Shown here piece after piece: positions 1 to 64,000 of a stretch of DNA of 64,000 nucleotides; positions within the stretch are counted from its first letter, which is position 1; the number at the start of each line of letters is the position of its first letter. The notes under the pieces were generated by a model. It did no database searches and was not told the origin of the DNA. It saw only the letters and a program-made list of their open reading frames with translations. The position numbers were made by a program, and so were the translations under genes. This DNA is from Acidobacteriota bacterium (GTDB lineage: Bacteria; Acidobacteriota; Thermoanaerobaculia; Multivoradales; JAGPDF01): positions 67,615 through 131,614 of the forward strand of contig BTUO01000007.1 of NCBI GenBank assembly GCA_045862895.1. Direction: 5' to 3'.

Positions 1-2280
1 GACGTCGGGCAGGATCTCGATGTCGCCCGGAGTGCCGTCGCTCGAACGCAGGACGCAACCTTCCCCCGGCTCCCAGGCCCAGTAGAGCAGCCGCGTGGCG
101 TCACCCGACCCGACGGTGGTGGCGTCGGAGACCCCGAGCTCGTCCTCGGTGGTCGGCCGCAGCAGCGTCCGTTCGTCGGCGACGAGATCGACGACCCAGA
201 ATCCGGCAAGATCCGACACCACGATCCGGCCGAGCTCCGGCCGGAACGGCCTCGGCCACCACAGGCCGTCCCATGCCGACGCGGGGCCCGGCGCGAGATC
301 GTGCGGGAGGGTCCCCGCCATCGAGCCGTCGCTGGTCCAGAGCTCGGTGCCGAGCGCGGTGGTGGTCGCCGCGAAGACGAGCATGCCGCCGACGTCGGTG
401 AGCCACTCCGGGAAGCTCCCTTCGACGCCGGGTTCGACGTCGCGCATCAGGCCGGTGCCGAGCGACGTGCCGTCGCTCGCCCAGAGCTCCTGACCCGCGA
501 TCGGTTCCCAGGTCGAGAAGTAGGCGAGATCGCCGGAGGCGCGGAGCCAGCCAACCGGCCCATCCGTCCAGCTCGCGAGCGGCACGAGCTCGACGCCGTC
601 GACGCGGGACAGCCGCCCGTAGATTCCGTCATAGTCGCCGACGAGAATCGAATCGTCCGGGAGCGCCTCGATCGCTCCGGTGATCGGTACCGGATCCCCG
701 TTCGCGAGCGTCAGCTCGACGGTCCCCGGCGCGCTGCCGTCCGACGCGAATCCGAAGAGCCCGTCCCAGGGCGGGGCGGTTACGTCCGGATACGCGGCGA
801 AGACGAGCCCGCCCGGCCGGGTCGTGAGGCTCGCCGGCTGCGAGGCGGAGCGCTCGACCGGAGCCATGAGTCGGAACGTGCCGGCCGCAGAGCCGTTCGT
901 CCGGTAGGTCTCGCAGCGCTCCTCCTCGTCGTGGGGCGGCACGTAGTACCAGCGGCAGATGTCGAACACCGTGAAGCCCGGGAGCACGGAGCTGCCCTGC
1001 AGGTACTCGCAGCCGGCGGCAGGATTCGCCACCAGCACGGTCCCCGCGGCGGTGCCGTCCGTCTTCCAGAGCGCCTGCTCCGCTTCCGCGCAGAAGTAGA
1101 TGCCGTCGTGCCCTTCGATCCCTCTCGTGGGCCAGGAACCCTCGCTTCCGGCGACGATGTCGCGCAGCATCACGGTACCGGCCGGCGTCCCGTCGGTGAC
1201 CCAGGGCTCCGTGCCGGTCGCGGGAGTCGACTCGGAGAAGACGATGCGATCCCCCACCTGTACGAACTGGCGAGGATCGATCCCGAAGTCGACGAGGTCT
1301 CGCAACTCGACGGCGCCACCGGGCGATCCGTCGCTGAACCAGAGCCGGAGGTCGGTTGGGCTGCTGCGCGACAGAACGATCAGCCCGCCGGGGACGTGGC
1401 CCACCACGTACGAATGCTGGATCGGGATCGGCAGTTGAATCGGGCTCGGCTGCGGCGAGGCGTCGTCGAGGATCCAGGCCGAGCTCGCGAAGCTCGGTGC
1501 CCCGGCATTGGCGGTGAAGCCGACGCGCTCGCCGCCTCCGACGAACCGGTTCGGCCACGAGCTTTCGGACCCCGGGACGAGATCCGCGACCCGGTAGGTG
1601 CCGCCGTCGGTGCCGTCGCTCACCCAGAGCTCGAGGCCGGTGGCGGCGTCGCCCGCGGCGAAGTAGAGCCGACCATCGAGCTCGGTCGAATCCGGCGGAA
1701 TGCCGATCGGTTCGACCATCCCGATCGGATACTGGAGCTTGCGCACCAGCGCGGTTCCCGGCGCGGTGCCGTCGCTGCGCCAGATCTCGAGGCTCGGCGC
1801 CTGCCGGACGACCGCCAGCAGCTGCTCTTCGCCGAGCGCCCCGAGGCTCCAGATCCGCGCGCCGTCGACGCCCGGGACGAACTCCCGAAGCAGCACGGTG
1901 CCGGCGGTCGTGCCGTCGGTCGCCCAGAGCTCGTTGCCAGATTCGATGCTCGAGGCGGCGAACAGCGCGCGGCCGCCGGCGACGTCGCCGAGGAATCGCG
2001 GCGCCGCGTCGTCCGAGCCGGGCGCGACGTTGCGCAGCAGACGGGTCCCCGCCGTCGTGCCGTCCGAGACCCACGGCTCGCTGCCGAATCCGGGCAGGTC
2101 GAAGCCGACCAGCGCCTTGCCCCCCGCCCGGCCGAACTCCCAGGAAGTGACGTACCAGGTGGCGTTCGGTTGCGTGCGCAGGTCGGCCACGCGGCGGGCG
2201 ACGCCGGAGGCCGGCGCGACAGAGGGAGCGAAGGCGAGCACGGCGAGCCAGGCGACGGTGCCACGAATCGATCGAGTCAT
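1..2280 (-). CDS. ELWxxDGT-repeat secreted protein, 3'-truncated by window edge
   Basis: Minus-strand ATG at 2280..2278 gives MTRSIRGTVAWLAVLAFAPS (signal peptide) followed by RVADLRT and repeated EPWVSDGTxAGT / ELWxSDG repeats. The frame stays open to position 1. It is absent from the ORF track only because it has no in-window stop. Confidence 0.7.
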   Translation of the reverse strand, partial: MTRSIRGTVAWLAVLAFAPSVAPASGVARRVADLRTQPNATWYVTSWEFGRAGGKALVGFDLPGFGSEPWVSDGTTAGTRLLRNVAPGSDDAAPRFLGDVAGGRALFAASSIESGNELWATDGTTAGTVLLREFVPGVDGARIWSLGALGEEQLLAVVRQAPSLEIWRSDGTAPGTALVRKLQYPIGMVEPIGIPPDSTELDGRLYFAAGDAATGLELWVSDGTDGGTYRVADLVPGSESSWPNRFVGGGERVGFTANAGAPSFASSAWILDDASPQPSPIQLPIPIQHSYVVGHVPGGLIVLSRSSPTDLRLWFSDGSPGGAVELRDLVDFGIDPRQFVQVGDRIVFSESTPATGTEPWVTDGTPAGTVMLRDIVAGSEGSWPTRGIEGHDGIYFCAEAEQALWKTDGTAAGTVLVANPAAGCEYLQGSSVLPGFTVFDICRWYYVPPHDEEERCETYRTNGSAAGTFRLMAPVERSASQPASLTTRPGGLVFAAYPDVTAPPWDGLFGFASDGSAPGTVELTLANGDPVPITGAIEALPDDSILVGDYDGIYGRLSRVDGVELVPLASWTDGPVGWLRASGDLAYFSTWEPIAGQELWASDGTSLGTGLMRDVEPGVEGSFPEWLTDVGGMLVFAATTTALGTELWTSDGSMAGTLPHDLAPGPASAWDGLWWPRPFRPELGRIVVSDLAGFWVVDLVADERTLLRPTTEDELGVSDATTVGSGDATRLLYWAWEPGEGCVLRSSDGTPGDIEILPDV

Positions 2281-2376
2281 GACGCTCTCCTTTCGACGAC
2301 CCCCCGGCCTCACGCCACGCATTCGGCGAGAGACCCGGGCCACGTATCCGACCGCGGACGTGCGCGTCGCGACGAT

Positions 2377-5136
2377 CTAGGGCGCGACGCTCCAGCGCGA
2401 GGTGTCGCCGGTCTGGAAGCCGTCATAGAAGACGAGGACCGGCATCGCCCAGAGCTCGGAACCGGTGCCGTCGTCGCCGGCGAAGTAGATGCGGTCGTGC
2501 CAGGCGACGAACGCTTCCGGGTCGTCGTAGGAATCGACCGACGGCCACGGCCCGACGGCGATCTCCGACAGCTGGAGAGTCCCTTCGATGGTGCCGTCCG
2601 TCGCCCAGATCTCGCGGCCGGTCGCGAGTCGCTCGGCCGTGAAGTAGACGAAGTCGCCGATCCGGGTGAAGCCTCGCGGGCTCGACGACGCCGCGCCCGG
2701 GACGAGGTCGACCAGGCGGACCGTGCCAGCGGTCGTGCCGTCGCTGCGCCAAGCCTCGCAGCCGGCGACCGGCTCGCACGCCGAGAAGAGCAGCAGATCC
2801 CCGAGCAACGCGCTCCAGTAGATCGAGGAGCCGTCCGGTCCCGGACGAACGTCACGCAGGAGGCGGGTCCCGATCGGCGTGCCGTCGCTCACCCAGAGCT
2901 CTTCGCCGAATCCGGGGTCCTTCGCCTCGCGGGCCGTGAACAGGATCCTCTCGGCGACTATGCCCAGCCATCGGGTGGTCCCGTAGCCGAAGCCCAGGTG
3001 GACGGTCGTCGGTGCGCTCGCGCTCGATTCGACGTACCAGAGGTCGATTCCCAGTTCCCCCGGACGCAGGAAATAGAAGCGTCCGGACTCGGCGTCGATC
3101 GGCCAGATCGCGACGGCGCGGGTCTCGGGATCGTCGCCGATTACCCCGAACGGGCCCGTCGTCGCCGGAGTCCCCTCGCTGCGCCAGACGCTCTCGATCC
3201 CCGCGCCGTCGAGCGCCGTGAACCAGACTTCGTCGCCGGCGTCGATCCACAGCGCCGGAGAGCTCGACGCCGTGCCGGGGACGAGGTCGAGGAAGAGCCC
3301 GGTCCCCGCCGGCGTGCCGTCGAGCGACCAGACCTCGGTGCCCTCCCCCACGGACCGCTCGGCGAACAGAGCGACCGGGCCGGCGGAGGGCGGGAGGTAT
3401 CCGATCGGACAGTCGTGATGAACGTCGCAGCGGACCGCGGCGTCGACGAGCGGGAGGGCTTCGTCCCCTTGGGTCGACCAGATGAGGGTCGATTCCCCGA
3501 GGTCGGTCGTGCCGATCACCGTACCCCCGTCGAGCACCGACACACCACCGATGACATTACCCACCCCGAAATCCCCGGCGAGGAGTCGGGAGCCCGGCTC
3601 CGTTCCGTCGGTCCGTCCGGGATGGCCCCCGTGATTCTCGATGGGCAGATGGGCGACGAAGTAGAGCAGGTCCCCGGCGTCGGTGAACGTGGTCGGGAGC
3701 GACGGCGAGACCGTCCGCGCCAGCGGCGCGACGAGCGCGGTGCCCGCGCCGGTTCCGTCGGTCTTCCAGAGGTCGCCTTCGATCGACATCAGCAGGACCC
3801 CGTCGCTCTCGCCGAGCCATCGGATCCACGAACCGCCCGGGCCCGGGGTGACGTCGGCGACGAGCTGAGGCGCGCTCCCGTCCTCCGGGAAGAGCCACGG
3901 CTCGAATCCGTTCGTACCGTCGTCGAGGATCAGGACGAGGCCCGCGTCGACACGTTCCGGCAGCACGAGCTCGTGTTGCAGCGAGATCCCTTCCGGTCCG
4001 GGACGGATCTCCGACCAGAGATGTGTCCCCGCGGGCGTACCGTCGCTGATCCACGGCTCGAGGCCATGCTCGGAATCGCCGAGGAAGAACAGCCAGGAAC
4101 CGTCAGCGAGAGGAAGCACAACCTGGGGATATCCCGACGGCCCCGGAATGTTCATGACTTCGGTCGTCCCGGCGGTCGTACCGTCGGTCCGCCAGATGCT
4201 CGTCCCCTTCCACTCGTGGATCACGAACAGCGCTCGGCCGCCCGCGACGGTCAGCCCCGGCCAGGGCTCGATGCCCTCGGTGGCAGGGCTCCAGACCTCC
4301 TCCGTTCCCGCGGCCGTACCGTCGGTCCTCCAGAGCGCGCGGTAACCGCTCGACCCCGGGGCGAGGAAGAGGACGGTGGAGGGCAAGGCGGCGAACCGGC
4401 CCGCGGGAACGTCCTCGCCGCCGCTCGGGAAATCCGTGAGCCGAAGCGTTCCGGCCGCGGTTCCATCCGACCTCCAGATCTGAGTCCCCGAAGCCGGCGT
4501 GCGCCCCATGAAATAGAGGAGACCGTCGTGAAGGAGGTGGCTCGAGCCGGGGATCCCGCTCGTCGGTCCCGGCCAGAGATCGATGACCGGATCGGTTCCT
4601 TCGAGCGTTCCGTCCGTGCGCCACAGCTCACGGCCGGTGTCGCTCCGGTACTGGGTGAAGAAGGTCCAGGGCTCGCCGACCTGGAAGAACGGCTCACCCT
4701 CCCACCATGACTCGCCGGGATCGGGGCTCGACAGGAGCCAGGTTCCGGCCTGCGTCCCGTCGGTGCGCCAGGTTCCGACTCCGGCGGCGGCCGCTCCCTC
4801 GAAGTAGGTGAGTCCGCCGATCCGGCCGTGGTACTCGCCGACATCGGCTCCCGGCGCTCCGAGATGGGCGACAGGTGTCGCGGTTCCGGCCGCGAGATCG
4901 ACGGCGAGCACTTCGCAACCCGCGCCGCGATCCGAGAAAGCGAGGTCCGGGAACGGGGCCTCCCAGGTGAGCCGCACGGGGCAGACCCCTCCGACCTTCT
5001 CGGTCCACACCCCCGGGTTGAGGTCCGCCACCCGCTCCGCGATCCCGGCGACCGCTTCGGCGGGGAGCTGTAGACCGAGGACCGCGACGAGTGCGGCGGC
5101 TCCGGTGGACTTCGTCGAAATCCGGCCAGGCTTCAT
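2377..5136 (-). CDS. ELWxxDGT-repeat secreted protein (beta-propeller-like repeats)
   Basis: Track ORF 2377..5151 begins at a TTG. The likely start is the ATG at 5136 (MKPGRISTKSTGAAALVAVLG signal peptide) with a GGAGG 8 nt upstream. It has more than 15 copies of ELWRTDGTxxGT-type repeats. The C-terminus reads YDGFQTGDTSRWSVAP. Confidence 0.8.
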   Translation of the reverse strand: MKPGRISTKSTGAAALVAVLGLQLPAEAVAGIAERVADLNPGVWTEKVGGVCPVRLTWEAPFPDLAFSDRGAGCEVLAVDLAAGTATPVAHLGAPGADVGEYHGRIGGLTYFEGAAAAGVGTWRTDGTQAGTWLLSSPDPGESWWEGEPFFQVGEPWTFFTQYRSDTGRELWRTDGTLEGTDPVIDLWPGPTSGIPGSSHLLHDGLLYFMGRTPASGTQIWRSDGTAAGTLRLTDFPSGGEDVPAGRFAALPSTVLFLAPGSSGYRALWRTDGTAAGTEEVWSPATEGIEPWPGLTVAGGRALFVIHEWKGTSIWRTDGTTAGTTEVMNIPGPSGYPQVVLPLADGSWLFFLGDSEHGLEPWISDGTPAGTHLWSEIRPGPEGISLQHELVLPERVDAGLVLILDDGTNGFEPWLFPEDGSAPQLVADVTPGPGGSWIRWLGESDGVLLMSIEGDLWKTDGTGAGTALVAPLARTVSPSLPTTFTDAGDLLYFVAHLPIENHGGHPGRTDGTEPGSRLLAGDFGVGNVIGGVSVLDGGTVIGTTDLGESTLIWSTQGDEALPLVDAAVRCDVHHDCPIGYLPPSAGPVALFAERSVGEGTEVWSLDGTPAGTGLFLDLVPGTASSSPALWIDAGDEVWFTALDGAGIESVWRSEGTPATTGPFGVIGDDPETRAVAIWPIDAESGRFYFLRPGELGIDLWYVESSASAPTTVHLGFGYGTTRWLGIVAERILFTAREAKDPGFGEELWVSDGTPIGTRLLRDVRPGPDGSSIYWSALLGDLLLFSACEPVAGCEAWRSDGTTAGTVRLVDLVPGAASSSPRGFTRIGDFVYFTAERLATGREIWATDGTIEGTLQLSEIAVGPWPSVDSYDDPEAFVAWHDRIYFAGDDGTGSELWAMPVLVFYDGFQTGDTSRWSVAP

Positions 5137-5168
5137 CGTGAGACCCTCCAAACCACCGCGCCGCGTGC

Positions 5169-7910
5169 TCAGGGAACGGCTTCACTCCACCGCGTCGTAT
5201 CACCGGTCTCGAACCCGTCCGCGAAGAGCGCGAGCGCATAGGCCCAGAGCTCGCGGCCGGTGCCGTCGTCGGCGGTGAAGTAGATCCACGGACCGGCGCG
5301 GGTGAAGCCGACCGGGTCGGACGACAGCGGGCCGGGCGCCGCGTCGCCGAGCGCGTGGCTGCCCTCCGGCGTGAAGTCGCTCACCCAGGGCTCGCAGCCG
5401 GTCGCCGAAGCGCAGCCCGCGAAGTAGAGCCGGCCGTCGATCGCGGTGAGCGCCCTCGGCGCGAGCGAATCCGGGCCCGGGACGAGATCGGCGAAGAGCC
5501 GCGTGCCCGAGACCGTGCCGTCGCTCGTCCAGAGCTCGCAGCCGTGCTCGAGGTCGCAGGCGCCGAACCAGAGCGCGCCCTTCGCGACCAGCAGGTCCGA
5601 GGCGCACAGCTCTCCCCAGCCGCTGCTGCGTCCGGGACGGGTGGTCGCGAGATCGACCGTACCCGGCGCCGTCCCGTCGGTTCGCCAGAGCGCGCAGCGG
5701 CCGTCCGGTTCGGCATCGATCAGAACGGCGTCCCCCTCGAAAGCGACGAAGGGGTAGTCGGGCCAGTTCTCCTGCGACTCGGGATCGAAGTCCCAGATCG
5801 CGCGGCTCGTGTCGGTCGCTGGGTCGACCTCGAAGAGATGCGTGTAGCCCGCCAACAGCAGGAGCGTCCCGTCCTCGCTCGAGAGCTCCTGGATCTGCCG
5901 CGGATCCGAACTCTCGCCGTCGAGGTCCAGGTCGTGCGGGGTCGTCCCGCCCGGCGTTCCGTCGCTCTCCCAGAGCTCGTCACCGAGCTCGCGTCCGCCG
6001 TCCGCGCCGAACCAGAGGCGGTCGAGGGCGACGGCGTGGTCGTGCGCTTGCGACGACGCCGGTCCCGGAGCGAGATCGCCGAGGAACTCGCTCCCCTCGG
6101 CGGTACCGTCGGTGCGCCAGGGCTCCCAGCCGGTCCCGGGCAGGTAGCCCGAGAAGAAGACGGAGCCGAGCGCCCCGAACAGGTCGCCCCAGATTCCCAC
6201 GCCCGGTTCGCCCTCGAGCACCGGCGCGAGCGCGCCGTCGACGTGGCGGTAGAGGTTGCCGATGTCGTCGACGGTGCCGGAGACCAGCACGCCCCCGCCG
6301 GGAAGCGTCGCCGCCGATCCTCGAGACTCGACCGTCTGGCCCGTCGTCGTTCGCAGCTCGAGCGTCGACGCTTCCGCACCGTCGGTCTCGAAGTAGTGGC
6401 CGTAGTAGCCCGTGCTGAAGATCAACCCTCGACCTCCGGGCGTCAGATTCCCCGGATGCGACGACGCTCTGCCGACGCGGGTCCAGACCGGAAACGTGCC
6501 GGCGGCGCTGCCGTCGGTGCGCCACAGGTAGCAGTAGTCGCAGTCGTGGTGGGGCTCGCAGGACGCGCTCCAGCACGAATTGAACAGCGTCGTCCCCGCG
6601 AGCGCGACGCCCGAAGAGAAGCCGCTGCACGGATAGATGCTCGCGACCACGACCGTCCCCTCGGGCGTGCCGTCGGTCCGGCGGAGCTGGTCGTCGAAGA
6701 AGCTGCAGAAGTAGGCGCCGTCGTGTCCCCGGACGAGCCGGGAGCGGAAGCCGTCGGCGGGACCGGAGGCGAGATCGGCCAGCAGCGACGTCCCTTCCTC
6801 CGTTCCGTCGCTCACCCACGGCTCGTATCCGAACTTCCCGGTCCGATAGGCGAACACTGCACGCGGCCCCACTTGGAGCGCGGACCCGGCGGTCTCCCAC
6901 TCGTAGTTGCCTTCGTAGCCCGGCAGCAGCCGTACGGTTCCCTCGGGCGTGCCGTCCGTCGACCAGAGGTGACGGCGGTTCGGCTCCTCGATCCGCTCGA
7001 AGAGCAGCCGCGATCCGACGCTCCCGAGGATCGTCGACGAGCCGACGATCGACGGGTCCGGAATCGCGTCCCCGAAGACCGGTCGGGTCCCTTCCGGCGT
7101 CCCGTCGCTCGTCCAGACCTCGGAGGTCTCGCCGTTGCGCGTCGCCAGGAAGTAGATCCGGCCCTCCGCCGCCGTGAACGCGCTCGGCCGTCCCGAGCGC
7201 GGGCCCGGGCGCAGGTCGCGCACGCGGAACGTCCCGGTCGGCGTGCCGTCGCTCACCCAGAGCTCGCCGCCCCGAGAGTCCTGTCCGCAGAACCAGACCC
7301 GGCCCAGCGCCGCGACGCCTCCGTAGCTGAAACAACCTCCGGGAAAGGCCGGGCTGCCGATCGGCTCGATGCGACGGGTCCCGGCCCGCGTGCCATCGCT
7401 CTTCCAGAGCTCGGTCACGCCCTCACGTTGGACCATCGCCCAGAGAACGGCTCCCGGCAGCGAGCCGACTCCCCAGACCGGCAGGGGCTCCCGGTCTTCG
7501 CCCTCGTCGAAGATCGCCAGAGTACCGGCCGCGGTTCCGTCGGTAGCCCAGATCGCATCCCGCCCCGACACCGGATGCCAGGCCACGAACACGGCATGGG
7601 TCGAGCTCGTGCCGAGCAGCCGGGCTTCGGGGTCGATCGACCCCGGCGCGATGTTCGCGAGAATCTCCGTCCCGGCCGGGGTGCCGTCCGAGATCCACGG
7701 CTCCGTTCCGGCGCCGGTGAGGGTGGCCAGGAGCAGCGCCTTCTCGCCCAGACGCGCGAGGTCGCGAGCGAACGGGTACTCCTCCGGCATGCCCATCCCG
7801 CCGGTCCCGGTGTTGAGATCCGCGACGCGGTGGATCTGGGCGAGGAGAGAGTTCGACGCCAGGGCGAGGACCAGCGGGAGCAGCGCGCGGACACGGGATC
7901 GAGCCGTCAT
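5169..7910 (-). CDS. ELWxxDGT-repeat secreted protein
   Basis: The track ORF extends to 8114 with an Arg-rich leader. The likely start is the ATG at 7910 (MTARSRVRALLPLVLALASNSLLAQIHRVADLNTG signal peptide) with GAGGTG upstream. It carries repeated EPWISDGTPAGT motifs. The C-terminus reads FADGFETGDTTRWSEAVP. Confidence 0.8.
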   Translation of the reverse strand: MTARSRVRALLPLVLALASNSLLAQIHRVADLNTGTGGMGMPEEYPFARDLARLGEKALLLATLTGAGTEPWISDGTPAGTEILANIAPGSIDPEARLLGTSSTHAVFVAWHPVSGRDAIWATDGTAAGTLAIFDEGEDREPLPVWGVGSLPGAVLWAMVQREGVTELWKSDGTRAGTRRIEPIGSPAFPGGCFSYGGVAALGRVWFCGQDSRGGELWVSDGTPTGTFRVRDLRPGPRSGRPSAFTAAEGRIYFLATRNGETSEVWTSDGTPEGTRPVFGDAIPDPSIVGSSTILGSVGSRLLFERIEEPNRRHLWSTDGTPEGTVRLLPGYEGNYEWETAGSALQVGPRAVFAYRTGKFGYEPWVSDGTEEGTSLLADLASGPADGFRSRLVRGHDGAYFCSFFDDQLRRTDGTPEGTVVVASIYPCSGFSSGVALAGTTLFNSCWSASCEPHHDCDYCYLWRTDGSAAGTFPVWTRVGRASSHPGNLTPGGRGLIFSTGYYGHYFETDGAEASTLELRTTTGQTVESRGSAATLPGGGVLVSGTVDDIGNLYRHVDGALAPVLEGEPGVGIWGDLFGALGSVFFSGYLPGTGWEPWRTDGTAEGSEFLGDLAPGPASSQAHDHAVALDRLWFGADGGRELGDELWESDGTPGGTTPHDLDLDGESSDPRQIQELSSEDGTLLLLAGYTHLFEVDPATDTSRAIWDFDPESQENWPDYPFVAFEGDAVLIDAEPDGRCALWRTDGTAPGTVDLATTRPGRSSGWGELCASDLLVAKGALWFGACDLEHGCELWTSDGTVSGTRLFADLVPGPDSLAPRALTAIDGRLYFAGCASATGCEPWVSDFTPEGSHALGDAAPGPLSSDPVGFTRAGPWIYFTADDGTGRELWAYALALFADGFETGDTTRWSEAVP

Positions 7911-8117
7911 GGGGCGCACCTCGTTCGGATGCGGAGGAGGATCGCCGACTGCCGACTCCAGACACCAGCGACGGTGGCTCGCCCCGGACCCTCCGGGTCG
8001 AGCTTCGCCGTCCGCTGCGCGAGGTCGGCGTCGAACGTCAGGGCGGGGATCCCCGTGTGGATGATCCCGGAGTCGCGATCGTGGCGGTCGATCATCGGAC
8101 GCTCCTCGTGCCATTGC

Positions 8118-10898
8118 CTACGGCCCAACGCTCCAGCGAGTCATATCGCCAGTCTGGAAACCGTCGTAGAAGAGCTCTCCAGGCATCACCCAGGGCTCAC
8201 TCCCGGCACCACCGTCCGCGGCGAAGTAGACCTTGTCGCCGACGAGCGCGAACTCCGTGGGGCTCGAGCCCGCATCGCCGGGGGACAAGTCACCCAGTCG
8301 ATGGGTACCCGCCACCGAACCATCGGTCACCCAAGGCTCGCAGCCGTGGCTCGAGGTGCAGGCCGAGAAGTAGAGTCGATCACCGAGGACCGTCAGCGAG
8401 GAGGGCGAGGAGGACAGCGCGCCCGCCTGGATGTCGATCAACATCTCGGTCCCCTCGGGCGTGCCATCGGTTCGCCACAGCTCGCACCCCGCCGCCGGGG
8501 AACAGGCCGCGAAGTGCCACGAACCGCCGGGGAGCCGCGCCATCTCCTGGGGACAGCCGGCGGAGCCCATTGAACCGCTCCCCGTCTCGCGCACTCGGAC
8601 GGTACCGGCCGGCGATCCATCGGTGGCCCAGAGAGCGCAGACACCGTTCGCCTCGAGGTCGAAGAAGAGCGCGCGGTCTCCGAGGATCGCGAAGGGGAAC
8701 CTCTCGCGGTACGGATCGACTTCGAACGAGACGGTGTGCAGAAGGATCGCCGCCTGGGTGCCGGAGTCCCATCGCAGCAACTGGCGGTTCCTGCGGAACA
8801 GCAGTGAGCCGGGAATCTGGGGAAAGGACGTCAGGTCCGATGGACCCTCGTAGAGCGGCTCGGACCCCGGGACGAGGTCGTGGACGATCGTCGACGCCGG
8901 CGTTCCTCCGCTTTGCCAGAGCTCGACACCGTGTTCGTCGGTCGCACCGACGAACCAGGTCGAGTCGGCGACGCCGGTGAACTCCCCGCGCCCGTACAGT
9001 GTGGTGCTCGTCTCCAGATTCACGAGCATCGAGCAGCCGGGGCCGATGCCGTCGGCGTTCCAGATCTGGATATCCCAGTCGTCCAGCACTCGGAAGTAGT
9101 GGCGTTCCGCGATCCGTACGAGCTCGTCCCCGAGGATTCCGCGGTGGATGGTCGGGTAGAAGCTGCAGATCACCTCGAAGGAGCCGGGCGTCGTGCGCCA
9201 GAGGTGTCGGTAGGAGTCGACACTCGAGGCTGCGAACAGGTATTCGCCGTCGTCGAGCGTCGAGAAGTCCGAGACCCACTGAGCCGGTGATCCGTTCCGG
9301 AGCACCGGCATCGTACCTGGAGAGGACCCGTCGGTCCGATACAGGCGCCGATCCTCGAGCGCGACGAAGAGCGCTTCGGAATCCCTGGGCGTGAAGCGCG
9401 CGGGGGATGCGTCGTCGAAGATCGTCATCGGCCACAGAATCTCGGTTCCAGCTTCGGTGGCATCGGTCGTGTACGTCGCGCAGTACGTCGGACAGGGACC
9501 GCAGTCGTCCCCACAGATCCCGACGACGGCGTGGTCTCCCGCCGCGGCGAACGCGGTCCACCAGGTCTCCTGGCTCGAGTTGAGAACCGGGCCGAGGCGG
9601 GTCCCACCGGCCGTGCCGTTGGTCCTTCCGACGACGGCCCCCGAGTCGTAGGCGTCGAAGAAGAGCCAGCTGTCGTTGGCGGCGACCGTCTCGAACCAGG
9701 TCGAGCCCCCCGAGGCACTCAGGTCCTTGACGAGCAGCGTACCGCCGGCGGTGCCGTCCGAGCGCCAGGGCTCCTGCCCGTGGATTCCGTCGTCCGCCGC
9801 GAAAATGACGCGGCCGTCGATGACCGCCCCGGGTCGCGGATCCGAAGAGGATGCTCCCACCCAGATGTCGCGCAGCAGCGCCGTCCCGGACGAGGTGCCG
9901 TCGGAGCGCCAGACTTCCCGCCCGTGCTCGGGATCCGTCGCCGCGAAGAGCATCCGTCCGCCCGCGACACCGAGCGGCACCGGAGTCGAGCTCGCGGTGC
10001 CGGGAGCGACGTTTCTAAGTAGCTTCGTACCGCCGGCGGTGCCATCGCTGATCCAGAGCTCGCTGCCCCAGGCCGGCTTGGTCGCGCGAAAGTAGACTCC
10101 GCCCGGACCCGCCGAGAACCCTTCCGGCAGGCTGCCTCCAGGACCGATGTCGATGTCGAGCAGGAGCGTGGTCCCGGCCTCGGTCCCGTCCGTCCTCCAC
10201 AGTTCGACGCCATCGGGACCGTCGCTCGCGGCGAACAGGAGGAATCCACCGACCGCGGCAGCGTACGGCCGGAGCGCCGCCGCTTCGGGTTCGGGAATCC
10301 CGTTCTGCGAGCCAGGTCGAATGTCGCGGACGCGCCGAGTCCCCGAGGGGGTCCCGTCCGATCGCCAGAGCTCTCGCCCGGAGACCCCGTCCCGCGCGGA
10401 GAAGTAGAAGTCGCCCTCGAGGGCTCCGAGACCGATCACGTCCGATCCGAGGGGCCCGGGGCGGAGGTCACCGAGAAGCCAGGTCCCGGTCGAAGTGCCG
10501 TCGGTCCGCACCAGCTCGCGCCCTCGACCCGGAATCTCGGCTGTGAAATAGAGCAGGCCACCCGCCTTGCCGACCGCGATCGGATCGGTGCCGCCGCCCC
10601 CGGGCAGGAGGTCCCGAAGCCTCCGCGTGCCCGCCGTCGTTCCGTCGGATAGCCAGGGCTCTGCGCCGCCACACGCCCCGGTCAGGCTCAAGAAGGCCTC
10701 GTCGTTCCAGGTAAAGGCGCCGTCCGCGTCGCAGAACGTCTCCTGCTGTCCCGTCTCGAGCTCGGCGACCTGGCGGGCGACGCCTTCGCCCGCTGACAAG
10801 GGGACCGCGACGAAGACGAGGCAAGCCGCGAACAGTCTCCCGAGTCTCGGCGCGGAGTGAGCCCCCCACGCCTGATTCTGCTCTCGCTGTCGCTCCAT
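8118..10898 (-). CDS. ELWxxDGT-repeat secreted protein
   Basis: The real start is the internal ATG at 10898 (MERQREQNQAWGAHSAPRLGRLFAACLVFVAVPLSAGEG) with a GGGAGG 8 nt upstream. The 1917-aa track ORF 8118..13871 is a same-frame read-through into the antisense of the next gene. It carries ELVRTDGTSTGT / ELWRSDGTPSGT repeats. The C-terminus reads FYDGFQTGDMTRWSVGP. Confidence 0.75.
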   Translation of the reverse strand: MERQREQNQAWGAHSAPRLGRLFAACLVFVAVPLSAGEGVARQVAELETGQQETFCDADGAFTWNDEAFLSLTGACGGAEPWLSDGTTAGTRRLRDLLPGGGGTDPIAVGKAGGLLYFTAEIPGRGRELVRTDGTSTGTWLLGDLRPGPLGSDVIGLGALEGDFYFSARDGVSGRELWRSDGTPSGTRRVRDIRPGSQNGIPEPEAAALRPYAAAVGGFLLFAASDGPDGVELWRTDGTEAGTTLLLDIDIGPGGSLPEGFSAGPGGVYFRATKPAWGSELWISDGTAGGTKLLRNVAPGTASSTPVPLGVAGGRMLFAATDPEHGREVWRSDGTSSGTALLRDIWVGASSSDPRPGAVIDGRVIFAADDGIHGQEPWRSDGTAGGTLLVKDLSASGGSTWFETVAANDSWLFFDAYDSGAVVGRTNGTAGGTRLGPVLNSSQETWWTAFAAAGDHAVVGICGDDCGPCPTYCATYTTDATEAGTEILWPMTIFDDASPARFTPRDSEALFVALEDRRLYRTDGSSPGTMPVLRNGSPAQWVSDFSTLDDGEYLFAASSVDSYRHLWRTTPGSFEVICSFYPTIHRGILGDELVRIAERHYFRVLDDWDIQIWNADGIGPGCSMLVNLETSTTLYGRGEFTGVADSTWFVGATDEHGVELWQSGGTPASTIVHDLVPGSEPLYEGPSDLTSFPQIPGSLLFRRNRQLLRWDSGTQAAILLHTVSFEVDPYRERFPFAILGDRALFFDLEANGVCALWATDGSPAGTVRVRETGSGSMGSAGCPQEMARLPGGSWHFAACSPAAGCELWRTDGTPEGTEMLIDIQAGALSSSPSSLTVLGDRLYFSACTSSHGCEPWVTDGSVAGTHRLGDLSPGDAGSSPTEFALVGDKVYFAADGGAGSEPWVMPGELFYDGFQTGDMTRWSVGP

Positions 10899-10927
10899 CG
10901 CGATCGCCTCCCGAGAATCCTCCACTG

Positions 10928-13753
10928 TCAAGGCGCTCCGCTCCACCGCGAGGTATCCCCACTCTCGAACCCGTCGCGGAAAACACCGTGGACGATCGCC
11001 CAGAGCTCGGTGCCGGTGCCGTCGTCGGCGGCGAAGAAGATGCGGTCGCCGGCTTCGACGAAGACGGGCTCGTCCGGATCCCAGGGCCAGCCGTAGTAGT
11101 CGAGGAGCCACTCGAGCCAGGGGATCGGCAACGAAGAGAGCGGGCCCGGCGCGACCTCCTCGAGCTGGAAGGTTCCGGCGGTGGTGCCGTTGGTGACGAA
11201 GCCTTCGCAGCCGAATGCGATCCGGCAGGCCGCGAAGTAGACCCGACTGCCGATCTTCGACAGCCCGGACGGGCGTGAGGAGCCCGGTCCCGGCTCGAGG
11301 TCGAGGAGGCGCCCCGTCCCCGCCTCGGTGCCGTCGCTGGCCCAGAGCTCGCAGCCGCCCACGGGGTCGCAGGCCCGGAAGATCACCTTGCCGCCGACGA
11401 CCACGCCGGCGCCGATCGACGAGTCGGGCTCGCCGGGCCAGATGTCGCGCAATAGATGGGTACCCGCTGAAGTTCCGTCGCTCACCCAGAGCTCGGCGCC
11501 GGTCGGAGGTTCGGCCGTGCTCACCCCGGCGAACAGGACGCGCCCGCTCACCACCCCCAGCGGCTCCGGGTCGCGGGAGTAGACGCCGGTCGCGATGATC
11601 TCGGGAGGTTGACCGGACCCCGCCGAGTAGCGCAGGACCGAAGTCCCGGTCTCGTAGCGACCGGCGAAGTAGCTCCCGACCGCGGGGTCGATCGGCCAGA
11701 GGCTCGCGCGATGGAAGTCGGTCGTCGTCCCCGGCAGGGAATCCACCACCTCCGTCGTCTCCGGAGTGCCGCGGCTGCGCCAGACGCTCTCGACGTCGTC
11801 GACGTCGACCGCGGTGAACCAGATCTCCGCTCCCACCTGGCTGAGCTGCGAGGGCGAGGCCGAATCCGGACCGGGGATCAGATCGAGCAGAGGCGACGTC
11901 CCGCCCGGCGTGCCGTCGGTGCGCCAGAGCTCGCTGCCGTAGTCCGCTGTCCAGTCCACGAAGAGGGCGAAACCGCCCGCGACCGGCGGCGCGTGACCGA
12001 GGCCGGTCGAACAGCGCGCCCCACAGGAGTACGAAAGCTTGGCGACCGGCGGTGGAAGCTCGTCGCCCGACCAGAGCTCGCTGTAGCCGTAACGACCGTC
12101 GCCGTCGTAGTCGGTGTTGGCGACGAACCCACCGTCGCCGAGATCCGCGAAGTGCGTCCAGCCATACAGCCAGTCGATGGGGGGCGAACCGAGCCAACTC
12201 GTCCCGACCTCGCTGCCGTCGCTCCGGAAGGGGTGACGGACCCAGGGCGCAGCCAGCGCGTCGAAGTAGACGCGCTCGCCGACCCGCGCCAGGCGGAGCG
12301 GATCCGACGGCGAGACCGTGCGGCCCAGGTCGGCGATGGGGACGGTCCCCGCCGCCGTGCCGTCGGTCGACCAGAGCCGCCCTTCGTATTCGAAGAGCTC
12401 GTATCCGTCCTGCTCTCCGAGGAGTCGGAGATTCCGGATGTCCTCCCGACCCGGCTCGAGGTCCTTCACCAAGCCGGTGCCGGCTGCCGTCCCGTCGGTG
12501 ATCCAGAGCTCGCGCCCGTGAACGCCGTCGTCGAGGGGAAGCAGCACCTGGCCGCCCAGCGTCGCGGTGGGCCAGCCGGCGGCCGCGGAGTCTCCGGGGC
12601 CCGGTCGCACGTCGGCGAGCAGGTGCGTCCCCTCGGGAGTTCCGTCCGTCGTCCACGGCTCCACGCCGTGCGCCGCGTCGCGGGCGAAGAAGATCCAGCC
12701 GTTCGCGACCGGCAGGGGGCGACCGAAGGATGGAGCCGCGGCCTGCGGCAGGGTGGTCACCTGGAGCGTCCCGTCCACGGTGCCGTCGGTGACCCAGAGC
12801 TGGATCGCCCCGCCCTTGTCGATCTCGAGCAGCGCGCGGTCGCCCCGGACCGCGAGCGGCCGGACGTGCGCCGAATCGCCGACCGGTACGGACAGGAGCC
12901 GCTCGGCACCTTCCGCGGGACCGTCGATCCGCCAGAGCTCGACCGGGCCGCCGTAGGTCCAGGCGGTCAGGAGCATCGCCGACGGCAGCGCCGCGAAATC
13001 GGCCACTCGGCTCGCGAAGGACTCCGGCTCGAAGTCCCAAACGGCGACGGTGCCGGCCGCGGTTCCGTCCGTACGCCAGACTTCCCGGCCGTGAACCCCG
13101 TCGTCGGCGAGGAAGTAGAAGTCCGGACCCCGGAAGCCGTTCTCGCGGAACTCGTTGCTCCAGCCGCCGCCGCTGCCCGCCGCGCCCGGATTCAGGTCCG
13201 CGAGCAGCGCGGTGCCCTCCGGCGTCCCGTCGGTTCGCCAGGGCTCCCATCCGGTCTCCGGCAGGTACCGATGGAAGTAGCTCCAGGGATCCCCCGCCGC
13301 GAATCCGCGGAATCCGTAGGTCGGGGCCGGACCCGGTGTCGCGTCGAGCAGGAGGTAGGTGCCTTCCGGCGTGCCGTCCGTACGCCAGAGCTCGCGGCCG
13401 GTCGCGGCGACGATCCCCTCGAAGAAGGTCTGCCCGCCGGCCTGGCCGTAGGCCTCCTCGATCCGGGCGCCGGCCTCGCCGAGGTGGGCGACCGGCGTCA
13501 TCGCGCCGGCGGCGGGCTCGACTTCGAAGATCCGGCAGCCATCGCCCGCCGGATCGACGAAGACGAAGCCGGGGAGCCGGTCGAGGTGCGGCGTGTAGCC
13601 GTAGCCGCGGCAGGGGCCGCCCCGAACCTCCTGCCAGCTGTCGCGGTTGAGATCCGCGACGCGATACGGGGTCTGAGCCGGGAGCGCGGCGGCGACCAGC
13701 CCGGCGAGCAGGCCGATCGGGATCCTTCGTACGACGAGAGTGGTCGGCGTCAT
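10928..13753 (-). CDS. ELWxxDGT-repeat secreted protein
   Basis: The likely start is the ATG at 13753 (MTPTTLVVRRIPIGLLAGLVAAALPAQTPYRVADLNRD) with a GGAGG 6 nt upstream. It carries ELWRTDGTPEGT repeats. The C-terminus reads FRDGFESGDTSRWSGAP. Confidence 0.8.
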   Translation of the reverse strand: MTPTTLVVRRIPIGLLAGLVAAALPAQTPYRVADLNRDSWQEVRGGPCRGYGYTPHLDRLPGFVFVDPAGDGCRIFEVEPAAGAMTPVAHLGEAGARIEEAYGQAGGQTFFEGIVAATGRELWRTDGTPEGTYLLLDATPGPAPTYGFRGFAAGDPWSYFHRYLPETGWEPWRTDGTPEGTALLADLNPGAAGSGGGWSNEFRENGFRGPDFYFLADDGVHGREVWRTDGTAAGTVAVWDFEPESFASRVADFAALPSAMLLTAWTYGGPVELWRIDGPAEGAERLLSVPVGDSAHVRPLAVRGDRALLEIDKGGAIQLWVTDGTVDGTLQVTTLPQAAAPSFGRPLPVANGWIFFARDAAHGVEPWTTDGTPEGTHLLADVRPGPGDSAAAGWPTATLGGQVLLPLDDGVHGRELWITDGTAAGTGLVKDLEPGREDIRNLRLLGEQDGYELFEYEGRLWSTDGTAAGTVPIADLGRTVSPSDPLRLARVGERVYFDALAAPWVRHPFRSDGSEVGTSWLGSPPIDWLYGWTHFADLGDGGFVANTDYDGDGRYGYSELWSGDELPPPVAKLSYSCGARCSTGLGHAPPVAGGFALFVDWTADYGSELWRTDGTPGGTSPLLDLIPGPDSASPSQLSQVGAEIWFTAVDVDDVESVWRSRGTPETTEVVDSLPGTTTDFHRASLWPIDPAVGSYFAGRYETGTSVLRYSAGSGQPPEIIATGVYSRDPEPLGVVSGRVLFAGVSTAEPPTGAELWVSDGTSAGTHLLRDIWPGEPDSSIGAGVVVGGKVIFRACDPVGGCELWASDGTEAGTGRLLDLEPGPGSSRPSGLSKIGSRVYFAACRIAFGCEGFVTNGTTAGTFQLEEVAPGPLSSLPIPWLEWLLDYYGWPWDPDEPVFVEAGDRIFFAADDGTGTELWAIVHGVFRDGFESGDTSRWSGAP

Positions 13754-13918
13754 CGAACGCCTCCTCGGGGTCGACCGGCGGCCAGTCGTGAGGGGTCGTG
13801 GTTCCGGCGCGATCGGATGTCCACCGCTCGAGCGCGGGGGGTCGTTCGCTGCCCGGATTCGACAGCAGCATGTTAGCACCGCCGCGAGCCGCCGGCTGTG
13901 ACCCCGGTCAGGTCCGGC

Positions 13919-14872
13919 TCAGCGCGCGAAACTCTCGTCGATCCAGCGGGTTAGGCCGGGAGCGAGGTCGACCAGCTCGGCCTCGGTGACGCGCAGGCCC
14001 GAGCGGGCGGCTTCCGCCAGCCAGCGGCGCAGTCCGACGTTGCCCTTCTTCACCCAGAGGACATCGGCGCCGCGCAGGAACTGGCCCTGGTACCAGAGCT
14101 CCTCCTCCACCGGCAGGTCGCGGCGGTAGCCGTCGAGGCGGCGCGCCGCGACGCCCCCCTGCGCCGCGGCGATGCGGTCGAAGAGGTCGGCGATCGCCGG
14201 CATCTGGCCGGGGTCGGTGCGCTCCCAGGCCAGACGCGCCAGCGCGTGCGCGAGCAGACCGTCGATCCAGGGCGCGTCGCCGCGGAGCCCCGAGGCGCGC
14301 GCCCAGGCCGCGGCGAGCTCGGCCTGGAGGACGGCGTCGGCGACCACCAGGCTCGCGGCCTCCTCGGCGCTGCCGATCAGCGGGTCGCCCGGCAGCGCCG
14401 GCAGGAAACCGCCGGTCAGCTTCCGGGCGAGCTCGACGGTCGACGGATCGCCGGTCGACGCCACCGCGAGCTCGAGGTCGCCGACGCTCGCCGGCAGCCC
14501 CCAGGGGCGATCGAGACCGGCCGCCTCCCAGTGCTCGCGATCGAGCACGCGCAGGCGCGGGATCAACGTCCCGCGCCCCTTCGGCACCATCGCCATCAAC
14601 GCCTCGACCACGCCGTCGACCCGTTGCTGGAGAGCCGCCGCGCGGTCGAGCGAGCCCGGCACGTAACGGACCTCGCAGAAACGGCCCTGCAGCAGCAGCA
14701 GGTCGGGGTTGCGCTCGAGCGGATCGGCGTCGAGCTCGACCGGCGCCGGCAGCGGCGTGCCCGGCGGCGGCAGCGCCCGGCGGCCGCCGGTCGAACAGGC
14801 CGGCAGCGAAGCGAGCAGGGACAGCGCGAGGACCGGGGCGGCCCAGGAGCGAATGCGGGCGTCGATCGACAT
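13919..14872 (-). CDS. hypothetical lipoprotein
   Basis: The N-terminus MSIDARIRSWAAPVLALSLLASLPACSTGG has a signal peptide and an L-P-A-C lipobox. Amino-acid composition is normal, unlike the overlapping Arg-rich ORF 13908..14906. Confidence 0.6.
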   Translation of the reverse strand: MSIDARIRSWAAPVLALSLLASLPACSTGGRRALPPPGTPLPAPVELDADPLERNPDLLLLQGRFCEVRYVPGSLDRAAALQQRVDGVVEALMAMVPKGRGTLIPRLRVLDREHWEAAGLDRPWGLPASVGDLELAVASTGDPSTVELARKLTGGFLPALPGDPLIGSAEEAASLVVADAVLQAELAAAWARASGLRGDAPWIDGLLAHALARLAWERTDPGQMPAIADLFDRIAAAQGGVAARRLDGYRRDLPVEEELWYQGQFLRGADVLWVKKGNVGLRRWLAEAARSGLRVTEAELVDLAPGLTRWIDESFAR

Positions 14873-14877
14873 GGGGC

Positions 14878-14901
14878 GAGTCTATGCGCGGCGATAGACT
14901 C
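14878..14901. promoter_or_regulatory. 8-bp perfect inverted repeat GAGTCTAT-N8-ATAGACTC in the 36-bp divergent intergenic region
   Basis: Read directly from the sequence as gagtctatgcgcggcgatagactc. It lies between the lipoprotein start (14872, minus) and the quinone oxidoreductase start (14909, plus). Confidence 0.4.
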
Positions 14902-14908
14902 GGCAATC

Positions 14909-15991
14909 GTGAAGGCCTTCCGCATCGCGGCCCACGGCGGGCCGGAAGCCCTCGAGTGGACGGAGCTGCCGGAGCCGGCGGCCGGGCCCGGCGAGGTGCG
15001 GGTCCGCGTGCGCGCCTGCGGCGTCAACCACCTCGACCTCTGGGTGCGCAACGGCGTGCCCGGTCACCGATTTCCGCTGCCGCTCGTCCCGGGCAGCGAG
15101 GTCGCGGGCACGGTCGACGCGCTCGGAGCCGGCGTCGACGACCTCGCCATCGGCGAGCCGGTCCTGCTCGGCCCCGGCGTCGCCTGCGGCCACTGCCTGC
15201 GCTGCCGCTCGGGGCAGGACCACCTCTGCGCCGACTACGGCCTGCTCGGCGAGCACCGCGACGGCGGCTACGCCGAGCTCGTCTCGGTGCCCCGGCGCAA
15301 CGTCTTTCCGATCCCGCGCGGGCTCTCGTTCGCCGAGGCGGCGGCGGTGCCGCTGGTCTTCCTCACCGCCTGGCACATGCTGGCCGACCGCGCCGAGCTC
15401 GCCGCCCACGAGGACGTGCTGCTCCACGCCGCCGGCTCGGGCGTGACCACCGCCGGCATCCAGATCGCCAGGCTCCTGGGCGCGGGCAGGATCCTGGTCA
15501 CCTCGAGCTCGGACGAGAAGCTGGCGCGCGCGCGCGCCCTGGGCGCCACCCACGGGCTGCGCAGCGACGCCGGCGACTTCGCGCGCGAGGCGCGCGCGGC
15601 GACCGGCGGGCGCGGCGTCGACGTCGTCTTCGACCACGTCGGCGGCGAGCTGCTCGAGCGCAGTTTCAAGTGCCTGGCGCGCGGCGGGCGAATCGTGACC
15701 TGCGGCGCCACCGCCGGCGCCGAGGCGCGCGTGCCGCTGCGCGCCGTCTTCTTCAAGAACCTGTCGCTGCTGGGCTCGACCATGGGCTCGCTCGGCGAGC
15801 TCGAGCGGCTGCTGCCCTGGTTCGAGACCGGGGCGCTCGCGCCGGTGGTCGCCGACGTCCTGCCGCTCGAGCGCGCCGGCGCGGCGCAGGAGCGGCTCGC
15901 CGGGCGCGGCGTCTTCGGCAAGCTGGTGCTCGACGCGGGGCGCGCGCACGAAGTGCCGCGCCCGAAGGAGGTCTCCGATGGAAGCCCGTGA
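14909..15991 (+). CDS. NADPH:quinone oxidoreductase / zinc-binding alcohol dehydrogenase family (MDR superfamily)
   Basis: A GTG start gives MKAFRIAAHGGPEALEWTELPEP, the classic quinone-oxidoreductase N-terminus. It also has GVNHLDLWVRNG, a Zn-ADH-like CGHCLRCRSGQDHLC, and the Rossmann motif HAAGSGVTTAGIQIARLLGA. The upstream part of track ORF 14246..15991 is antisense of the lipoprotein gene. Confidence 0.85.
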   Translation: MKAFRIAAHGGPEALEWTELPEPAAGPGEVRVRVRACGVNHLDLWVRNGVPGHRFPLPLVPGSEVAGTVDALGAGVDDLAIGEPVLLGPGVACGHCLRCRSGQDHLCADYGLLGEHRDGGYAELVSVPRRNVFPIPRGLSFAEAAAVPLVFLTAWHMLADRAELAAHEDVLLHAAGSGVTTAGIQIARLLGAGRILVTSSSDEKLARARALGATHGLRSDAGDFAREARAATGGRGVDVVFDHVGGELLERSFKCLARGGRIVTCGATAGAEARVPLRAVFFKNLSLLGSTMGSLGELERLLPWFETGALAPVVADVLPLERAGAAQERLAGRGVFGKLVLDAGRAHEVPRPKEVSDGSP

Positions 15992-16637
15992 GTTCGTCGC
16001 CGGCCTGGTGGCCGAGATGCAGCAGCTCTTCGCCAAGCTGGGGGATCAGGGGGCGCTCGAGGCCGAGTCCGACGGCAACGTCGAGGTCGTCACCCTGCTC
16101 GAGCTGGCGTTGAAGAGCGAGATCGAGGCCGCCGAGCTCGCCGGCTTCTTCCTGCCGACGACCGCCGAGATCGACGCCAAGATGGTCTTCGCCCGCCAGT
16201 GCGGCGACGAGATGAAGCACTACCACCTGATCTCGGAGCGTCTGCGTCAGCTCGGTCGCGACGTCTCGCAGATCGACCCGCTCGCCGACGGTTACAGTCC
16301 GCTCTACCACTACGTGAAGGGACTGCGCACCACGGTCGAGCGCGTCGCCGCGGGACCGTTCGCGCGCGAAGCGATCGCCGAGGTGCGCAACGAGCAGTTC
16401 ATCGCGCTGTGCGAGCGGCAGGGGGACGCCGAGACCGCGCGGCTCTACCGCGAGACCATCCAGCCGGAGGAGGTCCTTCACCACCGGCTCGGCCGCGAGC
16501 TGCTCGAGAAGTACTGCACCACCCCCGAGCTCCAGGAGGCGGCGGCCACCGCCGCGCGCGCCACCCTGGCGATCGCCGACGAGCTGTCGGCGCTCGCCGA
16601 GAAGACCACCGGGATGCACCCGATCCCGGCTTCCTGA
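15978..16637 (+). CDS. ferritin-like diiron-carboxylate domain protein
   Basis: A GGAGG lies 6 nt upstream of the ATG. Two ExxH motifs are present (DEMKHYH and EEVLHH) and the protein is helical and acidic. The start overlaps the oxidoreductase 3' end by 14 nt. Confidence 0.65.
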   Translation: MEAREFVAGLVAEMQQLFAKLGDQGALEAESDGNVEVVTLLELALKSEIEAAELAGFFLPTTAEIDAKMVFARQCGDEMKHYHLISERLRQLGRDVSQIDPLADGYSPLYHYVKGLRTTVERVAAGPFAREAIAEVRNEQFIALCERQGDAETARLYRETIQPEEVLHHRLGRELLEKYCTTPELQEAAATAARATLAIADELSALAEKTTGMHPIPAS

Positions 16638-16659
16638 TCCTTTCGCGGAGGGCAAGACC

Positions 16660-17535
16660 TTGGAGATCCAGAACGTCGCCGTCCTCGGCGCCGGCACGAT
16701 GGGGCGCGGCATCGCCCACGTCGCCGCCTTCGCCGGCTTCGACACCGTCCTCTACGACGTCGACGACAAGGCGTTGGCGCGCGCCGAGGAGTCGATCCAC
16801 AAGAACCTCGACAAGGGAGTCTCGCTCGGCAAGGTGCCGGCGGCCGACGCCGCCGCGGCCAAGGCGCGGCTGGCGCTCGACAACGACCTCGCCGCCGCGG
16901 TCGAGGAGGCCGACCTGGTGATCGAGGCCGCGCCCGAGTCGATGCGGCTCAAGATCGAGCTGTTCGGCGAGGTCGCCAAGTACGCGCCGTCGGCGGCGCT
17001 CTTCGCCTCGAACACCTCGTCGCTTTCGGTCACCGAGATGGCCGCCGCGTCGGGGCGCGCCGACCGCTTCTGCGGCATGCACTTCTTCAATCCGGTGCAC
17101 CTGATGAAGCTGCTCGAGATCGTGCGCGGGCTCGAGACCTCGGAGGCGACGATCGCCGCGATCCGCGAGGTCGGCGAGCGCATGGGCAAGACCTGCGTCG
17201 TGGTCGCCGACGTCCCCGGATTCGCCACCTCGCGGATCAACGCGCTGATCGGCAACGAGGCCTTCCGCATGCTCGAGCAGGGGGTGGCGTCGGCCGCCGA
17301 CATCGACACCGCGGTCAAGCTCGGGCTCAACCACCCGATGGGCCCGTTCGAGATGGCCGACCTGGTCGGGCTCGACGTGCGCCTGTCGATCCTCGACCAC
17401 CTCCACGCGACCCTGGGCGAGACCTTCCGCCCGTCGAACCTGATGCGCCGCTACGTCGCCGCCGGCCGCCTCGGCAGGAAGGTCGGCAAAGGCGTCTACG
17501 ACTACGACGCCGAGGGCCGCCGCCTCGAACCCTGA
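16660..17535 (+). CDS. 3-hydroxyacyl-CoA / 3-hydroxybutyryl-CoA dehydrogenase
   Basis: A TTG start with a GGAGGG 7 nt upstream gives MEIQNVAVLGAGTMGRGIAHV (NAD-binding GxGxxG). The protein also has NTSSLSVTEMAAAS, HFFNPVHLMKLLEIV, and a C-terminal NHPMGPFEMADLVGLD typical of Hbd/FadB family dehydrogenases. Confidence 0.85.
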   Translation: MEIQNVAVLGAGTMGRGIAHVAAFAGFDTVLYDVDDKALARAEESIHKNLDKGVSLGKVPAADAAAAKARLALDNDLAAAVEEADLVIEAAPESMRLKIELFGEVAKYAPSAALFASNTSSLSVTEMAAASGRADRFCGMHFFNPVHLMKLLEIVRGLETSEATIAAIREVGERMGKTCVVVADVPGFATSRINALIGNEAFRMLEQGVASAADIDTAVKLGLNHPMGPFEMADLVGLDVRLSILDHLHATLGETFRPSNLMRRYVAAGRLGRKVGKGVYDYDAEGRRLEP

Positions 17536-17676
17536 TCCGTCTCGCCGGGAGATCCGGTGACAGGATGGTTGATGATCCTGTCACCGGATCTCAGCGTCGC
17601 CGCCGGCCGCCTCGGCAAGAAGGTCGGCAAGGGCGTCTACGACTATGACGCCGTGGGGCGGCGCCTCGAGCCCTGA
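17454..17676. repeat. direct duplication (about 82 bp, roughly 90% identical) of the 3' end of the dehydrogenase gene, flanking the hairpin
   Basis: Copy 1 (17454..17535) is cgtcgccgccggccgcctcggcaggaaggtcggcaaaggcgtctacgactacgacgccgagggccgccgcctcgaaccctga. Copy 2 (17596..17676) is cgtcgccgccggccgcctcggcaagaaggtcggcaagggcgtctacgactatgacgccgtggggcggcgcctcgagccctga. They encode AAGRLGRKVGKGVYDYDAEGRRLEP* and AAGRLGKKVGKGVYDYDAVGRRLEP*. Confidence 0.85.
17551..17590. terminator. perfect 15-bp-stem hairpin (GATCCGGTGACAGGA ... TCCTGTCACCGGATC) with a 10-nt AT-rich loop
   Basis: Read directly. It lies 16 nt after the dehydrogenase stop, between convergent genes. It is a likely bidirectional terminator, with no U-tract. 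Confidence 0.45.
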
Positions 17677-17690
17677 GGCGCGGCGACGGG

Positions 17691-18806
17691 CTACCCTGCC
17701 GAGGCGAGCGGCAGCGTCGCGCCCGCGCGGTGGCTGGCGGCGACCACCGCCTCGTGCCAGTTGACCAGCAGCGCTCCCTCCGGCGCGGTCAGCTCCTCCC
17801 ACAGCTCGCGGCAGAAGGCACGGAAGCCGGCGAGGCGCTCGCGCGCGAACTCCGGCCAGGCCTCGGCGAGGGGGCGGCGGCGGACGTCGGTGATCCGGAA
17901 GCGGGGCGAGACGCCGTACGCCGCCGGGACGACATTGCCGCCCGCTTCGAGCACCAGCAGGCCGAGGCGTTCAGCGGCCGGGGCGTCAGCGCCGTCGAGC
18001 GGCGGCGCTCCGGCCTCCGGAAGGTCCGCGTAGACCAGCTCCGGCGCCTCGCGCAGATCCTCGCGATAGAGCAGGTCGAGCTGGACCTTCAAGGCCCCCT
18101 GGTGACGCAACGCGAGCCCGAACGCGGCGACGTAGGCGCGGGCGAGCAGCTCGTCGTCCGGGGCTTCGCCGGAGAGGACCTCGGCGGCGCGGCCGGTGCG
18201 CTCGAGCGGATGGATCTGGAGAAGCCGGGCCCCCTGCGCGACGGCGTACTCGCCCAGCCACTCGAGGTGGGGGGCGCTGCGCCGCGTCAGCGTGTGGATG
18301 AAGCCGAACGGGATTCCCGACGCGCGCACCGCGTCGAGCCCGGCCTCGAGCCGCTCGAAGGCGCGGCGCGAGCCGCGGATCTCGTCGTGCAGCTCGCGCG
18401 GGCCGTCGAGGCTGATTGCGAGCACGTCGATCGCGTCCGCGATGCGCGCCAGCCGGCCGTCGCCGGTGAAGAAGCCGTTGGTGGTGACGGTGGTGCGCAG
18501 TCCGAGCTCGCGGGCCCGGGCGAGCGAGCGCTCGAGGCCGCGCCAGACGAGCGGCTCGCCGCCCGAGAACGAGACGACGCGGTAGCCGAGCGCCGCGGCG
18601 TCGGTGATCGCCTGCTCGACGACCGCCGGCTCGAGCTCGAGCGCGGCGGCCGGCCCCGAGCTCGAGTAGCAGTGCTTGCAGGCGAGGTTGCAGCGCAGCG
18701 ACGGGTGAATCTGGAGAATCGCGGTCCCGGCGGGGCCGGGCGTCCTGCCGGTCTCGCCGGAACCGCCGGCTCCGGCGGACTCGCACGCTTCCGTTCCGGA
18801 GCGCAT
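17691..18806 (-). CDS. radical SAM enzyme (MoaA/PqqE-like core without a C-terminal SPASM/twitch Cys cluster)
   Basis: The ATG at 18806 has a GAGGAG 7 nt upstream. The N-terminus MRSGTEACESAG...LQIHPSLRCNLACKHCY carries the CxxxCxxC motif. It also has SFSGGEPLVW, TTNGFF and ISLDG. Only one further Cys occurs in the C-terminal half. The upstream 5' part of track ORF 17691..19850 is Arg-rich read-through. Confidence 0.8.
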   Translation of the reverse strand: MRSGTEACESAGAGGSGETGRTPGPAGTAILQIHPSLRCNLACKHCYSSSGPAAALELEPAVVEQAITDAAALGYRVVSFSGGEPLVWRGLERSLARARELGLRTTVTTNGFFTGDGRLARIADAIDVLAISLDGPRELHDEIRGSRRAFERLEAGLDAVRASGIPFGFIHTLTRRSAPHLEWLGEYAVAQGARLLQIHPLERTGRAAEVLSGEAPDDELLARAYVAAFGLALRHQGALKVQLDLLYREDLREAPELVYADLPEAGAPPLDGADAPAAERLGLLVLEAGGNVVPAAYGVSPRFRITDVRRRPLAEAWPEFARERLAGFRAFCRELWEELTAPEGALLVNWHEAVVAASHRAGATLPLASAG

Positions 18807-18817
18807 CGAGCTGCTCC

Positions 18818-19183
18818 TCAGTAGCCGCCGTGGCGGCCGGGCTGGACCGGCGCCCCGAGCTCGATCTCGACGCGGAAGATCTCCGGCCACGGAATGCCGT
18901 AGGGGAAGAGGCGCACTCCCCCCAGCCGCGGCGTCTGCAGCAGGATCTCGCCGAGCACGCGCGCGGCGTCGCCGCCGTCGACGATTCCCGAGAGGGCGAC
19001 CGCGTCGACGATCGGCGGCTGGCCCTTGGGGAACGCCTTGAGCTTCTTGATGCCGTGACGCTGGAGCCGCGCGATGATCGCCACCAGCTCCTTCAGATTG
19101 TCGCGGTCCATGCCGCACCAGCGCAGCTCCGCGCCGACGGCCTCTTCGATCGACACCTTCGCTTCTTCCTTCGCACCGGCCAT
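18818..19183 (-). CDS. hypothetical 121-aa protein, co-transcribed upstream partner of the radical SAM gene
   Basis: A GGAGG lies 5 nt upstream of the ATG at 19183. Its stop is 9 nt upstream of the radical-SAM start codon. Composition is normal (MAGAKEEAKVSIEEAVGAELRWCGMDRDNLKELVAIIARLQRHGIKKL ... GRHGGY). I recognise no family. Confidence 0.5.
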   Translation of the reverse strand: MAGAKEEAKVSIEEAVGAELRWCGMDRDNLKELVAIIARLQRHGIKKLKAFPKGQPPIVDAVALSGIVDGGDAARVLGEILLQTPRLGGVRLFPYGIPWPEIFRVEIELGAPVQPGRHGGY

Positions 19184-19207
19184 GACGACCTCCCTGTCGC
19201 GAGTTGC

Positions 19208-19245
19208 GGGGGCGCCCGCGCTCGAACGAACGCGGGTGCGCCCCC
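19208..19245. promoter_or_regulatory. GC-rich imperfect inverted repeat (GGGGGCGCCCGCG - 10 nt - CGCGGGTGCGCCCCC) in the divergent region between the small-protein/rSAM operon and the sigma factor gene
   Basis: Read directly from the sequence. It could be an operator or a 5'-UTR structure. Confidence 0.3.
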
Positions 19246-19282
19246 TTGTCCTCCTCGCCGCACGAAGGCGGTTCCTTTTGAC

Positions 19283-19882
19283 ATGGGAGCGCCCGCGCCG
19301 CAGCCGAGCAACGATCCGGTGCCGGCGCCGCCGCCATCGGCCGCCGAGGTCTTCCGCTCGGCGCGTGGCGAGCTGGTGCGGTTGCTGGCGCGCTACCGGA
19401 TCCCGCGGCCCGACGATGACGATCTGCTGCAGGAGGCGTTCCTGGCGCTGGCGACGAAGGGTTCCGGTGCTCGCGATCCGCGCCTCTGGCTGATCGGCGC
19501 GATGCGGGTGCTCTGCCTGCGCTATCGCCGGGCGCTCGCGTATCGGCTCTACGAAGCGATCGACGCCGAGTTGCTCGACGCCTTCGCCGACTCCCGTCTG
19601 GCCGGCTTCGAGCGACGCGTGCTGATCGGCGAGGTCGAGGTCGCCCTCGGTCGGCTCGGAGAGCGCTGTCGCGAGATCCTGCGCCTGCGCTACGGGCTCG
19701 GCTGCGATCGCTTCGAGACCGGCGCCGCGGTCGGCTGCCGGCCGTCGTCGGTGGGTACGCTCGAGAAGCGCTGCCTGACGGCGCTCGGCACCGCACTCGG
19801 CGGCAGCCGGCGGTGCGCGCGGCGGCGCACGCGCGAGGCGCCGCGGCCACCCCGCGCCGACGCCTCGATCAGAGGATCGTGA
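19283..19882 (+). CDS. ECF-type RNA polymerase sigma-70 family factor
   Basis: MGAPAPQPSND... then the region-2-like DDLLQEAFLALATKG...DPRLWLIGAMRVLCLRYRR, and the region-4 HTH ALGRLGERCREILRLRYGLGCDRFETGAAVGCRPSSVGTLEKRCLTAL. The 5' part of track ORF 18830..19882 is antisense of the neighbouring genes. Confidence 0.75.
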   Translation: MGAPAPQPSNDPVPAPPPSAAEVFRSARGELVRLLARYRIPRPDDDDLLQEAFLALATKGSGARDPRLWLIGAMRVLCLRYRRALAYRLYEAIDAELLDAFADSRLAGFERRVLIGEVEVALGRLGERCREILRLRYGLGCDRFETGAAVGCRPSSVGTLEKRCLTALGTALGGSRRCARRRTREAPRPPRADASIRGS

Positions 19883-20249
19883 TCGGTTCCCAGACCCCCT
19901 CGGCGGCCCGGCGCGGGCCGTCGTCGGTGGTCAGCCAGGCGTGGCCGTCGCCGGAGCCGGAGCTATCCGGGCGAAAGGCCAGCGCCAGCCGCGGCTCGAG
20001 ACCGCAGCGGGCGTGCAGGTCGAGCAGCACCAGCGAGCGCTTGAGGCAGGGGCCGCCGTCGACCGGCAGCAGCCGCGCGACGCGCGCGACGTAGCCGCTC
20101 CAGCGCCCGGGATCGCGCAGTGCGGCGCTGCGAAAGGCCGGCGCCTCGCGCAGGCGCGCCACCCGCTCGTCGATCGGCAGCGCCGAGGTCGAGCGCGCGC
20201 GGGCGACCGCGCGCAGCAGCGCGGGGAAGCCGACGAGCGCGAACAGCCA
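19869..20249 (-). CDS. transglutaminase-like superfamily small protein (lasso-peptide B2-like Cys protease fold)
   Basis: The minus-strand ATG at 20249 lies 5 nt after the kinase stop. The protein is MNRWLFALVGFPALLRAV...PCLKRSLVLLDLHARCGLEPRLALAFRPDSSGSGDGHAWLTTDDG. This matches the CLxRSL...HAW(V/L)...G signature of lasso B2 / PF13471 proteins, with Cys and His present. It is hidden in the track inside the Arg-rich ORF 19869..23981. Confidence 0.65.
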   Translation of the reverse strand, partial: WLFALVGFPALLRAVARARSTSALPIDERVARLREAPAFRSAALRDPGRWSGYVARVARLLPVDGGPCLKRSLVLLDLHARCGLEPRLALAFRPDSSGSGDGHAWLTTDDGPRRAAEGVWEPITIL

Positions 20250-20254
20250 TCGAT

Positions 20255-23200
20255 TCATGGTGGAAACTCCGACCCGACCCCTTCGAGCCACGGCACGCCG
20301 GCCGCCAGGCGCGCGCCGAGCTCGTCGCGACGGCGGTCGAGCCCGGCGAGCAGCTCGGTGAAAGCGGCATCGCCGTCGAGCGAACGTACGGCGAAGTCCT
20401 TGCGGATCCAGGGGGCGTCCCAGTAGCCGAGCGCGGCGGCGCGGCCGAGGTAGTCGAGCGCGGCGGCGCGGTCGCCGAGCAGGGCGTGGACCTTGGCCAC
20501 CCAGTAGGTGAAGGTGCCGTCGGCCGCGGCCCCCGGCTCGGCGAGCGCGAGCGATGCGCGCGCCGCTTCGGCCTCCCCCTCGGCAGCCGCCGCGAACGCC
20601 GCCACGCCGTGGGCGATCGGGTCGCCCGGGTCGAGCTCGACGCCGCGTTCGATCCAGTGCCGCGCTTCGCGCCGGTCGCCGGCGTAGAAGGCGGCGATGC
20701 CGCGCCAGTAGTTGTAGTGCGCGAACCGCGGCCGCCGGGCGACCAGGGCCTCGGCCTCGGCCACCGCCTCGTCGAAGCGGTCGAGATAGATCAGCACCGA
20801 GAGGCGCCGGATCGTGTAGGCGTACTTCGGATCGTGACCGGCCGCGCGCCGGTGCGCGGCGAGCGCCTCGCCCCAGAAGCCGGTGTTCTTGAACAGGTAG
20901 GAGAGGCCGTCCCAGGCCGCGGCGCGGTCCGGGTCGCGCGCGAGCACGCCGGTGAAGTCGTCGAACGCCGCGAGGTTGTCGCCGCGCTCGAGCCGGATCA
21001 GCCCGAGCACCGTGCGCGCCTCGGCGGAGCCGGGCTCGAGCGCGAGCGCCTCGGTGACGGCGACCTCGGCGCGGTCGTAGAGCGCGACGTCGCCGGCGAA
21101 CTCCGCCGTCTCGGCGTCGTGGCGGCCGAGCCGCACCAGCAGCGCCGCCCGCTCCGCGCGCGCCTCCTGCTCCGGCAGCCGCGCCGCCAGGTCGAGCGCG
21201 CGCGCGAGGTGGGGACGGGCGTCCTTCGGGTTGCGCCACGAGGCGACGTCGGCCGCCGCCAGGTTCTTCTCGATCGCGCGCCGGAACTCGCGCCCCTTCT
21301 CCCAGTGCACGGCGAGCTGCGCCAGCGCCCCGCCCGGCCGCGGCGCGTGCAGGCGCTCGAGCTCCTCGGCCGCCCGCCGGTGCCACTGCTCCCGGCGCCG
21401 CGCCGCCATCTCGTCGTAGAAGGCGTGCTGGTAGAGCGAGTGGGCGAAGCGGAAGCGCTCGGCGGCGCTGCCGTCCGGGTACTCGACCTCGCCGGCGGCC
21501 TCGACCAGCCGGTGTCGCTCCGCGAGGAAGCGCAGGCGCTCCTCGGCGTCGACCGCGTCGACACCGGCCAGCCGCGCCGCGACCAGTGAGGAGAAGGTCT
21601 CGCCCTCGACGCTCGCCGCTTCGAGCAGCCGGCGATCGGCGTCGTCGAGGCGCTCGACCTTCTGACGGATCACCGCGGCGATCCCCTCCGGGACCACGCG
21701 CTCGATCGAGGGCAGCGAGCGCTTGAGCACCAGCTGGCCGCCGACGCGCTCGACGGCGCCGTCCTGGATCAGGTGGTTGACGACGTTGAGCAGGAACAGC
21801 GGGTTGCCCTCGGTGCGACGCAGCGCGAAGTCGACCAGCTCCTCGGGCGGCTCGACGCCGAGCTCGCGCCGCAGGTAGGCCGCGACCTCGTCGCGGCCGA
21901 AGGGCTCCGGTTCGAGGTCGCTCCAGGCCTGGTGGCCGAGCGAGAGGCCGCGCAGCAGCTGGCGCAACGGGTGGCGCTCGACCTCGAGCTCTTCCGGCCG
22001 GTAGGTGCCGACCACCAGCAGCGGCAGCCCGGGCAGGCGCGGCACCAGGTGCGCGAGCAGATCGACGCTCGCCGGGTCGGCCCAGTGCAGGTCCTCGAGC
22101 GCCAGCACGACCGGTCGGCGCGCGCCGAGCTCGGCGACCAGCGCGGCGAACTCGCGCGGCATCCGGTCGCGGCTGCGTCGCCCCTCGAGCAGCTCGTCGC
22201 CGCCGCTCGCGGCGAGCGACGGGAAGTGCGACGCCCAGGTCGGCGCGTGCGCCGTGAGCACGGAGGAGAGCGTCTCCTTCCAGGGGCCGTCGAGCAGGCT
22301 GCCGAGCGCGTCGAGGAAGGGAGAGTACGGCTCGGCCGACGCGAAATGCTCGGCCGAGCGGCCGAGCGCCACCATCGCGTCGGGCAGCTGGCCGCGCACG
22401 CGGCGCAGGAACGCGGCGAGCAGGGTCGACTTGCCGGTTCCCGGCTCGCCGCCGATGGTGACCAGGTGCCCGGAGCCCGCGGCCGCCGCCTCGGCGAGCG
22501 CGGCGAGCCGCTCGAGCTCGACCTCGCGGCCGATCGGCTCGGCGGGCAGCGCTCCGCTCCTCTCGCGCGAGGCGCGGCCCACCGGCGCGATCGGCGGCCT
22601 GACCCAGCCCGTCGCGGTCAGCGCCTCGCGGGCGACGCCGGCGAACCCTTCGCGCAGCGCGCGCGCCAGCATCCCGGCCGATTCCGGCCGGCGGGCCGGG
22701 TCCTTGGCGAGCGCGGCGAGCAGCGACGCCGAGACCGCCTCCGGCAGGTCGGGCACGCGCGCGGCGGGCGGATCGGGATCGCGGGTCAGGTGCGCCACCA
22801 GCACCGCCTCGACCGTCAGGCCCTGGAACGGCGGCGCGCCGGTCAGCAGCTCGTAGGCGATCGCGCCCAGGCTGTAGACGTCCGAGCGCGGCCCCGCTGG
22901 CAGCCCCTGGCACTGCTCCGGGCTCATGTAGAGCGGCGAGCCGAGGGCGTTGGTGCCGGTCAGCCGCGGATCGTCGCCGGCGAGCAGTCGGGCCAGGCCG
23001 AAGTCGCCGACCTTGGCGCGACCGCCGGTGAACACGATGTTGGCGGGTTTCAGGTCGCGGTGGACGATGCCGGCCGCGTGCGCGAGGTCGACCGCGGCGG
23101 CGACCTGTTCGACGATCTCGACGGCCTCGATCGGCGCCACGCCGGCGTCGCGGGCGAGCCGGTCGCCGAGACTCCCTTCGCCGCAGTACTCCATGACCAG

Positions 23201-23548
23201 GAAGGCCTCGCCGTCGGCGGTGCGGTCGAAGTCGTGGACGGTGACGACGTTGGGATGGGCGAGCGCCCCGGCGGCGCGCGCCTCGCGGCGGAAGCGTTCG
23301 AAGGCGGGCGCGTGCGCGGTGAGCTCGCGGTGCAGCACCTTGATCGCGACCTGCCGCGCCATCTCCTCGTGGCGCGCGAGGTAGACCACGCCGGCGCCGC
23401 CGGAGCCCAGTCGTTCGAGGATCCGGTAGCGCCGATCGAGCAGCGTCCCCAGCCGCGGATCCGTCGTCTCGTTCACGGGCCGGCCGATGGTACACCGACC
23501 CACCCCTCCCCCAGGGACACCCAAAGGGGACACACGAACTCTGGCCAA
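20255..23548 (-). CDS. Ser/Thr protein kinase fused to an AAA/STAND ATPase and TPR repeats
   Basis: The kinase subdomains are present (LGSGGAGVVYLARH, AIKVL, HRDLKPANIV, DFGLA, SPEQ). A Walker A GGEPGTGKST follows, then C-terminal TPR-like repeats. The start is ambiguous between TTG at 23548 and an in-frame GTG at 23476 (VNETTDPRL). Confidence 0.85.
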   Translation of the reverse strand: MARVRVSPLGVPGGGVGRCTIGRPVNETTDPRLGTLLDRRYRILERLGSGGAGVVYLARHEEMARQVAIKVLHRELTAHAPAFERFRREARAAGALAHPNVVTVHDFDRTADGEAFLVMEYCGEGSLGDRLARDAGVAPIEAVEIVEQVAAAVDLAHAAGIVHRDLKPANIVFTGGRAKVGDFGLARLLAGDDPRLTGTNALGSPLYMSPEQCQGLPAGPRSDVYSLGAIAYELLTGAPPFQGLTVEAVLVAHLTRDPDPPAARVPDLPEAVSASLLAALAKDPARRPESAGMLARALREGFAGVAREALTATGWVRPPIAPVGRASRERSGALPAEPIGREVELERLAALAEAAAAGSGHLVTIGGEPGTGKSTLLAAFLRRVRGQLPDAMVALGRSAEHFASAEPYSPFLDALGSLLDGPWKETLSSVLTAHAPTWASHFPSLAASGGDELLEGRRSRDRMPREFAALVAELGARRPVVLALEDLHWADPASVDLLAHLVPRLPGLPLLVVGTYRPEELEVERHPLRQLLRGLSLGHQAWSDLEPEPFGRDEVAAYLRRELGVEPPEELVDFALRRTEGNPLFLLNVVNHLIQDGAVERVGGQLVLKRSLPSIERVVPEGIAAVIRQKVERLDDADRRLLEAASVEGETFSSLVAARLAGVDAVDAEERLRFLAERHRLVEAAGEVEYPDGSAAERFRFAHSLYQHAFYDEMAARRREQWHRRAAEELERLHAPRPGGALAQLAVHWEKGREFRRAIEKNLAAADVASWRNPKDARPHLARALDLAARLPEQEARAERAALLVRLGRHDAETAEFAGDVALYDRAEVAVTEALALEPGSAEARTVLGLIRLERGDNLAAFDDFTGVLARDPDRAAAWDGLSYLFKNTGFWGEALAAHRRAAGHDPKYAYTIRRLSVLIYLDRFDEAVAEAEALVARRPRFAHYNYWRGIAAFYAGDRREARHWIERGVELDPGDPIAHGVAAFAAAAEGEAEAARASLALAEPGAAADGTFTYWVAKVHALLGDRAAALDYLGRAAALGYWDAPWIRKDFAVRSLDGDAAFTELLAGLDRRRDELGARLAAGVPWLEGVGSEFPP
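23514..23535 (-). promoter_or_regulatory. upstream motif copy A (minus-strand read GTGTGTCCCCTTTGGGTGTCCC) before the kinase gene
   Basis: Read directly from the sequence. It is near-identical to the motif at 23684..23707 in the opposite orientation. Confidence 0.45.
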
Positions 23549-23683
23549 GGCGGGGGGAGGGGCGCCCAGGGTCCGGAAACAACGGTCGCGAGGCGAGACC
23601 CCGGTGGGCCCCCCTCGTCTCCCTCCGGACGCCTGCGGTGCAGCGCCCTTCTGCCCGTCCGGACTCCCGGAGATTCCCTTCCT

Positions 23684-23707
23684 GTGGGTCCCCTTTTGTG
23701 TGTCCCC
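23684..23707 (+). promoter_or_regulatory. upstream motif copy B (GTGGGTCCCCTTTTGTGTGTCCCC), 39 nt before the FAD oxidase ATG
   Basis: Read directly from the sequence. It forms an inverted pair with copy A across the divergent region. Confidence 0.45.
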
Positions 23708-23745
23708 GAGGGTTGGTAGCGTCCGCGGGCGGGTGGAGGGTGGCC

Positions 23746-25002
23746 ATGACGACGGGGACGGGCGCCGGCAGGGAGCGGGGACGGGGCGGGCTGAGCCGCC
23801 GCGAGCTGCTGGCGGCCGGCGTCGCGCTCGGCACGACCGTGGCGCCGCGCGCCGTGCGGGTGGCAGCGCCCCGGCGAAGCGCGCTCGTGGTCGGTGCCGG
23901 CGCCTTCGGGGGCTGGAGCGCCCTCCATCTGCTGCGCCGCGGCTTCGAGGTCACGCTGGTCGACGCCTGGGGGCCGGGCAACTCGCGCGCCTCCTCGGGC
24001 GGCGAGACCCGGGTGATCCGCGGCAGCTACGGCGCCCGCGGCGTCTACACGCGGCTGACCGCGCGCGCCTTCGAGCTCTGGAAGGAGCACGACGCGGCGC
24101 GCGGCTCGCGCCTCTTCCACCCCGTCGGCGTGCTCTGGATGCACGGCGCCGACGACTCCTTCCTGCGCGAGTCGATTCCGCACCTCGACGCCAGCGGCCT
24201 GCGTCACGAACGCCTCGACGCCCGCGCCGCCGCGGCGCGCTGGCCGCAGATCGACTGGCGCGGCCTCGCGGGCGCGCTCTGGGAGCCCGACTCCGGCTAC
24301 CTCGACGCACGCCGCGCCTGCGCCGACGTCGTCGCGGCGTTCACCGCGGCGGGCGGCCGCTTCGTCCTCGACGGCGCGCGGCCGGTCGTCGCCCGAGGCG
24401 AGGCCGCGGTCGAGCTCGACGGCGGCGGGCGCCTGGCGGCCGACCACATCGTCTTCGCCTGCGGCCCCTGGCTGTCCCGCCTCTTCCCCGACGTGATCGG
24501 CGTCCGCATCCGCCCGACCCGCCAGGAGGTCTTCTTCTTCGGGACACCGGCGGGCGAGCCGCGCTTCGCCCCGCCGCAGATGCCGGTCTGGGCCGACCCG
24601 AGCGGCGAGCGGATGTTCTACGGCATCCCGGGCAACGACGCGCGCGGCTTCAAGGTCGCCGACGACACGCGCGGTGAGCCGATCGACCCCACCACCCTCG
24701 AGCGAACGCCGTCGCCCGCGGCGCTCGAGCGGGCCCGCGCCTTCCTCGCCCGGCGCTTCCCCGCGCTCGCCGGCGCGCCGCTGGTCGAGGCGCGGGTCTG
24801 TCAGTACGAGAACTCGCCCGACGGCGACCTGATCTTCGACCGCCACCCCGAAGCCGCGAACCTCTGGCTGCTGGGCGGCGGCTCAGGGCACGGCTTCAAG
24901 CTCGGGCCGGCGCTGGGCGAGCACGTCGCCGGCGTCGTCGCCGGAGAGACCGCACCCGAACCGGCGTTCGGACTGGCCCGATTCGCGAAGCCCGAGTCCT
25001 GA
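23746..25002 (+). CDS. FAD-dependent oxidoreductase (DAO / glycine-sarcosine oxidase-like) with a Tat signal
   Basis: A GGAGGG lies 5 nt upstream of the ATG. MTTGTGAGRERGRGGLSRRELLAAGVALG contains the twin-arginine motif. ALVVGAGAFGGWSALHLLRRGFEVTLVD is a GxGxxG FAD fold. The C-terminal part reads LLGGGSGHGFKLGPALGE. Confidence 0.8.
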   Translation: MTTGTGAGRERGRGGLSRRELLAAGVALGTTVAPRAVRVAAPRRSALVVGAGAFGGWSALHLLRRGFEVTLVDAWGPGNSRASSGGETRVIRGSYGARGVYTRLTARAFELWKEHDAARGSRLFHPVGVLWMHGADDSFLRESIPHLDASGLRHERLDARAAAARWPQIDWRGLAGALWEPDSGYLDARRACADVVAAFTAAGGRFVLDGARPVVARGEAAVELDGGGRLAADHIVFACGPWLSRLFPDVIGVRIRPTRQEVFFFGTPAGEPRFAPPQMPVWADPSGERMFYGIPGNDARGFKVADDTRGEPIDPTTLERTPSPAALERARAFLARRFPALAGAPLVEARVCQYENSPDGDLIFDRHPEAANLWLLGGGSGHGFKLGPALGEHVAGVVAGETAPEPAFGLARFAKPES

Positions 25003-25025
25003 TCGGTCGTTCCCCGAACGAAGAA

Positions 25026-25077
25026 CCGGCGGGCCCGCTCTCGCGAACCCGCCGGTCGGACCGCCCTTCGGGGTCCG
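25026..25077. terminator. two GC hairpins (CCGGCGGG-N14-CCCGCCGG and CGGACC-gcccttcgg-GGTCCG) between convergent genes
   Basis: Read directly. They sit in the 84-bp gap between the oxidase stop and the TonB-dependent receptor stop. Confidence 0.4.
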
Positions 25078-25086
25078 CTCAGGAGC

Positions 25087-27510
25087 TCAGTAGAGCTTGA
25101 CCCGAGCGGTGATACCGAACGTCCGCGACTGGTTGATCAGGTAGCCCTGGCGCGCACGCGTGCCGCGCTCCTGGTCGATGGCGAGCAGCGCCACCTCGTC
25201 CGTCACGTTGTTGACGTAGGCGGCGAGGTCCCACTTCTCGTTGGCGAACCCGAGACGAAGGTTGATGATGTCGTAGGCCGGCAGCTCGGCGTCGAAGTTG
25301 TGGGTCGGCTGCGTGTACGGACCGCCGATGTCGCCGGCGAAGCTGTCGAGGACGACGACGCCGAAGCCCGCCGCCTGGTCGCCGATCTGCGTGAATCGCT
25401 CGCCGACGTGCTGGTAGACGCCGGTGACGGTGCCGAGCCAGCTGCCCGCGGTCCAGTGCCAGGAGCCCGCCGCGACGCCCTGGAGCTCCGGGACGGTCGG
25501 CAGCCGGTTGCCCGCCTCGATGCCGGCGAGCACGTTGCCCGAGGTGTCGCGCAGCGTCGAACGCAGCTCGGAGTTGGTGTAGCTCGCCGACAGGTCGACG
25601 TCGAAGCTGGTGCCGAGCGTCTTCGCGAAGGAAAGCTCGACGCCCTGGCTGCGCGCCTTCGGGACGTTCAAGATCAGGCGCGACGAGCACGAGCCCGCCG
25701 TCACCGTCGCCTGCAGGTCCGAGATGTCCATGTAGAAGATGGCGGCGTTGAAGATGCCGCCGCCGGCGAGCGTGGTCTTGGAGCCCACCTCGTAGTTCCA
25801 CGCCTCCTCGTCGGCCCAGACGTCGTTGCCGCTGTAGGCGGCGAGGTCGGCGGGCGTGCACAGCGGCACGTTGAGCTGGTCGTTGACGCCGCCCAGCCGG
25901 AAGCCCTTCGAGACCTGGGCGTTCAGGTTCGTCCCCTCGTTGATCGCGTAGCTGGCGATCAGGCGCGGCGCGACGCCGTCGGCGTCGACCCCGCCCGGCC
26001 GCGACGCCGGGTCGGCGAAGATGCCGTCGAAGACCTGGGTGCGATCCTCCGAGAAGTCGTAGTAGCGCAGGCCGCCGGTCAGGCCGAGCCGGTCGTTGAC
26101 CGCCCAGGTGCCCTCGCCGAACAGCGCGTACTGGTCGAGCTCGTAGTGCAGGTCCGAGAAGTAGAGGTGGTCCTTGCCGGCGCCGAAGTTACCGGCGGTC
26201 GGGATTCCCGAGAGGTCCTCGAAGCCGAAGACCGGGAGGTCCTGGCCGTAGTCGCGCTCCATCTGGCTGTAGAAGAGGCCGGCCACCCAGTCGAACGAGT
26301 CGCCGTCGCCCGCCAGCCGCAGCTCCTGCGTCCACATCGCCACCTGCGTCGCGTCGAAGAGGGGCGCGTCGAGGGTGTAGATGTTCTCGGGCAACCCGAT
26401 CGAGCCGCCGGTAATCGAGGCGGTCAGCGCCGTGGCGTCGCGCACCACCAGCACGTCGCGATCGGTGTAGGAGGTGATCGAGGTCAGCTCCATGCCGCCG
26501 AGGTCGTACTGGATGTTCAGGTCGGCGAGCAGGAACTCGTCGCTGAACGGCTCCTCGAACTGGGTGAACTGCTCGGTCTCGCCGAAGGTGACCCGGGGCC
26601 GCGTCGTGGTGTAGGGATTGGCCAGGATGTTGAAGACGTCGGCGCGGTTCCAGCCGTCGGTCTCGACCTCCTGGTAGAGGATGCGCGGCGTCACCACCAG
26701 GTCCTCGTTCGGCTCGAAGCGCAGCGCCCAGCGGATGCCGGCGCGGCTGCCCGAGTTGACGTCCTCGTTGACCGACAGGTCGGGCTGGATGGCGTCGACC
26801 CAGCCCGCGAGGTCGGTGTAGTAGGCGGTGACGCGCATCGCGGTGGTCTCTCCCAGCGGCACGTTGATCGCCGCCTTCGCGGAGTAGCCGATGTCGCCGC
26901 CGTCGATCGAGGAGAGGCCGACTTCGGCGATCGCGGTGGAAGCCCCGATCTCGGGCTGGTTGGAGATATACCGGATCGTGCCGGAGAGCGAGCCGGCTCC
27001 GAACAGGGTCCCTTGCGGTCCGCGCAGGACCTCGACGCGCGAGACGTCGAAGAGATCGAGGTCCGGGGTGAACAGCGACAGCGAGATCGACGACTCGTCG
27101 AGGTAGGCGCCGACCTGCTCCTTGACGCCCGGCTGGTCGCGCACGATCTGGCCCGACGAGACGCCGCGCATCGCCACCTGGCTCTGGCCCGGTCCCAGAT
27201 TCTGGACGATCAGGCCCGGCGAGTTGGCGGCCACCCCTTCGAGGTCGGTCGCGCCACGCTGGCGCAGCGTCTCCTCGTCCGGAGCCAGCATCGAGAACGG
27301 TACGTCCTGGAGCGACTCCTCGCGCTTGCGCGCCGTGACGGTGATCTCCGCCTCGATCACCGGCTGCTGCTCTTCCTGCGCCGTGGTCTCGGCCGGGGCC
27401 TGCGTTCCGGAATCCTGCGCCGCCCCCGGTACCGTCACGAACAGCCCCGCGACGAACAACCCCGCGGTGAATACCCGAATCCCGCGGCGAACCAGCACCG
27501 ATCGCAACAT
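25087..27510 (-). CDS. TonB-dependent outer-membrane receptor
   Basis: A GGGAGG lies 6 nt upstream of the ATG at 27510. MLRSVLVRRGIRVFTAGLFVAGLFVTVPGAAQ is a signal peptide. A plug region follows (VTARKREESLQDVPFSM...RVEVLRGPQGTLFGAGSLSGTIRY), then a long beta-barrel region ending in the aromatic terminus TFGITARVKLY. Confidence 0.9.
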   Translation of the reverse strand: MLRSVLVRRGIRVFTAGLFVAGLFVTVPGAAQDSGTQAPAETTAQEEQQPVIEAEITVTARKREESLQDVPFSMLAPDEETLRQRGATDLEGVAANSPGLIVQNLGPGQSQVAMRGVSSGQIVRDQPGVKEQVGAYLDESSISLSLFTPDLDLFDVSRVEVLRGPQGTLFGAGSLSGTIRYISNQPEIGASTAIAEVGLSSIDGGDIGYSAKAAINVPLGETTAMRVTAYYTDLAGWVDAIQPDLSVNEDVNSGSRAGIRWALRFEPNEDLVVTPRILYQEVETDGWNRADVFNILANPYTTTRPRVTFGETEQFTQFEEPFSDEFLLADLNIQYDLGGMELTSITSYTDRDVLVVRDATALTASITGGSIGLPENIYTLDAPLFDATQVAMWTQELRLAGDGDSFDWVAGLFYSQMERDYGQDLPVFGFEDLSGIPTAGNFGAGKDHLYFSDLHYELDQYALFGEGTWAVNDRLGLTGGLRYYDFSEDRTQVFDGIFADPASRPGGVDADGVAPRLIASYAINEGTNLNAQVSKGFRLGGVNDQLNVPLCTPADLAAYSGNDVWADEEAWNYEVGSKTTLAGGGIFNAAIFYMDISDLQATVTAGSCSSRLILNVPKARSQGVELSFAKTLGTSFDVDLSASYTNSELRSTLRDTSGNVLAGIEAGNRLPTVPELQGVAAGSWHWTAGSWLGTVTGVYQHVGERFTQIGDQAAGFGVVVLDSFAGDIGGPYTQPTHNFDAELPAYDIINLRLGFANEKWDLAAYVNNVTDEVALLAIDQERGTRARQGYLINQSRTFGITARVKLY

Positions 27511-27531
27511 GGCATACCTCCCTCGGAAATT

Positions 27532-27553
27532 GGGGGGACACTAGCCCAAAGCC
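27532..27553 (-). promoter_or_regulatory. related motif (minus-strand read GGCTTTGGGCTAGTGTCCCCCC), 22 nt upstream of the TonB-receptor ATG
   Basis: Read directly. It shares the TTTGGG ... GTGTCCC core with the kinase and oxidase motifs. Confidence 0.35.
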
Positions 27554-27609
27554 GGCAGAGGCTCAATGGCGCCCGGGGACGGCCGAGGCGGACCGGCAGG
27601 CGCGGCGCT

Positions 27610-28647
27610 TCAGTGGAGCTTCGCGGCGAGACCTCGGACTCCCTCGACGGGCAGTCCTTCGAGCTCGGCGCGGACCGGCGCCAGGGCGTGGCGGTACCGG
27701 CCCAGCGTGGCGATCGCCCGTTCCACGAGGTCGGGTCGGTCCTCCATCAGCACCGAGAGGAGCAGCGCGGCCTGCTGCCGGTCCTTGCGGGCACGCAGGG
27801 TTTCCGAAGCCGGCCGACGCCGCGCGACCCAGAGCTTGTGCAGAGCGAATCGCCCGGGGTCGGGAACGGGTACCAGAATCGGCAGCGATCCGACCAGCAC
27901 TCCTTCGGTCGGATCCTCGATCAGATAGTCGAGCAGGCGCAGCGGCCAGGCCGCGAGCCCGAGCGCCGGCAGCTCGACCGGGCGCTCGCGATCGGGACCG
28001 TGCCGCGGCATCAGGAAATCGATCCGGTGCTCACGCCCGCGCAACTTGAACGAGGTCGACGCCCGCCGCGGATCGAGGCCGGGGATCGGCAGGAAGGGGG
28101 GCTCGGCTCCGGTCAGCCAGTCGGATACGGCGCCGCCCGGCTCGGCCCCAAACGCGATCGCGGTCTCGCGATCGCCGGCGACGTCGATGTCCTGGGTCCG
28201 TGCCAACGCGCTCGCGCGGATTCCGAGCGAATTGGCCAGCACGCCGAAGGCACGCGTCCCGACCAGCACGGCGCCCGCCCGGAACAAGCCCGCGGCCGCC
28301 AGCAGCTCGACGACCCGCGTGCCGACGGCCGAGTCCCGATAGGCGCCGGCCGCGACCAGCATGTCGTGGACTTCCTGCGCGCGGGCGCGGTCGGGTTCGA
28401 GCTCCGTGCGGCGTCGTTCGACCTCCTCCATCCTGGCAAGCAGCTCCGCGCTCTCCGCGCCGAGATAGCGCTGCGTCCGGACCCCCGCTCCGGTCATCTG
28501 GAGGTACCAGTAGCGCCGACCCTTGATCGACTTCGAAACGAAGGTCCCAGGGGGCAGGTCTCGCCCGGCGCGCGCGAGGGCGCGCAGCTGGTCGAGCAGC
28601 TCCGAGTAGAGCGCCAGGGCCGGATCCGGCAGCCGCTCCGGTGTCAT
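27610..28647 (-). CDS. nucleotidyltransferase-fold protein (AbiEii-like / GSU2403-like) with an N-terminal extension of about 100 aa
   Basis: The ATG is at 28647. LVGTRAFGVLANSLGIRASALARTQDIDVAG resembles the hGGTAL...RxSxDIDh motif of AbiEii-type NTases. The N-terminal part (about 110 aa, LALYSELLDQLRALARAGRD...) is of unknown function. Confidence 0.55.
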   Translation of the reverse strand: MTPERLPDPALALYSELLDQLRALARAGRDLPPGTFVSKSIKGRRYWYLQMTGAGVRTQRYLGAESAELLARMEEVERRRTELEPDRARAQEVHDMLVAAGAYRDSAVGTRVVELLAAAGLFRAGAVLVGTRAFGVLANSLGIRASALARTQDIDVAGDRETAIAFGAEPGGAVSDWLTGAEPPFLPIPGLDPRRASTSFKLRGREHRIDFLMPRHGPDRERPVELPALGLAAWPLRLLDYLIEDPTEGVLVGSLPILVPVPDPGRFALHKLWVARRRPASETLRARKDRQQAALLLSVLMEDRPDLVERAIATLGRYRHALAPVRAELEGLPVEGVRGLAAKLH

Positions 28648-28654
28648 GCGCGAA

Positions 28655-28685
28655 TTATACGCTGGCTAGTCCAACCAGCGTATAA
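28655..28685. promoter_or_regulatory. perfect 11-bp AT-rich inverted repeat TTATACGCTGG-N9-CCAGCGTATAA, with a TATAAT hexamer ending 6 nt before the NTase ATG
   Basis: Read directly. The minus-strand read is ...CCAGCGTATAATTCGCGCATG. It lies between the halogenase stop (28702) and the NTase start. It could be an operator, a terminator, or a leaderless-type promoter. Confidence 0.45.
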
Positions 28686-28701
28686 CTCGAACCGAAAGCC
28701 G

Positions 28702-30267
28702 TCACTGCGCCGGCGGAGCGCTCTCGGAGGCCGGCGCCGGAGCCGGAGCCGGCCGCGGGCCGAGCCCGAGGGCGCGTTTGGCGTAGAGGCGCAGGCCGTC
28801 GAGCTCCGCGAGCATCCAGAGCTTCACGGCGCGCGCCGCCATGTGCCAGGGCGCCAGTCCGAGACTGAAGAAGGCCTTGATCCGGCGCCCGTGGTTGCGG
28901 CGTCCGGCCTCGCCCATCTCGCGGCGCAGCTCGGCGAGCTTCTGGAAGCGGGAGTGGTAGAGGCGCATCAGGTGGTAGGCGAAGAACGCCTCCTTGGGCC
29001 CGAGCACCGGCATCCACTGGAAGCGGCCGAAGAAGCGGTAGGCGGGGGTGACGACGAAGATGTAGTACTGCGCGGTGTCGAGCAGCATCGCGGCCGACAG
29101 CAGGTCGGCCTCGCCCATGTAGAAGTACTTGCCCTCGAAGATCGATTCGAAGAAGCGCCAGTAGGAGCGCAGGAAGATCTCGTTGTGCTCGGCGATGCGC
29201 TCGGGCGTGAGCTTGCCGATCGAGTCGTCGAGGACGAGCCGCACGGTGGCGTCGACCGAGAAGCCGACGTGATCGAGCCCGGGCGAGTAGTAGGGATCGA
29301 GGAACGCCGCGGCGTCGCCGACCAGCGCCCAGCCCTCGCCCATGTACTGCTTGGTCGCATAGGCGAGCGTCGAGTAGTGCCGGAAGTCGTCGTCGCGCAT
29401 CTGGGCGCGGTCCATCAGCTCGCGCGCCGGCCGCAGCTCCCGCAGGAACTCGCGATAGGCCGCCTCGCGGTCCTTGCGCTCGGCGAGATCGATCAGGCGC
29501 TTGTCCCAGACGATTCCGATCGAGGTCTCGCCGTTGCCGAGCGGGATGAACCAGACCCAGTAGCCGCGCCCGGTGTAGTGGTTGGTCCCGAGCCGCCGCG
29601 ACGACACGTTGCGCTTGGCGAGCCCCGCCGAGGAACGCGCGGCGACGTCGTCGATGTGGCGCACGCCCTTCCACCGGCACCAGGAGGCGGCGGTGGGATG
29701 CCGCTCGTTGCGCTCGATCAGCCCGAGCTTCCGGCCCAGGACGCAGGCGCGCCCAGTGGCGTCGATCACCCACCGGCAGCTCACGCGAGCGACCTGGTCG
29801 CCGGCCTCGATCTCGATCTCGTGATCGAACGATCCCACCCGCACGTCGCGCACCCGCGCCGGGCGAACGAGCTCGGCGCCTTCTTCGACGGCGAGGTCGA
29901 GCACATGCTGATCGAGCGCATCGCGCCGGAGCTGGAACGACGGCACCAGGCTGCGCACGAACCCGCCGGTCTCGGTCGCCTGATCGTGCCGCTGGACGTG
30001 CTCGTTGGCGAACCAGTACCGCAGCCCTTCCTTGGGCAACTGTTCCGCCTCGAGGTGATGCCACAGCGCGAGCCGCCGGGTCAGGAACATCCCCGACATC
30101 TCGGTCGTCGCCTCCCCCACCTTGGCGTCGAACTGCTGGGTCTTCTCGACCACCAACACCGAGAGCGAAGGCCTCTCGCGCTTCAGCAACAGCGCCGCCG
30201 AAGCCCCGGCAATCGCGCCCCCGAGCACGACGACGTCGTAGCGGTCTTTGGAGGGAAGTCCCGTCAT
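28702..30267 (-). CDS. flavin-dependent halogenase family protein (tryptophan-halogenase-like FAD monooxygenase fold)
   Basis: The ATG at 30267 has a GAGG upstream. DVVVLGGAIAGASAALLL is the GxGxxG fold. GYWVWFIPLG is the diagnostic WxWxIP motif. GDAAAFLDPYYSPGLD is also present. Length is 521 aa. Confidence 0.7.
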   Translation of the reverse strand: MTGLPSKDRYDVVVLGGAIAGASAALLLKRERPSLSVLVVEKTQQFDAKVGEATTEMSGMFLTRRLALWHHLEAEQLPKEGLRYWFANEHVQRHDQATETGGFVRSLVPSFQLRRDALDQHVLDLAVEEGAELVRPARVRDVRVGSFDHEIEIEAGDQVARVSCRWVIDATGRACVLGRKLGLIERNERHPTAASWCRWKGVRHIDDVAARSSAGLAKRNVSSRRLGTNHYTGRGYWVWFIPLGNGETSIGIVWDKRLIDLAERKDREAAYREFLRELRPARELMDRAQMRDDDFRHYSTLAYATKQYMGEGWALVGDAAAFLDPYYSPGLDHVGFSVDATVRLVLDDSIGKLTPERIAEHNEIFLRSYWRFFESIFEGKYFYMGEADLLSAAMLLDTAQYYIFVVTPAYRFFGRFQWMPVLGPKEAFFAYHLMRLYHSRFQKLAELRREMGEAGRRNHGRRIKAFFSLGLAPWHMAARAVKLWMLAELDGLRLYAKRALGLGPRPAPAPAPASESAPPAQ

Positions 30268-30339
30268 TCCAGCCTCGAGAGGAGCCTACCGCAGTGCCTG
30301 CGCAGGCGACGGATCCAGCGTCGAGAAGGGTCGGGGCGC

Positions 30340-30636
30340 CTACTCGAGGAAGCGCCGGATATCGAGCGCTCCATGGAAGACACCAAGGATGTCGACGTCG
30401 CCCGCGGGCTTGACGAGGTAGGCAATGCGGAAATGGCCGTAGAGAATGATGCGAACGTGTCGGTTCTTCGAGATTTCGTAGCGATACCCGCGTTCGGGGA
30501 ACACGGCGAGGGTCTGCGCGAGCTCGTAGATGGCGCGAGAGGTCCGCTGCGCGGCGCCGGGATTGTCAGCCGCGATGTACTCGTGGATCTCGGCGAGCCA
30601 GCGCGCGGCTTCCTCTGTCCACCTTACTTCTCCCAC
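30340..30636 (-). CDS. parE: ParE/RelE-family type II toxin
   Basis: A GTG start overlaps the antitoxin stop by 13 nt. The protein, MGEVRWTEEAARWLAEIHEYIAADNP ... RIILYGHFRIAYLVKPAGDVDILGVFHGALD, is typical of ParE-like toxins. Local GC is lower than the flanks. Confidence 0.8.
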   Translation of the reverse strand: MGEVRWTEEAARWLAEIHEYIAADNPGAAQRTSRAIYELAQTLAVFPERGYRYEISKNRHVRIILYGHFRIAYLVKPAGDVDILGVFHGALDIRRFLE

Positions 30637-30821
30637 GCGCTGATCCGTTGGCCCATCTCCTCGTGACTGATCGTGCGACCGGCGTCGGAATCAGCGAGGC
30701 CACGCTCGATCATCCGAGCGAACGCCAGCTCTCGAAGGAGTTCGTCGTATGAGCTGTCATCGGGCTGCTTCTCGAGAAGCCGGAGCATCTCCTCCTTGGC
30801 AGTGCGCTTGCTCTGTGTCAT
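30624..30821 (-). CDS. type II antitoxin (putative addiction-module component, TIGR02574-like)
   Basis: The ATG at 30821 has a GGAGG 7 nt upstream. MTQSKRTAKEEMLRLLEKQPDDSSYDELLRELAFARMIERGLADSDAGRTISHEEMGQRISAWEK is 65 aa. It sits upstream of and overlaps the ParE-like gene. Confidence 0.75.
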   Translation of the reverse strand: MTQSKRTAKEEMLRLLEKQPDDSSYDELLRELAFARMIERGLADSDAGRTISHEEMGQRISAWEK

Positions 30822-30920
30822 CTCCGGGCCTCCCACTCGAACCCAGACAATTGTAGCGGACTCGCTCGACCCCGCCCGGCATGCGCGCCGCGCGCCCGAA
30901 GACCTCTGGAACGGAAGGTT

Positions 30921-31560
30921 GATCCGGTTGCCGTTGCCGTCGTAGCAGGAGGCTTGCTCCTCACCGTCCGAGAAGATCCCCGGATCCATCAATCGCTTCT
31001 CGCGCAGCAGCCGGAGGCGCAGGTCGCAGCTCCACTCCATGACCCGACCCTCCGGCTCGGCGCAACGGATTCGGTCCCCGATGTCGTCGAGCACGAATCG
31101 GGTGATCGCCGCGAGCGGGCGGTTCTCCGACTTCAGGAGGTTGCGCTCGTCGTACTCGAAGCCGGTCGTATGACCGCGGGCGTCGGTCGTGAAGATCCGG
31201 TTGCTGTTGCCGTCGTACTGATTGGACTCGAGCTTGATCCCCGCCCGAGTGGTCGACAGCAGCCGATTCTCCCGGTCCCAAGCGAAGCGGGTCGGGATCT
31301 GCTTCCGGTCGGTCGCCGACAGGCGGTTGCCCACCGCGTCGTAGCTGAAGGTCTGGAACGTCCCCGCCGCCGCCGGATCGTCGACCCGGATCAGTCGGTC
31401 GAGATCGTCGTAGTGGTAGGTCGTGACGAAGTCGCGGCGGTTCTGCTCGGTCGTCTTGTTGCCCGCGAGATCCCACGTCAGGACCGTGTCGAAGACGAAC
31501 GGGAGTGGGTCGAGCGTGCGGGTCCGCTGAAAGCGCTTCTGCGGCCTCCCTGAAGGGACG
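30921..31560 (-). pseudogene. orphan RHS/YD-repeat internal fragment, a frameshifted duplicate of main RHS gene segment 34885..35490
   Basis: About 85-90% DNA identity by eye to 34885..35490. It encodes RLLSTTRAGIKLESNQYDGNSNRIFTTDARGHTTGFEYDERNLLKSENRPLAAITRFVLDDIGDRIR, against RLLSTTRSGITLESNQYDGNGNRIFTTDARGHTTGFEYDERNLLKSENRPLAAITRFALDDLGDRIR in the main gene. It is split over two reading frames (track ORFs 30624..31334 and 30961..31689). Confidence 0.7.
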
Positions 31561-31645
31561 GGTACCGGGGCCTACGGAACGCGAATAGCCGCGAGCAAGT
31601 CTCGCCGCAATTGCTGGTCGTCCTCCATCCGAAATGAATCCAGGC

Positions 31646-32056
31646 TCACTGGATCCCCACGGCACTGCCAGACTGACTTGCCGTCTCAATTGCGCCGGCG
31701 AGCACGTCTAGGAGATTCGCGCCGTCCGATGTTACAAAGTAGTCTGCCAAGCTTTGTATTTCGTCGCTGATCTCGCTTCCCCATGGCGGATGTGCCGTCA
31801 AGTCTTCGAAATCCCAAACAACTTGCGACGGAGGGATCGCCGCAAGCGACCTTCGTATTTGGGCGAGCTCCAGTAATGCCTCCTTGAGTAGGCCTGGCTC
31901 CAAGCGGCCTGAGTAGAGGCCATTCATGATTGCTGGATACAAGCTTCCCCAGTCCTCATGTTCAAGCAGAACGAAGATCGTGGAGAAGAAGGACTTGAGG
32001 AACGAAGCCGACCCAATCTCATACCGTTTGCGACCAACACAAAGGGCAACACTCAT
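31646..32056 (-). CDS. putative RHS immunity protein
   Basis: A 136-aa ORF immediately downstream of the RHS gene, overlapping it by 4 nt. GC is markedly lower (about 50%). Composition is normal (MSVALCVGRKRYEIGSASFLKSFFSTIFVLLEHEDWGSLYPAIMNGLYSG...). This is the canonical position for cognate immunity genes. Confidence 0.6.
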   Translation of the reverse strand: MSVALCVGRKRYEIGSASFLKSFFSTIFVLLEHEDWGSLYPAIMNGLYSGRLEPGLLKEALLELAQIRRSLAAIPPSQVVWDFEDLTAHPPWGSEISDEIQSLADYFVTSDGANLLDVLAGAIETASQSGSAVGIQ

Positions 32057-35000
32057 GGATCCGCCCGTTGCACTACGACATTATCTGCATGAATAAGACC
32101 ATCTGACTTCTGGACGATCCGATCTAGCATTCTCTGAAGTAGCACGTCGTTGACCTGTTGTCCCCTGATGTCGATGATCACGCCCTGCTGCATTCCTTCC
32201 GGCAGATTTCTGGCTCGAGATTCGCTTTGGCCCACTACGTCCCGCACCAGTCTCCAGCGGCCCTTAGCTGTCGTCAAGTCGTAATTCTTCACGTCAACCG
32301 AGAGCATCATCTGTTCGCTGGCGTAGTCAGGTCTAACACTTCCTCTAGTTCCATAGCTGACACGGCTTCCTCCGAAGAAGGAGGGCTCAGACTCGAATCC
32401 GAACTGGGCGAGATCGTCCGCGGGACCGGCCTGCGCCGCCTGCCAACTTGGACGAATCGGCGGCGTGGAGCGCTCAGCCGAACTCCCAAGAGCGGGAGCG
32501 CTTTGGGTCGTCGAGACCTCGGAAACTGCCGCGCCACCACTTGTTGAGCTCTCTCCAACGACCGCACTCTGAACACGAACTGGAACGGAAGTCGTCGTTG
32601 TTCCGAAGGGCACTCTCGGCGCTCCTCCGAGCGGCGCAACCGCCTCACTGAAGCCGGCCTCGATTCCGGCGAAGTCGACGGAGAGCGCTCGGGTGGTCAG
32701 GCGACCCGCACCGCGCGCGAGAGCGCCCGCCCCTTCGATGCCACCTGCGACGGCCAGCGCGTCGGCGGATCCGATCTCTCCACCGACCATCCCGGATTGG
32801 AAGTACTCGCCCTTTGCCTCGTGGGCTTCGATCTTCTGGATCGCCACCGCATGAGCGTCGACGATCGTGTCGACCGGATGGCTGATGAAGTCCGCCAGAG
32901 CTTCCGCACGCCCCGCGTTTCGCTCGAACGCCCCTGGTAGCGCCATGCCGGAGGCGTTGTCGGCCGCGAGCGACAACAGGCCTACGGCCGTGCCGCCCAA
33001 CATCTTGGCTGTACCGACAGCCCCCCCCACCCCTCGCTGAAGGTTCTTACCGGCGTTCCGTGGGTCGTACATCCCAACGAGGGTGCCCACGGCCACGTCC
33101 TGCACGAACTGCAGATCACGACCGAGCTCTTCCCAGCTGTAAAGGCCCAGAGGATCGGTGAATCGAACCGGACTCGCGTTGGCGTAGAGGAATCGATGCA
33201 AGCTTGGCGGCGTCTCCAGGACGCCGCCGAACGGATCCTCGTTCAGGAACCTCCCGAGCTCCGGGTCGTAGAACCGCGCTCCGAAGTAGTAGAGCCCGGT
33301 CTCCTCGTCCCGCTGGTGCCCGGTAAAGCCGAAAAGGTTGAAGCTGTCCCCGGCCTGGCTTCGTAGGTTCCCCCACGCATCCCACCGGAACCGCGCCTGG
33401 AGCGTTCCGTCCGGCTTCGACAGGCTCGCCACGCTCCCCAGCCCGTCGAACAAGTAGAACTGCCGCCCTTCGACCGCGTGGTCGAGGCTCAGGAGCCGAT
33501 CCGGCCCCCACTCGTACTTCGCGATCGTGATCCCGGCGAGGTCGGTCTGGAGCAACAGGCTCCGCTCGTCGTAGACGAACCGGAAGAGACCGCCCGGGCC
33601 CGACTTGCGCGTTCTCAGGCCGTCGTAGCTGTAGCCGTAGGTCTCGAGCAGGCCGGTTGAGGTCGAGACCTCGACCAGCTGGTCTCGGACGTCGTAGATG
33701 AAGCTGCTGATGACACCGCTCTGGACCGCGGTCTTCTCGATCTGGTTGCCGTTGACGTCGTAGGCGTAGTTCGTGTTGTTGGCCGGCTCGACGCTGTCCG
33801 TCACCGAGAGGAGGAAGTCCCGCTCGTTGTAGCCGTAGGTCTTGTTCGAGGTGATCGTGCCGGTACCGGTGTCGGTCGTGACCTCGGTCTGCCGATTGCC
33901 CACACCGTCGAGGGTGTAGACCACCGTCTCGTCCGGGTAGTGGACCTCGGTCAGCCGGTCGGCGTCGTCGTAGACGTAGGTGGTCGTCTCTGGGGCGCCG
34001 CCGTTGGTCTCTTCCTGGCTCGTCCGGTTGCCGTTCCGGTCGTAGGCGTAGACGTAGCTCGATACCAGGGCGGTGTGCTGGCGGTTCTCGATCGAGGTCA
34101 CCCGGTTCGCCCGGTCGTAGCCGTAGGCGGCCGTCGCACCGTTCGGGTAGGTGATCCGCTTCAGCAGCGAGTTGCCGAGGTACTCGTAGAGCGTCGCGCC
34201 CGTGCCCGGTGGCAGCACCGACTGCAGCCGGTTCAGAGCGTCGTGCTGGTAGAGGGTCGTGCGGCCGTCCGGGTCCGTGAGGCGATTGCGGTTGCCCGCG
34301 GCGTCGTAGCCGTAGGTGAGGAGCTCCCCTTCCGGGTCGGTCTTCGTCCGCAGCCGGTCGAAGGCGTCCCAGGTCTGGCTCGTCGTCCGCGTGCCCGACG
34401 GGCCCGAATAGGTCTCGGTCACCGTCTCGACGTTGCCGTTGCCGTCGTAGGCGGTCGCGATCGACTGGAGGTCGTCGCCCCGCGGCGGGGTCGGCGGCGG
34501 GTAGGTCGCCAGCGTCTCCCGGTCGAGCGCGTCGTACTGCCAGGAGAAGGCCTGGCCGAGCGGATCGGTCAGGCCGGTGCGGTTGCCGTTGGCGTCGTAG
34601 CCGTAGCTCTCCTCGGCCGCGACCCCGGCGACTTGCGGGTAGATCTTCCTGGTCAGCCGCTCGAGCGCGTCGTACTCGAAGCTCGTCGTGTGCGAGTTGT
34701 CGTCGGTCTGGGAGGTGCGGTTGCCCGACGGGTCGTAGCCGTAGCTCGTCAGGTGGCCGAGCGGGTCACGGACCGAGGTCAGGCGGTTGGCGGCGTCGAA
34801 GCCGTAGCGGAAGGCGCCGGGGAAGGGGGACTCACACGGCTCGGCACCGGCGAGCGCCGAGAACGCCTCCGGCTCGAAGCGGGCGATCCGGTTGCCGTTG
34901 CCGTCGTAGCAGGAGGCTTGCTCCTCGTCGTCCGAGGAGTTGCCCGGATCCATCAAGCGCTTCTCGCGCAGCTGACGGCGGCGCAGGTCGTAGCTCCACT

Positions 35001-38000
35001 CGGTGACCCGCCCCTCCGGGTCGATGCGGCGGATGCGGTCCCCGAGGTCGTCGAGCGCGAAGCGGGTGATCGCCGCCAGCGGGCGGTTCTCCGACTTCAG
35101 CAGGTTCCTCTCGTCGTACTCGAAACCGGTCGTGTGGCCCCGGGCGTCGGTCGTGAAGATCCGGTTGCCGTTGCCGTCGTACTGGTTCGACTCGAGCGTG
35201 ATGCCCGACCGCGTCGTCGAAAGGAGGCGGTTCTCCCGGTCCCACGCGAACGAGGTCCGAATCCCCCGCCGGTCCGTCGCCGACAGGCGGTTGCCGATCG
35301 CGTCGTAGGTGAAGCTCTGGAACGTCCCCACCGCCGCCGGATCGTCGATCCGGACCAAGCGGTCGAGCTCGTCGTAGTCGTAGCTCGTGACGAAGTCGCG
35401 CCGGTTCTGCTCGGTCTTCTTGTTGCCCGCCAGGTCCCAGGACAGGATCGTGTCGTAGCCGAACGGCGCCGGGTCGATCGTCCGCGTCAGGCGATTGAGA
35501 GCGTCGTACTCGTACTCGGTCGTGAAGCCCCGCGCGTTCTCGTGGGTCAAACGGTTGCCGGCGACGTCGTAGGTGAAGGCGAAGTCGCGGTCCTCCGGCA
35601 GGTGCTCGGCGACCAGTCGGTCGAGCGCGTCGTACTCGCGGGTCAGCTCGTTGCCGCTGGCGTCGGTTTCCCCGATGACGTTGCCCCGGGCGTCGTAGTC
35701 GGCGGTCGACAGCGCGCCCAGCTCGTCGGAGCTCTCCGTGCGGCGATTCAGGCCGTCGTAGACATGGGTGACGACGTTGCCGTTCGGGAGCCGCTCCTCG
35801 ACCACGTTGCCGTTGCCGTCGTGGGACCACTCGGTGACCACGTCGCGCGCCGGGACCGTGAACTTGTTGAGCACCTCGGTGCGCCGGATCCGGCGGTTGC
35901 GCTCGTCGTAGTCGGAGGTGACCAGCACGCCGCGGCGATCGACCTCGCGCACGAGATTGCCCACGGCATCGTACTCGTAGGTCCAGGCCTTCCCCTCGGC
36001 ATCCTCGCGCCGCCGCACCAGGCCGCGCTCGTCGTAGAGGACCTTGCGGACCTGGTCGTTCGACTCGAAGGTGCCGTTCGGCAGCTCGCGCTGGTTGTAG
36101 CGCCGCTCCTCTTCGCGGCGGTCCGGGTCGACGAACAGCCACTCCGTGACCGCTGCCTGGCCGGCCCGCCACTCCGGCCGCGTTTCCCGGATCCTGCGGT
36201 CGAGCTCGTCGTAGTCGACGAGCGTTTCCCGGTCGAGCGGGTCGCGCAAGGCGACGACGTTGCCGTTGCCGTCGAGCAGCTTCTCGATCCGCTGCGCCAG
36301 ACCGCTCGGATCGCGAATCACCGCGATCTCCCGGTTCAGCGCGTCGTAGACCTTCTCGGTCAGGCGCGGCTCGAAGGCCGGGTCGGTCGTGTCCGAAACC
36401 GTCTCGAACCGCAGGTTGCCGACAGCGTCGTACTGGTAGACGGTCCGGCGACCGTGAGGCTCGTCACGACGTTCGAGCCGGCCGGCGTCGTCGTAGTCGA
36501 AGATCGTGTCGTGCCGCGGCGTCTGCTGGTCGAACCAGGTCGACTCCAGCGTCTTGTTGCCGGCAAGGTCGTAGTCGAGGATCTTCGTCCCCTGCTCGGC
36601 GTTCACGATCGACGCGACGTTGCCTTCGAGGTCCAACGTCGTCACGGTCGAGCGGTTGCGGGCGTCGACGTCCGTGCGCGTTCGCGACGCGTCGTCGTAG
36701 ACCACCCGCTCCTCGGCGGGCGTCGCCTCGCCCTCGACGAGCGGGTGAACCGTCCGCACCCTCCGGTCGAGGACGTCGTACTCGAAGGTCGTCGCGTGGA
36801 ACCGTGCGTCGGTCCGCGAGACCATCCGTCCGCGTGCGTCGAAGGCGCTGACCGTCTTGTGGTTCAGCGGGTCGTGGACCTCGGTGAGATTGCCGGTGGC
36901 GTCGTATCGGAATCGCGTGGTCGAGCCGCGGTGATCCGTGGTCGACGCCCGATCGCCGTTCGGGAAGTAGTCGTGCCCGATCGTCAGGGTCCTGGCGCCG
37001 GCGTCGACGTCGGTGACGACGACCGACTCCGCGAGCAGATTGCCGCGCGCGTCGTACTCGAAGGTGGTAGTGGCGCCGTTGCGGTCGGTCCGGGTCGCTA
37101 GCCGGTCCTTGATCGGCAGCTCGAACTCCGAAGGCGGCACGTACGTGCGGCTCTCGACGTAGGTGTGCGCGCCGTTGTCGACGTCGATCACCTCCACCGA
37201 CTCGGAGAGCAGGTTGCCATGCTCGTCGTAGTCGTATTCCGTCCGGACGCCGTTCGCATCCGTCCGGGCGGTGACCAGGACGTCGTCGGGTGTCCACTCG
37301 GTGACGGTGAGCTGGTCGAGGGGATCGATCTGCCGGATCGTCGCACCGTAGCGGTTCTGGACGTAGCGCCACTCCTTGCCCCGCTCGTCGGTGACGACCG
37401 TCTCGGTCTCTTCGGCCCGCGCCTCGAGCCCGGCCAGGTCGAAGGCGAACTGCTTCACTCCCCCCCGCGGCTTGGTGATCGACTCGATCGAGATCCGCTG
37501 GACGAGCACCCCCGCCGCTCCGACGGTGACCGGCAGGTACTCGAAGAGCGTCTCCGCCGCCGAGATCTCGTCTCGCGCCTCCACCAGGACCTTGCGGTCG
37601 TCCCAGAACGGATTCCGCAGCTCCCAGCGATAGCTCTCGACCCGACTCGGACTGCCGTCCGAGTGGGTCTCGCGCTCCGCACGAATCAGGGTTCCCCACA
37701 CGGGATCGTAGGTGAACGTCACCCGGAGGCCGTCGGGACCCGACACCGAGACGAGAACCTCGCCGACCCACTGCGCGAAGCTCCGGCGTTGGTAGGCGAA
37801 CGTCAGCTGGCGGCCGGCGTCGTCGACGACGGCCGCCAGGCGGAACGGACTCTCGCCTCCGCTCGACGGCTCGTAGACCAGCGTCACGCGATTGCCGTTG
37901 GGGTCTTCGACGAAGGCGAGGCGCCAGCGGGTGTCGTAGTCGTAGACGTAGTGGTAGCGCCGGCCGCCCTTGGCGAAGAAGTCGAAGGTCAGGGTGCTCC

Positions 38001-41000
38001 AATTCGCGCGGAGCGTGCCGTGGTAGCCGCGCAACGGCCGCAAACCGCCCTCGCCGTCGTCGGCGAAGCGCATTCCGGAGCCCTCGCCGCCCACCACCAT
38101 GATGTCGCCGCAAGGGAGCACCGTGACGAACGACTGCCAGTTGTGCGACCAGCCCGGTCCCAGCGAACCCGGGTCGTACACGTCGCTCGAGGAGAACGTG
38201 CGTGAGAACTCGAGATCGATGCCGCGGGCCGGGATCGAGACGTCCTGTCGCGACAACACGAGGTGGCCGTCGAAGGCGTCGACGCCGCCGACGAGCGCGT
38301 GCCCGACCGCCAGGGAATCTCGCGTCACGAGCTCGAAGCGCGCGAAACCCCGTTCGATCTCGACGTGTCCGTCAGCGGTAGAAACGCCCCGCAGCTCCCA
38401 CTCGTACTCGCCCGGCAGCAGGTCGGAGGTCAGGATGTCCAGGTCATGGGATCCGGCTGGCTCCACGCCTCCGGCAAGCAGCGTGATCTCACTGCCGTCG
38501 TACTGCGGCGCTCCTCCGAGCTCGCGATAGATACCGCGAAAAACGAGCGAGACGTTCGCCTCGTAGCCCGTACGGTAGTGGAACTTCGCGGGTTGCTCGC
38601 AGACCCGTTCGTTGACCAGGTCGATGTCCTGACCGAGGAAGAGCTGGCGATCGAGCTCCGAGAAGAGCCGCTGCGAGAATGGCAGCAGTAGCTCGGAGGA
38701 TCGCATCTCGGCCTCGGTTCCCCGGTTGAGGACGAGCTGTGCCGAGTAGGTGCGCGCCTGATCGAACTCGTAGCCGCGCTGCACCGTCGCCTGGCCTGCC
38801 CCGGACCGGGGGCTCGCGGCGGCGACGCCGATCTCGTCGCCGTCCTCGAGCAGGACGATCTCGGCCGTTCTGGCCCGGTAGTCCTCGGGCAGGATTCGAT
38901 ACGAGAGAACCAACTCCTCCGCGAGTCGGCCGTCGTCGGTCAGAACGATCGGGAGATCGGCAATTGGATCGAGCGCCGCGTCGAGCGCCCAGACGCCGTT
39001 CACGAGGTAAGGACCAAAGGTCTCGGGCCCACTCGGCATGCCGAAGAAGTCCGTGGTGACCTCAACCTCCAGCGAGTGGAATCCAACGGCGGGACCCGTC
39101 GCGAGCTGCGTCTCGTAGGACGGGCCCTCGACGAGGATCGGTGGTGTCGCCGAGCCTCCATTCGAGACCTCGAGCTCCAGAGCGGCCTCGATCACGGCCC
39201 ACTGCCCGTCTCCCGACTGGCCTGGATAGGTTTCTCCTCCACCGCCCGGCATCGGGAAGTTGCCGTCGGCCTGGACGAACGCCGCGACGGTCATCGGAAT
39301 CGCCCGACCAAAGGTCGATCCCGGCGACGTCGCCTGGATGTTCTCTCCGAGCTCGTTGATCAGCCACCACGACGCGACGTCGACGCGGCGCCACGGGCTA
39401 CATTCTCCTGTCGTACTGCTCTGCGTGTAGAGGACGCCGTACTCGAATACCTGCGGATCGAACCCCCCTGCCCATGTCGAATAGGTGTAGCTGGCGGCGA
39501 AGGCGCTACCCGTCACCACTCCGATGGGGATGCCGTACGAGGAGGTCGCTCCCGTGTACTCTGCAACCTCGCAGCCCAGCGGATCGCCCGGGAACCAGCT
39601 GCATTCGCGTGAATCGAACACCGCGCCCGGCTGAGGGCTGGATGGAGCGTTGGTGCAGGACTCGTCCTCGAACATGTCGCTGAAGGACGCGCTGACGTCG
39701 ATGTTCGAGATCGGGTTGCCGTGGGAGTCCTCGACGACGAAAACCATCGTGTCGACCCAGGAGGCGGCCCGGTCCACGACGAAGTAAGTCTCGTCACTGT
39801 CCGTGCGCCGCAGTGTCGCCGGTGGTCCGGGGAAACCGAAGGCCTCGATCGGCGCGTCGACCGGAATAGCTCCGGAGGAGCTCGCCACGACCGCGTCGAT
39901 GACGTGCGCCAGCGCGCGGGTGGAATAGGCGTCTCCGTCGTCGCGCAGCAGGTAGACCGGTTCGAGCGAGGTGTCAGTGCCGAGTCGGAAGGGAACCGCC
40001 GCGACGCCGGTCCGGTCGGTGAGCACCGTCACTTCGTCGCCCGGCTCCCCCTCGAGCGGCTCGAAGCGGCCGTCGTCGCGCCCGGTCGTGAAGGTGACCG
40101 CGGCACCCCGAACCGGCCGTCCCGCGGCGTCGCGGACTTCGACCGCGAGCTCGACCGGGAGCAGCGTACCGACCGTCCCGTACTGGCCGTCCGTCGCCGT
40201 GATCTTGACGATCGTCGCCGCCGACATCGGGTCGGGATTGGGCTCGCCGTCGTAGGGCGCGGCGAGCGCCTCGGCGAGGAACTGCAGAACCCAGTCTTCC
40301 GGTGCCGCCGTAGTCGCGCCGCCCGCGAGGCCGCCCGAAAGGTAGTAGCCGGCCGCGCCGGTCGCGGGGTCGTCGACGCGGAAGACCGAGCCGCTCCAGG
40401 CGTCGCGCGCGACTGCGGTGCGCGGCACCTCGATCGTGGCGCCGGCGAGCGCCCAGCGCTCGATCTCGGCCTCGACCGCGGGCGGATGGTCGAGCAGCGC
40501 GAGCATCGCGGCGACGTTGCCGGCGTCGATCGTCTCGACCGGGATGCCGGCGGCGCGCGCGAGCCCGAGGCCGTGGTCGGCCGAGATTGCCCCGACCAGG
40601 AACTCGTCCTCGAACACGAAGCGCTCGAGCGCCGAGCCCTGGAGCGCCGCGAAGCGCTGGTAGTCGATCGCCTCCTCGGCGTCGCCGCCGCGCGCGACCG
40701 GATCGGTCGCACGCAGGGCGGCGTCGAGGGTCACCCCCTGCCACTCGAGCCCTTCCGGGATGCCGGCGAGGTGGGTGACCTCGACCGCGTTGGCGACCAA
40801 CGCGACCGAGGGCAGCGGCGTCGCCAGGGCGACGTCGAGCAGGCCCGCGAGCTCGCGCTCCGCGACGTCCCAGCGTTCGGCGAAGCGGTAGGCGAGCGAG
40901 GAGAGCAGGCGCGCGGCGAGCTGCTCGGCGTCGGAGGGGTCGCCGCCGTCGTCGGCGCGACCGTCGGCGCGCGGCCCGCCGACCGCGAGCGCCTGGTAGG

Positions 41001-42801
41001 AACCCGAGACGAAGGTCTGCTCGATCCGCTCGCTCCCCCACGGGCCGGCGATCGTCGTCTCGAAGTCGTGGGGCACCGCGAGCGGCATCGCCTGGCCGAC
41101 CGCGACCTCGCGCCCTTCGATCCGAAGCACGGGCCGCACGTCGACGAGGTAGGCCGGCACCCGCCCGAGCCCGCCGAACAGCATCACGGTCCGGTGATCG
41201 TCGACGCTGGCCGGAATGTAGGAGATCGTCGTCCGCCGCCCGAGCAGGCGGGCGACCGGCAGCTCGTGATCGAGCACGACCGGCTCGCCCGGAGCCGTCC
41301 CCGCGAAGGCGCGGAAGCGGATCGTCTGGCGGTCGGCCGGAGCGAGCGCGCTCGACTCCGCGGTCACCGCCACGGTGCGCACCGGCAGCGAGCTCGGCAG
41401 GTGGCTCAGCCGCTCCGGGACGACGGAACGCGCTCCCAGCTGATCCACGTAGCTCTCGTCCGGCCGGTTCTCGACGAGCCAGGCCTCGACCTGGCGCCGC
41501 ACCCGCGAGAGCGGTTCCTCGTCCTGGGGCGCGGCGAGGTACGCCGCGAGCTCGTCGTCCACCGCGAGGCCCATCGACTCGAGCACCCGCGTCGACGGGG
41601 TCGTGACGTGCCCTTCGAGCGCCGGAGCCAGCGGGATCCAGGTCCGGCCCGAGAAGTCGACCACCGAGCCACGGTAGTTCGAGTACGGGGCCCAGGCCGA
41701 GATCCAGGTGTGCTCGAGCTCGAACGCCGCGACGGCGCCGCCGCGGACGATCGGCCGAGCCGCCACACCCGAGCGGGCGAGCAGCGCGGCGATGGCCGTC
41801 GGAGACTCCGTGCCGAACTCGGCGGCGAGGTCGGCGATCGGCTGCTCGATCGCCCCCCGGACGTAGCGGCACGCCATGCCGCTCGCGCGCAGGAGCGCCA
41901 CCAGCAGGCTCGCCTGGTCGACGTCGTTGCCCCGCCGCTGGCGCAGCGTCTCCTCGGCGCCCTTGAGCGAACCGGCGTAGCGCTCGGTGTCAATCTCGTT
42001 GCGCACGAACTCGAAGAGGCGGACGTAGTCGTAGCCGAGCGCCGCGGCCTGCGCGACGATCTCGGCGGTGAGCGGAGCCTCCGGGGTCGACGCCAGGTCG
42101 GCCGCCGTCGGCAGGGGTGGGACCAGCAACCGGTACGACGGCTCGATGGCCGGCGCCACGACCGGTGTGCGCGCCGCGAGCTCCTGAGGGCGGTAGGGCA
42201 GCGCGAGAGCGCGCAGCAGGGGCTCGGAATCCGCCTCCCCCCCTTCACCGAGCGTGGCGAGGCCGCGAAAGACGGCGCCGGGGACGGCAACGGCGGCGCG
42301 GGCGCGCCCTGCCGGCGGTTCGGCGAGGTCGCCGAGCCAGCGCTCGAGCCCGGCGCGCAAGGGGGCGAAGCGCTCCTCGTAGCGGCGCTCCGCGGCGTCG
42401 AGACGCGCGACGACTGTGCCGCCGATGCCGGCTTCGGCCAGACGCCGCCGGTTGTCCGCGAAACGCTCCCGCGCGAGCAGGTCGAAGGCGAGCACTTCGG
42501 TCGCGACGGCCGCGGCGTCGCCGGCGTCGAGCGACGATCGGCTCGACAGACGCTCCAGCGAGATCACCGCCCGCTCGAGCCCCGCGGCCGTCTCGCTGCG
42601 ATCGCGGGCGGCCGCGCGCACCGGCCGGGGACGAGCGGCGAGCTCCCGGGCGAGGGCGCGAACCTCCTCCCCGCGCGCGAAGCCGGCGAGGAACCGCTCC
42701 TCGCGCGGGTCGTGGCCCTGCGCCGCGGCGGCGCTCGCGAGCGCCGTCGATCCCGCGATCGACAGCAGCGCCCACGCCAACCCCCTCCCCGTCACTCGCA
42801 C
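32053..42801 (-). CDS. RHS/YD-repeat polymorphic toxin (3582 aa) with N-terminal signal peptide, transglutaminase-like and Ig-like regions, YD repeats, RHS core ending DPLGLY, and a variable C-terminal toxin domain of about 430 aa
   Basis: A GTG start at 42801 has a GAGGAGGGAG just upstream. MRVTGRGLAWALLSIAGSTALASAAAAQG is a signal peptide. Many YD repeats are present (YDxxGNL, YDALNR, YDANGNR). The core reads FGFTGHQRDEETGLYYFGARFYDPELGRFLNEDPFGG ... DPLGLY. The C-terminal domain has unknown function and is encoded in a lower-GC segment. Confidence 0.9.
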   Translation of the reverse strand: MRVTGRGLAWALLSIAGSTALASAAAAQGHDPREERFLAGFARGEEVRALARELAARPRPVRAAARDRSETAAGLERAVISLERLSSRSSLDAGDAAAVATEVLAFDLLARERFADNRRRLAEAGIGGTVVARLDAAERRYEERFAPLRAGLERWLGDLAEPPAGRARAAVAVPGAVFRGLATLGEGGEADSEPLLRALALPYRPQELAARTPVVAPAIEPSYRLLVPPLPTAADLASTPEAPLTAEIVAQAAALGYDYVRLFEFVRNEIDTERYAGSLKGAEETLRQRRGNDVDQASLLVALLRASGMACRYVRGAIEQPIADLAAEFGTESPTAIAALLARSGVAARPIVRGGAVAAFELEHTWISAWAPYSNYRGSVVDFSGRTWIPLAPALEGHVTTPSTRVLESMGLAVDDELAAYLAAPQDEEPLSRVRRQVEAWLVENRPDESYVDQLGARSVVPERLSHLPSSLPVRTVAVTAESSALAPADRQTIRFRAFAGTAPGEPVVLDHELPVARLLGRRTTISYIPASVDDHRTVMLFGGLGRVPAYLVDVRPVLRIEGREVAVGQAMPLAVPHDFETTIAGPWGSERIEQTFVSGSYQALAVGGPRADGRADDGGDPSDAEQLAARLLSSLAYRFAERWDVAERELAGLLDVALATPLPSVALVANAVEVTHLAGIPEGLEWQGVTLDAALRATDPVARGGDAEEAIDYQRFAALQGSALERFVFEDEFLVGAISADHGLGLARAAGIPVETIDAGNVAAMLALLDHPPAVEAEIERWALAGATIEVPRTAVARDAWSGSVFRVDDPATGAAGYYLSGGLAGGATTAAPEDWVLQFLAEALAAPYDGEPNPDPMSAATIVKITATDGQYGTVGTLLPVELAVEVRDAAGRPVRGAAVTFTTGRDDGRFEPLEGEPGDEVTVLTDRTGVAAVPFRLGTDTSLEPVYLLRDDGDAYSTRALAHVIDAVVASSSGAIPVDAPIEAFGFPGPPATLRRTDSDETYFVVDRAASWVDTMVFVVEDSHGNPISNIDVSASFSDMFEDESCTNAPSSPQPGAVFDSRECSWFPGDPLGCEVAEYTGATSSYGIPIGVVTGSAFAASYTYSTWAGGFDPQVFEYGVLYTQSSTTGECSPWRRVDVASWWLINELGENIQATSPGSTFGRAIPMTVAAFVQADGNFPMPGGGGETYPGQSGDGQWAVIEAALELEVSNGGSATPPILVEGPSYETQLATGPAVGFHSLEVEVTTDFFGMPSGPETFGPYLVNGVWALDAALDPIADLPIVLTDDGRLAEELVLSYRILPEDYRARTAEIVLLEDGDEIGVAAASPRSGAGQATVQRGYEFDQARTYSAQLVLNRGTEAEMRSSELLLPFSQRLFSELDRQLFLGQDIDLVNERVCEQPAKFHYRTGYEANVSLVFRGIYRELGGAPQYDGSEITLLAGGVEPAGSHDLDILTSDLLPGEYEWELRGVSTADGHVEIERGFARFELVTRDSLAVGHALVGGVDAFDGHLVLSRQDVSIPARGIDLEFSRTFSSSDVYDPGSLGPGWSHNWQSFVTVLPCGDIMVVGGEGSGMRFADDGEGGLRPLRGYHGTLRANWSTLTFDFFAKGGRRYHYVYDYDTRWRLAFVEDPNGNRVTLVYEPSSGGESPFRLAAVVDDAGRQLTFAYQRRSFAQWVGEVLVSVSGPDGLRVTFTYDPVWGTLIRAERETHSDGSPSRVESYRWELRNPFWDDRKVLVEARDEISAAETLFEYLPVTVGAAGVLVQRISIESITKPRGGVKQFAFDLAGLEARAEETETVVTDERGKEWRYVQNRYGATIRQIDPLDQLTVTEWTPDDVLVTARTDANGVRTEYDYDEHGNLLSESVEVIDVDNGAHTYVESRTYVPPSEFELPIKDRLATRTDRNGATTTFEYDARGNLLAESVVVTDVDAGARTLTIGHDYFPNGDRASTTDHRGSTTRFRYDATGNLTEVHDPLNHKTVSAFDARGRMVSRTDARFHATTFEYDVLDRRVRTVHPLVEGEATPAEERVVYDDASRTRTDVDARNRSTVTTLDLEGNVASIVNAEQGTKILDYDLAGNKTLESTWFDQQTPRHDTIFDYDDAGRLERRDEPHGRRTVYQYDAVGNLRFETVSDTTDPAFEPRLTEKVYDALNREIAVIRDPSGLAQRIEKLLDGNGNVVALRDPLDRETLVDYDELDRRIRETRPEWRAGQAAVTEWLFVDPDRREEERRYNQRELPNGTFESNDQVRKVLYDERGLVRRREDAEGKAWTYEYDAVGNLVREVDRRGVLVTSDYDERNRRIRRTEVLNKFTVPARDVVTEWSHDGNGNVVEERLPNGNVVTHVYDGLNRRTESSDELGALSTADYDARGNVIGETDASGNELTREYDALDRLVAEHLPEDRDFAFTYDVAGNRLTHENARGFTTEYEYDALNRLTRTIDPAPFGYDTILSWDLAGNKKTEQNRRDFVTSYDYDELDRLVRIDDPAAVGTFQSFTYDAIGNRLSATDRRGIRTSFAWDRENRLLSTTRSGITLESNQYDGNGNRIFTTDARGHTTGFEYDERNLLKSENRPLAAITRFALDDLGDRIRRIDPEGRVTEWSYDLRRRQLREKRLMDPGNSSDDEEQASCYDGNGNRIARFEPEAFSALAGAEPCESPFPGAFRYGFDAANRLTSVRDPLGHLTSYGYDPSGNRTSQTDDNSHTTSFEYDALERLTRKIYPQVAGVAAEESYGYDANGNRTGLTDPLGQAFSWQYDALDRETLATYPPPTPPRGDDLQSIATAYDGNGNVETVTETYSGPSGTRTTSQTWDAFDRLRTKTDPEGELLTYGYDAAGNRNRLTDPDGRTTLYQHDALNRLQSVLPPGTGATLYEYLGNSLLKRITYPNGATAAYGYDRANRVTSIENRQHTALVSSYVYAYDRNGNRTSQEETNGGAPETTTYVYDDADRLTEVHYPDETVVYTLDGVGNRQTEVTTDTGTGTITSNKTYGYNERDFLLSVTDSVEPANNTNYAYDVNGNQIEKTAVQSGVISSFIYDVRDQLVEVSTSTGLLETYGYSYDGLRTRKSGPGGLFRFVYDERSLLLQTDLAGITIAKYEWGPDRLLSLDHAVEGRQFYLFDGLGSVASLSKPDGTLQARFRWDAWGNLRSQAGDSFNLFGFTGHQRDEETGLYYFGARFYDPELGRFLNEDPFGGVLETPPSLHRFLYANASPVRFTDPLGLYSWEELGRDLQFVQDVAVGTLVGMYDPRNAGKNLQRGVGGAVGTAKMLGGTAVGLLSLAADNASGMALPGAFERNAGRAEALADFISHPVDTIVDAHAVAIQKIEAHEAKGEYFQSGMVGGEIGSADALAVAGGIEGAGALARGAGRLTTRALSVDFAGIEAGFSEAVAPLGGAPRVPFGTTTTSVPVRVQSAVVGESSTSGGAAVSEVSTTQSAPALGSSAERSTPPIRPSWQAAQAGPADDLAQFGFESEPSFFGGSRVSYGTRGSVRPDYASEQMMLSVDVKNYDLTTAKGRWRLVRDVVGQSESRARNLPEGMQQGVIIDIRGQQVNDVLLQRMLDRIVQKSDGLIHADNVVVQRADP

Positions 42802-45800
42802 GCTCCCTCCTCGATGCAGTTCGGTACCGGATCCGGCGGCGGCAGGCAGCCCGCGAACGGCGCGTGGTCGAGCTGACCGTCGAGCTTCAGCGATTCCGCG
42901 ACGACCGTGCCCTCGACGACCGCTTCGACGAAGCCGAGGACGGCGTAAGGCGCCAGGACGCTGCCGCGGAAGACCAGCTCTTCGAAGACGACGTCCTCGG
43001 CCTCAGCGAAGTTAAAGAGGACGTGGTCGGATCGCACGTTCTCGAGCGCGATCGGAAAACTGGCGGCGATGATCTGCGTTCCGGCCACGTTGACCAGTGC
43101 GGTCGAGCCCGCCGGCGCCCGCAGGATCAGGCTGGTGGCGGCCGCAAGCTGCGCCGCGTCGATCTCGAAGACGTTCAGTGTCGGATCGACGCCGACCAGC
43201 CGCAGGCCACCGCGCGGCGTCAACGTCGTCGATCCGTTCGCGGCGAGCGTGGCGAGCGACCCGGAGAGCGCGACGAGCGCCGCGCGCTCGGCCTCGAAGT
43301 CGATCGGAGCCCCCGAACGCAGAACGCCGTCGGGGATCGCGACGCCTTCGACCGCGGCCCAGTCGCCGTAGATCGCGTCGCCATGGATTACCCGCCCGCC
43401 GGCGAACGACAGGCCGTCGCCGGCGACCAGCGCGGCGCCGTCGCGGCCGGGAAGGCTCTCGCCGACGCTGACCGCCTCGAGATCGACGTCGCCACCCGCC
43501 GCCAGCCGGCCACCGACGTCGCCGTGGCTCTGGAGCAGGTCGCCCCACAGGAACAGGTTGAAGTCGTTCGCCAGGCCGAGCGGCTCGGTCGCACACCCGG
43601 CGTCGTCGATCCGCGCGACGGCCTCGGCGCCGACGACGACCTCCTCGGAGCCCGCGGCGAGGTCGAGGAAGAAGGTCTCGGGCGACTCCAGCTGCTTGTC
43701 GCCGAGGACCTCGACGGCGACTTGCGCCGAGGTCGCGGTCGCCGGCACTTCGAGCGTCCCGCTCGCCGCCTCGTAGTCGGCCCCCGCCTCGGCCTCGCCA
43801 TCGCGAGTCACGAACTCGACCGCGGTGGTCCGGTCCGTCGGGCAGGCCAGCAGCACCGGGAACTCCGCCCACGCGGTCTCGCCCGGCGCCGGCTCGGTCA
43901 CGCCGACGCCACCGACGGAGATCGCCGCTGCACGCAGCGACACCAGCGAGAGCGCGTCGAAGTAGGCATCGAGGTCGGGTTCGGTGAAACGCTCGGCGAG
44001 CAGTCGCACGCGGATGCGGCGGGTCCCCGCCGGAGCCGCGCGCTCGTCCTCGATCACGCTCCAGGTTGCCGGACTGGCGAGCGCTCCCGAATCGAACAGA
44101 TCGAGCACCGTGCCGGGCTCGTCGCGGTACTCCACGACGATCCGGGCGAGGTCGGGGATCGCCTCGTCGGCGCTGTAAACACGGCCCGAGAACCGGAACG
44201 CCTGCGCGCCCTCGTCGATCGCCGAGGCGTACGGCGCGAGATCGATCTCCTGGACCAGCTCCGCCGTGGCGACCGCGCCCGGGAAGAAGCTCGCCTCGCC
44301 CTCGACCGGAACCGGCTCGAGCCAGCGCGGCCGCCAGAGCCCGCCGACGACCTCGATCCAGCCGGCCAGCTCGCCGTCGATCAGCGGAGACTCGGCGCCG
44401 GGATTGACGAGGAGCTCCGGCCCCGGACAGAGCTCGTCGTCGACGATCGTCACCAGCCCGGTCGCGTCGGCGAGGGTGCCGTAGCTCGGCGTTCCGAGCT
44501 CGAGCGTGAAGGTCTGGTCCGGCTCGAGCAAGACGTCGCCCAGCACCGGGACGGCGACCGTGGCGCTCACCTCGCCCGGCGCGAAGCTCACGCTTTCGGC
44601 GACGGCCGTGTAGTCGAGCCCCGCGGTCGCGCTGCCGTCGGCCGTCGCGACATCGAGCTCGACCGCCTCGAGTCCCGGGGTCGACAGCGTCAGCGTCACG
44701 ACGGCGTCCTGGCTGCCGGCGTCGCCCTCGGTGATCGTCACGTCGTCGACCGCGACCGCCGGCAGGTCGTCGTCGAGGATCGTACCGACCGCCGTCGCCT
44801 GCCCGATCGTCGCCCCCTGCGGCGAACCGATCTCCAGCGTCAGCGTCTCGTCGATCTCGTCGAGGAGGTCTCCGATGACCGAGACTGGAATCGCGCCGTT
44901 GATCGCGCCGGGATCGAACGTCAGGATACCGGCGGCTCCGACGAAGTCGCTGCCATCGGTCGCCGTTCCGTCGACGGTCTGGTAGGTCACGCTCACCGGG
45001 CGCGTGACCGCCTGCGAGAGCGTGACCACGAACGACAGCTCGCCGCCCGTGGCGTCGCCCTCGACGACCTCGGCCGCCGTCACCGAGGCCTCCGGCAGGA
45101 GCGCCTCGATCGTGAAGTGGAGCTCGCTGGTGGCGCGGTTGCCGGCGGCGTCCTCTGCCAGGACCCGGAGCGTATGCGCACCCTCCTGGTCGACCGGTGT
45201 GCCGGCGGGCAGCGAGGCGCCGTCGAGCGTGACGACGAACCAGCCCGGGTGCAGATCTTCGACCGTGATCACGGGCAGGACCGGTTCCGGATAGATGCCG
45301 CCCTCCTCGACGCCATCGACGACGATGACCGGAGGTGTCAAGTCGACCTCGAAGGGATGCTCGGCGGTCAGCGCTTCGTTGTCCCAGGCATCGCGGGCCC
45401 GCAGCCGGACCGAGTGGCTCCCTTCCGCCATCGGCGCGAGCGCGGCGCCCCAGAGGCCGAGCGTCGCCTCCTCGAGCGCGAGCGGCTGCCAGTCGCCGCC
45501 GTCGACCGCGACGGCCACCGACACCACGGTCGAGTGCTGGTCGACCGCCGTCGCCTGCGCCCGCGCCTGCGCGCCGACCAGGCCCGAGTGGGCGGGGACG
45601 ATCAGGGTCGCCAGCGGCGGCGTCCGGTCGGCCGTGGCGAATCCCTCGGCGTCCAGGACGAGCCACGCGGGCGCACCGCCATCGACCCAGTACGCTTCCA
45701 GCACCGCCAGGTACGGCGCCAGGCCGAGCTCGTCGGTGGCGAAGAGGGCGCTGCCGGCGTGCGTCGCGCCGGCCGGCAGATCGATCACGCTCTCCGAGCG

Positions 45801-48800
45801 CGCCAGCTCGATTCCCGTGGCCGGATCGATCAGTCGAGTTCGAATCGGCACTGCGAAGGCGTCGGCGCCGCCCGCGTTGGTCACCGAGTAGACGGCGATC
45901 AACGGCTCGCCGATCGCCGGCTGCGGATTGGAGAGCGCGAGCATGCCGAGCAGCGCTGCCGGCGCGGTCCGCAACTCGAAAGGGACCTCGCCGACCGCGA
46001 GGACGCTGCCTCCCCGCTCGACCTCGACGCGGACGCGGTGAACGCCCGGCTCGGCCCCCGCTGTGGCAAAGGTGCGGACGACCGACGCGACGGCGCCCGG
46101 CAACAGGTCGCCGAGGGGCTGCTGCCACTGAGCGACGGCGACTCCGTCCGGGTCGATCACCGCGAGCCGAGCGATTGCGCCCGACAGGAGGGCGTTGCCC
46201 GCCTCGTAGCGGATCCGCCCCGAAACCGGCGCGCTCTCACCGATCGTGTACCACGGACGCTCGCTCGCCGCGATCACGGAGAGATAGAAGACCTCCCCGA
46301 TCTCGAAGGGCGCGGTGGTCTGGGCGATCTCGGCCCCGTCCAGATCGAACAGCCTCGCGCGCGCCTGGTAGAGGCCGGCGAAGACCCCTTCCGTCGACCA
46401 CGTTCTCTCGACTTCCAGCGTCGCGCCGTGCTCGAGGCCGATCACCGCCTCCGGTTCGAGTTCGGCCAGCTCGAAGCCGTTCGCGTCCTCGATCGCGATC
46501 TCGATCCACCCGTCGAAGGTCGATCCGGCGTTGAACAAAGCCGCCGTGAGCTCGACCGTGTCGTCCTCGCCATAGGTCGTGCGGTCGGTCGCGAGTTCGA
46601 GCAGGGGCGTTCCGTCGGCGGCCACCAGGAAGGCGCGCTCGGCCGCGTTGTCGTCCTCGTTCGCCTCGACGACCACTCCCGCCGCATCGACGGCCGCCGC
46701 CGCCAGGTAGCTGCCGGCGACGGAGGGGAGCGACAGATCGAAGCCGAAGACCGCCGAGCCTCCGGGCGGCAGCGGCGGGACCGCGAGTCCCTCCGCCAGC
46801 ACCGCGACGAAGCCCTGCGGGCCGCTCACGGCGGCGGTCAGGTCGCTCGCGGGTGCGGCTGCGCCACCCAGGTTGCGCACCACCACCGTGACCCGCGCCA
46901 TCCCACCCGCCAGCGGTACGGCGGGCAGAACCACCAGCTCCGGGCCGAGCACGGCGAGGTTCGGCAGCGCCTCGCCGCGCAGGTGGACGAGGGTCTCCGC
47001 CGACGGCACCGAAGCGTTGCCGGCGAGGTCCCGCGCGATCGCGACGAGGCGGTTGTCGCCGCCGGCGAGCGCCACGCCCGGCACTTCGAAGCGCCCCGGC
47101 GGCTCGATCCGGCTGGGAGTGAGGTCGCTGACGACGAGCGCGGTGCCACCCGCGACCCATTCGAGCTGCTCGATGCCGGCGAACAGCTCGACCGGCCAGG
47201 TACGAGCCGCGCCGTCCTCGAGATCGACCTCGAGCACCTCGCCGCCGTCCCGCACGCAGGCGAAGCTCGCGGCGTGCGGCGCCCAGCGCGGCATCGCGTG
47301 CTCTCCGGGCTCCGCGGTCACCGCTTCGCTGGTCGCGCTCGCGAGGTCGTGGCGCCAGACCTGGTCGCTACCCGAAGCGCTCGACGTCCACAGCAGCGCC
47401 GCGCCGTCCGGCGACCAGCTGAGGGCGCCGTCGGAGGCGGGCAGAGTCGCGACCACGAGGCCGGTCTCGATCTCGGCCACCTCGATCTCCGTCGCGCCGG
47501 TCGTGCGCAGCCAGGCGAGGTGGGTGCCGGCCGGCGACCACTCGAGCGCCTCGCCGAGATCGTCGAGGGTCGCGGTCGCTACCGTCAGGGTCCAGTCGCC
47601 GCTGTCGAGATCGAGCACCCAGACGCCGCTCTGACCGGCACGCAGCGCGACGACCGCGAGTCGGTCCCCCGACGGCGACGGCGCGGCGATCCTCGCTTCG
47701 TCCAAGGCGGCGACGACTTCGAGAGCTTCGTCGGCCACGTCGAAGCGGCGCACCGCGGCGCCGTCCACCACGTAAGCGGAACCGCCATCCGCGGACCAGC
47801 GCACGCGACCGTTGCCCTCCGGCAGATCGACCACCTCTGGACCGTCCAGACGGCGGACGTAGGCGGCGCCGAAGTCGTCCTCCACCCAGAGCCAGCGGCC
47901 GTCCGGCGAGAGGCGCGCCGCCGTCCAGACGACGTCCGCCAGTGACTCGACCGCGAACTCGCTCGCGGCCACCGCCTCGCCGGCGTAAACGGCGTTGCGC
48001 CGCAGCTCGATCTCGGCACCCTCGGCCGCGAAACCCGCGACCGGGATCGGCGAGCGGAGGGTGATCCGCGGCGCCCCGGCGAAGGCGGGGAAGGTCAGTA
48101 CGGGCGCCGGCGGCGGCAGCTCGTCCGTCGGTGTTCCGCTCGCCTCGTTCGACGCGGAGCTCTCGTTGCCCGCGGCGTCGAGCGCGGAGACGACGTAGTA
48201 GTAGGTCGAGCCGTCGACGAGGCCACCGTCGCGATGGGCCGGCGCCGGAGCGTCGGCGACCGGAGAGTAAGGCCCGCCGGCGACCTCGGCCCGGTGCACG
48301 CGGTAGCCCGACGGCGCCGGCCCCGAGGGCGGCTGCCAGGCGAGATCGAGGGCGCCGCCGCCGGCGACCGGGGTGACGAACAGATCGGTCGGAGGCGCGG
48401 GCAGCTCGACCGCCACCAGCGCTTCGACGGCGTTCGACGGCGGGCTCGAGTGACCTGCCCCATCGACGGCGACGACAACATACAGGTAGGTGCCGTTGGG
48501 CAGCCCCGCGTCGAGCCAGGTGCGATTCCCCAGGTCGGTGCGCTCACCGATGTTCGTGCCGTCGCGCCAGACCTCGTAGCGCTCGACGTCCGGCGACGGG
48601 CTAGCGGTCCAGCTCAGGGCGACGTCGCTGCCGGTGACCTCTGCCGCGAGCACCACCGGTTCCGGAGGCGTGGTGTCGCCGACGCCGATCGTCGCCGGCT
48701 CCGAGAGCGCGCTCTCGAAGCCGAGCGTCGTGAGCGCGCTGACGCGGTACTCGTGGACTCCGTCCGGAACGGTCTCGGTCAAGGTCGTGGCGGCGAGGAT

Positions 48801-51800
48801 CGGCTGGTGGACGGCTCGCAGCTCGGCGAGGCGGACGGGTTGAGTGTGGGCGCCGTCGAGCGGCGACGCCCAGAGGACGACTCGGAGTCGATCCGTCGGA
48901 TAGAGATCCGAGGCGAGCCAGTGCTGCTGCGGGTCCGTGTTGCCCCGCCAAGTCGCAAGTGGCACCCAGACCCCGCCGAACTCCGCCTCGAGGTCGAAAT
49001 CTGTGGGCGCGAACTGGAGCTCGGAGGTCGCGAGCCAGTCGATCTCGACGCGAGCGACGAAGCGCGTTTCCGGCCAGGTGACTTCCAGTGACTGACCCGC
49101 GAGCACTTCGGACTCGTCGACCCAAGGCGCCCAGTAGGTCGCGCCGTCACCGTCGATCGCCATCTCGGCCGAGCCCGGGGGGAAGGACTCGGTCGACGCG
49201 CTGGCCGTCGCGTCGGCGATCGTCGCCGGCGCGAGAACCGACGAGCCGTCCCGCCAAGGGCGGTAGCCGACGACGTCCGGCTCGGGATTCGCGTCCCAAG
49301 TCACGACCACTTCATTCGCTCCGGCGCCCGGCGACGCGACGACGCTCGCGGGCGCCGTGGGCGGCGCGCCGACCGTGACGTCCACGGCGGCGTCGCGCGT
49401 GCGGTTCCCCGCGGGGTCGGTAACCCGGACCGTCAAGGTGTTGACGCCGTCCGCCAGCGGCAGGTCGCTCCAGACGAAACCGCCGTCGGAATCGGTGCCG
49501 ACCGGTGGAATCGGAGCGGTTCCGGTTCCGGAGGCGATCTCGCCCGCCGCGGTTCCGAGGTAGGCGCTCACGCCGGAAAGCGCCGCGACCGGCTGGCGCG
49601 TCGGAGTGTACGGTTGCGTCAGCCGGGGAGTCGCCACCCGCGCCGGCGCCGGGGCCGAGGGCTCGGATTCGTTGTCGGAATCGTCGACGGCGATCACCGC
49701 GTACTCGTAGGGTCCGTCGGCGAGGGCCTCGTCGAGATATCCAGGTGTCGCCACCGGCGTCGCCGTCAGGCGTTCCGACGTCCCGTCCGCACCGGCGCGA
49801 TCGACGTGGTACCCGATGACGTCGGACTCCGGGCTCGCGCTCCAGTCGAGCGTCACGTCCCCGCCGTCGACAGCCGCGACGAGGTCGAGCGGCGCCGACG
49901 GTGGCGTCAGGTCCGCGTAAGTCACGAGAATCGCGGGCGCGGCCGGGTCGGTGGCACCGTTGTCGTCGGTTGCCACGGCCCGCAGCTCGAAGTCGCCGTG
50001 CTCGAGATCGGGCTCGAAGGCGAGCGGATCGAAGGTGGTCTCCCAGGGCGGCTGAACGTCGGTCGAGCCGAACGCCGCCCAGGTGCCGCTGCCCGCGACC
50101 CGCCATTCGAAGACGACGCTCGCGACGTCCTCGTCGTCGCTCTCGGCGCGGACGAAGAGCGGCTCTTCGAAGCGGGCGCCGTCGACCGGGACGACGATCT
50201 CCGCGCGCGGTGGGTGCCGGTCGATCGTGACCTCCGCCGGAGCCGACGGACCGCTGACATTGCCAGCCTGGTCGATCGCCGCCACCAGGTAGGAGAACGT
50301 CCCGTCGGGCCGCCCGGCGTCGAGATAGCTGGTCTCGGACAGCGCGTAACGGCGCAGGTCGCCTTCGACGCCGCCGGGCGCGTTGACCAGCACGCCGTCC
50401 CGGTAGAGCAGGTAGCCGAGCAGGTCGGCCTCGGCGTTGGCGTTCCAGGCGGCCTGGACGTCGCCGGTACCGCCGACGACCGTCGCGGTGAGACCCGTGG
50501 GCGGCGCGGGCGCGACGTTGTCGACGGTGACCACGACCTCCGACACCGCGACGTTGCCCGCGAGGTCCTCGCCCTCGAGCCGCAGGCGGTAGGAGGCCCC
50601 CTCCGGGAGCCCCGCGGTCGACCACTCGTGGATCGCCGCGGCGACCACCGGGACCGGCGACCGACGCAGGAGCGCGGGCTCGCCTCCCGGCTCCGCTCGC
50701 ACGGTCAGGCGGTACTCGCGGAAGTCGTCGACGCTGTAGGCCGTACCCGAGATCACCACCACGCCCGAGACCGTCGTGGCGTCGGACGGCGCGGAGATCG
50801 CCACCGTCGGAGGCGTGACATCGACCACCACGGTCGCTACGTTCGAGGGCGCACCCTCCCAGCCGGCCGCGTCGACGGCGCGAACCACGTAGGCGTGGCT
50901 GCCCTCGGCGAGCGCGGCATCGAGAAGCGTCGGCGCCGGGACCGGCGCGGGCGTCAGCCGCGCGCCGTCGCGATCGACGACGTAGCCGATCACGTCCGGC
51001 TCGGGGCTCGGGCTCCACTCGAGGCGCGCGTCGGAGCCGTTCTCGAGCGTCGCCGTCAGGGTGGTCGGACCCGGCGGGTGGGTGTCGACGCTCAGCGCGA
51101 CCTCGGTCGAGGCGGCGTTGCCGGCGAGGTCGATCGCGGCGAGACGCAGGCGGTAGTCGCCGTCCGAGGGCAGCGCCGCCCAGAGGTGGAGCTGGCCACC
51201 GACGATCGATGAAGCGCCGCCGCCGATCGGCGTGAAGGCCTCGGTGCCCGCCGGCGCCACCGCCAGCGTGTAGCTCTCGAGATGCGCGTCCGCCGCCGTA
51301 CCGAGGATCGGCGCCGGCTCGCGCACCCACGCGCCGGCGGCGGGCGAGTCGATCGCGACCTGCGGTCCGAGGTTGTCGATCGTCAGCTGGACGGAATCGA
51401 CCGCCGACTGGCCCGCGCGATCCTCGGCGATCAGCCTCAGGGTGTAGAGACCATCCGCGACGCCGGTCGGCAGCCAGTCGAGCAGGGTCTCGCCGGCGGG
51501 CAGATCGGCGCCCGAAACGAGCGGAATCCAGGTCGTCGGCGCGGTACCCGCGCCCAGCTCGACGCGCCACTCGGCGAGGTGCTCTTCGGCGACCGCCCCG
51601 CGGATCGCGACCGCGCCGCCGGCGGCACCGAGCAGGTCGCCGTTCGCGGGCGCGAGCAGGTCGACGACGGGAGGCGTGTTGTCGACGACGAACGGCACGA
51701 TCTGCTCGACCTGGATCTCGCCAGCGTCAGCGGCCCGTACGCGCAAGGCGTAGTCGCCCTCGGCGAGCCCCTCCAGGCTGCCGAGCGGTGCGCTCGACTG

Positions 51801-54800
51801 CGCCGCCGAGCCGCTCGCGAGGTCGGTCCAGACCGGGTCGACGGGATCGGAGGCGAGGGCGACCGACCAGGAGACCAGGCGCTCGTCTGCGATCGATCCG
51901 ACGACCTGGCCCTCGCCCGTGACGTAGCCGTCGGCGGGTCGCTCCACCGTGACCGCGGGGGGCGTGCGGTCGAGCTCGACCAGGATCTCCTCGTCCTGGG
52001 TGATCGCCGGGTTGGCCTCGAGCTCGGCGAGGACGCGCACGCGGTAGCGACCGTCCGGAGCCGCGTTCGCGCCGGTATCCGCGCCGTCCCAGAGGAACGT
52101 CGACGCGCCCGGCGCCGCGAGCTGCGCGAGCGCCAGGCGGCGCACGAGCGTGTCGGTCTCGGTGCGGATCTCGACGGTGAGCCGCGACTCGAGCTCGACG
52201 ATCACGCGCGCGGTTGTCGACTCGCGCCGCTCGTCGCCGTTGGGCGAGAACAGCGGCGGCAGCGCCGTCAGGTCGGAGAACAGACGCTCCGGACCGGTGA
52301 GGTCGTAGGTCACGCGATGCTCGTTGCGCAGCCCCCCCCGGTCGGTCGCCCGCAAGCGCAGCGTGTGCTCGCCGGAGAGACCGTAAGTGTTCCAGGTTCC
52401 GAACGGCTCCGAGGGCGGATGCTTCTGGAGGTCGTCCGTAGCGACCTCGATCCAGGTCGTCGGATCCGCTCCGACGCCGAACTCGAGCCGCCACTCCAGG
52501 AAGTTGAGGTCGGTCGCGATCCCCGCGATGGGCACCAGCATCGGCAACGGATCGCCGGGCGCGGGCGAGACGATCTGGGCGACCGGCGGCGTCGCATCGA
52601 CCCGGACGTGGAGGACGCGACTCCACTCGTTGCCGCAGCCGTCGACCGCGGTGACGACGAGTCCGTAGTCGTAGTCCGGAACCAGAGCCAGCGCATCGTC
52701 CTCGCCGCGCCAGACGAACTGCCGCGTGTCGGAGACCGGGATGTCGTCGACGAGCCGCCGCACCCGCGGTCCGACCACCCGCCAGCGGCCGAGAGTCGTG
52801 TCGAACACCGCCGGATGGACGTCGACGTCCAGCGTCACGGGTTGCGTAGCGACGAAAGTGCCGACGGTCTCGTCGAGGACGCCGTCGCCGTCGGGCGAGA
52901 TCAGATCGTCGGAGACTCCGGCCACGCCGCCGACGGCGGCGTCCGCGACGAAGCGGCGCTGACCGCAGATGAGATTGCCTCCGCGATCCCAGACGGCGGC
53001 GCGCACCGTCACCTCGCCGGCGACGCCGGGGTCGACGACGCTTCGGAACGGCCGGGGCGACTCCGTGGACAGGAAGTCCATGCCTTCCCGATTCGACCAG
53101 GAACGCGGCTCCGGATCCGTGTCGAAGCTGAGCCGGGGGGAGTAGCCGCCGGAACCTTCGATCCAGGCTTCATCCACCGTTCCGACGATCTCGAAGCCGC
53201 GTCGGAAGACTCCGGGCCGGATCTCGATCTCCGACGAGCAGAGCTGCTGTCCCTCGAGCGGGTTCGTGATCTCCAGAACCGGTGGCGTGCGGTCGACGAC
53301 ACCGAGCCGCTCGGACTCCATCGTGTCGCCGTCAACGCTCGTGACCCGAGCCACGAATCGATGCTCGCCCTCGGGCAGTTCGGCCATCGCGATCTCGAAG
53401 TCGTAGAGCTCGCCCGGTACCGGCTGATTGAAACTGCCGAGCAGATCCTCCGACCCGTCGGGCAGGCGTCGCGCGAGAGTCAGAAGCTGGAGCGAGGGCG
53501 GGGGCGACCCCGAGTGGAGCCGGGATCCGGCTCGAGCGCGGATCCGACCGGGCGCCGGCTCGCCGCAGACCTCGGCCCGCTCCGGCTCCAATTGGAGGGA
53601 AGCGGCGAAACACGAAGTCTCGGTCGTCTCGACGGCGGTGACGAGCTCGAGGCCTCCGCCAAGTCGCGCCGTGCCATAGGCCCGGTAGCCGCTGCAGAGC
53701 TGCCAGTCCTCGATGACGAACAGGTACTCGCGTACGTCGCCGGCCGGCAGAACGAAGACCGGGTCGAAGCGGCGCCACTCGGAGTACCGCGGATCGTCGT
53801 CGCTCTCGAGGTAGGCGGCCACCGACTCCGGCGGGGTCGCGCTCTCGAGCCGGACGATCACGAAGAGTCCCAGACCGGGCTCGATCGCGCCGGCGGCGAG
53901 CGCCTGCTCGAGCAGGTCGCCCGGCTCGGGGGGCTCGTCGCCGAGCGGTGCGACGTCCGCCACCCGGAATCTCGTCGAGATGCGCCGCCGCACCTGAACG
54001 CTGACGGTTCCGGACAGGTGCTCCGCTCCCTGGCTGTCGATGGCGCGCAGCCGGAGCTCGACATTGCCGGCGCCGAGGATCGGCTCCGGGTCCCACGCCA
54101 CGTCGAAGTAGCGGTCGGGAACGGCGCCGGCGACGTCGAGCGCTCCGACTTCGAAGATCCCCGCGTTGGCGGTCTCGCTCCAGACCGGAGCGCCGGGCGC
54201 CCGATACTGCACGTAGACCTGGGCGAGCACCGCTCGCGCCGTCTCGCCGACTTCGAAGCGGAGGAACCCCTCCGAGAGCACCTCGACCGGAGCGGCCGTG
54301 CAGCCCACGAGCTCCCACCCGGTCGGCAGGCCGGAGACCGGATCCTGGAGTTGCAGCTTGACGGCACCGATCGCCAGCTCTTCCTCCGCGAGCTCCAGCA
54401 GCTCGACGCGCTCGTTGCCCGCCGCGTCGGTGGCGCGCGCGCGATAGCGCCGGTTCACGTAGTCGGAGACCGAGATCCCGGGGCAGTTGGGTGCGCACTC
54501 GGGTGCCGGAACCTCACCCGGCGACAGGAGCGCGTCGAGCCAGGTCGCGGGGTTCGCGCCGACCCCCACCTCGAGCTCGACGCCGGGCGGGTCGTGCGGA
54601 GGATCGAGGGCGCCGGCGAGGAGGCCGAAGCTCCAGGCCGCGTGCCGGTCGTTCGGCAGGCGACCCGGATCGAGGCAGACCAGCCCGCCGTTCGACCAGG
54701 ACAGGGAGACCTCCGGCGCCGTCCGGTCCACCTCCACGAACTGCTCGAGGTCCTGGAGCTCGATCCGGTAGACGCCGTCGCGAACGTGGACACCGCTCTC

Positions 54801-57800
54801 GTCACGGCCGTCCCACTCGATCGACTCCTCCTCCGGCTGTGAGTGGCTCCGTGCGAACGTGCGCACCAGCACGTCGCGGTCATCGTAGATCCGAGTGTCG
54901 ACGTGGAGCGGCTCGAGCGCCCGATAGTGGATCGTCGTCGTCTCGAGGATGCCGTCGCCGTTGGGCGAGAAGACCGTAGGCGAGACCCAGAAGTCGGTCA
55001 CCGAGGGCGTGTCGGTCGCGAAGACGTGCTGCCGGTCGGTGCGGCGGTTGCCGGCGCGGTCCTCGACCGACAGGCGCACGTCGTAGGCGCCGGGCGCGGG
55101 CGGCACCCAGGTCAGGAAGGCCGCGTCGAAGACCTCCGTGGTCGAGGCGGGAGCGACCGGCGTCCAGCTCCCCGGCTCGGTCGCCGGGGCGTACTCGATC
55201 CGGTAGCGGAGGAAGTTGCGGTCGGCGGCGCTGCCCTCGAGCAGGAATCCGGGTCCGTTGGGCGAGCGCCGAGCCCGAAGCTCGGTGCCAAGGTTCAGCA
55301 GCGATCGGAACGCGAAGTAGTCGAGGCCATCCTCCGGGTTCGTGCACGGGTCGACCTCGGGATCGGCCGGTCCCCACGATTCGAAGAAGAGCGCTCGGCC
55401 GTCGGCGCTGAACGTCGGAACCTCGAACACCTCGTAGCCGGGAAACAGCGACGTCCGCCGCGCGTCCTCGTCGAGCTCGACACCGACGAGCGACTCCCCG
55501 TACCAGAACCGGTCGGTGGAGCCCCAGAGGAGCGCGCGGTCGAACGGCGCCCAGATCGGCTCGTGTCCGACCTGGAGCGGCGGCGCGTCGCCCTCTCCCA
55601 TCCCGGCGAGCGATCCGCCGCCACCTCCCCCCGACGACGGTTCGGTCCACGCCACGTGGCGGGCCTCGCCGCTCGCCAGATCGACCACCACGAGCTCGCC
55701 GATCCGGAGGTCTTCGGGTAGCGACCACTCGATCGCCAGCGCGACCTCGCGCGGCGAAGTCCGGGCGCGGGACAACTGCCTGGAATTGACGACGGCACTT
55801 GGCTCGGGCGGTTCGGTCTCGACCAGGTAGTTTCCGATCGGCTCGCCGTCGCGGCCGAAGACGTGCAGGCGGCCGGGCTCGGGATCGAGGACGACGATCC
55901 GCGTCCCGTCGAAGCTCCAGGCCGCGTTCCACCAATCATTGCCGGTGCCGCTCTCCAGAGCGACCAGCAGGCGGCTCGATTCTTCTCCGAGGTCGACGAG
56001 CCAGGCTTCGGCGCCCGCCGACGCACCATCGACGAAGAGAACCAGCCGCGATCGGTCCGGCGAGAAGATGTAGGGCTCGTATTCGTAGGCAAACCAGAGC
56101 GAGCTCGCATCCGGGAAGATCGAGTGCGCGAGCGAGGGGTCTGCGATCGGGACGGTCACCAGCGTGCCGTCCTCGCCCTCGACGAGCAGTCGGTCGCTGT
56201 TGCCATGAAATCCGATCGGGAACGGCGCCGTCGAGGTCGACTGGGGGAGCCGTGCGAGTTGGGTCCCGGCGGCGTCCGAGAACCAGGTCTCCCGCCGAGA
56301 CGTGCAGGGCGAGCCGCGCCAGGTGGCGAAGGCGATCCGCGAGCCGTCGGGCGAAACGCGCAGCGAGGTCTCGATCAAGTCACGCGGGCACGCCGGCAGC
56401 TGCTGGCCGAGTTGCGCTTCGGTGACGACCTGGGTGATCGCGCTCTCCTCGGTGGCGACGCGATAGATCCCGGAGGGATAGGTCGGGTTCCCGTCGACAA
56501 CGACGAACGCGGTCCTGGCGTCGCTCGTCGGCCGAGCGTCGCGGATCGGCGGCAGCTCGCAGGTCGCGTTCTCGACCCACTCGTACGGGGTGCCCAAGGC
56601 GTGGAAGAGCGAAGTCCGATCGGTATCGAGCGTGGCGCGCGCCGCACCGAGCCGCTCGCCCGAGCCCGCGTCGACGACCGTCAGGCGGTACTCCCCGTCG
56701 CGGGCGACGTCTCCGTCCGCGTCGGTGCCATCCCACTCGAAGCTGCCTTCGCCGCCGCTCCACGCGGGATTCGTCTCGCGCCGGACCAGGCGATCGCGAA
56801 CGTCGCGGATTTCGACGGCGAGCTCTACGGGAGCGCCCACCCGGAACGCGAAGGTGGTCGAGTCGAGGACTCCGTCGCCGTTGGGCGAGAAGAAGGGAGC
56901 GCTGACGTAGGAGTCGTCGTCCTGCACCGTGACCTGGATGCCGGCCGAGTTGTTGGCCTCGTCGCCCTCGATCAGCACCTCGTCGGCGTCGACGACGACG
57001 AAGATCGCGGCCTGGCCCGTCGGCTGATCGAAGGTCCACCCGAGAGTCGCGATGCCGCTGGCCTGGCCGGAGACCGGGTCCAGCGTCGAGTCGGCGAGCA
57101 GGACGCCACCAGCGCCCGGATCGCCGAGGAAGGCCCGGACCGCGACCGGAGCCGCGTCCTGCTCGCCGAGGTTTGCGACCTGTACGCTCAAGGTCACCGG
57201 TTCGCCCGGCACCGGGAAGGCCGGATCGAGCGAGAGGCTTCCCGCGCTGATCGCCAGATCCGGAAGGGAATGGACTTCGACGATCTGGAACGTCGAGTTG
57301 TCGGACTCCGTGTGCTCCGCGACCAGCCCCTCGGGATCGACCATCGCGTGGATCACACGATCGCCGGCGTCCGGCACCTCGGTCCAGACCGCCGCGACCT
57401 CTGTCGATCCGCCCGCGACGATCGGCGGCAGCGTCGCCGCAGCGATCTCGATGCCCGACGACGGTGGACCATCGTAGAAGGCCACCCGCGTCTCGCCGGT
57501 CGTGGCGCCGCCGTTGTTGCGCACCTCGATCGAGAGCTCGAGCGGCGAGCCCTCGCGTCCCGGCAGCGGCGAAACCGCGAAGTCTCCCGAAGCCACGGCG
57601 AGGTTGGGCACCGCCAGCGGCGTCGACGGGAAGGCCAGCGACGCCGAGTTGTTGGTCTCGTCGCCCTCGGGAACAAGGTCGTCCGGATCGAGCGTCGCGA
57701 CGAACTGCAGGTCTCCCTCGAGGTCGACGCGCCAGACGACGGTGCGCTCCGCGCTCTGCCCGGGCTCGATCTGGAGGATCACCTCCGGCAGCTCGCGGGT

Positions 57801-60566
57801 CGTCGTCCCGTCGGTCACCGCGAAGGCGGCGGTGAAGGAGCCGCCACCGACCGTGCCCCGGTTGCGCATCCCGACCTGGAACCGGACATCGGCGCCGGGA
57901 TGGGCCGGGCCGTCGAGCAGCGTGAGGTCGGCTCCCGTCACCTCGAGATCGATCGCCGGCGAGGTGGTCACCGTCGCGCTCGCCTGGTTGTTGTCCTCGT
58001 CGGCTTCGACCACCACCGCGTCCGGATCGAGAACCAGCGTGAAGGCGAAGGAGCCGGGCTCGTCCAGCGTGTCGAAGAAGCTCACCGGCGCGGACGCGCG
58101 CGCCGGCAGAGCGATCGTCTGTTCGCCGAGCACCTCGCCGCCGGCGCCCTCGCCGCGATGGAGCCGGATCAACGCTTCGGGGACGTCGGTCGAGCCCAGG
58201 TTGCGGACCGTCGCGACGATCGCGACCTCGACCGGAAGCACCGCCGGGTGCGGCGGCAGGAAGGAGATCTCGTCCGCTCGCACCGAGAGGTCCGCCTCCA
58301 CCGGCGCGGGATCGATCTCGACCGGCAGCGTCGCGCGGTTGTTGCTCTCGCTCGCCTCCTCGATCGCTTCGTCCGCATCCAGGATCACGTGAACCACGTG
58401 CGTTCCCGGGTCGAGCCCGGTGGTATCCCATGCGATCGCCAGCGTCGTCGAAGCGAGGGTCGCGAGCTCGGAGAGCTCGACGTCGGGGCCGATCGGTTGC
58501 CCGCCGGAGTCCGGGTCCCCGTCGAAGAGCCGCAGCACCGACGCGGGCGCGGCGAGCGCGCCCGCGTTGCGGACCGGGATCGTCAGCTGCACGAGCTCGC
58601 CGACGACCGGCGCCGCGGGCTCGGCGGCGAGCGCCCCGGCGAACGCCAGGTCCGGGAAGCGGGCCTGACTCAGCGTGGCGGCGACTCGTGCGGTCGTGTA
58701 GACGCTGCCCTCCCAGCTTCCCTCGATCGTCTGCCGTCCGTCGAGATAGGCGACCGCGGCGGCCAGGTCGACCTCGCCGGCCTCGTCGAGAGCCCGGATC
58801 GTGTCGACGACCTGTGCCGTGTCGTGCGCCGTGCTCGGGCTGTCGCCGAAGCCGCCATCCGGGTTCTGACGTCCGGCGATCCAGGAGAGCGCGTCCGGAC
58901 CCGGCGCCGAAACGCGGTCGAGCGCGACCAGGGCGGCGAGCGCCGCGGTCGTCGGGGCGATGCGGCTCGCACCGTCCGCGGCCGCCCCCCAGCCGCCGTC
59001 CGGGTTCTGGGCGTCGACGAGCCAGTTGCCCGCGCGGACCAGGGCAGGATGAGAGCTCGCGAGGCCGCTCGAACGGAGCGCTTCGATCGCCATCGCCGTG
59101 TCGATCGGATCACTCCCGTAGCGCGCCCCCGCACCCCAGCCGCCATCGGAGTTCTGTCGCGCCAGCAGGGCGCTGGTCAGCGCGGAGTTCGACGTGTTCG
59201 GCTGGAGGCGCCCGAGTGCAGCGAGCGTCCGCGCTGCGTAGTCGCTGCTCGGCGGCACCTCGAGCTCGAGCCAGTCCGCGGCCTCTGCGCCCCGCACGAA
59301 CAGCGAGTCGAGCTCGGTCAGGACGCTCGCCGCGACCGCCGTATCGCGCGTGCTCGTCTCGGGCTTGTCTTGCCAGGAGCCGTCGGACCCCTGTCGCGAG
59401 CGCAGCCAGGCGAGCGCGTCCGGGAGGCTCGCGGATCCGCCTCGAGGATCTCCCGGGTCGACGGGCCCGGGTCCCCCTCCCCCCGAACCTCCCGGCGGCG
59501 CGAGCGTCACTTCGAGGCTCGCGCGACCGCCCGTCAGGATCGCAAAGCGGATCTCGAGCGCGCGCCGGAACCGCTCGAGCGCCAGCAGCTCCGCGTCGCT
59601 CGGCGTCGCGCCCGGGCGCACCAGGTAGAGCACCGCGGCGCGGAATCGATCCGGACTCTCCCCGGCGGCGGGAACGCGCGGTCCCTCGGCCGCGACGATG
59701 TCGTCGATCGTCACCGTCACCGCGCCACCCTGAATGGTCTCCCCTGGCTGGCCACGCCGCTGCGGTTCGATCGTGGGGTTGTCGATCAGCAGCAGGGGTG
59801 GGATCTCGTCGGGTCCTGCGAACCCGGCGAGGTAGAGGTCGAGCGGCCCCCAGACCTTGTCGACGGCGAGCGAGGTGAAGCTGCCGTTGCCATCGTCGCG
59901 CCAGTCGTTGCCGTAGAGCACCGACCCTTGCGAGTCGTACAGATAGCTCCAGTGGCTCTCCCCGGTCGTCAACGCGCCCGAAAGTGAGCCGTCCGGGAGG
60001 CGAAACCGGAGTCGTGTCCCCCAGGTGTGCAGGATCTCGTGGGTCGCCGCGACCAGCAGGAGCTCGAAGCCCGGATCCAGCGGATCGAGCGCGTAGCGTG
60101 ACAGGGCAGCCAGATCGACGTAGTTGCGCAACCGGCCGGCGCTGCCGAAATCGTCGCTGAGGTCGTAGGCCGGAAGGTTGATCCCCTGAACGTCGTTGCG
60201 AACCAACCAGGCCATCGCGGTCGCCCCGTCGGTGTCGAACTCGAAGTCGGTCGCGACCAGGAGGAAGTCGTAGTCGTCGCCGTGCTCCTCGTAGAAGGCC
60301 CGCGCGACGTCCATCCGGGCACCGAAGTTGGGCTCTCCGTCGCCGAACGAACGGTCGTAGTCGCCGAGCACCTCGAACACCGAAACGCCGCCGCGATCCT
60401 CGATCGGAACGACGAGCGCCTCCGGTGCCTGCGGCGCTCGCGAGGGAGAACGCTGCCCATCGGCGATCACGACGCAAGATGCCTCGGCGGCGACCGGATC
60501 CGCGCCGGCACCGAACGCGGCGACCAGCGCAGCGACGAGCGCGACCGAGACGCGCCGGAAGTTCAT
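42792..60566 (-). CDS. giant (5924 aa) secreted multidomain surface/adhesin-like protein
   Basis: MNFRRVSVALVAALVAAFGAGADPVAAEA is a signal peptide. An N-terminal HExxH motif (ATHEILHTWG, with an E about 27 aa later) follows. Next come prenyltransferase / alpha-macroglobulin-like toroid repeats (SDGSWQD, QNSDGGWG, QNPDGGWG, QNPDGGFG). The body carries multiple CARDB-like modules, FlgD-Ig-like FSPNGDG modules, PD40/TolB-like SPDGxxxA repeats, FN3-like modules (DVIGYxVDRDG), an F5/8-discoidin-like segment, and three Calx-beta-like modules. The C-terminal NDFNLFLWGDL...GRLAAGGDVDL domain is choice-of-anchor-A-like. The ORF is continuous. Confidence 0.85.
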   Translation of the reverse strand: MNFRRVSVALVAALVAAFGAGADPVAAEASCVVIADGQRSPSRAPQAPEALVVPIEDRGGVSVFEVLGDYDRSFGDGEPNFGARMDVARAFYEEHGDDYDFLLVATDFEFDTDGATAMAWLVRNDVQGINLPAYDLSDDFGSAGRLRNYVDLAALSRYALDPLDPGFELLLVAATHEILHTWGTRLRFRLPDGSLSGALTTGESHWSYLYDSQGSVLYGNDWRDDGNGSFTSLAVDKVWGPLDLYLAGFAGPDEIPPLLLIDNPTIEPQRRGQPGETIQGGAVTVTIDDIVAAEGPRVPAAGESPDRFRAAVLYLVRPGATPSDAELLALERFRRALEIRFAILTGGRASLEVTLAPPGGSGGGGPGPVDPGDPRGGSASLPDALAWLRSRQGSDGSWQDKPETSTRDTAVAASVLTELDSLFVRGAEAADWLELEVPPSSDYAARTLAALGRLQPNTSNSALTSALLARQNSDGGWGAGARYGSDPIDTAMAIEALRSSGLASSHPALVRAGNWLVDAQNPDGGWGAAADGASRIAPTTAALAALVALDRVSAPGPDALSWIAGRQNPDGGFGDSPSTAHDTAQVVDTIRALDEAGEVDLAAAVAYLDGRQTIEGSWEGSVYTTARVAATLSQARFPDLAFAGALAAEPAAPVVGELVQLTIPVRNAGALAAPASVLRLFDGDPDSGGQPIGPDVELSELATLASTTLAIAWDTTGLDPGTHVVHVILDADEAIEEASESNNRATLPVEIDPAPVEADLSVRADEISFLPPHPAVLPVEVAIVATVRNLGSTDVPEALIRLHRGEGAGGEVLGEQTIALPARASAPVSFFDTLDEPGSFAFTLVLDPDAVVVEADEDNNQASATVTTSPAIDLEVTGADLTLLDGPAHPGADVRFQVGMRNRGTVGGGSFTAAFAVTDGTTTRELPEVILQIEPGQSAERTVVWRVDLEGDLQFVATLDPDDLVPEGDETNNSASLAFPSTPLAVPNLAVASGDFAVSPLPGREGSPLELSIEVRNNGGATTGETRVAFYDGPPSSGIEIAAATLPPIVAGGSTEVAAVWTEVPDAGDRVIHAMVDPEGLVAEHTESDNSTFQIVEVHSLPDLAISAGSLSLDPAFPVPGEPVTLSVQVANLGEQDAAPVAVRAFLGDPGAGGVLLADSTLDPVSGQASGIATLGWTFDQPTGQAAIFVVVDADEVLIEGDEANNSAGIQVTVQDDDSYVSAPFFSPNGDGVLDSTTFAFRVGAPVELAVEIRDVRDRLVRRETNPAWSGGEGSFEWDGTDADGDVARDGEYRLTVVDAGSGERLGAARATLDTDRTSLFHALGTPYEWVENATCELPPIRDARPTSDARTAFVVVDGNPTYPSGIYRVATEESAITQVVTEAQLGQQLPACPRDLIETSLRVSPDGSRIAFATWRGSPCTSRRETWFSDAAGTQLARLPQSTSTAPFPIGFHGNSDRLLVEGEDGTLVTVPIADPSLAHSIFPDASSLWFAYEYEPYIFSPDRSRLVLFVDGASAGAEAWLVDLGEESSRLLVALESGTGNDWWNAAWSFDGTRIVVLDPEPGRLHVFGRDGEPIGNYLVETEPPEPSAVVNSRQLSRARTSPREVALAIEWSLPEDLRIGELVVVDLASGEARHVAWTEPSSGGGGGGSLAGMGEGDAPPLQVGHEPIWAPFDRALLWGSTDRFWYGESLVGVELDEDARRTSLFPGYEVFEVPTFSADGRALFFESWGPADPEVDPCTNPEDGLDYFAFRSLLNLGTELRARRSPNGPGFLLEGSAADRNFLRYRIEYAPATEPGSWTPVAPASTTEVFDAAFLTWVPPAPGAYDVRLSVEDRAGNRRTDRQHVFATDTPSVTDFWVSPTVFSPNGDGILETTTIHYRALEPLHVDTRIYDDRDVLVRTFARSHSQPEEESIEWDGRDESGVHVRDGVYRIELQDLEQFVEVDRTAPEVSLSWSNGGLVCLDPGRLPNDRHAAWSFGLLAGALDPPHDPPGVELEVGVGANPATWLDALLSPGEVPAPECAPNCPGISVSDYVNRRYRARATDAAGNERVELLELAEEELAIGAVKLQLQDPVSGLPTGWELVGCTAAPVEVLSEGFLRFEVGETARAVLAQVYVQYRAPGAPVWSETANAGIFEVGALDVAGAVPDRYFDVAWDPEPILGAGNVELRLRAIDSQGAEHLSGTVSVQVRRRISTRFRVADVAPLGDEPPEPGDLLEQALAAGAIEPGLGLFVIVRLESATPPESVAAYLESDDDPRYSEWRRFDPVFVLPAGDVREYLFVIEDWQLCSGYRAYGTARLGGGLELVTAVETTETSCFAASLQLEPERAEVCGEPAPGRIRARAGSRLHSGSPPPSLQLLTLARRLPDGSEDLLGSFNQPVPGELYDFEIAMAELPEGEHRFVARVTSVDGDTMESERLGVVDRTPPVLEITNPLEGQQLCSSEIEIRPGVFRRGFEIVGTVDEAWIEGSGGYSPRLSFDTDPEPRSWSNREGMDFLSTESPRPFRSVVDPGVAGEVTVRAAVWDRGGNLICGQRRFVADAAVGGVAGVSDDLISPDGDGVLDETVGTFVATQPVTLDVDVHPAVFDTTLGRWRVVGPRVRRLVDDIPVSDTRQFVWRGEDDALALVPDYDYGLVVTAVDGCGNEWSRVLHVRVDATPPVAQIVSPAPGDPLPMLVPIAGIATDLNFLEWRLEFGVGADPTTWIEVATDDLQKHPPSEPFGTWNTYGLSGEHTLRLRATDRGGLRNEHRVTYDLTGPERLFSDLTALPPLFSPNGDERRESTTARVIVELESRLTVEIRTETDTLVRRLALAQLAAPGASTFLWDGADTGANAAPDGRYRVRVLAELEANPAITQDEEILVELDRTPPAVTVERPADGYVTGEGQVVGSIADERLVSWSVALASDPVDPVWTDLASGSAAQSSAPLGSLEGLAEGDYALRVRAADAGEIQVEQIVPFVVDNTPPVVDLLAPANGDLLGAAGGAVAIRGAVAEEHLAEWRVELGAGTAPTTWIPLVSGADLPAGETLLDWLPTGVADGLYTLRLIAEDRAGQSAVDSVQLTIDNLGPQVAIDSPAAGAWVREPAPILGTAADAHLESYTLAVAPAGTEAFTPIGGGASSIVGGQLHLWAALPSDGDYRLRLAAIDLAGNAASTEVALSVDTHPPGPTTLTATLENGSDARLEWSPSPEPDVIGYVVDRDGARLTPAPVPAPTLLDAALAEGSHAYVVRAVDAAGWEGAPSNVATVVVDVTPPTVAISAPSDATTVSGVVVISGTAYSVDDFREYRLTVRAEPGGEPALLRRSPVPVVAAAIHEWSTAGLPEGASYRLRLEGEDLAGNVAVSEVVVTVDNVAPAPPTGLTATVVGGTGDVQAAWNANAEADLLGYLLYRDGVLVNAPGGVEGDLRRYALSETSYLDAGRPDGTFSYLVAAIDQAGNVSGPSAPAEVTIDRHPPRAEIVVPVDGARFEEPLFVRAESDDEDVASVVFEWRVAGSGTWAAFGSTDVQPPWETTFDPLAFEPDLEHGDFELRAVATDDNGATDPAAPAILVTYADLTPPSAPLDLVAAVDGGDVTLDWSASPESDVIGYHVDRAGADGTSERLTATPVATPGYLDEALADGPYEYAVIAVDDSDNESEPSAPAPARVATPRLTQPYTPTRQPVAALSGVSAYLGTAAGEIASGTGTAPIPPVGTDSDGGFVWSDLPLADGVNTLTVRVTDPAGNRTRDAAVDVTVGAPPTAPASVVASPGAGANEVVVTWDANPEPDVVGYRPWRDGSSVLAPATIADATASASTESFPPGSAEMAIDGDGATYWAPWVDESEVLAGQSLEVTWPETRFVARVEIDWLATSELQFAPTDFDLEAEFGGVWVPLATWRGNTDPQQHWLASDLYPTDRLRVVLWASPLDGAHTQPVRLAELRAVHQPILAATTLTETVPDGVHEYRVSALTTLGFESALSEPATIGVGDTTPPEPVVLAAEVTGSDVALSWTASPSPDVERYEVWRDGTNIGERTDLGNRTWLDAGLPNGTYLYVVVAVDGAGHSSPPSNAVEALVAVELPAPPTDLFVTPVAGGGALDLAWQPPSGPAPSGYRVHRAEVAGGPYSPVADAPAPAHRDGGLVDGSTYYYVVSALDAAGNESSASNEASGTPTDELPPPAPVLTFPAFAGAPRITLRSPIPVAGFAAEGAEIELRRNAVYAGEAVAASEFAVESLADVVWTAARLSPDGRWLWVEDDFGAAYVRRLDGPEVVDLPEGNGRVRWSADGGSAYVVDGAAVRRFDVADEALEVVAALDEARIAAPSPSGDRLAVVALRAGQSGVWVLDLDSGDWTLTVATATLDDLGEALEWSPAGTHLAWLRTTGATEIEVAEIETGLVVATLPASDGALSWSPDGAALLWTSSASGSDQVWRHDLASATSEAVTAEPGEHAMPRWAPHAASFACVRDGGEVLEVDLEDGAARTWPVELFAGIEQLEWVAGGTALVVSDLTPSRIEPPGRFEVPGVALAGGDNRLVAIARDLAGNASVPSAETLVHLRGEALPNLAVLGPELVVLPAVPLAGGMARVTVVVRNLGGAAAPASDLTAAVSGPQGFVAVLAEGLAVPPLPPGGSAVFGFDLSLPSVAGSYLAAAAVDAAGVVVEANEDDNAAERAFLVAADGTPLLELATDRTTYGEDDTVELTAALFNAGSTFDGWIEIAIEDANGFELAELEPEAVIGLEHGATLEVERTWSTEGVFAGLYQARARLFDLDGAEIAQTTAPFEIGEVFYLSVIAASERPWYTIGESAPVSGRIRYEAGNALLSGAIARLAVIDPDGVAVAQWQQPLGDLLPGAVASVVRTFATAGAEPGVHRVRVEVERGGSVLAVGEVPFELRTAPAALLGMLALSNPQPAIGEPLIAVYSVTNAGGADAFAVPIRTRLIDPATGIELARSESVIDLPAGATHAGSALFATDELGLAPYLAVLEAYWVDGGAPAWLVLDAEGFATADRTPPLATLIVPAHSGLVGAQARAQATAVDQHSTVVSVAVAVDGGDWQPLALEEATLGLWGAALAPMAEGSHSVRLRARDAWDNEALTAEHPFEVDLTPPVIVVDGVEEGGIYPEPVLPVITVEDLHPGWFVVTLDGASLPAGTPVDQEGAHTLRVLAEDAAGNRATSELHFTIEALLPEASVTAAEVVEGDATGGELSFVVTLSQAVTRPVSVTYQTVDGTATDGSDFVGAAGILTFDPGAINGAIPVSVIGDLLDEIDETLTLEIGSPQGATIGQATAVGTILDDDLPAVAVDDVTITEGDAGSQDAVVTLTLSTPGLEAVELDVATADGSATAGLDYTAVAESVSFAPGEVSATVAVPVLGDVLLEPDQTFTLELGTPSYGTLADATGLVTIVDDELCPGPELLVNPGAESPLIDGELAGWIEVVGGLWRPRWLEPVPVEGEASFFPGAVATAELVQEIDLAPYASAIDEGAQAFRFSGRVYSADEAIPDLARIVVEYRDEPGTVLDLFDSGALASPATWSVIEDERAAPAGTRRIRVRLLAERFTEPDLDAYFDALSLVSLRAAAISVGGVGVTEPAPGETAWAEFPVLLACPTDRTTAVEFVTRDGEAEAGADYEAASGTLEVPATATSAQVAVEVLGDKQLESPETFFLDLAAGSEEVVVGAEAVARIDDAGCATEPLGLANDFNLFLWGDLLQSHGDVGGRLAAGGDVDLEAVSVGESLPGRDGAALVAGDGLSFAGGRVIHGDAIYGDWAAVEGVAIPDGVLRSGAPIDFEAERAALVALSGSLATLAANGSTTLTPRGGLRLVGVDPTLNVFEIDAAQLAAATSLILRAPAGSTALVNVAGTQIIAASFPIALENVRSDHVLFNFAEAEDVVFEELVFRGSVLAPYAVLGFVEAVVEGTVVAESLKLDGQLDHAPFAGCLPPPDPVPNCIEEGACE

Positions 60567-61174
60567 CTCGGCTTCCCGTCAGGGGCTGGGCGGCGCACCG
60601 TGCGGGCGCCTTTCGGCGCGGGCGCTTCGGTCTGTACCGGAAGGGCTCCTCGCGCGGCCGTCAGACTCTCGTCGCGGGTGCGGAGGACGCGCAGCCTGGG
60701 CTCGCCGGCTCGCTCCGCGCGCAGCAACCAGACTTCGCGGATCTCCTCGAGACCTCGGGCACCTTGCGAGGGACGGAGCAGCACGCGGTCCGAGCGCAGA
60801 CCGACGACTTCGAGGGCCTCGATCTGGTCGCCCGGTCGCACCACTCGGAGGTCGCCGCCGGTGCGTCCGACGACGGCCGCTCCGGTCGCCGGATCGCAGG
60901 CGACCAGATACCAGGACTGGAGCGCCTCGAGTGGAGCGGATCCGGAAGAGAGGAGGTCGGGCGCGGTCGCCCCGGCCGGCGGTTCGCCCGGATCGCGAGA
61001 CGTGCGCTCCGATTCCTCAGTTGCCGGCGGCGCGGGAGCGGCGCCCGGAGCATCGGCGATCGCCGCCAGCGGCGACGCCGTGATCACCAGGCCGACGGCC
61101 ACCCGCGCCGCGCCGTAGCGCAGCGTCCCGGACGACCCTCGCCGCTTCGAGACTCTCCCCGTCCTTGCCACCAT
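60563..61174 (-). CDS. hypothetical secreted protein (204 aa), translationally coupled to the giant gene
   Basis: The ATG at 61174 gives MVARTGRVSKRRGSSGTLRYGAARVAVGLVITASPLAAIADA, a signal-like N-terminus. The C-terminal half (VVRPGDQIEALEVVGLRSDRVLLRPSQGARGLEEIREVWLLRA) is vaguely GspC/PilP/SAF-like. Its stop overlaps the giant-gene ATG (ATGA at 60563..60566). The upstream Arg-rich part of track ORF 60563..61588 was rejected. Confidence 0.5.
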   Translation of the reverse strand: MVARTGRVSKRRGSSGTLRYGAARVAVGLVITASPLAAIADAPGAAPAPPATEESERTSRDPGEPPAGATAPDLLSSGSAPLEALQSWYLVACDPATGAAVVGRTGGDLRVVRPGDQIEALEVVGLRSDRVLLRPSQGARGLEEIREVWLLRAERAGEPRLRVLRTRDESLTAARGALPVQTEAPAPKGARTVRRPAPDGKPR

Positions 61175-61398
61175 GCCCTCGTTCGTAGAGGACGGAAGCG
61201 CACACCGCGAACCTCGCAGTTCCGCCCGGCCACGACTCGAAGAAGACGAACTACAAGCTAAAGGACGGACGACTTTATCCCACCGGGGGCGGTCCGTCGA
61301 GGTGCCCCTCTCTGTCGGTGCCTTCGTCCACCGAACTGATGAAAACAAACGGCATTTCGAAGCGAACCCGATCCGCGCTCGATCCGGCCCAGCGCTCG

Positions 61399-61419
61399 GC
61401 TCTCGGCTCTCGGCTCTCG
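61399..61419. repeat. (GCTCTCG)x3 tandem heptamer repeat in the upstream region of the operon
   Basis: Read directly as gctcggctctcggctctcggctctcga. Confidence 0.6.
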
Positions 61420-61475
61420 ACCTCCCCTCGGAAGGAGTCCCGATCCCAACGGCGCCGCGCGCGGAGCCGGCTCTC

Positions 61476-62876
61476 CTACCCCGCCAGGGCAGCCAGTGCG
61501 GCTCTGTCGACCTTGCCGCGGTCGGTGCGGGGGAGGTCGGGGACGAGGATGACGCTCCTTGGCACCTTGTGCTCGGCGAGGTGGGCACGGCAGTAGGCGA
61601 CGACCTGGTCGTAGGCGAGGGCGCCGGTGGGGGCGGCGACGACGGCGCGTAGGACCGAGTGGGGGCCGTCGGGGCCGGCGACGCCGAGGACGCAGGCGTC
61701 CTCGACGCCGGGCATCGTCTTCAGCACGCGCTCGACTTCGTGGGGGTCGACGTTCCTGCCGCGCACGATCACCAGGTCGTCGGCGCGGCCGAGGAGGCGG
61801 ACTTCGCCGGTCGCGGCGTCGAGCTCGGCCAGGTCGCCGGTGCGAAAGCGGCCGTCCGCGAGCTCGGGGGCGGCGTCCGGGAGGTAGGTCGCAGCGACCG
61901 CGCGCGAGCGGACTTCGAGTCGTCCCGTCTCCGGGTCGATCGCGAGCGTCACGCCGTCGACCGCGGTGCCCACCGAACTGCGCTCGGCGGCGTCGCCTTC
62001 GCGGTCGTAGGCGATGCCGCCGCACTCCGAGGCACCGTAGAAGATGTGCACCGGCTGGCCGAAGCGCTCGCGGAAACGCGCCGCCACCTCGGGCGCGAGC
62101 GGCGCGCCGGCGGCGATCACGCGGCGGATCGACTCCGGCCACGGCGGGAGCGCCGAGAGCTTGACCAGCGCGGCGATCCACGCCGGCACCGTCGGAAAGA
62201 ACGTGGCGCCAAGCTCGCGGGCCACCGCCAGCGGCGCCAGCGGCGAGCGCTCGTCGGCGACCAGCAGCGTCGAGCCGCGCACCAGTGCCGGCAGCACCAG
62301 GCTCGAGAAGCCGTAAGAATGCGAGAAGGGGACCGCGGCGAGCAGGCGATCTTCGGCGACCAGGCCCATCGAGGTCGCGAGCTGCTCGTCGTCGGCGAGG
62401 ACCGCGTCGCCCGGTACCGCGATGCCGCGCGGCTCGCCGGTCGAGCCCGAGGTCAGCTTGATCGCGCCCCAGGCCGGATCGGCGTCGAGCCGCCGCTCCG
62501 GCACGCGGCGGTCGAGGTCCCAGTCGGCGGCGGCGTCCGGCCAGCCCATCGCCGAGGCGAGGAAGCCGACCACGCCGAGCCGGTCGAGGGTCGCCAACCG
62601 GTCGGGGGTCGGCCGCGCGCTGTCGCACAGCACCGGCACCGCGCCGATCCGGCGCACCGCGAGCAGGCCGGCGAGGAACGCGGGACCGGGCGCGGCGGCG
62701 AGCCCCAGGGCGTCCCCGGGTCCGAAGCTGTCCCCGAGGAGACGTACCGCGAGCTCGCGCGCGGCGCGGTCGACGTCGCCGACGCTCCACGCGCGCGACG
62801 GCGAGGCGACGAGCGGCGCACCGGCGCGGCGTTCGGCGAGCGCCGCGAAGGCGGCGAGGAGCGGGTCGGAGGTCAT
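61476..62876 (-). CDS. AMP-dependent synthetase/ligase (ANL adenylate-forming enzyme)
   Basis: KLTSGSTGEPRGIAV is the AMP-binding motif. YGASECGG, FRTGDLAELD and VIVRGRNV are also present. Length is 466 aa. A TATACT lies 18 nt upstream of the ATG. Confidence 0.85.
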   Translation of the reverse strand: MTSDPLLAAFAALAERRAGAPLVASPSRAWSVGDVDRAARELAVRLLGDSFGPGDALGLAAAPGPAFLAGLLAVRRIGAVPVLCDSARPTPDRLATLDRLGVVGFLASAMGWPDAAADWDLDRRVPERRLDADPAWGAIKLTSGSTGEPRGIAVPGDAVLADDEQLATSMGLVAEDRLLAAVPFSHSYGFSSLVLPALVRGSTLLVADERSPLAPLAVARELGATFFPTVPAWIAALVKLSALPPWPESIRRVIAAGAPLAPEVAARFRERFGQPVHIFYGASECGGIAYDREGDAAERSSVGTAVDGVTLAIDPETGRLEVRSRAVAATYLPDAAPELADGRFRTGDLAELDAATGEVRLLGRADDLVIVRGRNVDPHEVERVLKTMPGVEDACVLGVAGPDGPHSVLRAVVAAPTGALAYDQVVAYCRAHLAEHKVPRSVILVPDLPRTDRGKVDRAALAALAG

Positions 62877-64000
62877 GGTGGGCGGCCGGGAAGTATACTG
62901 GCGACCGGTCCGACCGAGCGGATCCGCCGAGCCCCTTGACGACCCCCGAGACCCGTTTCGATGCCGACGTCGCCGTGGCCGGCGGCGGTCCGGCGGGAGC
63001 CGCCGCCGCCATCACCCTGGCCCGGTGCGGGCGCCGCGTGATCCTGCTCGAGCGCGAGGCCTTCCCCCGCTTCCACATCGGCGAGTCGCTGCTCGCCGCC
63101 GCCCATCCGGCCTTCGACGCGCTCGGGGTGACCGACAAGGTGCGCGCGGCCGACTTCCCGGTCAAGTGGGGGGCACGCCTGCTGACCCACGAGGGGGCCT
63201 CGGGGCGCGACGTCAACTTCGCCAACTCGCGCGAAGTGCCGAAGCCGCAGACCTGGCAGGTCTGCCGCGAGAAGCTCGACCAGATCCTGCTCGATCACGC
63301 TCGCGACTCGGGGGCCGAGGTGCGCGAGCGCCGGCGGGTGACCACGGTCGAACTCGAGGCCGACGGCGTTCGCCTCCACGTCGCCGGCCCCGACGGCGCC
63401 GCCGAGACCGTGCGCGCCCGCGCCGTCGTCGACGCCACCGGCCGCGCCGGCCTGCTCTCGCGCCAGCTCGACCTGCGCGTCGACGAGCCGCTCCTCGCCA
63501 ATGTCGCGATCTACTCCCACTTCGAAGGGGTGCCGCAGCTGCCCGACGACCGGCCCGGCGACATCCGCATCGTCGCCCGCGCGGACGCCGGCTGGTTCTG
63601 GCTGATCCCGATCGACGGCCGTTTGACGAGCGTCGGCGTGGTGCTGCCGCGCGGGCTCTACGACCGGCTCGAGAAGGGGTCGCCGGAGGCGATGCTCGAG
63701 GCCTGCGTCGGCGACACACCGGCGGTCGCCGCGCTGATGGCGAGCGCGCGCCGCGCCTGGCCGGTGCGGGTCGAGAAGGACTATTCCTACGGCGCGCGCG
63801 CATACGCGGGAGACCGCTGGCTGTTGGCCGGCGACGCCGGCTCGTTCCTCGATCCGGTCTTTTCGAGCGGCGTCTCGATCGCGCTCGAGAGCGGCATCGA
63901 AGCCGGTCGCGAGCTCGACGCCGCGCTCACCGCGGGCGATCTCTCGGCGCGCCGCTTCCGCGGCTTCGACCGCGTCCAGCGCCGGCGCTTCGCGATCTTC
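62875..64000 (+). CDS. flavin-dependent halogenase-like FAD enzyme (PltA/Bmp2-type), 3'-truncated by window edge
   Basis: DVAVAGGGPAGAAAAITLARCG is the GxGxxG fold. FPRFHIGESLL is the halogenase-type FAD motif. GWFWLIPIDG is the WxWxIP motif. GDAGSFLDPVFSSGVSIALESG is also present. The start is either the ATG at 62875 or the GTG at 62878, overlapping the divergent ligase start (CATG). Confidence 0.7.
   Translation, partial: MVGGREVYWRPVRPSGSAEPLDDPRDPFRCRRRRGRRRSGGSRRRHHPGPVRAPRDPARARGLPPLPHRRVAARRRPSGLRRARGDRQGARGRLPGQVGGTPADPRGGLGARRQLRQLARSAEAADLAGLPREARPDPARSRSRLGGRGARAPAGDHGRTRGRRRSPPRRRPRRRRRDRARPRRRRRHRPRRPALAPARPARRRAAPRQCRDLLPLRRGAAAARRPARRHPHRRPRGRRLVLADPDRRPFDERRRGAAARALRPAREGVAGGDARGLRRRHTGGRRADGERAPRLAGAGREGLFLRRARIRGRPLAVGRRRRLVPRSGLFERRLDRARERHRSRSRARRRAHRGRSLGAPLPRLRPRPAPALRDL

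Follow-up and report, generated by a model that had tools for sequence, protein, structure and literature searches.

The window analysed here is a stretch of 64,000 nucleotides (64 kb), and its source is a MAG of an uncultured Acidobacteriota bacterium, obtained from the community of an anammox reactor. Positions 1-13753 are occupied by five ELWxxDGT-repeat genes in tandem, all on the minus strand (Table 1). The array was as the sequence-only reading had described it, with four complete genes (B to E, 913-941 aa) and one gene, A, cut by the window edge. Gene lengths were reproduced by independent gene calls on a matching, near-identical contig, L119. On that contig the complete gene A encodes 916 aa and has the tail FYDGFQTGDLSRWSAAP at its end. 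After it comes a sixth paralog of 963 aa, with a degenerate tail and a 44-aa extension. The full contig thus carries a tandem array of six Sec-exported ELWxxDGT paralogs, five of them inside the window. The open frame of paralog D extends further upstream, and the start at 10898 matches the independent gene call. A gene for a predicted lipoprotein heads the same-strand array. Its position is kept in related contigs (synteny), and the protein had no match in Pfam or NCBIfam.

Table 1 Genes and protein features at the locus, with positions in the window.
Feature	Position	Strand	Details
Paralog A	1-2280	-	760 aa visible, window edge cuts the 3' end; TIGR04534 E 8e-96
Box of A	2176-2193	-	RVADLR
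Paralog B	2377-5136	-	919 aa; TIGR04534 E 6e-111; NCBI GMU66676.1, "hypothetical protein"
Tail of B	2380-2439	-	VLVFYDGFQTGDTSRWSVAP; stop codon 2377-2379; AF2 residues 900-919 coil, pLDDT 54-57
N-terminus of B	5017-5136	-	signal peptide ~residues 1-28; RVADLN residues 35-40
Paralog C	5169-7910	-	913 aa; TIGR04534 E 9e-116
Tail of C	5172-5231	-	ALFADGFETGDTTRWSEAVP, then stop codon
Box of C	7812-7829	-	RVADLN
Paralog D	8118-10898	-	926 aa; TIGR04534 E 1e-153
Tail of D	8121-8177	-	ELFYDGFQTGDMTRWSVGP, then stop codon
Box of D	10755-10772	-	QVAELE
Paralog E	10928-13753	-	941 aa; TIGR04534 E 2e-133
Tail of E	10931-10987	-	GVFRDGFESGDTSRWSGAP, then stop codon; AF2 residues 922-941 coil, pLDDT 40-53
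Box of E	13646-13663	-	RVADLN
Predicted lipoprotein	13919-14872	-	317 aa; lipobox LPAC

All five proteins matched the NCBIfam family TIGR04534 (ELWxxDGT_rpt), with 314-499 bits, E values from 8e-96 to 1e-153 and 8-12 matching stretches each. Membership in this family was defined by a whole-protein score of more than 65 bits, the curated cut-off, and by multiple tandem repeats of ~47 aa. The five paralogs had such repeats and scored far above the cut-off, which answered the search proposed when the array was first described. Their bodies are full members of this already known family, for which we know of no function. A repeat HMM built from the paralogs gave 13-14 significant units and 15-17 units in total per protein. 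The earlier count of "15 or more" repeats is therefore true when degenerate units are included, but not for the significant units. The AF2 models showed multi-propeller folds; the model of B had ~69 strands in roughly 17 four-stranded blades (pLDDT 85.5), and the model of E had a pLDDT of 83.6. Compared with other TIGR04534 proteins, the subfamily found here is ~915-950 aa long and is defined by its tail and by its tandem arrays of six genes.

Each of the five proteins starts with a classic Sec signal peptide, followed by an (R/Q)VA(D/E)L box. The V and D of this box were at least 90% conserved in 46 homologues. In both AF2 models the RVADLN segment was a confident beta-strand (residues 34-37 and 30-33, pLDDT ~87), and it matched the repeat HMM weakly. 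Both the signal peptide and the box, as described before, were present in all five proteins, but RVADLN is no special box: the first repeat is truncated, and RVADLN is its second half. Judging from the models, the propeller is more plausibly closed by this N-terminal strand than by the C-terminal tail; the blade that the strand would join we infer from the same models.

The endings of B to E read F-x-DGF(E/Q)xGDxxRWS-xx(x)P-stop. In the six-frame translation of the 64-kb window, the pattern G[DE]x[ST]xW[ST] had only four matches, all of them at these gene ends. The near-identical C-terminal tail reported for the complete genes was thus confirmed in B to E, and it was also found in the full gene A on contig L119. 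The tails were 59-88% identical between paralogs, compared with 30-43% for the bodies, which makes the tail the best-conserved part of these proteins. Synonymous positions differed among the five tails, and selection therefore acted at the protein level. For the same reason, gene conversion or a DNA-level element was rejected as the source of the conservation. Read-through into a downstream ConA-like remainder was also rejected, as the next paralog starts 30-210 nt past each tail.

The last propeller strand in the two AF2 models was ELWAMP/ELWAIV. Beyond it, the tail was modelled as coil, with a pLDDT of 40-57, and DSSP assigned no strand past residue 899 in B or residue 921 in E. The repeat HMM gave no match that reached the tail. 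As predicted by these models, the tail is a separate C-terminal module outside the fold, although a coil of low confidence in AF2 does not establish that the actual protein has a free tail. A degenerate DGTxxGT repeat, or a last blade or velcro strand, was rejected as the identity of the tail by the repeat HMM and both models.

In its general form, the tail reads hFADGFE(S/T)GDTS(A/R)WSxxVP-stop. An exhaustive profile search matched 7,832 protein clusters (50% identity) at E<=1e-3. A tail-only profile query, consisting of the duplicated 23-aa tail, returned short fragments only, and the tail was present in 117 of its 120 matches. Full-length carriers were taken from the exhaustive profile search and from a DNA pattern scan. 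Nearly all of the 118 loci found by the DNA scan of species genomes belonged to Thermoanaerobaculia, Holophagae or other Acidobacteriota. The stop codon followed exactly four residues past W-S/T in 82 of 124 genomic ORFs, and at most seven residues past it in ~110 (about 89%). Another 23 looser motif variants, from the same loci and the window, were mostly terminal too. The final Pro was conserved in 67 of 75 tails, and positions -20 to -24 upstream of the motif were variable.

The carriers were diverse. Among 81 of them, 65 Pfam families were found, none in more than seven carriers; they included FG-GAP, BNR, subtilase S8, M14, M28, GH9, MauG, GSDH and LVIVD. By a crude test, signal peptides were present in 56 of 73 tail ORFs and in 129 of 308 neighbouring ORFs (odds ratio 4.6, p = 1e-7). 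The question whether other protein families share the tail was thus answered by thousands of clusters and at least 65 Pfam families. The tag is centred on one taxonomic group and appended to many unrelated exported proteins. Unrelated exported cargo, a terminal position and a lineage-restricted distribution are features of generic C-terminal sorting or anchoring tags, and make it a candidate for this functional class. The sequence-only reading was to be given up if the tail were the last blade, or if it were private to these paralogs. Neither was found, because the tail is a separate module and is common to many unrelated secreted families. Since thousands of unrelated secreted proteins carry it, the tail looks like a sorting or docking tag. 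Our main reading is that it is a portable post-Sec tag of this kind that may be recognised in trans by a shared partner, to which we give a probability slightly below one half (about 0.45).

Copies of the motif were also found away from the C-terminus. In many proteins the same motif is the first strand of a ~190-aa ConA-like domain. Occasionally it is internal, between domains, or N-terminal just after the signal peptide, and the proteins P0241 and P0245 have a [motif+domain]n+motif architecture. The full motif, including the final xxVP, was kept in internal and N-terminal copies (P0290, P0252, P0249, L035, L045). Several orthologues had 20-25 extra residues past the tail. The internal copies, together with extensions of 20-45 residues, indicate a portable module and not a strictly terminal signal. 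These copies, and the extensions in the orthologues and in the sixth paralog, argue against a recognition that needs a free carboxyl end.

In proteins whose motif precedes the ~190-aa domain, FxDGFExGxLxxW aligned to the N-terminal strand of ConA-like jelly rolls, at position 1 of PF14099 (Polysacc_lyase) and positions 2-3 of PF02018 (CBM_4_9); PF13385 (Laminin_G_3) is another jelly roll of this group. Unlike these domains, the window tails lack the remaining ~170 aa. No complete ConA-like domain (~130-210 aa) was found at the tails in the window, where only the first ~20 residues precede the stop. Terminal copies end in xxVP-stop and had GD-T in 63 of 70 cases, whereas internal, domain-opening copies mostly had GD-L or GD-F. 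The terminal tail therefore forms a specialised subclass of its own. The tag appears to derive, with specialisation, from the first strand of a jelly roll of this ConA-like (CBM4_9 / PF14099) type.

A tail without any function in trans could be a vestige, the stub of a ConA-like domain that was otherwise lost, which would suit the identity of the motif with a ConA-like first strand and the architecture of P0241 and P0245. It could also be a structural cap, a last blade or velcro strand, and DG(F)xxG(D)T does loosely resemble the DGTxxGT of the repeat. Decay would be expected of a stub, but no other part of the paralogs is as well conserved as the tail, and the precise end of the tail recurs in thousands of clusters and at least 65 unrelated folds. 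A cap would be part of the propeller, but the repeat HMM and AF2 both leave the tail outside the blades, and the RVADLN strand is the more plausible means of closure. We consider the stub or cap to be largely refuted, with very little probability left to it.

The jelly-roll likeness also bears on a second alternative, in which the tail would act by itself as a mini-module for ligand binding or adhesion. Its ligand would be exopolysaccharide, LPS or some other component of the matrix, and its form could be, for example, an acidic/aromatic hairpin stabilised by Ca2+. By analogy with small CBM, SLH and LysM anchors, it would retain its cargo at the cell surface without a dedicated receptor or sorting machinery. 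Its kin would be the first strand of carbohydrate-binding/ConA-like domains, and the acidic D-G-F-E-x-G-D core is flanked by aromatics. Binding modules, but not sorting signals, typically keep their full form in internal and N-terminal positions, as the motif does with xxVP included, and neither the window nor the neighbouring genes in the 118 loci yielded a partner gene. However, 20 residues are very few for an autonomous binding fold, AF2 assigns the tail no structure, and a binding module would have no need to lie so consistently at the extreme C-terminus, as the motif does in about 89% of the ORFs (within 7 residues). A mini-module is thus unlikely in our view.

The PEP-CTERM, GlyGly-CTERM, MYXO-CTERM and LPXTG signals consist of a motif, a transmembrane helix and a basic cluster, and are cut by a membrane-embedded enzyme. 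Like these signals (PEP-CTERM/exosortase, GlyGly-CTERM/rhombosortase, MYXO-CTERM and LPXTG/sortase), the tail is a short C-terminal motif on unrelated families of Sec-exported proteins; it is also lineage-restricted and has several copies per genome. In contrast to them, it has no hydrophobic segment or basic cluster and ends 4-5 residues after the Trp. The four tails in the window (ending in RWSVAP, RWSEAVP, RWSVGP and RWSGAP, each followed by the stop) had no PEP motif, transmembrane helix or Arg/Lys cluster, as in PEP-CTERM, and no Gly-Gly with transmembrane helix and basic residues, as in GlyGly-CTERM. The proposal of a sorting or processing tag thus stands as far as a separate, conserved module on many families is concerned, but PEP-CTERM and GlyGly-CTERM signals are of another kind.

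Searches of NCBIfam and Pfam with whole proteins and tail peptides (E<=10) returned nothing but TIGR04534 and one chance match. A PDB sequence search gave chance matches only, such as FADGFISGD in methane monooxygenase (E 0.38). Nothing relevant was found in the searchable literature on ELWxxDGT proteins, the tail motif or Acidobacteriota sorting signals. The tail thus looks like an undescribed tag, with no Pfam or NCBIfam model, solved structure or paper matching it. Neither the 64-kb window nor the neighbouring genes in the 118 loci contained anything like a sortase, exosortase or rhombosortase. In an all-against-all clustering of 706 ORFs from these loci, the only recurring neighbours were pairs of an ECF sigma factor and a Ser/Thr kinase-TPR protein (12 and 5 loci). 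Both families are very large in Acidobacteria, and their members here are probably regulators or chance neighbours rather than sorting enzymes.

Signals without a membrane anchor can be compared as well. The C-terminal domain (CTD) of the T9SS (PF18962/TIGR04183) is a folded beta-sandwich of 70-100 aa in Bacteroidota and relatives, and is read in the periplasm. Like the tail, it is C-terminal, has no membrane anchor and is carried by diverse Sec-exported cargo, including other ELWxxDGT proteins. Unlike it, the tail has ~20 aa and no predicted structure, and it is found in Acidobacteriota; the window proteins had no Pfam or NCBIfam match to the T9SS CTD. The tail also resembles dockerin/cohesin and other small docking modules, being small, portable and mostly C-terminal, with an acidic D/E/G-rich core, and its binding to a partner would be non-covalent, although a dockerin has ~70 aa with duplicated EF-hand-like loops. 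Corresponding to one strand or hairpin taken out of a known fold, it recalls the donor strands of chaperone-usher and type V pili and the split SpyTag-like strands. Unlike in the dockerin and donor-strand systems, a cohesin-like or strand-deficient "catcher" is only hypothetical here.

The constancy of the protein end brings in a third alternative, a C-terminal processing or quality-control tag that would be removed during maturation by a periplasmic PDZ-type protease (Prc/CtpA-like) or another peptidase, for example so that enzymes or propellers are kept inactive or unfolded until export. The end fixed at W+5 and the conserved final Pro suggest that the very end of the protein is recognised. 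In the models the tail is flexible and lies outside the fold, and the cargo includes many proteases (S8, M14, M28, InhA-like), which commonly have propeptides. Against removal, no conserved cleavage site was seen in the variable stretch upstream of the motif, and the orthologues with extra residues past the tail and the internal copies also speak against it. No linked peptidase gene was found in the window or among the neighbours of the 118 loci. We regard processing as improbable.

For the sorting or docking tag, we propose the following route. After Sec export and cleavage of the signal peptide, the mature N-terminus would be the RVADLN strand. The fold would end at the last ELW strand, and the flexible tag of ~20 residues would project beyond it. 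In the periplasm, a shared putative partner would recognise the tag in trans, and the tag may bind as an amphipathic beta-hairpin, with F/F and W/V faces, by strand augmentation. Binding would lead to a common fate of the cargo: it could cross the outer membrane or cell surface, or dock onto it. We infer the recognition in trans, the hairpin and the sorting or docking outcome. A narrower version is doubtful. In it, Thermoanaerobaculia/Holophagae-type Acidobacteriota would have an undescribed post-Sec pathway, and the tail would be its anchor-free cargo signal of ~20 residues, read by beta-strand complementation and leading to the export or surface attachment of proteins from thousands of clusters and dozens of families. 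The tail might then complete, for example, a ConA-like receptor or outer-membrane component that lacks its first strand; this donor-strand-like binding is offered by analogy and as a hypothesis only.

Soils, sediments and bioreactors are rich in Acidobacteriota, which are hard to culture. To our knowledge, little is known about how their large secretomes are delivered to the surface. The tag marks secreted enzymes, propellers and adhesin-like proteins in the 7,832 clusters, and gives a handle for defining the exported proteome of these lineages. It is also an entry point for partial phylogenetic profiling toward the machinery that would read it, and it may be usable as a compact peptide for targeting or docking that does not depend on a membrane. 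The ELWxxDGT family gains a testable context, as arrays of propellers at the cell surface or outside the cell. Among ELWxxDGT homologues of other organisms, the position of the tail is taken by known sorting or anchoring modules of the MYXO-CTERM-like, T9SS CTD, SLH, dockerin or PEP-CTERM-like type.

The five repeat genes at one end of the window (A–E) encode ordinary members of the ELWxxDGT repeat family, all matching NCBIfam TIGR04534 with 314–499 bits, against a curated cut-off of 65. No Pfam domain exceeded its gathering score in these proteins, and the sole match was a sub-threshold hit to DUF5980 in E. Genes called independently on a matching contig from public data had the same lengths. 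The source of the window is the Acidobacteriota MAG AMXMBFR36, in which paralog B corresponds to GMU66676.1, annotated as 'hypothetical protein', on a 316,990-bp contig. Each of the five proteins opened with a typical Sec signal peptide, behind which stood RVADLN, RVADLR or QVAELE (the RVADLN box), and paralogs B–E ended in F-x-DGF(E/Q)xGDxxRWS-xx(x)P-stop. The sequence-only reading of five tandem paralogs with signal peptide, box and conserved tail is confirmed. Its count of 15 or more repeats held only with degenerate units included: an HMM of the repeat, trained on the paralog sequences, found 13–14 significant units per protein, and 15–17 in total.

Coordinates of the paralog array and of other features in the window
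Feature	Position	Strand	Remarks
Paralog A	1-2280	minus	3' end cut by window edge
Paralog B	2377-5136	minus	919 aa
Paralog C	5169-7910	minus	913 aa
Paralog D	8118-10898	minus	926 aa
Paralog E	10928-13753	minus	941 aa
Predicted lipoprotein	13919-14872	minus	317 aa; lipobox LPAC; heads same-strand array
Ser/Thr kinase with AAA_16 and TPR	20255-23950	minus	6.5 kb from array
TonB-dependent receptor, PF12281 nucleotidyltransferase, tryptophan-halogenase-like flavoprotein and small RHS-repeat protein, in a row	25087-31571	minus	between kinase and giant RHS gene
Two giant ORFs (RHS-repeat; adhesin-like)	32053-43002 and 42792-60578	minus	

A six-frame translation of the entire window contained the pattern G[DE]x[ST]xW[ST] only four times, at the ends of B–E. 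A near-identical Logan contig, L119, runs beyond the window edge. There (L119:12857-18623), the full-length gene A encodes 916 aa with the C-terminus FYDGFQTGDLSRWSAAP-stop, and is followed by a sixth ELWxxDGT paralog of 963 aa, which has a degenerate tail, FRDGFEVADTSRWS, and then a 44-aa acidic extension. The array layout was seen again in two JGI metagenome contigs (L120 and L121), where one strand carries genes for 3HCDH, a DUF455/ferritin-like protein and zinc ADH, and the other carries the 317-aa lipoprotein followed by the paralog run (six paralogs on L120, at least two on L121 up to the contig end). This recurrence marks the array as old and conserved. The lipoprotein kept its position at the array head in all three related contigs, and had no match in Pfam or NCBIfam. 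Past the 3HCDH/ferritin-like/ADH block as seen from the array, both JGI contigs have a pair of radical-SAM genes and an ORF of 121 aa (L120:1-3220, L121:1-3357), joined on L121 by a Transglut_core3 (PF13471) gene. This group may be a RiPP-type cluster.

AlphaFold2 models of B (mean pLDDT 85.5, pTM 0.83) and E (83.6, 0.84) were all-beta and multi-propeller. Their nearest solved folds were tandem propellers, namely the YWTD propellers of LRP6 and megalin, and GH74 enzymes. The final strand was the last ELW segment (residues 893–899 in B, 915–921 in E), and the 20 residues after it were coil with a pLDDT of 40–57. By these models and by the repeat HMM, which stopped short of the tail, the tail is not the last propeller blade. 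The RVADLN box was a confident strand (residues 34–37 in B, 30–33 in E, pLDDT ~87), its V and D were at least 90% conserved in 46 homologues, and in the repeat HMM it gave a weak match to the latter half of the unit (xLVxDIxPG). The mature N-terminus would then be a truncated repeat, its strand probably completing the last blade in a classic velcro closure.

Between paralogs, the tails were 59–88% identical, compared with 30–43% for the bodies. Tail codons varied at synonymous sites, so conservation is at the protein level, and the tail is subject to selection of its own. We consider it very improbable that the tail is a functionless stub or structural cap.

A tail-only profile search retrieved 413 proteins. 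Among the best 120, hFADGFE(S/T)GDTS(A/R)WS was present in 117, and 75 terminated exactly five residues past the Trp, with the consensus ending VP. A degenerate DNA pattern for DGFE(S/T)GDT(S/T)xW(S/T), scanned against one genome per GTDB species, matched more than 118 loci. Those listed were almost all from Thermoanaerobaculia, Holophagae, Ca. Multivoradales or unclassified Acidobacteriota, with a minority from Polyangiaceae, Gemmatimonadota or Gammaproteobacteria, and several genomes had multiple loci among the matches listed. The stop lay exactly four residues past W-S/T in 82 of the 124 ORFs in these loci, and within seven residues in ~110. The tail ORFs measured 200–1,900 aa and had unrelated upstream sequences. 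Searched less strictly, these loci and the window yielded 23 further variant copies, most of them likewise at the extreme C-terminus.

Pfam matches in 81 carriers spanned 65 different families, none in more than seven carriers. The proposal from the sequence-only reading that the proteins share a tag for sorting or processing finds support in its general form. The cargo families are typical of extracytoplasmic proteins, for example FG-GAP, BNR/sialidase-like, InhA-like MAM, subtilase S8, LVIVD, Laminin_G_3, sortilin-type propellers, beta-helix, GSDH, NHL, peptidases M14 and M28, GH9 and MauG. By a crude heuristic, signal peptides were called in 56/73 tail ORFs versus 129/308 of the other ORFs in the tail loci (odds ratio 4.6, p = 1e-7). 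A role specifically as a processing or propeptide tag seems improbable to us.

The tail was retained in the close ELWxxDGT subfamily (~910–950 aa). More distant ELWxxDGT proteins ended in Cys-rich MYXO-CTERM-like anchors, T9SS C-terminal domains (PF18962), SLH domains, dockerins, a PEP-CTERM-like anchor or a further, unassigned sequence, ...DVxGYF(Q/E)-stop. The tail thus occupies the position of sorting or anchoring modules in these relatives. The tail itself has no PEP or GG motif, transmembrane helix or basic cluster, and is therefore not a PEP-CTERM, GlyGly-CTERM, MYXO-CTERM or LPXTG-type signal; the suggested likeness to the first two kinds fails on their defining features. Its size, 20 residues, excludes a T9SS CTD. 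Even at E<=10 the tail had no match among Pfam or NCBIfam models; it is absent from solved structures, and literature searches found nothing. The tail is a real, widespread C-terminal module, apparently undescribed as far as checked.

An exhaustive profile search over 1.84 billion cluster representatives gave 7,832 proteins at E<=1e-3. The top scorers had 2–6 motif copies each, ~190–290 aa apart, with ~170–195 aa downstream of the last copy in multi-copy proteins. In the latter, the motif aligned to position 1 of PF14099 (Polysacc_lyase) and positions 2–3 of CBM_4_9, which identifies it as the predicted opening strand of a ConA-like jelly roll; Laminin_G_3 also matched. In P0256, residues 229–249, a motif at the start of a ConA-like domain, matched NCBIfam NF033675 (NTTRR-F1 domain) weakly and below threshold over that model's first 24 positions, which hints at an opening strand common to several jelly-roll families. 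GD-T was found in 63 of 70 terminal copies, whereas internal copies mostly had GD-L or GD-F, a difference marking the terminal tail as a distinct, specialised subclass, polar at a position that is hydrophobic and core-facing in the domain version. P0241 and P0245 consist of repeated motif-plus-domain units, a Pro-rich linker and one extra terminal motif. Apparently, the tag arose from the opening strand of a ConA-like domain.

We favor, with a probability of about 45%, a portable ~20-residue C-terminal tag of Sec-exported proteins, ConA-derived, exposed past the fold and read in trans for sorting or docking. The tag occurs mainly in Thermoanaerobaculia/Holophagae-type Acidobacteriota. Lying outside the folded cargo, it would most likely be read by a shared partner, possibly through a beta-hairpin or strand augmentation, and the cargo would then be sorted or docked. 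The finding is directly testable. An autonomous small binding module is an unlikely, though not negligible, alternative. To some degree in its favor, the full tag including xxVP stands, in rare cases, right behind the signal peptide or in an interdomain position (P0290, P0252, P0249, L035, L045), some orthologues extend past the tail, and no partner was found in the window or among neighbors of the listed loci. These points weaken the case for a strictly terminal signal.

No sortase-like gene was present within the 64-kb window. Its other genes encode a zinc ADH, a ferritin-like protein, 3HCDH, the Ser/Thr kinase with AAA and TPR, a TonB-dependent receptor, a nucleotidyltransferase, a halogenase-like flavoprotein, and the RHS toxin-like and adhesin-like giants. 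Across the 118 listed tail loci, the only recurring neighbors were ECF-sigma/Ser-Thr-kinase pairs. Kinase-TPR genes occurred in 12 of the 118 (L009, L024, L026, L058, L083 and others), with an adjoining ECF sigma factor in five; this recurrence may reflect chance, the families being very large in Acidobacteria, or regulation.

The tail was absent from both giant ORFs. The RHS-repeat protein, of ~3,650 aa, contains DUF6531 as well as a transglutaminase-like core and resembles a polymorphic toxin. The adhesin-like protein (~5,900 aa) has CARDB, FlgD_ig, Big_13, Calx-beta, fn3 and pAdhesive_15 domains, and a prenyltransferase/SQHop-cyclase-like toroid. A second conserved but unassigned C-terminal module, (L/V)DVxGYF(Q/E)-stop at the extreme end, was found in a separate set of ELWxxDGT proteins (P0156, P0166, P0167, P0173, P0180, P0188, P0204, P0214, P0217, P0231, P0237), several of them named Acidobacteriota or Thermoanaerobaculia.

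Follow-up and report, generated by a model that had tools for sequence, protein, structure and literature searches.

The window analyzed here, a 64,000-nucleotide stretch of contig BTUO01000007.1 from an Acidobacteriota bacterium, carries a set of four genes that we read, with moderate confidence, as a polymorphic-toxin cassette consisting of a PilP-like adaptor, a giant stalk protein, an RHS toxin docked to it and headed by a transglutaminase (TGase) domain, and an Imm70 immunity protein. Because these genes are found together again in several bacterial phyla, the cassette looks like an undescribed way to deliver a known class of toxin. The route by which the abundant Sec-dependent RHS/YD toxins reach their target cells is an acknowledged gap, for which the cassette supplies testable candidates, namely its giant stalk protein, the PilP/GspC-like adaptor, and a docking head without catalytic activity, and it offers a possible function both for the widespread secreted proteins that combine a prenyltransferase-like toroid with CARDB domains and for the conserved HExxH domain. 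The features of the locus are as follows:

30921..31524 (-), orphan RHS-core fragment of 604 bp that duplicates 34885-35488 at 86.6% identity (blastn)
31646..32056 (-), Imm70 immunity gene, 136 aa, ATG start (PF15601, 1.9e-42)
32053..42801 (-), RHS toxin gene, 3582 aa, GTG start, a signal-peptide RHS polymorphic toxin
32056..33141 (-), variable C-terminal region of the toxin, aa 3221-3582: Gly-rich hydrophobic segment, linker, and terminal nuclease-like domain of ~140 aa
33142..38283 (-), DUF6531 plug-like domain (aa 1507-1579) and RHS/YD shell, up to the PxxxxDPLGL cleavage motif (aa 3216-3220)
38302..42720 (-), N-terminal head of the RHS protein, aa 28-1500: inactive transglutaminase core and Ig-like Big_1
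41650-42069 (-), inactive transglutaminase core within the head, aa 245-384 (Transglut_core, 2e-10)
42792..60566 (-), giant gene, 5924 aa, ATG start, encoding a predicted secreted surface protein of many domains (open reading frame, translation, and domain search)
42870..43583 (-), C-terminal choice-of-anchor A/ice-binding-like adhesive domain of the giant, aa 5662-5899 (pAdhesive_15, 1.3e-45; TIGR04215, 1.8e-50)
43644..58589 (-), stalk region of the giant, coordinates converted from the best-scoring domain stretches: CARDB array, FlgD_ig, Big_13, F5/8C, fn3, PD40/TolB-like propeller, and three Calx-beta
58587..59429 (-), alpha/alpha-toroid of the giant (prenyltransferase/squalene-cyclase/TED-like), aa ~380-660 (SQHop_cyclase_C, 9e-17; Prenyltrans)
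59502..60419 (-), N-terminal HExxH domain of the giant, aa ~50-355, with HEILH at aa 176-180 (nt 60027-60041)
60563..61588 (-), listed open reading frame of the small protein, its gene start most plausibly the ATG at 61174
60563..61174 (-), small protein, 203 aa: basic N-terminus, hydrophobic anchor or signal (aa 24-42), Pro-rich linker, and beta domain
60680-60937 (-), PilP/GspC-HR-like beta domain of the small protein, aa 80-165 (AF2 and Foldseek)
61175..61475 (-), intergenic region 5' of the cassette, a 300-nt gap between an AMP-ligase gene and the small gene, presumed promoter region

The original prediction of four consecutive minus-strand genes linked by overlapping stop and start codons was confirmed in all coordinates and overlaps. 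The small gene meets the giant gene in an ATGA at 60563-60566, and the RHS stop and Imm70 start share a 4-nt ATGA at 32053-32056. At the giant/RHS junction (...atcGAGGAGGGAGcGTGcgaGTGA), the GTG start of the RHS gene at 42801 overlaps the TGA of the giant, which ends at 42792, by 10 nt, and the Shine-Dalgarno-like GAGGAGGGAG lies within the last codons of the giant gene, as had been claimed; an alternative in-frame GTG at 42795 would make a 4-nt GTGA overlap with the giant stop. The four genes are probably co-transcribed, presumably from a promoter between the end of the AMP-ligase gene at 61476 and the start of the small gene at 61174, where a sigma-70 consensus scan of 61175..61475 gave no match. 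A basic n-region followed by a hydrophobic core was called heuristically at the N-termini of the small protein, the giant, and the RHS protein. The orphan RHS-core fragment, at which an RHS_repeat match falls within the open reading frame 30624-31334, marks past recombination at the locus. ParD-like and ParE genes (30340-30636) come after this fragment.

The giant/RHS arrangement is not due to chance. A conserved TGase-head motif was used in a search that retrieved 111 loci, and of the 66 TGase-centered genome loci whose upstream DNA extends for 3 kb or more, 54 show a same-strand, collinear giant homolog as the immediate upstream neighbor, the gap between giant and toxin being estimated at mostly -54 to +140 nt. 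These homologs are collinear with the window giant at 31-45% identity over 1000-2760 aa, and their hosts include Acidobacteriota, Gamma- and Betaproteobacteria, and Deltaproteobacteria-labeled MAGs, the adjacency being kept across phyla and from 36% to 74% GC. Of the 12 loci without an upstream giant, six are truncated and three have the giant or the small gene on the downstream side; other loci follow the reverse order of toxin, immunity gene, small protein, and giant. The small-protein family, for its part, lies directly upstream of giant homologs in 56/70 metagenome loci and is absent near the loci of the single-membrane Bacillota. Giant, toxin, and small protein are genetically linked, and this linkage is conserved. 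Cultured strains of Tahibacter, Dokdonella, Andreprevotia, Undibacterium, Paucibacter, and Neobacillus are among the carriers, examples being Tahibacter aquaticus DSM 21667, Dokdonella fugitiva A3, and Andreprevotia chitinilytica DSM 18519. An 810-aa HExxH-toroid-CARDB protein also has an RHS remnant alongside, one locus (L073) holds an apparent but ambiguous giant-RHS fusion, and a Bacillota mini-version (L077) has a toroid+VWA protein overlapping a TGase-PT-HINT-AHH toxin, followed by Imm11. The pairing of giant and RHS toxin originally proposed thus recurs well beyond the window, with the amendment that what stays constant beside the giant is the inactive-TGase head and not the RHS moiety itself, because relatives carry PT-HINT/AHH or no RHS behind the same head.

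The RHS protein begins with MRVTGRGLAWALLSIAGSTALASAAAAQG, in which two Arg precede a hydrophobic core at aa 11-22, a signal-type N-terminus by heuristic call that agrees with the Sec signal claimed for it. Within the head, GNDVDQAS (aa 291-298) stands where the PF01841 active-site motif GxCxxFA is expected, and the catalytic Cys is therefore replaced by Asp293; six of the eight residues (G291/N292/D293/D295/Q296/A297) are invariant across homologs. Domain annotation recovered the RHS core (RHS_repeat, 1.3e-129 over 21 stretches) and DUF6531, and no PAAR. The TGase-head family numbers 1199 cluster representatives at E<=1e-30, and most of its full-length members are RHS toxins of ~3450-3750 aa. 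The architecture of the toxin itself is already known: Zhang et al. 2012 (PMC3482391, section 19) describe a class with a signal peptide, an inactive transglutaminase, Ig, RHS, and a variable toxin, file it as "Sec/T2SS" with no signature neighbor gene given, and propose that peptide binding by the inactive TGase keeps the toxin attached to the surface. The window protein shares the signal (heuristic), the dead TGase, an RHS region ending in PxxxxDPxGL, and a downstream immunity gene with that class. Hence, of the undescribed RHS delivery route originally suggested, the neighborhood does appear undescribed in the literature searched, whereas the toxin was described in PMC3482391.

Homology with the RHS orthologs stops at aa ~3219-3224, at DPLGL, beyond which GC falls to 63% and the toxin tip is polymorphic, the orthologous C-terminal regions comprising a Tle1-like lipase, a DNase, Stv, and unknown types. 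Searches of the window's C-terminal region against Pfam, NCBIfam, and PDB gave no match; its terminal domain of ~140 aa carries VDVKNY...DIRG, which is Tox-REase-10-like. In PMC3482391, Tox-REase-10 has the signature E, Q, [DE], ExKNY, R, DxRG and is paired with Imm70, and by motif comparison the region reads ...ASEQ...VDVKNY...GRWR...DIRGQ in the same order with Imm70 next to it; nuclease activity is predicted. The immunity gene claimed to follow the toxin is this Imm70.

A domain search with Pfam and NCBIfam bore out the content ascribed to the giant, with matches to CARDB (2.6e-56), fn3 (1.3e-18), Calx-beta (7.5e-43), FlgD_ig, Big_13, F5/8C, and PD40, in addition to the choice-of-anchor A domain and the N-terminal HExxH domain. 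The latter is strictly conserved and has no close structural relative; of the hallmarks of zincin metallopeptidases (HExxH, a third zinc ligand, and the zincin fold), it has the HEILH motif. The toroid, the one giant domain also found in the Bacillota version, gives squalene-cyclase matches at 2e-21 and weak complement C4 TED matches against PDB, and homologs carry PF07678. An assignment to the alpha-2-macroglobulin/thioester proteins was rejected, since aa 380-660 contain no Cys, in place of the expected CxEQ, and there is therefore no thioester. Consistent with its choice-of-anchor A membership, TIGR04215 and pAdhesive_15 match near the C-terminus of the giant, which ends without a membrane anchor and so leaves its orientation uncertain; several orthologs have IPTL-CTERM-like C-terminal anchors.

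The small protein had been described as a 204-aa secreted protein; its N-terminus is indeed signal- or anchor-like by heuristic call, but its length is 203 aa, and it is a conserved PilP/GspC-HR-like component, which points to a secretin-linked route. The core of its AF2 model has a pLDDT of 85-94, and the best Foldseek matches are the PilP structures 3jc8_Pa and 2lc4 (prob 0.96 and 0.93); among 28 family members, Pfam T2SSC is matched by 20 and PilP by 10. Counting against a secretin adaptor, the window's own small protein has no Pfam match and reaches 20 bits (E=4.7e-4) against NCBIfam GspC_delta, far under the cutoff of 150. With the GspC HR region and PilP it has in common an anchor at the N-terminus, followed by a Pro-rich linker and a beta domain of the HR/PilP type. 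It was nevertheless rejected as a true GspC, as it ends ~40 aa past the HR core without the PDZ or coiled coil expected there and has no gsp genes nearby, and as a true PilP, as it has the PilP fold but no Cys in the N-terminal 60 aa, hence no lipobox, and no pil genes nearby. In contrast to both, it is encoded beside its presumed cargo and not in a gsp or pil operon.

In the mechanism that we propose, the small protein, the giant, and the RHS toxin would leave the cytoplasm via Sec, and the membrane-anchored small protein would link the cargo to a secretin in the outer membrane whose gene lies elsewhere. The giant would form a long stalk of Ig domains on the cell surface, with its N-terminal HExxH and toroid end as the distal tip because some orthologs have C-terminal anchors, and the catalytically dead TGase/Ig head would hold the RHS cage on this stalk, most likely at the toroid-bearing end, so that the giant may display the toxin or hand it over. 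When a competitor is touched, the REase-like C-terminal nuclease, cut at DPLGL, would be released into the target, and Imm70 would protect sibling cells. Two points count against secretin use: neither the window nor the inspected relatives contain a secretin or T2SS gene, and an RHS cage comes close to the largest size that a secretin channel admits. A broader version, which we regard as tentative and rather doubtful, would make this an unrecognized pathway in which a dedicated PilP/GspC-like adaptor routes a fiber of several thousand residues via a secretin and TGase-headed toxins dock at its toroid tip for delivery on contact, the head-partner pair being older than the divergence of single-membrane from double-membrane bacteria and now represented by over 1000 protein clusters from six or more phyla.

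It is unlikely, in our view, that the giant acts as an ordinary adhesin or as a matrix protein and the toxin is a soluble, bacteriocin-like product released by Sec/T2SS, the two being co-regulated for close-range competition and otherwise mechanistically independent. This would suit the classification of the toxin type as plain Sec/T2SS without a partner (PMC3482391), the supernatant-active gspG-linked Rhs toxins reported from Xanthomonas and Ralstonia in a preprint (10.1101/2025.05.08.652813), the upstream giant missing in 12/66 loci, and the tandem extra TGase-RHS copies without a giant of their own at L018 and L013; it fits poorly with an adjacency that is kept across phyla and GC contents, in two gene orders and with stop/start overlaps, with a Gram-positive version that pairs the same elements with a different toxin scaffold, and with a constant element that is a non-catalytic head without an obvious role in a free toxin. 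A second possibility, that the giant, the TGase-head protein, and the PilP-like protein primarily form a surface fiber or a structure for recognition between cells, with the toxin modules as secondary add-ons to one structural subunit, seems quite improbable given that full-length members are mostly RHS toxins, that the Bacillota version, too, has a nuclease at its end and an immunity gene, and that immunity genes follow the toxin in both the window and L077. The TGase-head proteins without RHS or a recognizable toxin that adjoin giants at L087 (1277 aa) and L168 (2234 aa), the occurrence of the giant N-terminal module in many shorter proteins, and the strict conservation of the HExxH domain speak in its favor.

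To a Tc (ABC)-like complex, in which the giant would play the part of a TcA-like translocator and the RHS protein that of a fused TcB-TcC cocoon, we give very little credence: a very large gene does lie beside an RHS cocoon gene, and the toxin has an encapsulating shell and a cut site at DPxGL, but neither protein has a TcA, TcB, SpvB, or mid-domain (mid-N/mid-C) Pfam match, both have Sec-type N-termini, the immunity gene is of the antibacterial type, and the giant is a string of Ig-like domains and not a helical shell with a channel. It is just as hard to credit that the toxin travels through a T6SS or T7SS with its genes at another place in the genome. The Rhs toxins characterized in Gram-negative bacteria are for the most part T6SS effectors, but the RHS protein starts with a signal-peptide-like sequence, has no fused PAAR, VgrG, LXG, or adaptor domain at its N-terminus, and yields no DUF1795, DUF4123, or WXG (WXG100) match, Eag/DUF4123 chaperones are likewise missing from the protein and the window, and PAAR, VgrG, T6SS, T7SS, Tc, and TPS parts are absent from the cassette proteins and the scanned window open reading frames, as the original prediction had held for PAAR, VgrG, T6SS, and T7SS partners.

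The docked-toxin cassette that we favor can be set beside several known systems. With CdiA/CdiB it shares a long surface filament presenting a polymorphic toxin, a cognate immunity gene, and downstream orphan fragments; it differs in that filament and toxin are separate polypeptides, and CDI or two-partner secretion was rejected as an assignment, the TPS domain and a CdiB/FhaC-type (Omp85) transporter being absent from the cassette proteins and the scanned open reading frames of the window. In Tc complexes, too, the gene for an RHS cocoon adjoins that of a very large partner, which there binds the target and delivers the toxin; here, by contrast, the partner is an Ig-domain stalk, with Sec signals and an antibacterial immunity gene and without TcA/TcB homology. 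Bacillus WapA and the bacterial teneurin-like proteins, for which a 2025 preprint states the delivery machinery to be unknown (10.1101/2025.11.11.687626), likewise have a Sec signal, a YD/RHS shell, DPxG cleavage, a polymorphic toxin, and an immunity gene; they carry wall, S-layer, or lipoprotein anchors of their own, whereas anchoring here would be in trans, and no NHL or TIP domain was found here. The gspG-linked Rhs families resemble the cassette in their genetic link to a T2SS-type component rather than to T6SS, yet the linked gene encodes a pseudopilin, the toxins are of ~1700 aa, and neither a giant partner nor a TGase head is mentioned (10.1101/2025.05.08.652813). The nearest relative is the class of Zhang et al. 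2012 (PMC3482391), with an identical architecture, a downstream immunity gene, and the listed pairing of Imm70 and Tox-REase-10; that class was given a generic role in binding peptides at the surface and no signature neighbor, whereas the giant and the PilP/GspC-like protein are conserved neighbors here.

The cassette comprises four minus-strand genes, encoding a small protein, the giant surface protein, the RHS toxin and its immunity protein:

60563-61174, minus strand, ORF of the small protein (203 aa)
42792-60566, minus strand, ORF of the giant (5924 aa)
32053-42801, minus strand, ORF of the RHS toxin (3582 aa, GTG start)
31646-32056, minus strand, ORF of Imm70 (136 aa)

The stop/start overlaps claimed in the original prediction were borne out by the ORF coordinates and junction sequences: ATGA joins the small gene to the giant at 60563-60566 and the RHS gene to Imm70 at 32053-32056, while at the giant/RHS junction GAGGAGGGAG stands ahead of the GTG at 42801, which yields a 10-nt overlap with the giant stop; if RHS translation began instead at the GTG of 42795, the overlap with the same stop would be GTGA. 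A 300-nt gap separates the cassette from the AMP-ligase gene upstream. Promoter and terminator consensus counts over 30-61.7 kb were at shuffle level, so these scans are uninformative on co-transcription.

The predicted pairing of giant and RHS genes is conserved in other genomes. A scan for the motif of the head (the RHS N-terminal region, with an inactive transglutaminase (TGase) core and Ig domain), taking one genome per species, gave 111 loci, of which 80 were kept. Sequence reached 3 kb or more upstream of the toxin in 66 loci, and in 54 of these tblastn and ORF analysis place a same-strand giant homolog directly 5' of the toxin; another order (toxin, immunity, small protein, giant) is found in L171, L168, L175 and about 10 metagenome loci. 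Because this neighbourhood is conserved across related loci, chance adjacency is excluded. In most of the 54 loci the homolog is a single open frame of 2400-3300 aa spanning the entire 10-kb flank; alignments of the upstream homologs to the window giant are collinear and cover 1000-2760 aa with 31-45% identity. Giant and toxin start are separated by an estimated -54 to +140 nt in most cases, and the toxin ORFs are typically 3450-3800 aa long. Twelve loci have no upstream giant; six of these end at a contig edge, two show giant matches downstream and one has the small gene downstream. Since most matches to the giant N-terminus in a homolog search were fragments no longer than 1200 aa, giant context was taken from contig look-ups and tblastn. 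The hosts include Acidobacteriota (Thermoanaerobaculia, Holophagales and others), MAGs assigned to 'Deltaproteobacteria' or Multivoradales, Lysobacterales (Tahibacter, Dokdonella, Pseudomarimonas and one Xanthomonas MAG), Burkholderiales (Undibacterium, Paucibacter, Rhizobacter) and Andreprevotia, with further occurrences of the head motif in Nitrospirae, Elusimicrobia and Bacillota; carrier genomes range from 36% to 74% GC.

Several TGase-RHS genes may occur in one genome (L070/L018/L013; L028/L058; L062/L068). On the Multivoradales contig CBDFLE010000005.1 (L070, L018, L013) three copies lie 13-14.5 kb apart, the first alone having a full-length giant directly upstream and the third being preceded by a 1126-aa giant-related ORF. 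The TGase-Big-RHS gene of Thermoanaerobaculia GCA_041394745.1 (L004/L036), split into several ORFs, with no giant upstream and with VapBC-type toxin-antitoxin genes at its flanks, is probably a decaying copy. In Pseudomarimonas arenosa CAU 1598 (L073, 2-20176), no stop codon interrupts the frame shared by giant and TGase-RHS, which runs for at least 6725 aa; a true fusion, loss of the stop codon and a sequencing error are all possible explanations. The junction reads as a C-terminal anchor that passes straight into a signal peptide, and the case was not counted as Rosetta-stone evidence.

The RHS protein has a signal-peptide-like N-terminus, Transglut_core (aa 245-384), Big_1, DUF6531 and 21 RHS stretches; beyond DPLGL (aa 3216) lies a variable C-terminus of 362 aa. 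A conserved GNDVDQAS motif in the head places Asp at the expected catalytic-Cys position. Similarity of orthologs to the window protein ends at aa 3219-3224, and their C-termini are diverse (Tle1-like lipase, DNase-like, Stv and others without a recognised family). The tip bears ...VDVKNY...DIRG, in agreement with the published signature of Tox-REase-10, a family paired with Imm70 (PMC3482391), and the last cassette gene product is Imm70; Pfam, NCBIfam and PDB searches with the tip gave no support for this assignment. At E<=10, Pfam assigned no family to either the toxin C-terminus or RHS aa 901-1500. Nor did the PDB return a usable sequence match, whether queried with the TGase-head profile, with the TGase core by itself or with the toxin C-terminus.

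Judged from gene content, the constant partner of the giant is the TGase head, not RHS. In Neobacillus (L077) a 1552-aa toroid and VWA protein overlaps a 1429-aa protein composed of TGase head, PT-HINT and AHH nuclease, with Imm11 3' of the latter gene, and in L087 and L168 TGase-head proteins without RHS adjoin giants. The head family numbers 1199 cluster representatives at E<=1e-30 in a full HMMER search; among the matches listed, the head is N-terminal and the protein length mode is ~3450-3750 aa.

The giant begins with a signal-peptide-like segment and a conserved ~300-aa HExxH domain, in which HExxH, H205 and W206 show little or no variation among 23 homologs; Pfam at E<=10 found no family for the giant N-terminus. 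It further contains an alpha/alpha toroid (prenyltransferase / squalene-cyclase / TED-like), a middle region with a CARDB array, FlgD_ig, Big_13, F5/8C, fn3, a PD40/TolB-like propeller and three Calx-beta domains, and a C-terminal choice-of-anchor A domain. A thioester / alpha-2-macroglobulin reading of the toroid was rejected because the region has no Cys. There are 6 Lys in the 5924 aa of the giant (0.1%) and 3 in aa 1-1500 of the RHS protein, with 1.5% Lys in the RHS shell; extreme Lys depletion was rejected as a property of the system, since lower-GC orthologs have 4-6% Lys. Ortholog C-termini vary among choice-of-anchor A, a helical 'DAYNN.GC' end, acidic repeats and, in five giants (L034, L061, L072, L073, L081), an 'IP(A/G)xx + ~20 hydrophobic residues + Arg-rich tail', which we take to resemble IPTL-CTERM / exosortase-type sorting signals; the window giant has its choice-of-anchor A end in place of such a tail. 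In five Burkholderiales loci (L040, L043, L052, L053, L076), choice-of-anchor A is a separate ORF of 330-540 aa between a ~2900-aa giant ORF and the RHS gene. If the giant C-terminus is cell-proximal, the HExxH/toroid end would form the distal tip.

The small protein has no Pfam match and a sole NCBIfam match to GspC_delta at 20 bits. When metagenome contigs were scanned with a giant N-terminal profile and an HMM was iterated over upstream ORFs, a homologous small ORF was found immediately 5' of the giant in 56/70 loci, and within the family (n=28) T2SSC was matched by 20 members and PilP by 10. AF2 modelled aa 80-165 at pLDDT 85-94, the best Foldseek matches being PilP of the Myxococcus T4P machine (probability 0.96) and P. 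aeruginosa PilP (0.93). In the small protein a basic N-terminus leads into a hydrophobic anchor, after which come a Pro-rich linker and an HR-like domain; unlike GspC and PilP, it has neither a PDZ domain nor a lipobox. No family members were found near the Bacillota loci, which fits an outer-membrane-related role. In one metagenome lineage (L168, 10526-10885; also L169, L170) the small PilP-like gene is separated from the giant by the gene of a 119-aa four-helix-bundle protein; that of L168 matches TIGR02436 at 7e-42 and, weakly, the DGR accessory protein Avd (DivGenRetAVD, 1.5e-7).

GC content is ~71% across the window and 63% over 30-34 kb, the stretch holding the toxin tip, Imm70, an orphan RHS fragment and a ParDE pair, which fits horizontally exchanged modules; the rest of the cassette outside 30000-34000 is at 70-74%. 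The orphan (30921-31524) sits just 3' of Imm70 and duplicates 604 bp from within the RHS core, with 86.6% identity to 34885-35488. Its reading frame continues into a ParD-like antitoxin, beyond which comes ParE (PF05016, 8e-15), the pair lying at 30340-30840; a ParD/ParE pair likewise flanks the related cassette of L175 (17679-18202). Upstream of the cassette (61476-64000; also L002, 1-8821) is a small lipid- or polyketide-type cluster with AMP-ligase, a FAD-dependent halogenase-like enzyme, acyl carrier protein and two ketosynthases, followed by a HAMP-SpoIIE phosphatase gene. The stretch 1-13900 encodes a tandem run of five secreted paralogs, each ~800-1000 aa long:

1-2376, minus strand, tandem paralog (partial)
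2377-5151, minus strand, tandem paralog
5169-8114, minus strand, tandem paralog
~8118-10930, minus strand, tandem paralog
10928-13879, minus strand, tandem paralog

They share 29-42% mutual identity, most ending in '...DGF(E/Q)(T/S)GD(T/M)(T/S)RWS', and have no Pfam match; the two run against NCBIfam are ELWxxDGT repeat proteins (E 6e-111, 3e-133). The 1917-aa ORF 8118-13871 is probably two genes in different frames.

The PilP-like protein, toroid-bearing giant, TGase-headed polymorphic toxin and immunity gene form a conserved cassette, whose components very probably act in one pathway. In the cassette proteins and scanned window ORFs there are no PAAR, VgrG, T6SS, T7SS, Tc, TPS or T2SS genes, which upholds the claim that the RHS protein has no visible PAAR/VgrG/T6SS/T7SS partner in the window, and the inspected relatives show no secretin within 10 kb. 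T6SS/T7SS cargo and a Tc-like complex are both exceedingly improbable, the defining features of each having been looked for and not found. It is unlikely that giant and toxin are co-regulated but functionally independent, and distinctly unlikely that the system is primarily a structural or recognition fibre to which toxins were added. The giant-linked RHS delivery originally predicted stands in its conserved genetic linkage, whereas its mechanism is one that we can only infer. In the pathway we favour, the components would be exported by Sec, and a secretin that the PilP/GspC-like protein recruits would carry them across the outer membrane; the giant would serve as a stalk on which the dead transglutaminase/Ig head may dock, most plausibly at the toroid, as no other partner domain recurs in the Bacillota version. 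Cleavage at DPLGL might then release the nuclease on contact, with Imm70 protecting kin. Physical display of the toxin by the giant is put forward tentatively.

Bacterial teneurin-like toxins are the subject of a 2025 preprint that states their delivery machinery as unknown (10.1101/2025.11.11.687626), and another connects different Rhs families, with proteins of ~1700 aa, with gspG and T2SS (10.1101/2025.05.08.652813). Shewanella vesicle-production papers mentioning 'inactive transglutaminase' and Rhs concern separate genes and are unrelated; a Gram-positive polymorphic-toxin paper (PMC9424270) and a giant-gene preprint do not describe this cassette. No description of the giant/PilP-like/TGase-RHS partnership was found in the literature searched, although an earlier one is possible, coverage being incomplete. 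The RHS protein matches, and is a member of, a class already known from the 2012 survey of Zhang et al., and is therefore not new as a class; those authors suggested that the dead transglutaminase anchors the toxin at the surface via peptide binding, and their Table 1 places the class under Sec/T2SS with signature neighbour gene none (PMC3482391). The evidence supports a known toxin class that appears here with signature partner genes not listed before.

Follow-up and report, generated by a model that had tools for sequence, protein, structure and literature searches.

The 3' end of a giant rhs gene in the window (the whole 64-kb stretch of DNA that was analysed) differs sharply in base composition from the rest of the gene, and a small ORF follows it directly. 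This raised the question of whether a toxin-immunity cassette had been grafted onto an existing RHS gene and, if so, what kind of toxin it encodes. We concluded, with a probability of roughly 0.85, that the locus encodes a polymorphic RHS toxin carrying a Tox-REase-10-family nuclease at its C-terminus, together with the cognate Imm70 immunity gene.

The rhs gene (32053..42801, minus strand) encodes a protein of 3582 aa. Its N-terminus resembles a signal peptide, and about 1500 aa lie N-terminal to the RHS shell, including a Transglut_core domain (aa 245-384) and a Big_1-like segment that precede DUF6531 (aa 1507-1579). RHS repeats were matched in 21 stretches by PF05593 (E 1.3e-129) and by TIGR01643 (E 5.5e-85). 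The RHS repeat-associated core domain (TIGR03696, 33142..33381, minus strand; aa 3141-3220) scored 76.5 bits (cutoff 32.5), and ended in PVRFTDPLGL followed by Y; this is the PxxxxDPxGL motif that canonically separates the conserved core from the variable C-terminal region (CT). As judged from these sequence features, the locus is an RHS/YD-repeat polymorphic toxin, with YD repeats, a core ending in PxxxxDPxGL, and an immunity gene downstream. The region after DPLGLY measured 361 aa, not the approximately 430 aa given by a previous sequence-only reading of this DNA. Among the subset of window ORFs that was scanned, no PAAR, VgrG, or other type VI secretion system (T6SS) or secretion-system gene was found.

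The CT consists of a linker and a toxin domain. The linker (32461..33138, minus strand; aa 3222-3447, 226 aa) is rich in alanine (17%) and glycine (15%), which together make up 32% of its residues, and has a Ser/Thr-rich spacer at its end. It had been described as a Gly/Ala-rich hydrophobic segment; the composition was confirmed, but the hydrophobicity was mild only. Transmembrane helices were considered and ruled out, since the maximum Kyte-Doolittle score of any 19-mer was 1.32, which indicates that the linker holds no classical transmembrane helix. The linker had no Pfam match, and composition-corrected BLAST detected no homology to it among 152 members of the toxin family. Uncorrected BLAST carried alignments on across the Ala/Gly-rich linker, and we regarded these alignments as compositional. 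The segment may serve as a spacer or in translocation.

Sliding-window GC and codon usage were computed across the locus. The GC content of the window was 0.712, with a standard deviation of 0.040 among 300-nt windows over the 64 kb. GC fell below 0.60 in 13 of 1275 such windows, all of which started within 31551-32151 and together covered 31551-32450, the sole stretch in the 64-kb window with GC below 60%. The minimum, 0.51, was located at 31851-32200, about 5 standard deviations under the window mean. A uniform GC profile, which would have spoken against a graft, was thus not seen. The cassette had been put at about 50% GC; its low GC is real, but the values ranged from 0.51 to 0.58 rather than lying flat at 50%, with 0.558 for the toxin domain and 0.545 for the 136-aa immunity gene. 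At third codon positions (GC3), the RHS protein up to aa 3221 had a value of 0.91 (40-codon windows, standard deviation 0.06, minimum 0.70), compared with 0.72 for the linker, 0.59 for the toxin domain (aa 3448-3582), and 0.61 for the 136-aa ORF. As GC3 itself fell from 0.91 to 0.59-0.61, the dip reflects a change in codon usage and not an effect of amino acids. The GC3 profile descended in two steps. The first was at the end of the core, DPLGLY (aa 3216-3221, window 33139-33156), where GC3 dropped from 0.91 to about 0.75, and the second was near aa 3385 (window position ~32640). The second step agreed with the earlier observation that GC drops sharply from about 32650 through the 3' end of rhs and the 136-aa ORF. 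A single graft at DPLGLY does not account for this two-step profile. A scan for promoters and terminators around the cassette gave nothing beyond background.

Downstream of the cassette we found an orphan RHS core fragment (30919..31525, minus strand) of about 605 nt, in frame and with both ends missing. Its identity to a segment of the main rhs gene (34883..35490, minus strand) is about 88%, and the two copies form a direct repeat with a spacing of 3964 nt. The fragment corresponds to an internal piece of the core, matching approximately aa 2438-2640 of the main protein, is accompanied by no CT or immunity gene of its own, and ends beside a ParE toxin-antitoxin pair. It is likely what remains of an earlier 3' end that was displaced. 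The toxin-immunity module (~31600-32640) and, less markedly, the whole CT from DPLGLY onward were most likely acquired by recombination from a source of lower GC. The incoming module would have replaced the earlier 3' end, of which the 605-nt core fragment would survive downstream. The proposal of a grafted RHS toxin and immunity cassette was therefore supported by a GC3 of 0.59-0.61 against 0.91 and by the displaced core fragment downstream.

The 136-aa ORF (31646..32056, minus strand) begins with an ATG that overlaps the TGA of rhs by 4 nt (ATGA). It matched Imm70 (PF15601) with an E-value of 1.9e-42 and 144.5 bits (cutoff 26.7), over model positions 5-130 of 131. In 80 genomes that were compared, 74 of the 76 ORFs directly downstream of the toxin were homologous to the immunity protein of the window, and Pfam Imm70 was detected at E<=1e-3 in 43 of 75 downstream ORFs (the window excluded). 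The closest metagenomic relatives likewise encode a 136-aa Imm70. GTDB representatives did not include the source genome, the best identity there being 46%, whereas Logan DRR491769 contained an identical contig of 3982 nt. The strong Imm70 match, the ATGA overlap, and the conserved neighbourhood bore out the suggestion that this ORF is the cognate immunity gene of the toxin.

The toxin domain (32056..32460, minus strand; aa 3448-3582, 135 aa) is of the Tox-REase-10 type with a predicted PD-(D/E)xK fold. A Pfam scan of the domain returned only a chance sub-threshold match to HtaA, and an NCBIfam scan returned none. When 20 members of the family were scanned against Pfam at permissive settings, chance matches alone appeared, and the toxin domains of long canonical members also lacked a Pfam or NCBIfam match. 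Sequence searches of PDB chains by phmmer and hmmsearch, with the single domain, the family profile, or the firmicute member P0170 as query, retrieved no toxin at E<=10, and the matches obtained with the toxin domain were chance matches to ribosomal proteins L6/L9 and similar. A word-indexed homology search with the single toxin-domain sequence found 4 relatives. The impression of a rare domain left by that search was overturned by an exhaustive profile search, which placed the domain in 940 representative proteins at E<=1e-3 (clusters at 50% identity), and in 407 proteins at E<=1e-10. The domain was C-terminal in all 150 of the 150 best matches listed of the 940.

An alignment of 147 members gave the ordered consensus RPxW-xSE, QxSF, GSxRP[DE], S[VI][ED]VKNY, GR, Q, R, LPxG, Q, and IDxRGQ. 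Conservation was complete at RP[DE] (147 of 147), complete or nearly so at DxRGQ (146-147), and high at the first glutamate (137) and the glutamine of QxSF (138), with the R present in 105. In [ED]VKNY, the K and Y were found in all 147 members and the N in 144, and D took the first position in 57. The toxin domain of the window has RPD, DVKNY, GR, and DIRGQ. Its putative active site comprises D3492 of RPD, D3503 and K3505 of the DVK in SVDVKNY, Q3525, R3529, Q3539, and D3544 and R3546 of DIRGQ. Tox-REase-10 was published with the signature 'E, Q, [DE], ExKNY, R, DxRG' and with Imm54 and Imm70 as partners (Zhang, de Souza, Anantharaman, Iyer & Aravind 2012, Biol Direct 7:18, PMC3482391), and it is the only toxin given for Imm70 in that work (PMC3482391). 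The toxin is an additional member of this family, whose definition in 2012 was computational. Neither Pfam nor NCBIfam has a model for it, so that membership was assigned from the conserved motifs, the partnership with Imm70, and the delivery contexts instead of a curated model; for the same reason the sequence-only reading had left the domain unassigned. The C-terminal toxin thus does match a published family, although one that is experimentally uncharacterised. The carriers recognised among 54 toxin ORFs were PT-VENN (12), DUF637 (6), LXG (2), PT-TG (2), WXG100 (1), DUF4280 (1), and RHS (1), and long metagenomic family members also bear RHS and eCIS_core. Among 5426 complete E. coli genomes, 51 also carry the family in orphan cdiA-CT arrays.

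Structure prediction, which had been suggested for the C-terminus, was performed on the toxin domain. The AlphaFold2 model had a pLDDT of 95.1 and a pTM of 0.88, with the element order alpha (9-21), beta, beta, beta (49-51, right after RPD), beta (56-61, SVDVK), alpha (68-88), beta (94-100), alpha, and beta. The top Foldseek matches in the PDB were Can2 and the CdiA-CT TA271 (4g6u_A), with a probability of 0.98-0.99, and PspGI, Bax1, MUS81, and BglII were also matched. The model thus yielded the common PD-(D/E)xK core, although the fold matches themselves were weak (E >= 6e-3, TM 0.43-0.50). By this model, the toxin domain is predicted to have a PD-(D/E)xK nuclease fold.

Two alternative readings concern the origin and the identity of the cassette. 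The low GC might be native to the C-terminus, shaped locally by amino-acid composition, translational coupling, mRNA structure, or the like, rather than a result of horizontal acquisition. Polymorphic-toxin tips are often AT-richer than their hosts, and the drop in GC3 over the linker was merely modest. However, the drop from 0.91 to 0.59-0.61 at third positions runs through two different genes until the immunity ORF ends, no second region of this kind occurs in the 64 kb, and the displaced core fragment lies directly downstream. The closest relatives of the cassette reside in contigs with a GC of 0.61-0.65, and the same toxin-immunity pair rides on CdiA, LXG, and other carriers elsewhere. We consider a native origin very improbable. 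Even less credence is due to the reading in which the last 150 aa represent an undescribed toxin fold or family and the immunity protein, too, is new. The lack of Pfam, NCBIfam, and PDB sequence matches and the mere 4 relatives in the word-indexed search appeared to favour it, but the domain occurs in 940 clusters and in hundreds of proteins at the stricter threshold, its signature and Imm70 partner fit the family published in 2012, the immunity protein is Imm70, and the predicted fold is a common one. The proposed novel effector domain was hence not borne out.

The remaining alternatives accept the family and concern the activity of the toxin. A Tox-REase-10 toxin could be an RNase rather than a DNase, for instance a tRNase like the CdiA-CTs of Burkholderia pseudomallei 1026b and E479. 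The member P0170 (Clostridium porci) is named 'tRNA nuclease CdiA C-terminal domain-containing protein' in UniRef, and of the three PD-(D/E)xK CdiA-CT types that have been characterised structurally, two are tRNases that depend on Mg (PMC9086364). The P0170 name was assigned automatically, however, and the toxin domain has no sequence similarity to characterised CdiA-CT toxins. Its best toxin match by fold was the Zn-dependent DNase CdiA-CT TA271 (4g6u_A), 4G6V and 5J4A were absent among the 50 matches listed in each of two Foldseek searches, and most characterised REase-fold enzymes cut DNA according to Zhang et al. An RNase is thus a possible but the less probable outcome. The other alternative arises from the sequence of the clade itself. 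In seven sequences, those of the window protein and its six closest relatives, two near-invariant positions of the family are changed, with Q (Q3460 in the window protein) in place of the helix-1 glutamate (position 13; conserved in 93% of the family) and ExSF (E3475) in place of QxSF (position 28). The loss of the glutamate could mean that catalysis has degenerated in the toxin domain of this clade, and the cassette a relic or a protein with a non-nucleolytic role. Against this, the swap was reciprocal in all seven sequences, and the combination E/E never occurred; the D of RPD, the D and K of DVK, the Q, the R, and DxRGQ are intact; and the ORF is intact with a tightly coupled Imm70 gene, which is kept in the window, in the relatives L082 and L085, and probably in L084, whose downstream ORF ends at the end of its contig. 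Degeneracy is therefore improbable. On sequence, the exchange looks like a relocated carboxylate and not a loss, and the two exchanged residues probably act together in the active site.

Taking the locus as a Tox-REase-10 toxin with its Imm70 partner, we propose how the system may work. The 3582-aa RHS protein would be exported by means of its signal-peptide-like N-terminus, and the YD-repeat shell would enclose the C-terminal region. By analogy with RHS/Tc-type proteins, the RHS-associated core would cleave after DPLGL and free the 361-aa CT, of which the last 135 aa would enter a competitor cell. There the domain may act as a metal-dependent PD-(D/E)xK endonuclease through D3492, D3503, and K3505, with the Q/E pair, the R, and DIRGQ as candidate helper residues. 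Its substrate is more likely DNA, though it could be tRNA. The producer would be protected by the translationally coupled Imm70 protein, which would bind and neutralise the toxin. A literature search for nuclease, toxicity, or immunity assays of any Tox-REase-10 member or of Imm70 returned mentions only.

As a discovery the locus matters little, being a further case of the well-known swapping of toxin-immunity cassettes on RHS proteins. Its value lies in the family. Since neither Pfam nor NCBIfam models Tox-REase-10, and we found no solved structure or experimental characterisation of it, genome annotation labels its members 'hypothetical' or 'adhesin'; a curated model and a single biochemical study would clarify many of these labels. 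The residue pair singled out by the reciprocal E/Q exchange is simple to probe by mutagenesis. More speculatively, the window protein and its six relatives might form an RHS-borne subclade in which the exchanged E/Q rewires metal binding or substrate choice, carried in a diderm by a Sec-exported 3582-aa RHS protein that is co-transcribed with a 5924-aa adhesin. We consider this unlikely; if true, the subclade would represent an RHS delivery route independent of the T6SS.

Compared with Tox-REase-10 as published, the window toxin shares the ordered motif signature, the predicted restriction-endonuclease fold, and Imm70 directly downstream. The family to which it belongs likewise occupies the C-terminus of CdiA/FHA-type and LXG/WXG-type toxins of beta- and gamma-proteobacteria, firmicutes, and spirochaetes. 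The window toxin differs in its carrier, a giant RHS protein; the 2012 table gives FilH repeats only as carriers and not RHS (PMC3482391), so that RHS is an added carrier for the family. The clade of the window also differs in having DVKNY instead of EVKNY and in exchanging E and Q between the first two positions of the signature. Among CdiA-CT toxins of known structure, those of E. coli TA271 and Y. pseudotuberculosis YPIII are Zn-dependent DNases (4G6U/4ZQU), those of B. pseudomallei 1026b and E479 are tRNases (4G6V/5J4A), and the three solved PD-(D/E)xK types have immunity proteins that are mutually unrelated (PMC9086364). The window toxin shares with these toxins the predicted fold class and probably the role of a nuclease at the C-terminus of a contact-dependent polymorphic toxin, held in check by the product of a small immunity gene downstream. 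The structure 4g6u_A ranked first or second among PDB fold matches, with a TM of just 0.43-0.45, and in the absence of sequence homology to TA271/YPIII, Bp1026b, or E479 the resemblance is at the level of fold only. Classical Rhs loci with orphan rhs-CT/rhsI modules in Enterobacteriaceae and Dickeya (Poole et al. 2011, PMC3150448) differ from the window, in which the protein is 3582 aa long with about 1500 aa before the shell, no T6SS gene was found in the ORFs tested, and the remnant is an internal core piece beside a ParE pair and has no CT or immunity gene. Both kinds of locus share the core ending in PxxxxDPxGL, a compositionally deviant CT and immunity gene, and core remnants downstream that fit recombinational replacement (PMC3150448).

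The giant minus-strand rhs gene (32053-42801, 3582 aa) is followed directly by a 136-aa ORF (31646-32056, minus strand) whose ATG overlaps the rhs TGA (ATGA), and both genes are as an earlier sequence-only reading had described them. According to NCBIfam, the RHS repeat-associated core domain spans aa 3141-3220, and its last residues are exactly ...TDPLGL, which is the canonical border between the conserved Rhs core and the variable toxin. The region after DPLGLY measured 361 aa (aa 3222-3582) instead of the estimated 430 or so, and comprised a linker of 226 aa (aa 3222-3447) and a toxin domain formed by the last 135 aa. The linker is Gly/Ala-rich as had been proposed (A 17%, G 15%), but its supposed hydrophobic character did not extend to any segment fit for a classical membrane helix. 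The 136-aa protein matched Pfam Imm70 (PF15601) over the full model length (E 1.9e-42, 144.5 bits versus a cutoff of 26.7).

The last 135 aa had no match in Pfam, NCBIfam or among PDB sequences, and a word-indexed search with the single toxin-domain sequence recovered only 4 relatives, which explains why the domain could not be placed from sequence inspection. In an exhaustive HMMER search with a profile built from the window domain and these relatives (5 sequences), thresholds of E<=1e-3, 1e-10 and 1e-30 gave 940, 629 and 75 representative proteins with the domain, respectively. It formed the extreme C-terminus in each of the 150 best matches that were listed, in proteins of about 90 to 2541 aa; some members were named 'filamentous hemagglutinin' or 'adhesin' in the source databases. 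Alignment of 147 members revealed the conserved motifs RPxW-x-SE, QxSF, GxEVPYGTxGSxRP[D/E], S[VI][E/D]VKNY, GR, Q, R, LPxG, Q, and I-D-x-R-G-Q. In their polymorphic-toxin survey, Zhang et al. (2012) defined Tox-REase-10 as 'restriction endonuclease fold; E, Q, [DE], ExKNY, R, DxRG', with Imm54 and Imm70 as partners, FilH repeats, and delivery by T2SS, T5SS, and T7SS; Tox-REase-10 is the sole toxin listed for Imm70 (PMC3482391). The family motifs matched this signature one for one in order and nature, and Imm70 adjoins the toxin. The suggestion of a novel effector domain was therefore rejected. Tox-REase-10 has no Pfam or NCBIfam model, and we found no experimental work on it in the literature that could be searched.

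The distribution of the pair was determined by scanning one genome per species. The domain was encoded at 80 loci, with 35-46% identity to the window toxin, in hosts including Pseudomonas, Photorhabdus, Yersinia, Pantoea, Xanthomonas, Streptococcus, Listeria, Bacillus, Lachnospiraceae, Treponema, Leptospiraceae, Acidobacteriota, and others. At 76 of them an ORF start lay a few bases at most from the toxin stop, and iterative HMM search showed 74 of these 76 ORFs to be homologous to the window immunity protein; 43 of the 75 non-window downstream ORFs passed Pfam Imm70 at E<=1e-3, the remainder being more divergent. Domains upstream in the toxin ORFs were PT-VENN (12), DUF637 (6), LXG (2), PT-TG (2), DUF4280, WXG100, and RHS, and long metagenomic members carried RHS repeats or an eCIS core. 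The toxins of the closest metagenomic relatives were 59-70% identical to that of the window; a complete 136-aa Imm70 (51-58% identical) follows the toxin in two of them, and in the third the downstream ORF is interrupted by the contig end. In E. coli, 51 of 5426 complete genomes, O157:H7 strains among them, have toxin and downstream ORF in orphan cdiA-CT arrays (for example GCA_054803105.1, extracted stretch 2424-3296), with both genes annotated 'hypothetical protein'.

The window toxin departs from its family at two residues (rhs aa 3460 and 3475; window 32380-32424, minus strand), each conserved in 93-94% of members. E in helix 1 and Q in QxSF were present in 135 of 147 members. In the window protein and the six sequences closest to it (7/147) the arrangement was reversed, with Q in helix 1 and E in ExSF, which was seen nowhere else; Q/Q occurred in 2/147 and E/E in 0/147. 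The seven swapped sequences lie in one clade, indicating a single event, and every other signature residue is intact there. The reciprocal nature of the exchange suggests that the carboxylate was relocated, not lost.

Structure prediction of the toxin domain, proposed by the sequence-only reading, was carried out with AlphaFold2 from a 70-sequence alignment (mean pLDDT 95.1, pTM 0.88). The model consists of a helix (9-21), two short strands, a strand (49-51) right after RPD, a strand (56-61) with SVDVK, a long helix (68-88) with the conserved Q and R, and a strand (94-100) leading into DIRGQ, followed by a helix and a strand. Foldseek against the PDB returned nothing below E 1e-3; the best matches were PD-(D/E)xK nucleases, namely Can2 at a probability of 0.99 and 4g6u_A, the CdiA-CT DNase of E. 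coli TA271, at 0.98, and lower matches (PspGI, Bax1, MUS81, BglII) were interspersed with unrelated Rossmann-like proteins. From knowledge of Rhs/Tc and PD-(D/E)xK toxins, the rhs protein would be exported from the producer with its C-terminal region enclosed within the YD shell and autoproteolysed after DPLGL. The toxin would then enter a competitor cell, where its domain would perform metal-dependent nucleic-acid cleavage, and in the producer it would be neutralised by Imm70. DNA is favoured as the substrate (probability about 0.55-0.6), because most REase-fold enzymes cut DNA, as argued by Zhang et al. (PMC3482391), and the toxin most similar in fold is a DNase. The toxin may instead be a tRNase like Bp1026b or E479; one family member was automatically named 'tRNA nuclease CdiA C-terminal'.

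The cassette is carried by a bona fide RHS protein, in which Pfam detected RHS repeats in 21 stretches together with DUF6531, a transglutaminase-like core at aa 245-384 and, weakly, Big_1. About 1500 aa precede DUF6531 (38300-42801, minus strand), including the transglutaminase-like core and an N-terminus resembling a signal peptide. Among the subset of window ORFs scanned, neither PAAR nor VgrG turned up, and no component of a T6SS, T5SS or T7SS was found. An overlap of 10 nt links the rhs GTG start with the stop of a 5924-aa adhesin-like ORF (42792-60566, minus strand), suggesting that giant adhesin and RHS toxin are co-transcribed. This ORF contains five CARDB domains, FlgD_ig, Big_13, Calx-beta, fn3, F5/8 type C, an adhesive C-terminal pAdhesive_15, and a prenyltransferase/SQHop-cyclase-like toroid near its N-terminus. 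A nearby TonB-dependent receptor gene shows that the organism is diderm. A halogenase-like flavoprotein and a TonB-dependent receptor flank a gene (27610-28647, minus strand) whose 345-aa product matches the NTP_transf_8 nucleotidyltransferase domain over its full length (PF12281, E 5e-49). Four very long ORFs of 981-1917 aa (301-4710, plus strand; 5169-8114, 8118-13871, and 19869-23981, minus strand) had no Pfam match at E<=1e-4; they may encode genuine unknown proteins, or may be artefacts on the opposite strand of DNA with 71% GC.

The sharp drop in GC noted earlier was borne out by sliding-window and whole-window calculation. Overall GC was 71.2% over 64 kb (S.D. 0.040 among 1275 windows of 300 nt), and only 13 of the 1275 fell below 60%, all within 31551-32450 (minimum 0.51), a trough unique in the 64 kb. 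GC3 was 0.91 in the RHS core (aa 1-3221; 40-codon windows, S.D. 0.06, lowest still at least 0.70), 0.72 in the linker, 0.59 in the toxin domain, and 0.61 in the 136-aa ORF. Since the shift lies at third codon positions, the change is one of codon usage, not amino-acid content. The first fall in GC3, to about 0.75, coincides with DPLGLY (aa 3216-3221), where the core ends; the second, to about 0.5-0.65, comes near aa 3385 (about 32640), the position of the drop reported before. These two steps, across linker (32461-33138) and toxin domain (32056-32460), may stem from one recombination event whose amelioration was uneven, or from two grafts in succession.

The interpretation as a grafted cassette was right. 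About 120 nt past the immunity stop lies a 605-nt orphan RHS core piece (about 30919-31525, minus strand), about 88% identical to an internal rhs segment (34883-35490, minus strand) with sharp homology edges on both sides, forming a direct repeat with a spacing of 3964 nt. It is probably what is left of an earlier 3' end that was displaced. Its truncated end abuts a ParE-family toxin gene (PF05016, E 8e-15; 30340-30636, minus strand), which is overlapped and preceded by a 65-aa ORF (30624-30821, minus strand) without a Pfam match, presumably the antitoxin. Contigs with the closest cassette relatives had 0.61-0.65 GC, and the linker had no homologue among family members after composition correction. 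The assembly of the cassette region itself is supported by an independent Logan assembly (DRR491769), in which a 3982-nt contig was 100% identical to 30933-34914; both its ends lie inside the two core repeat copies, an assembly break at the repeat.

Displaced remnants have been seen in Rhs loci whose main gene took up an incoming core-CT-immunity segment by recombination (PMC3150448); the orphan piece is similar, but consists of internal core and has no CT of its own. At the sequence level the toxin falls outside the structurally solved CdiA-CT PD-(D/E)xK families. By every testable criterion the cassette belongs to the Tox-REase-10/Imm70 pair and would work like it, and the toxin-Imm70 distribution is that of a classical polymorphic-toxin cassette, fitting the published description. 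The earlier structural observation was correct. The missing curated family model gives the finding some annotation value but little surprise.
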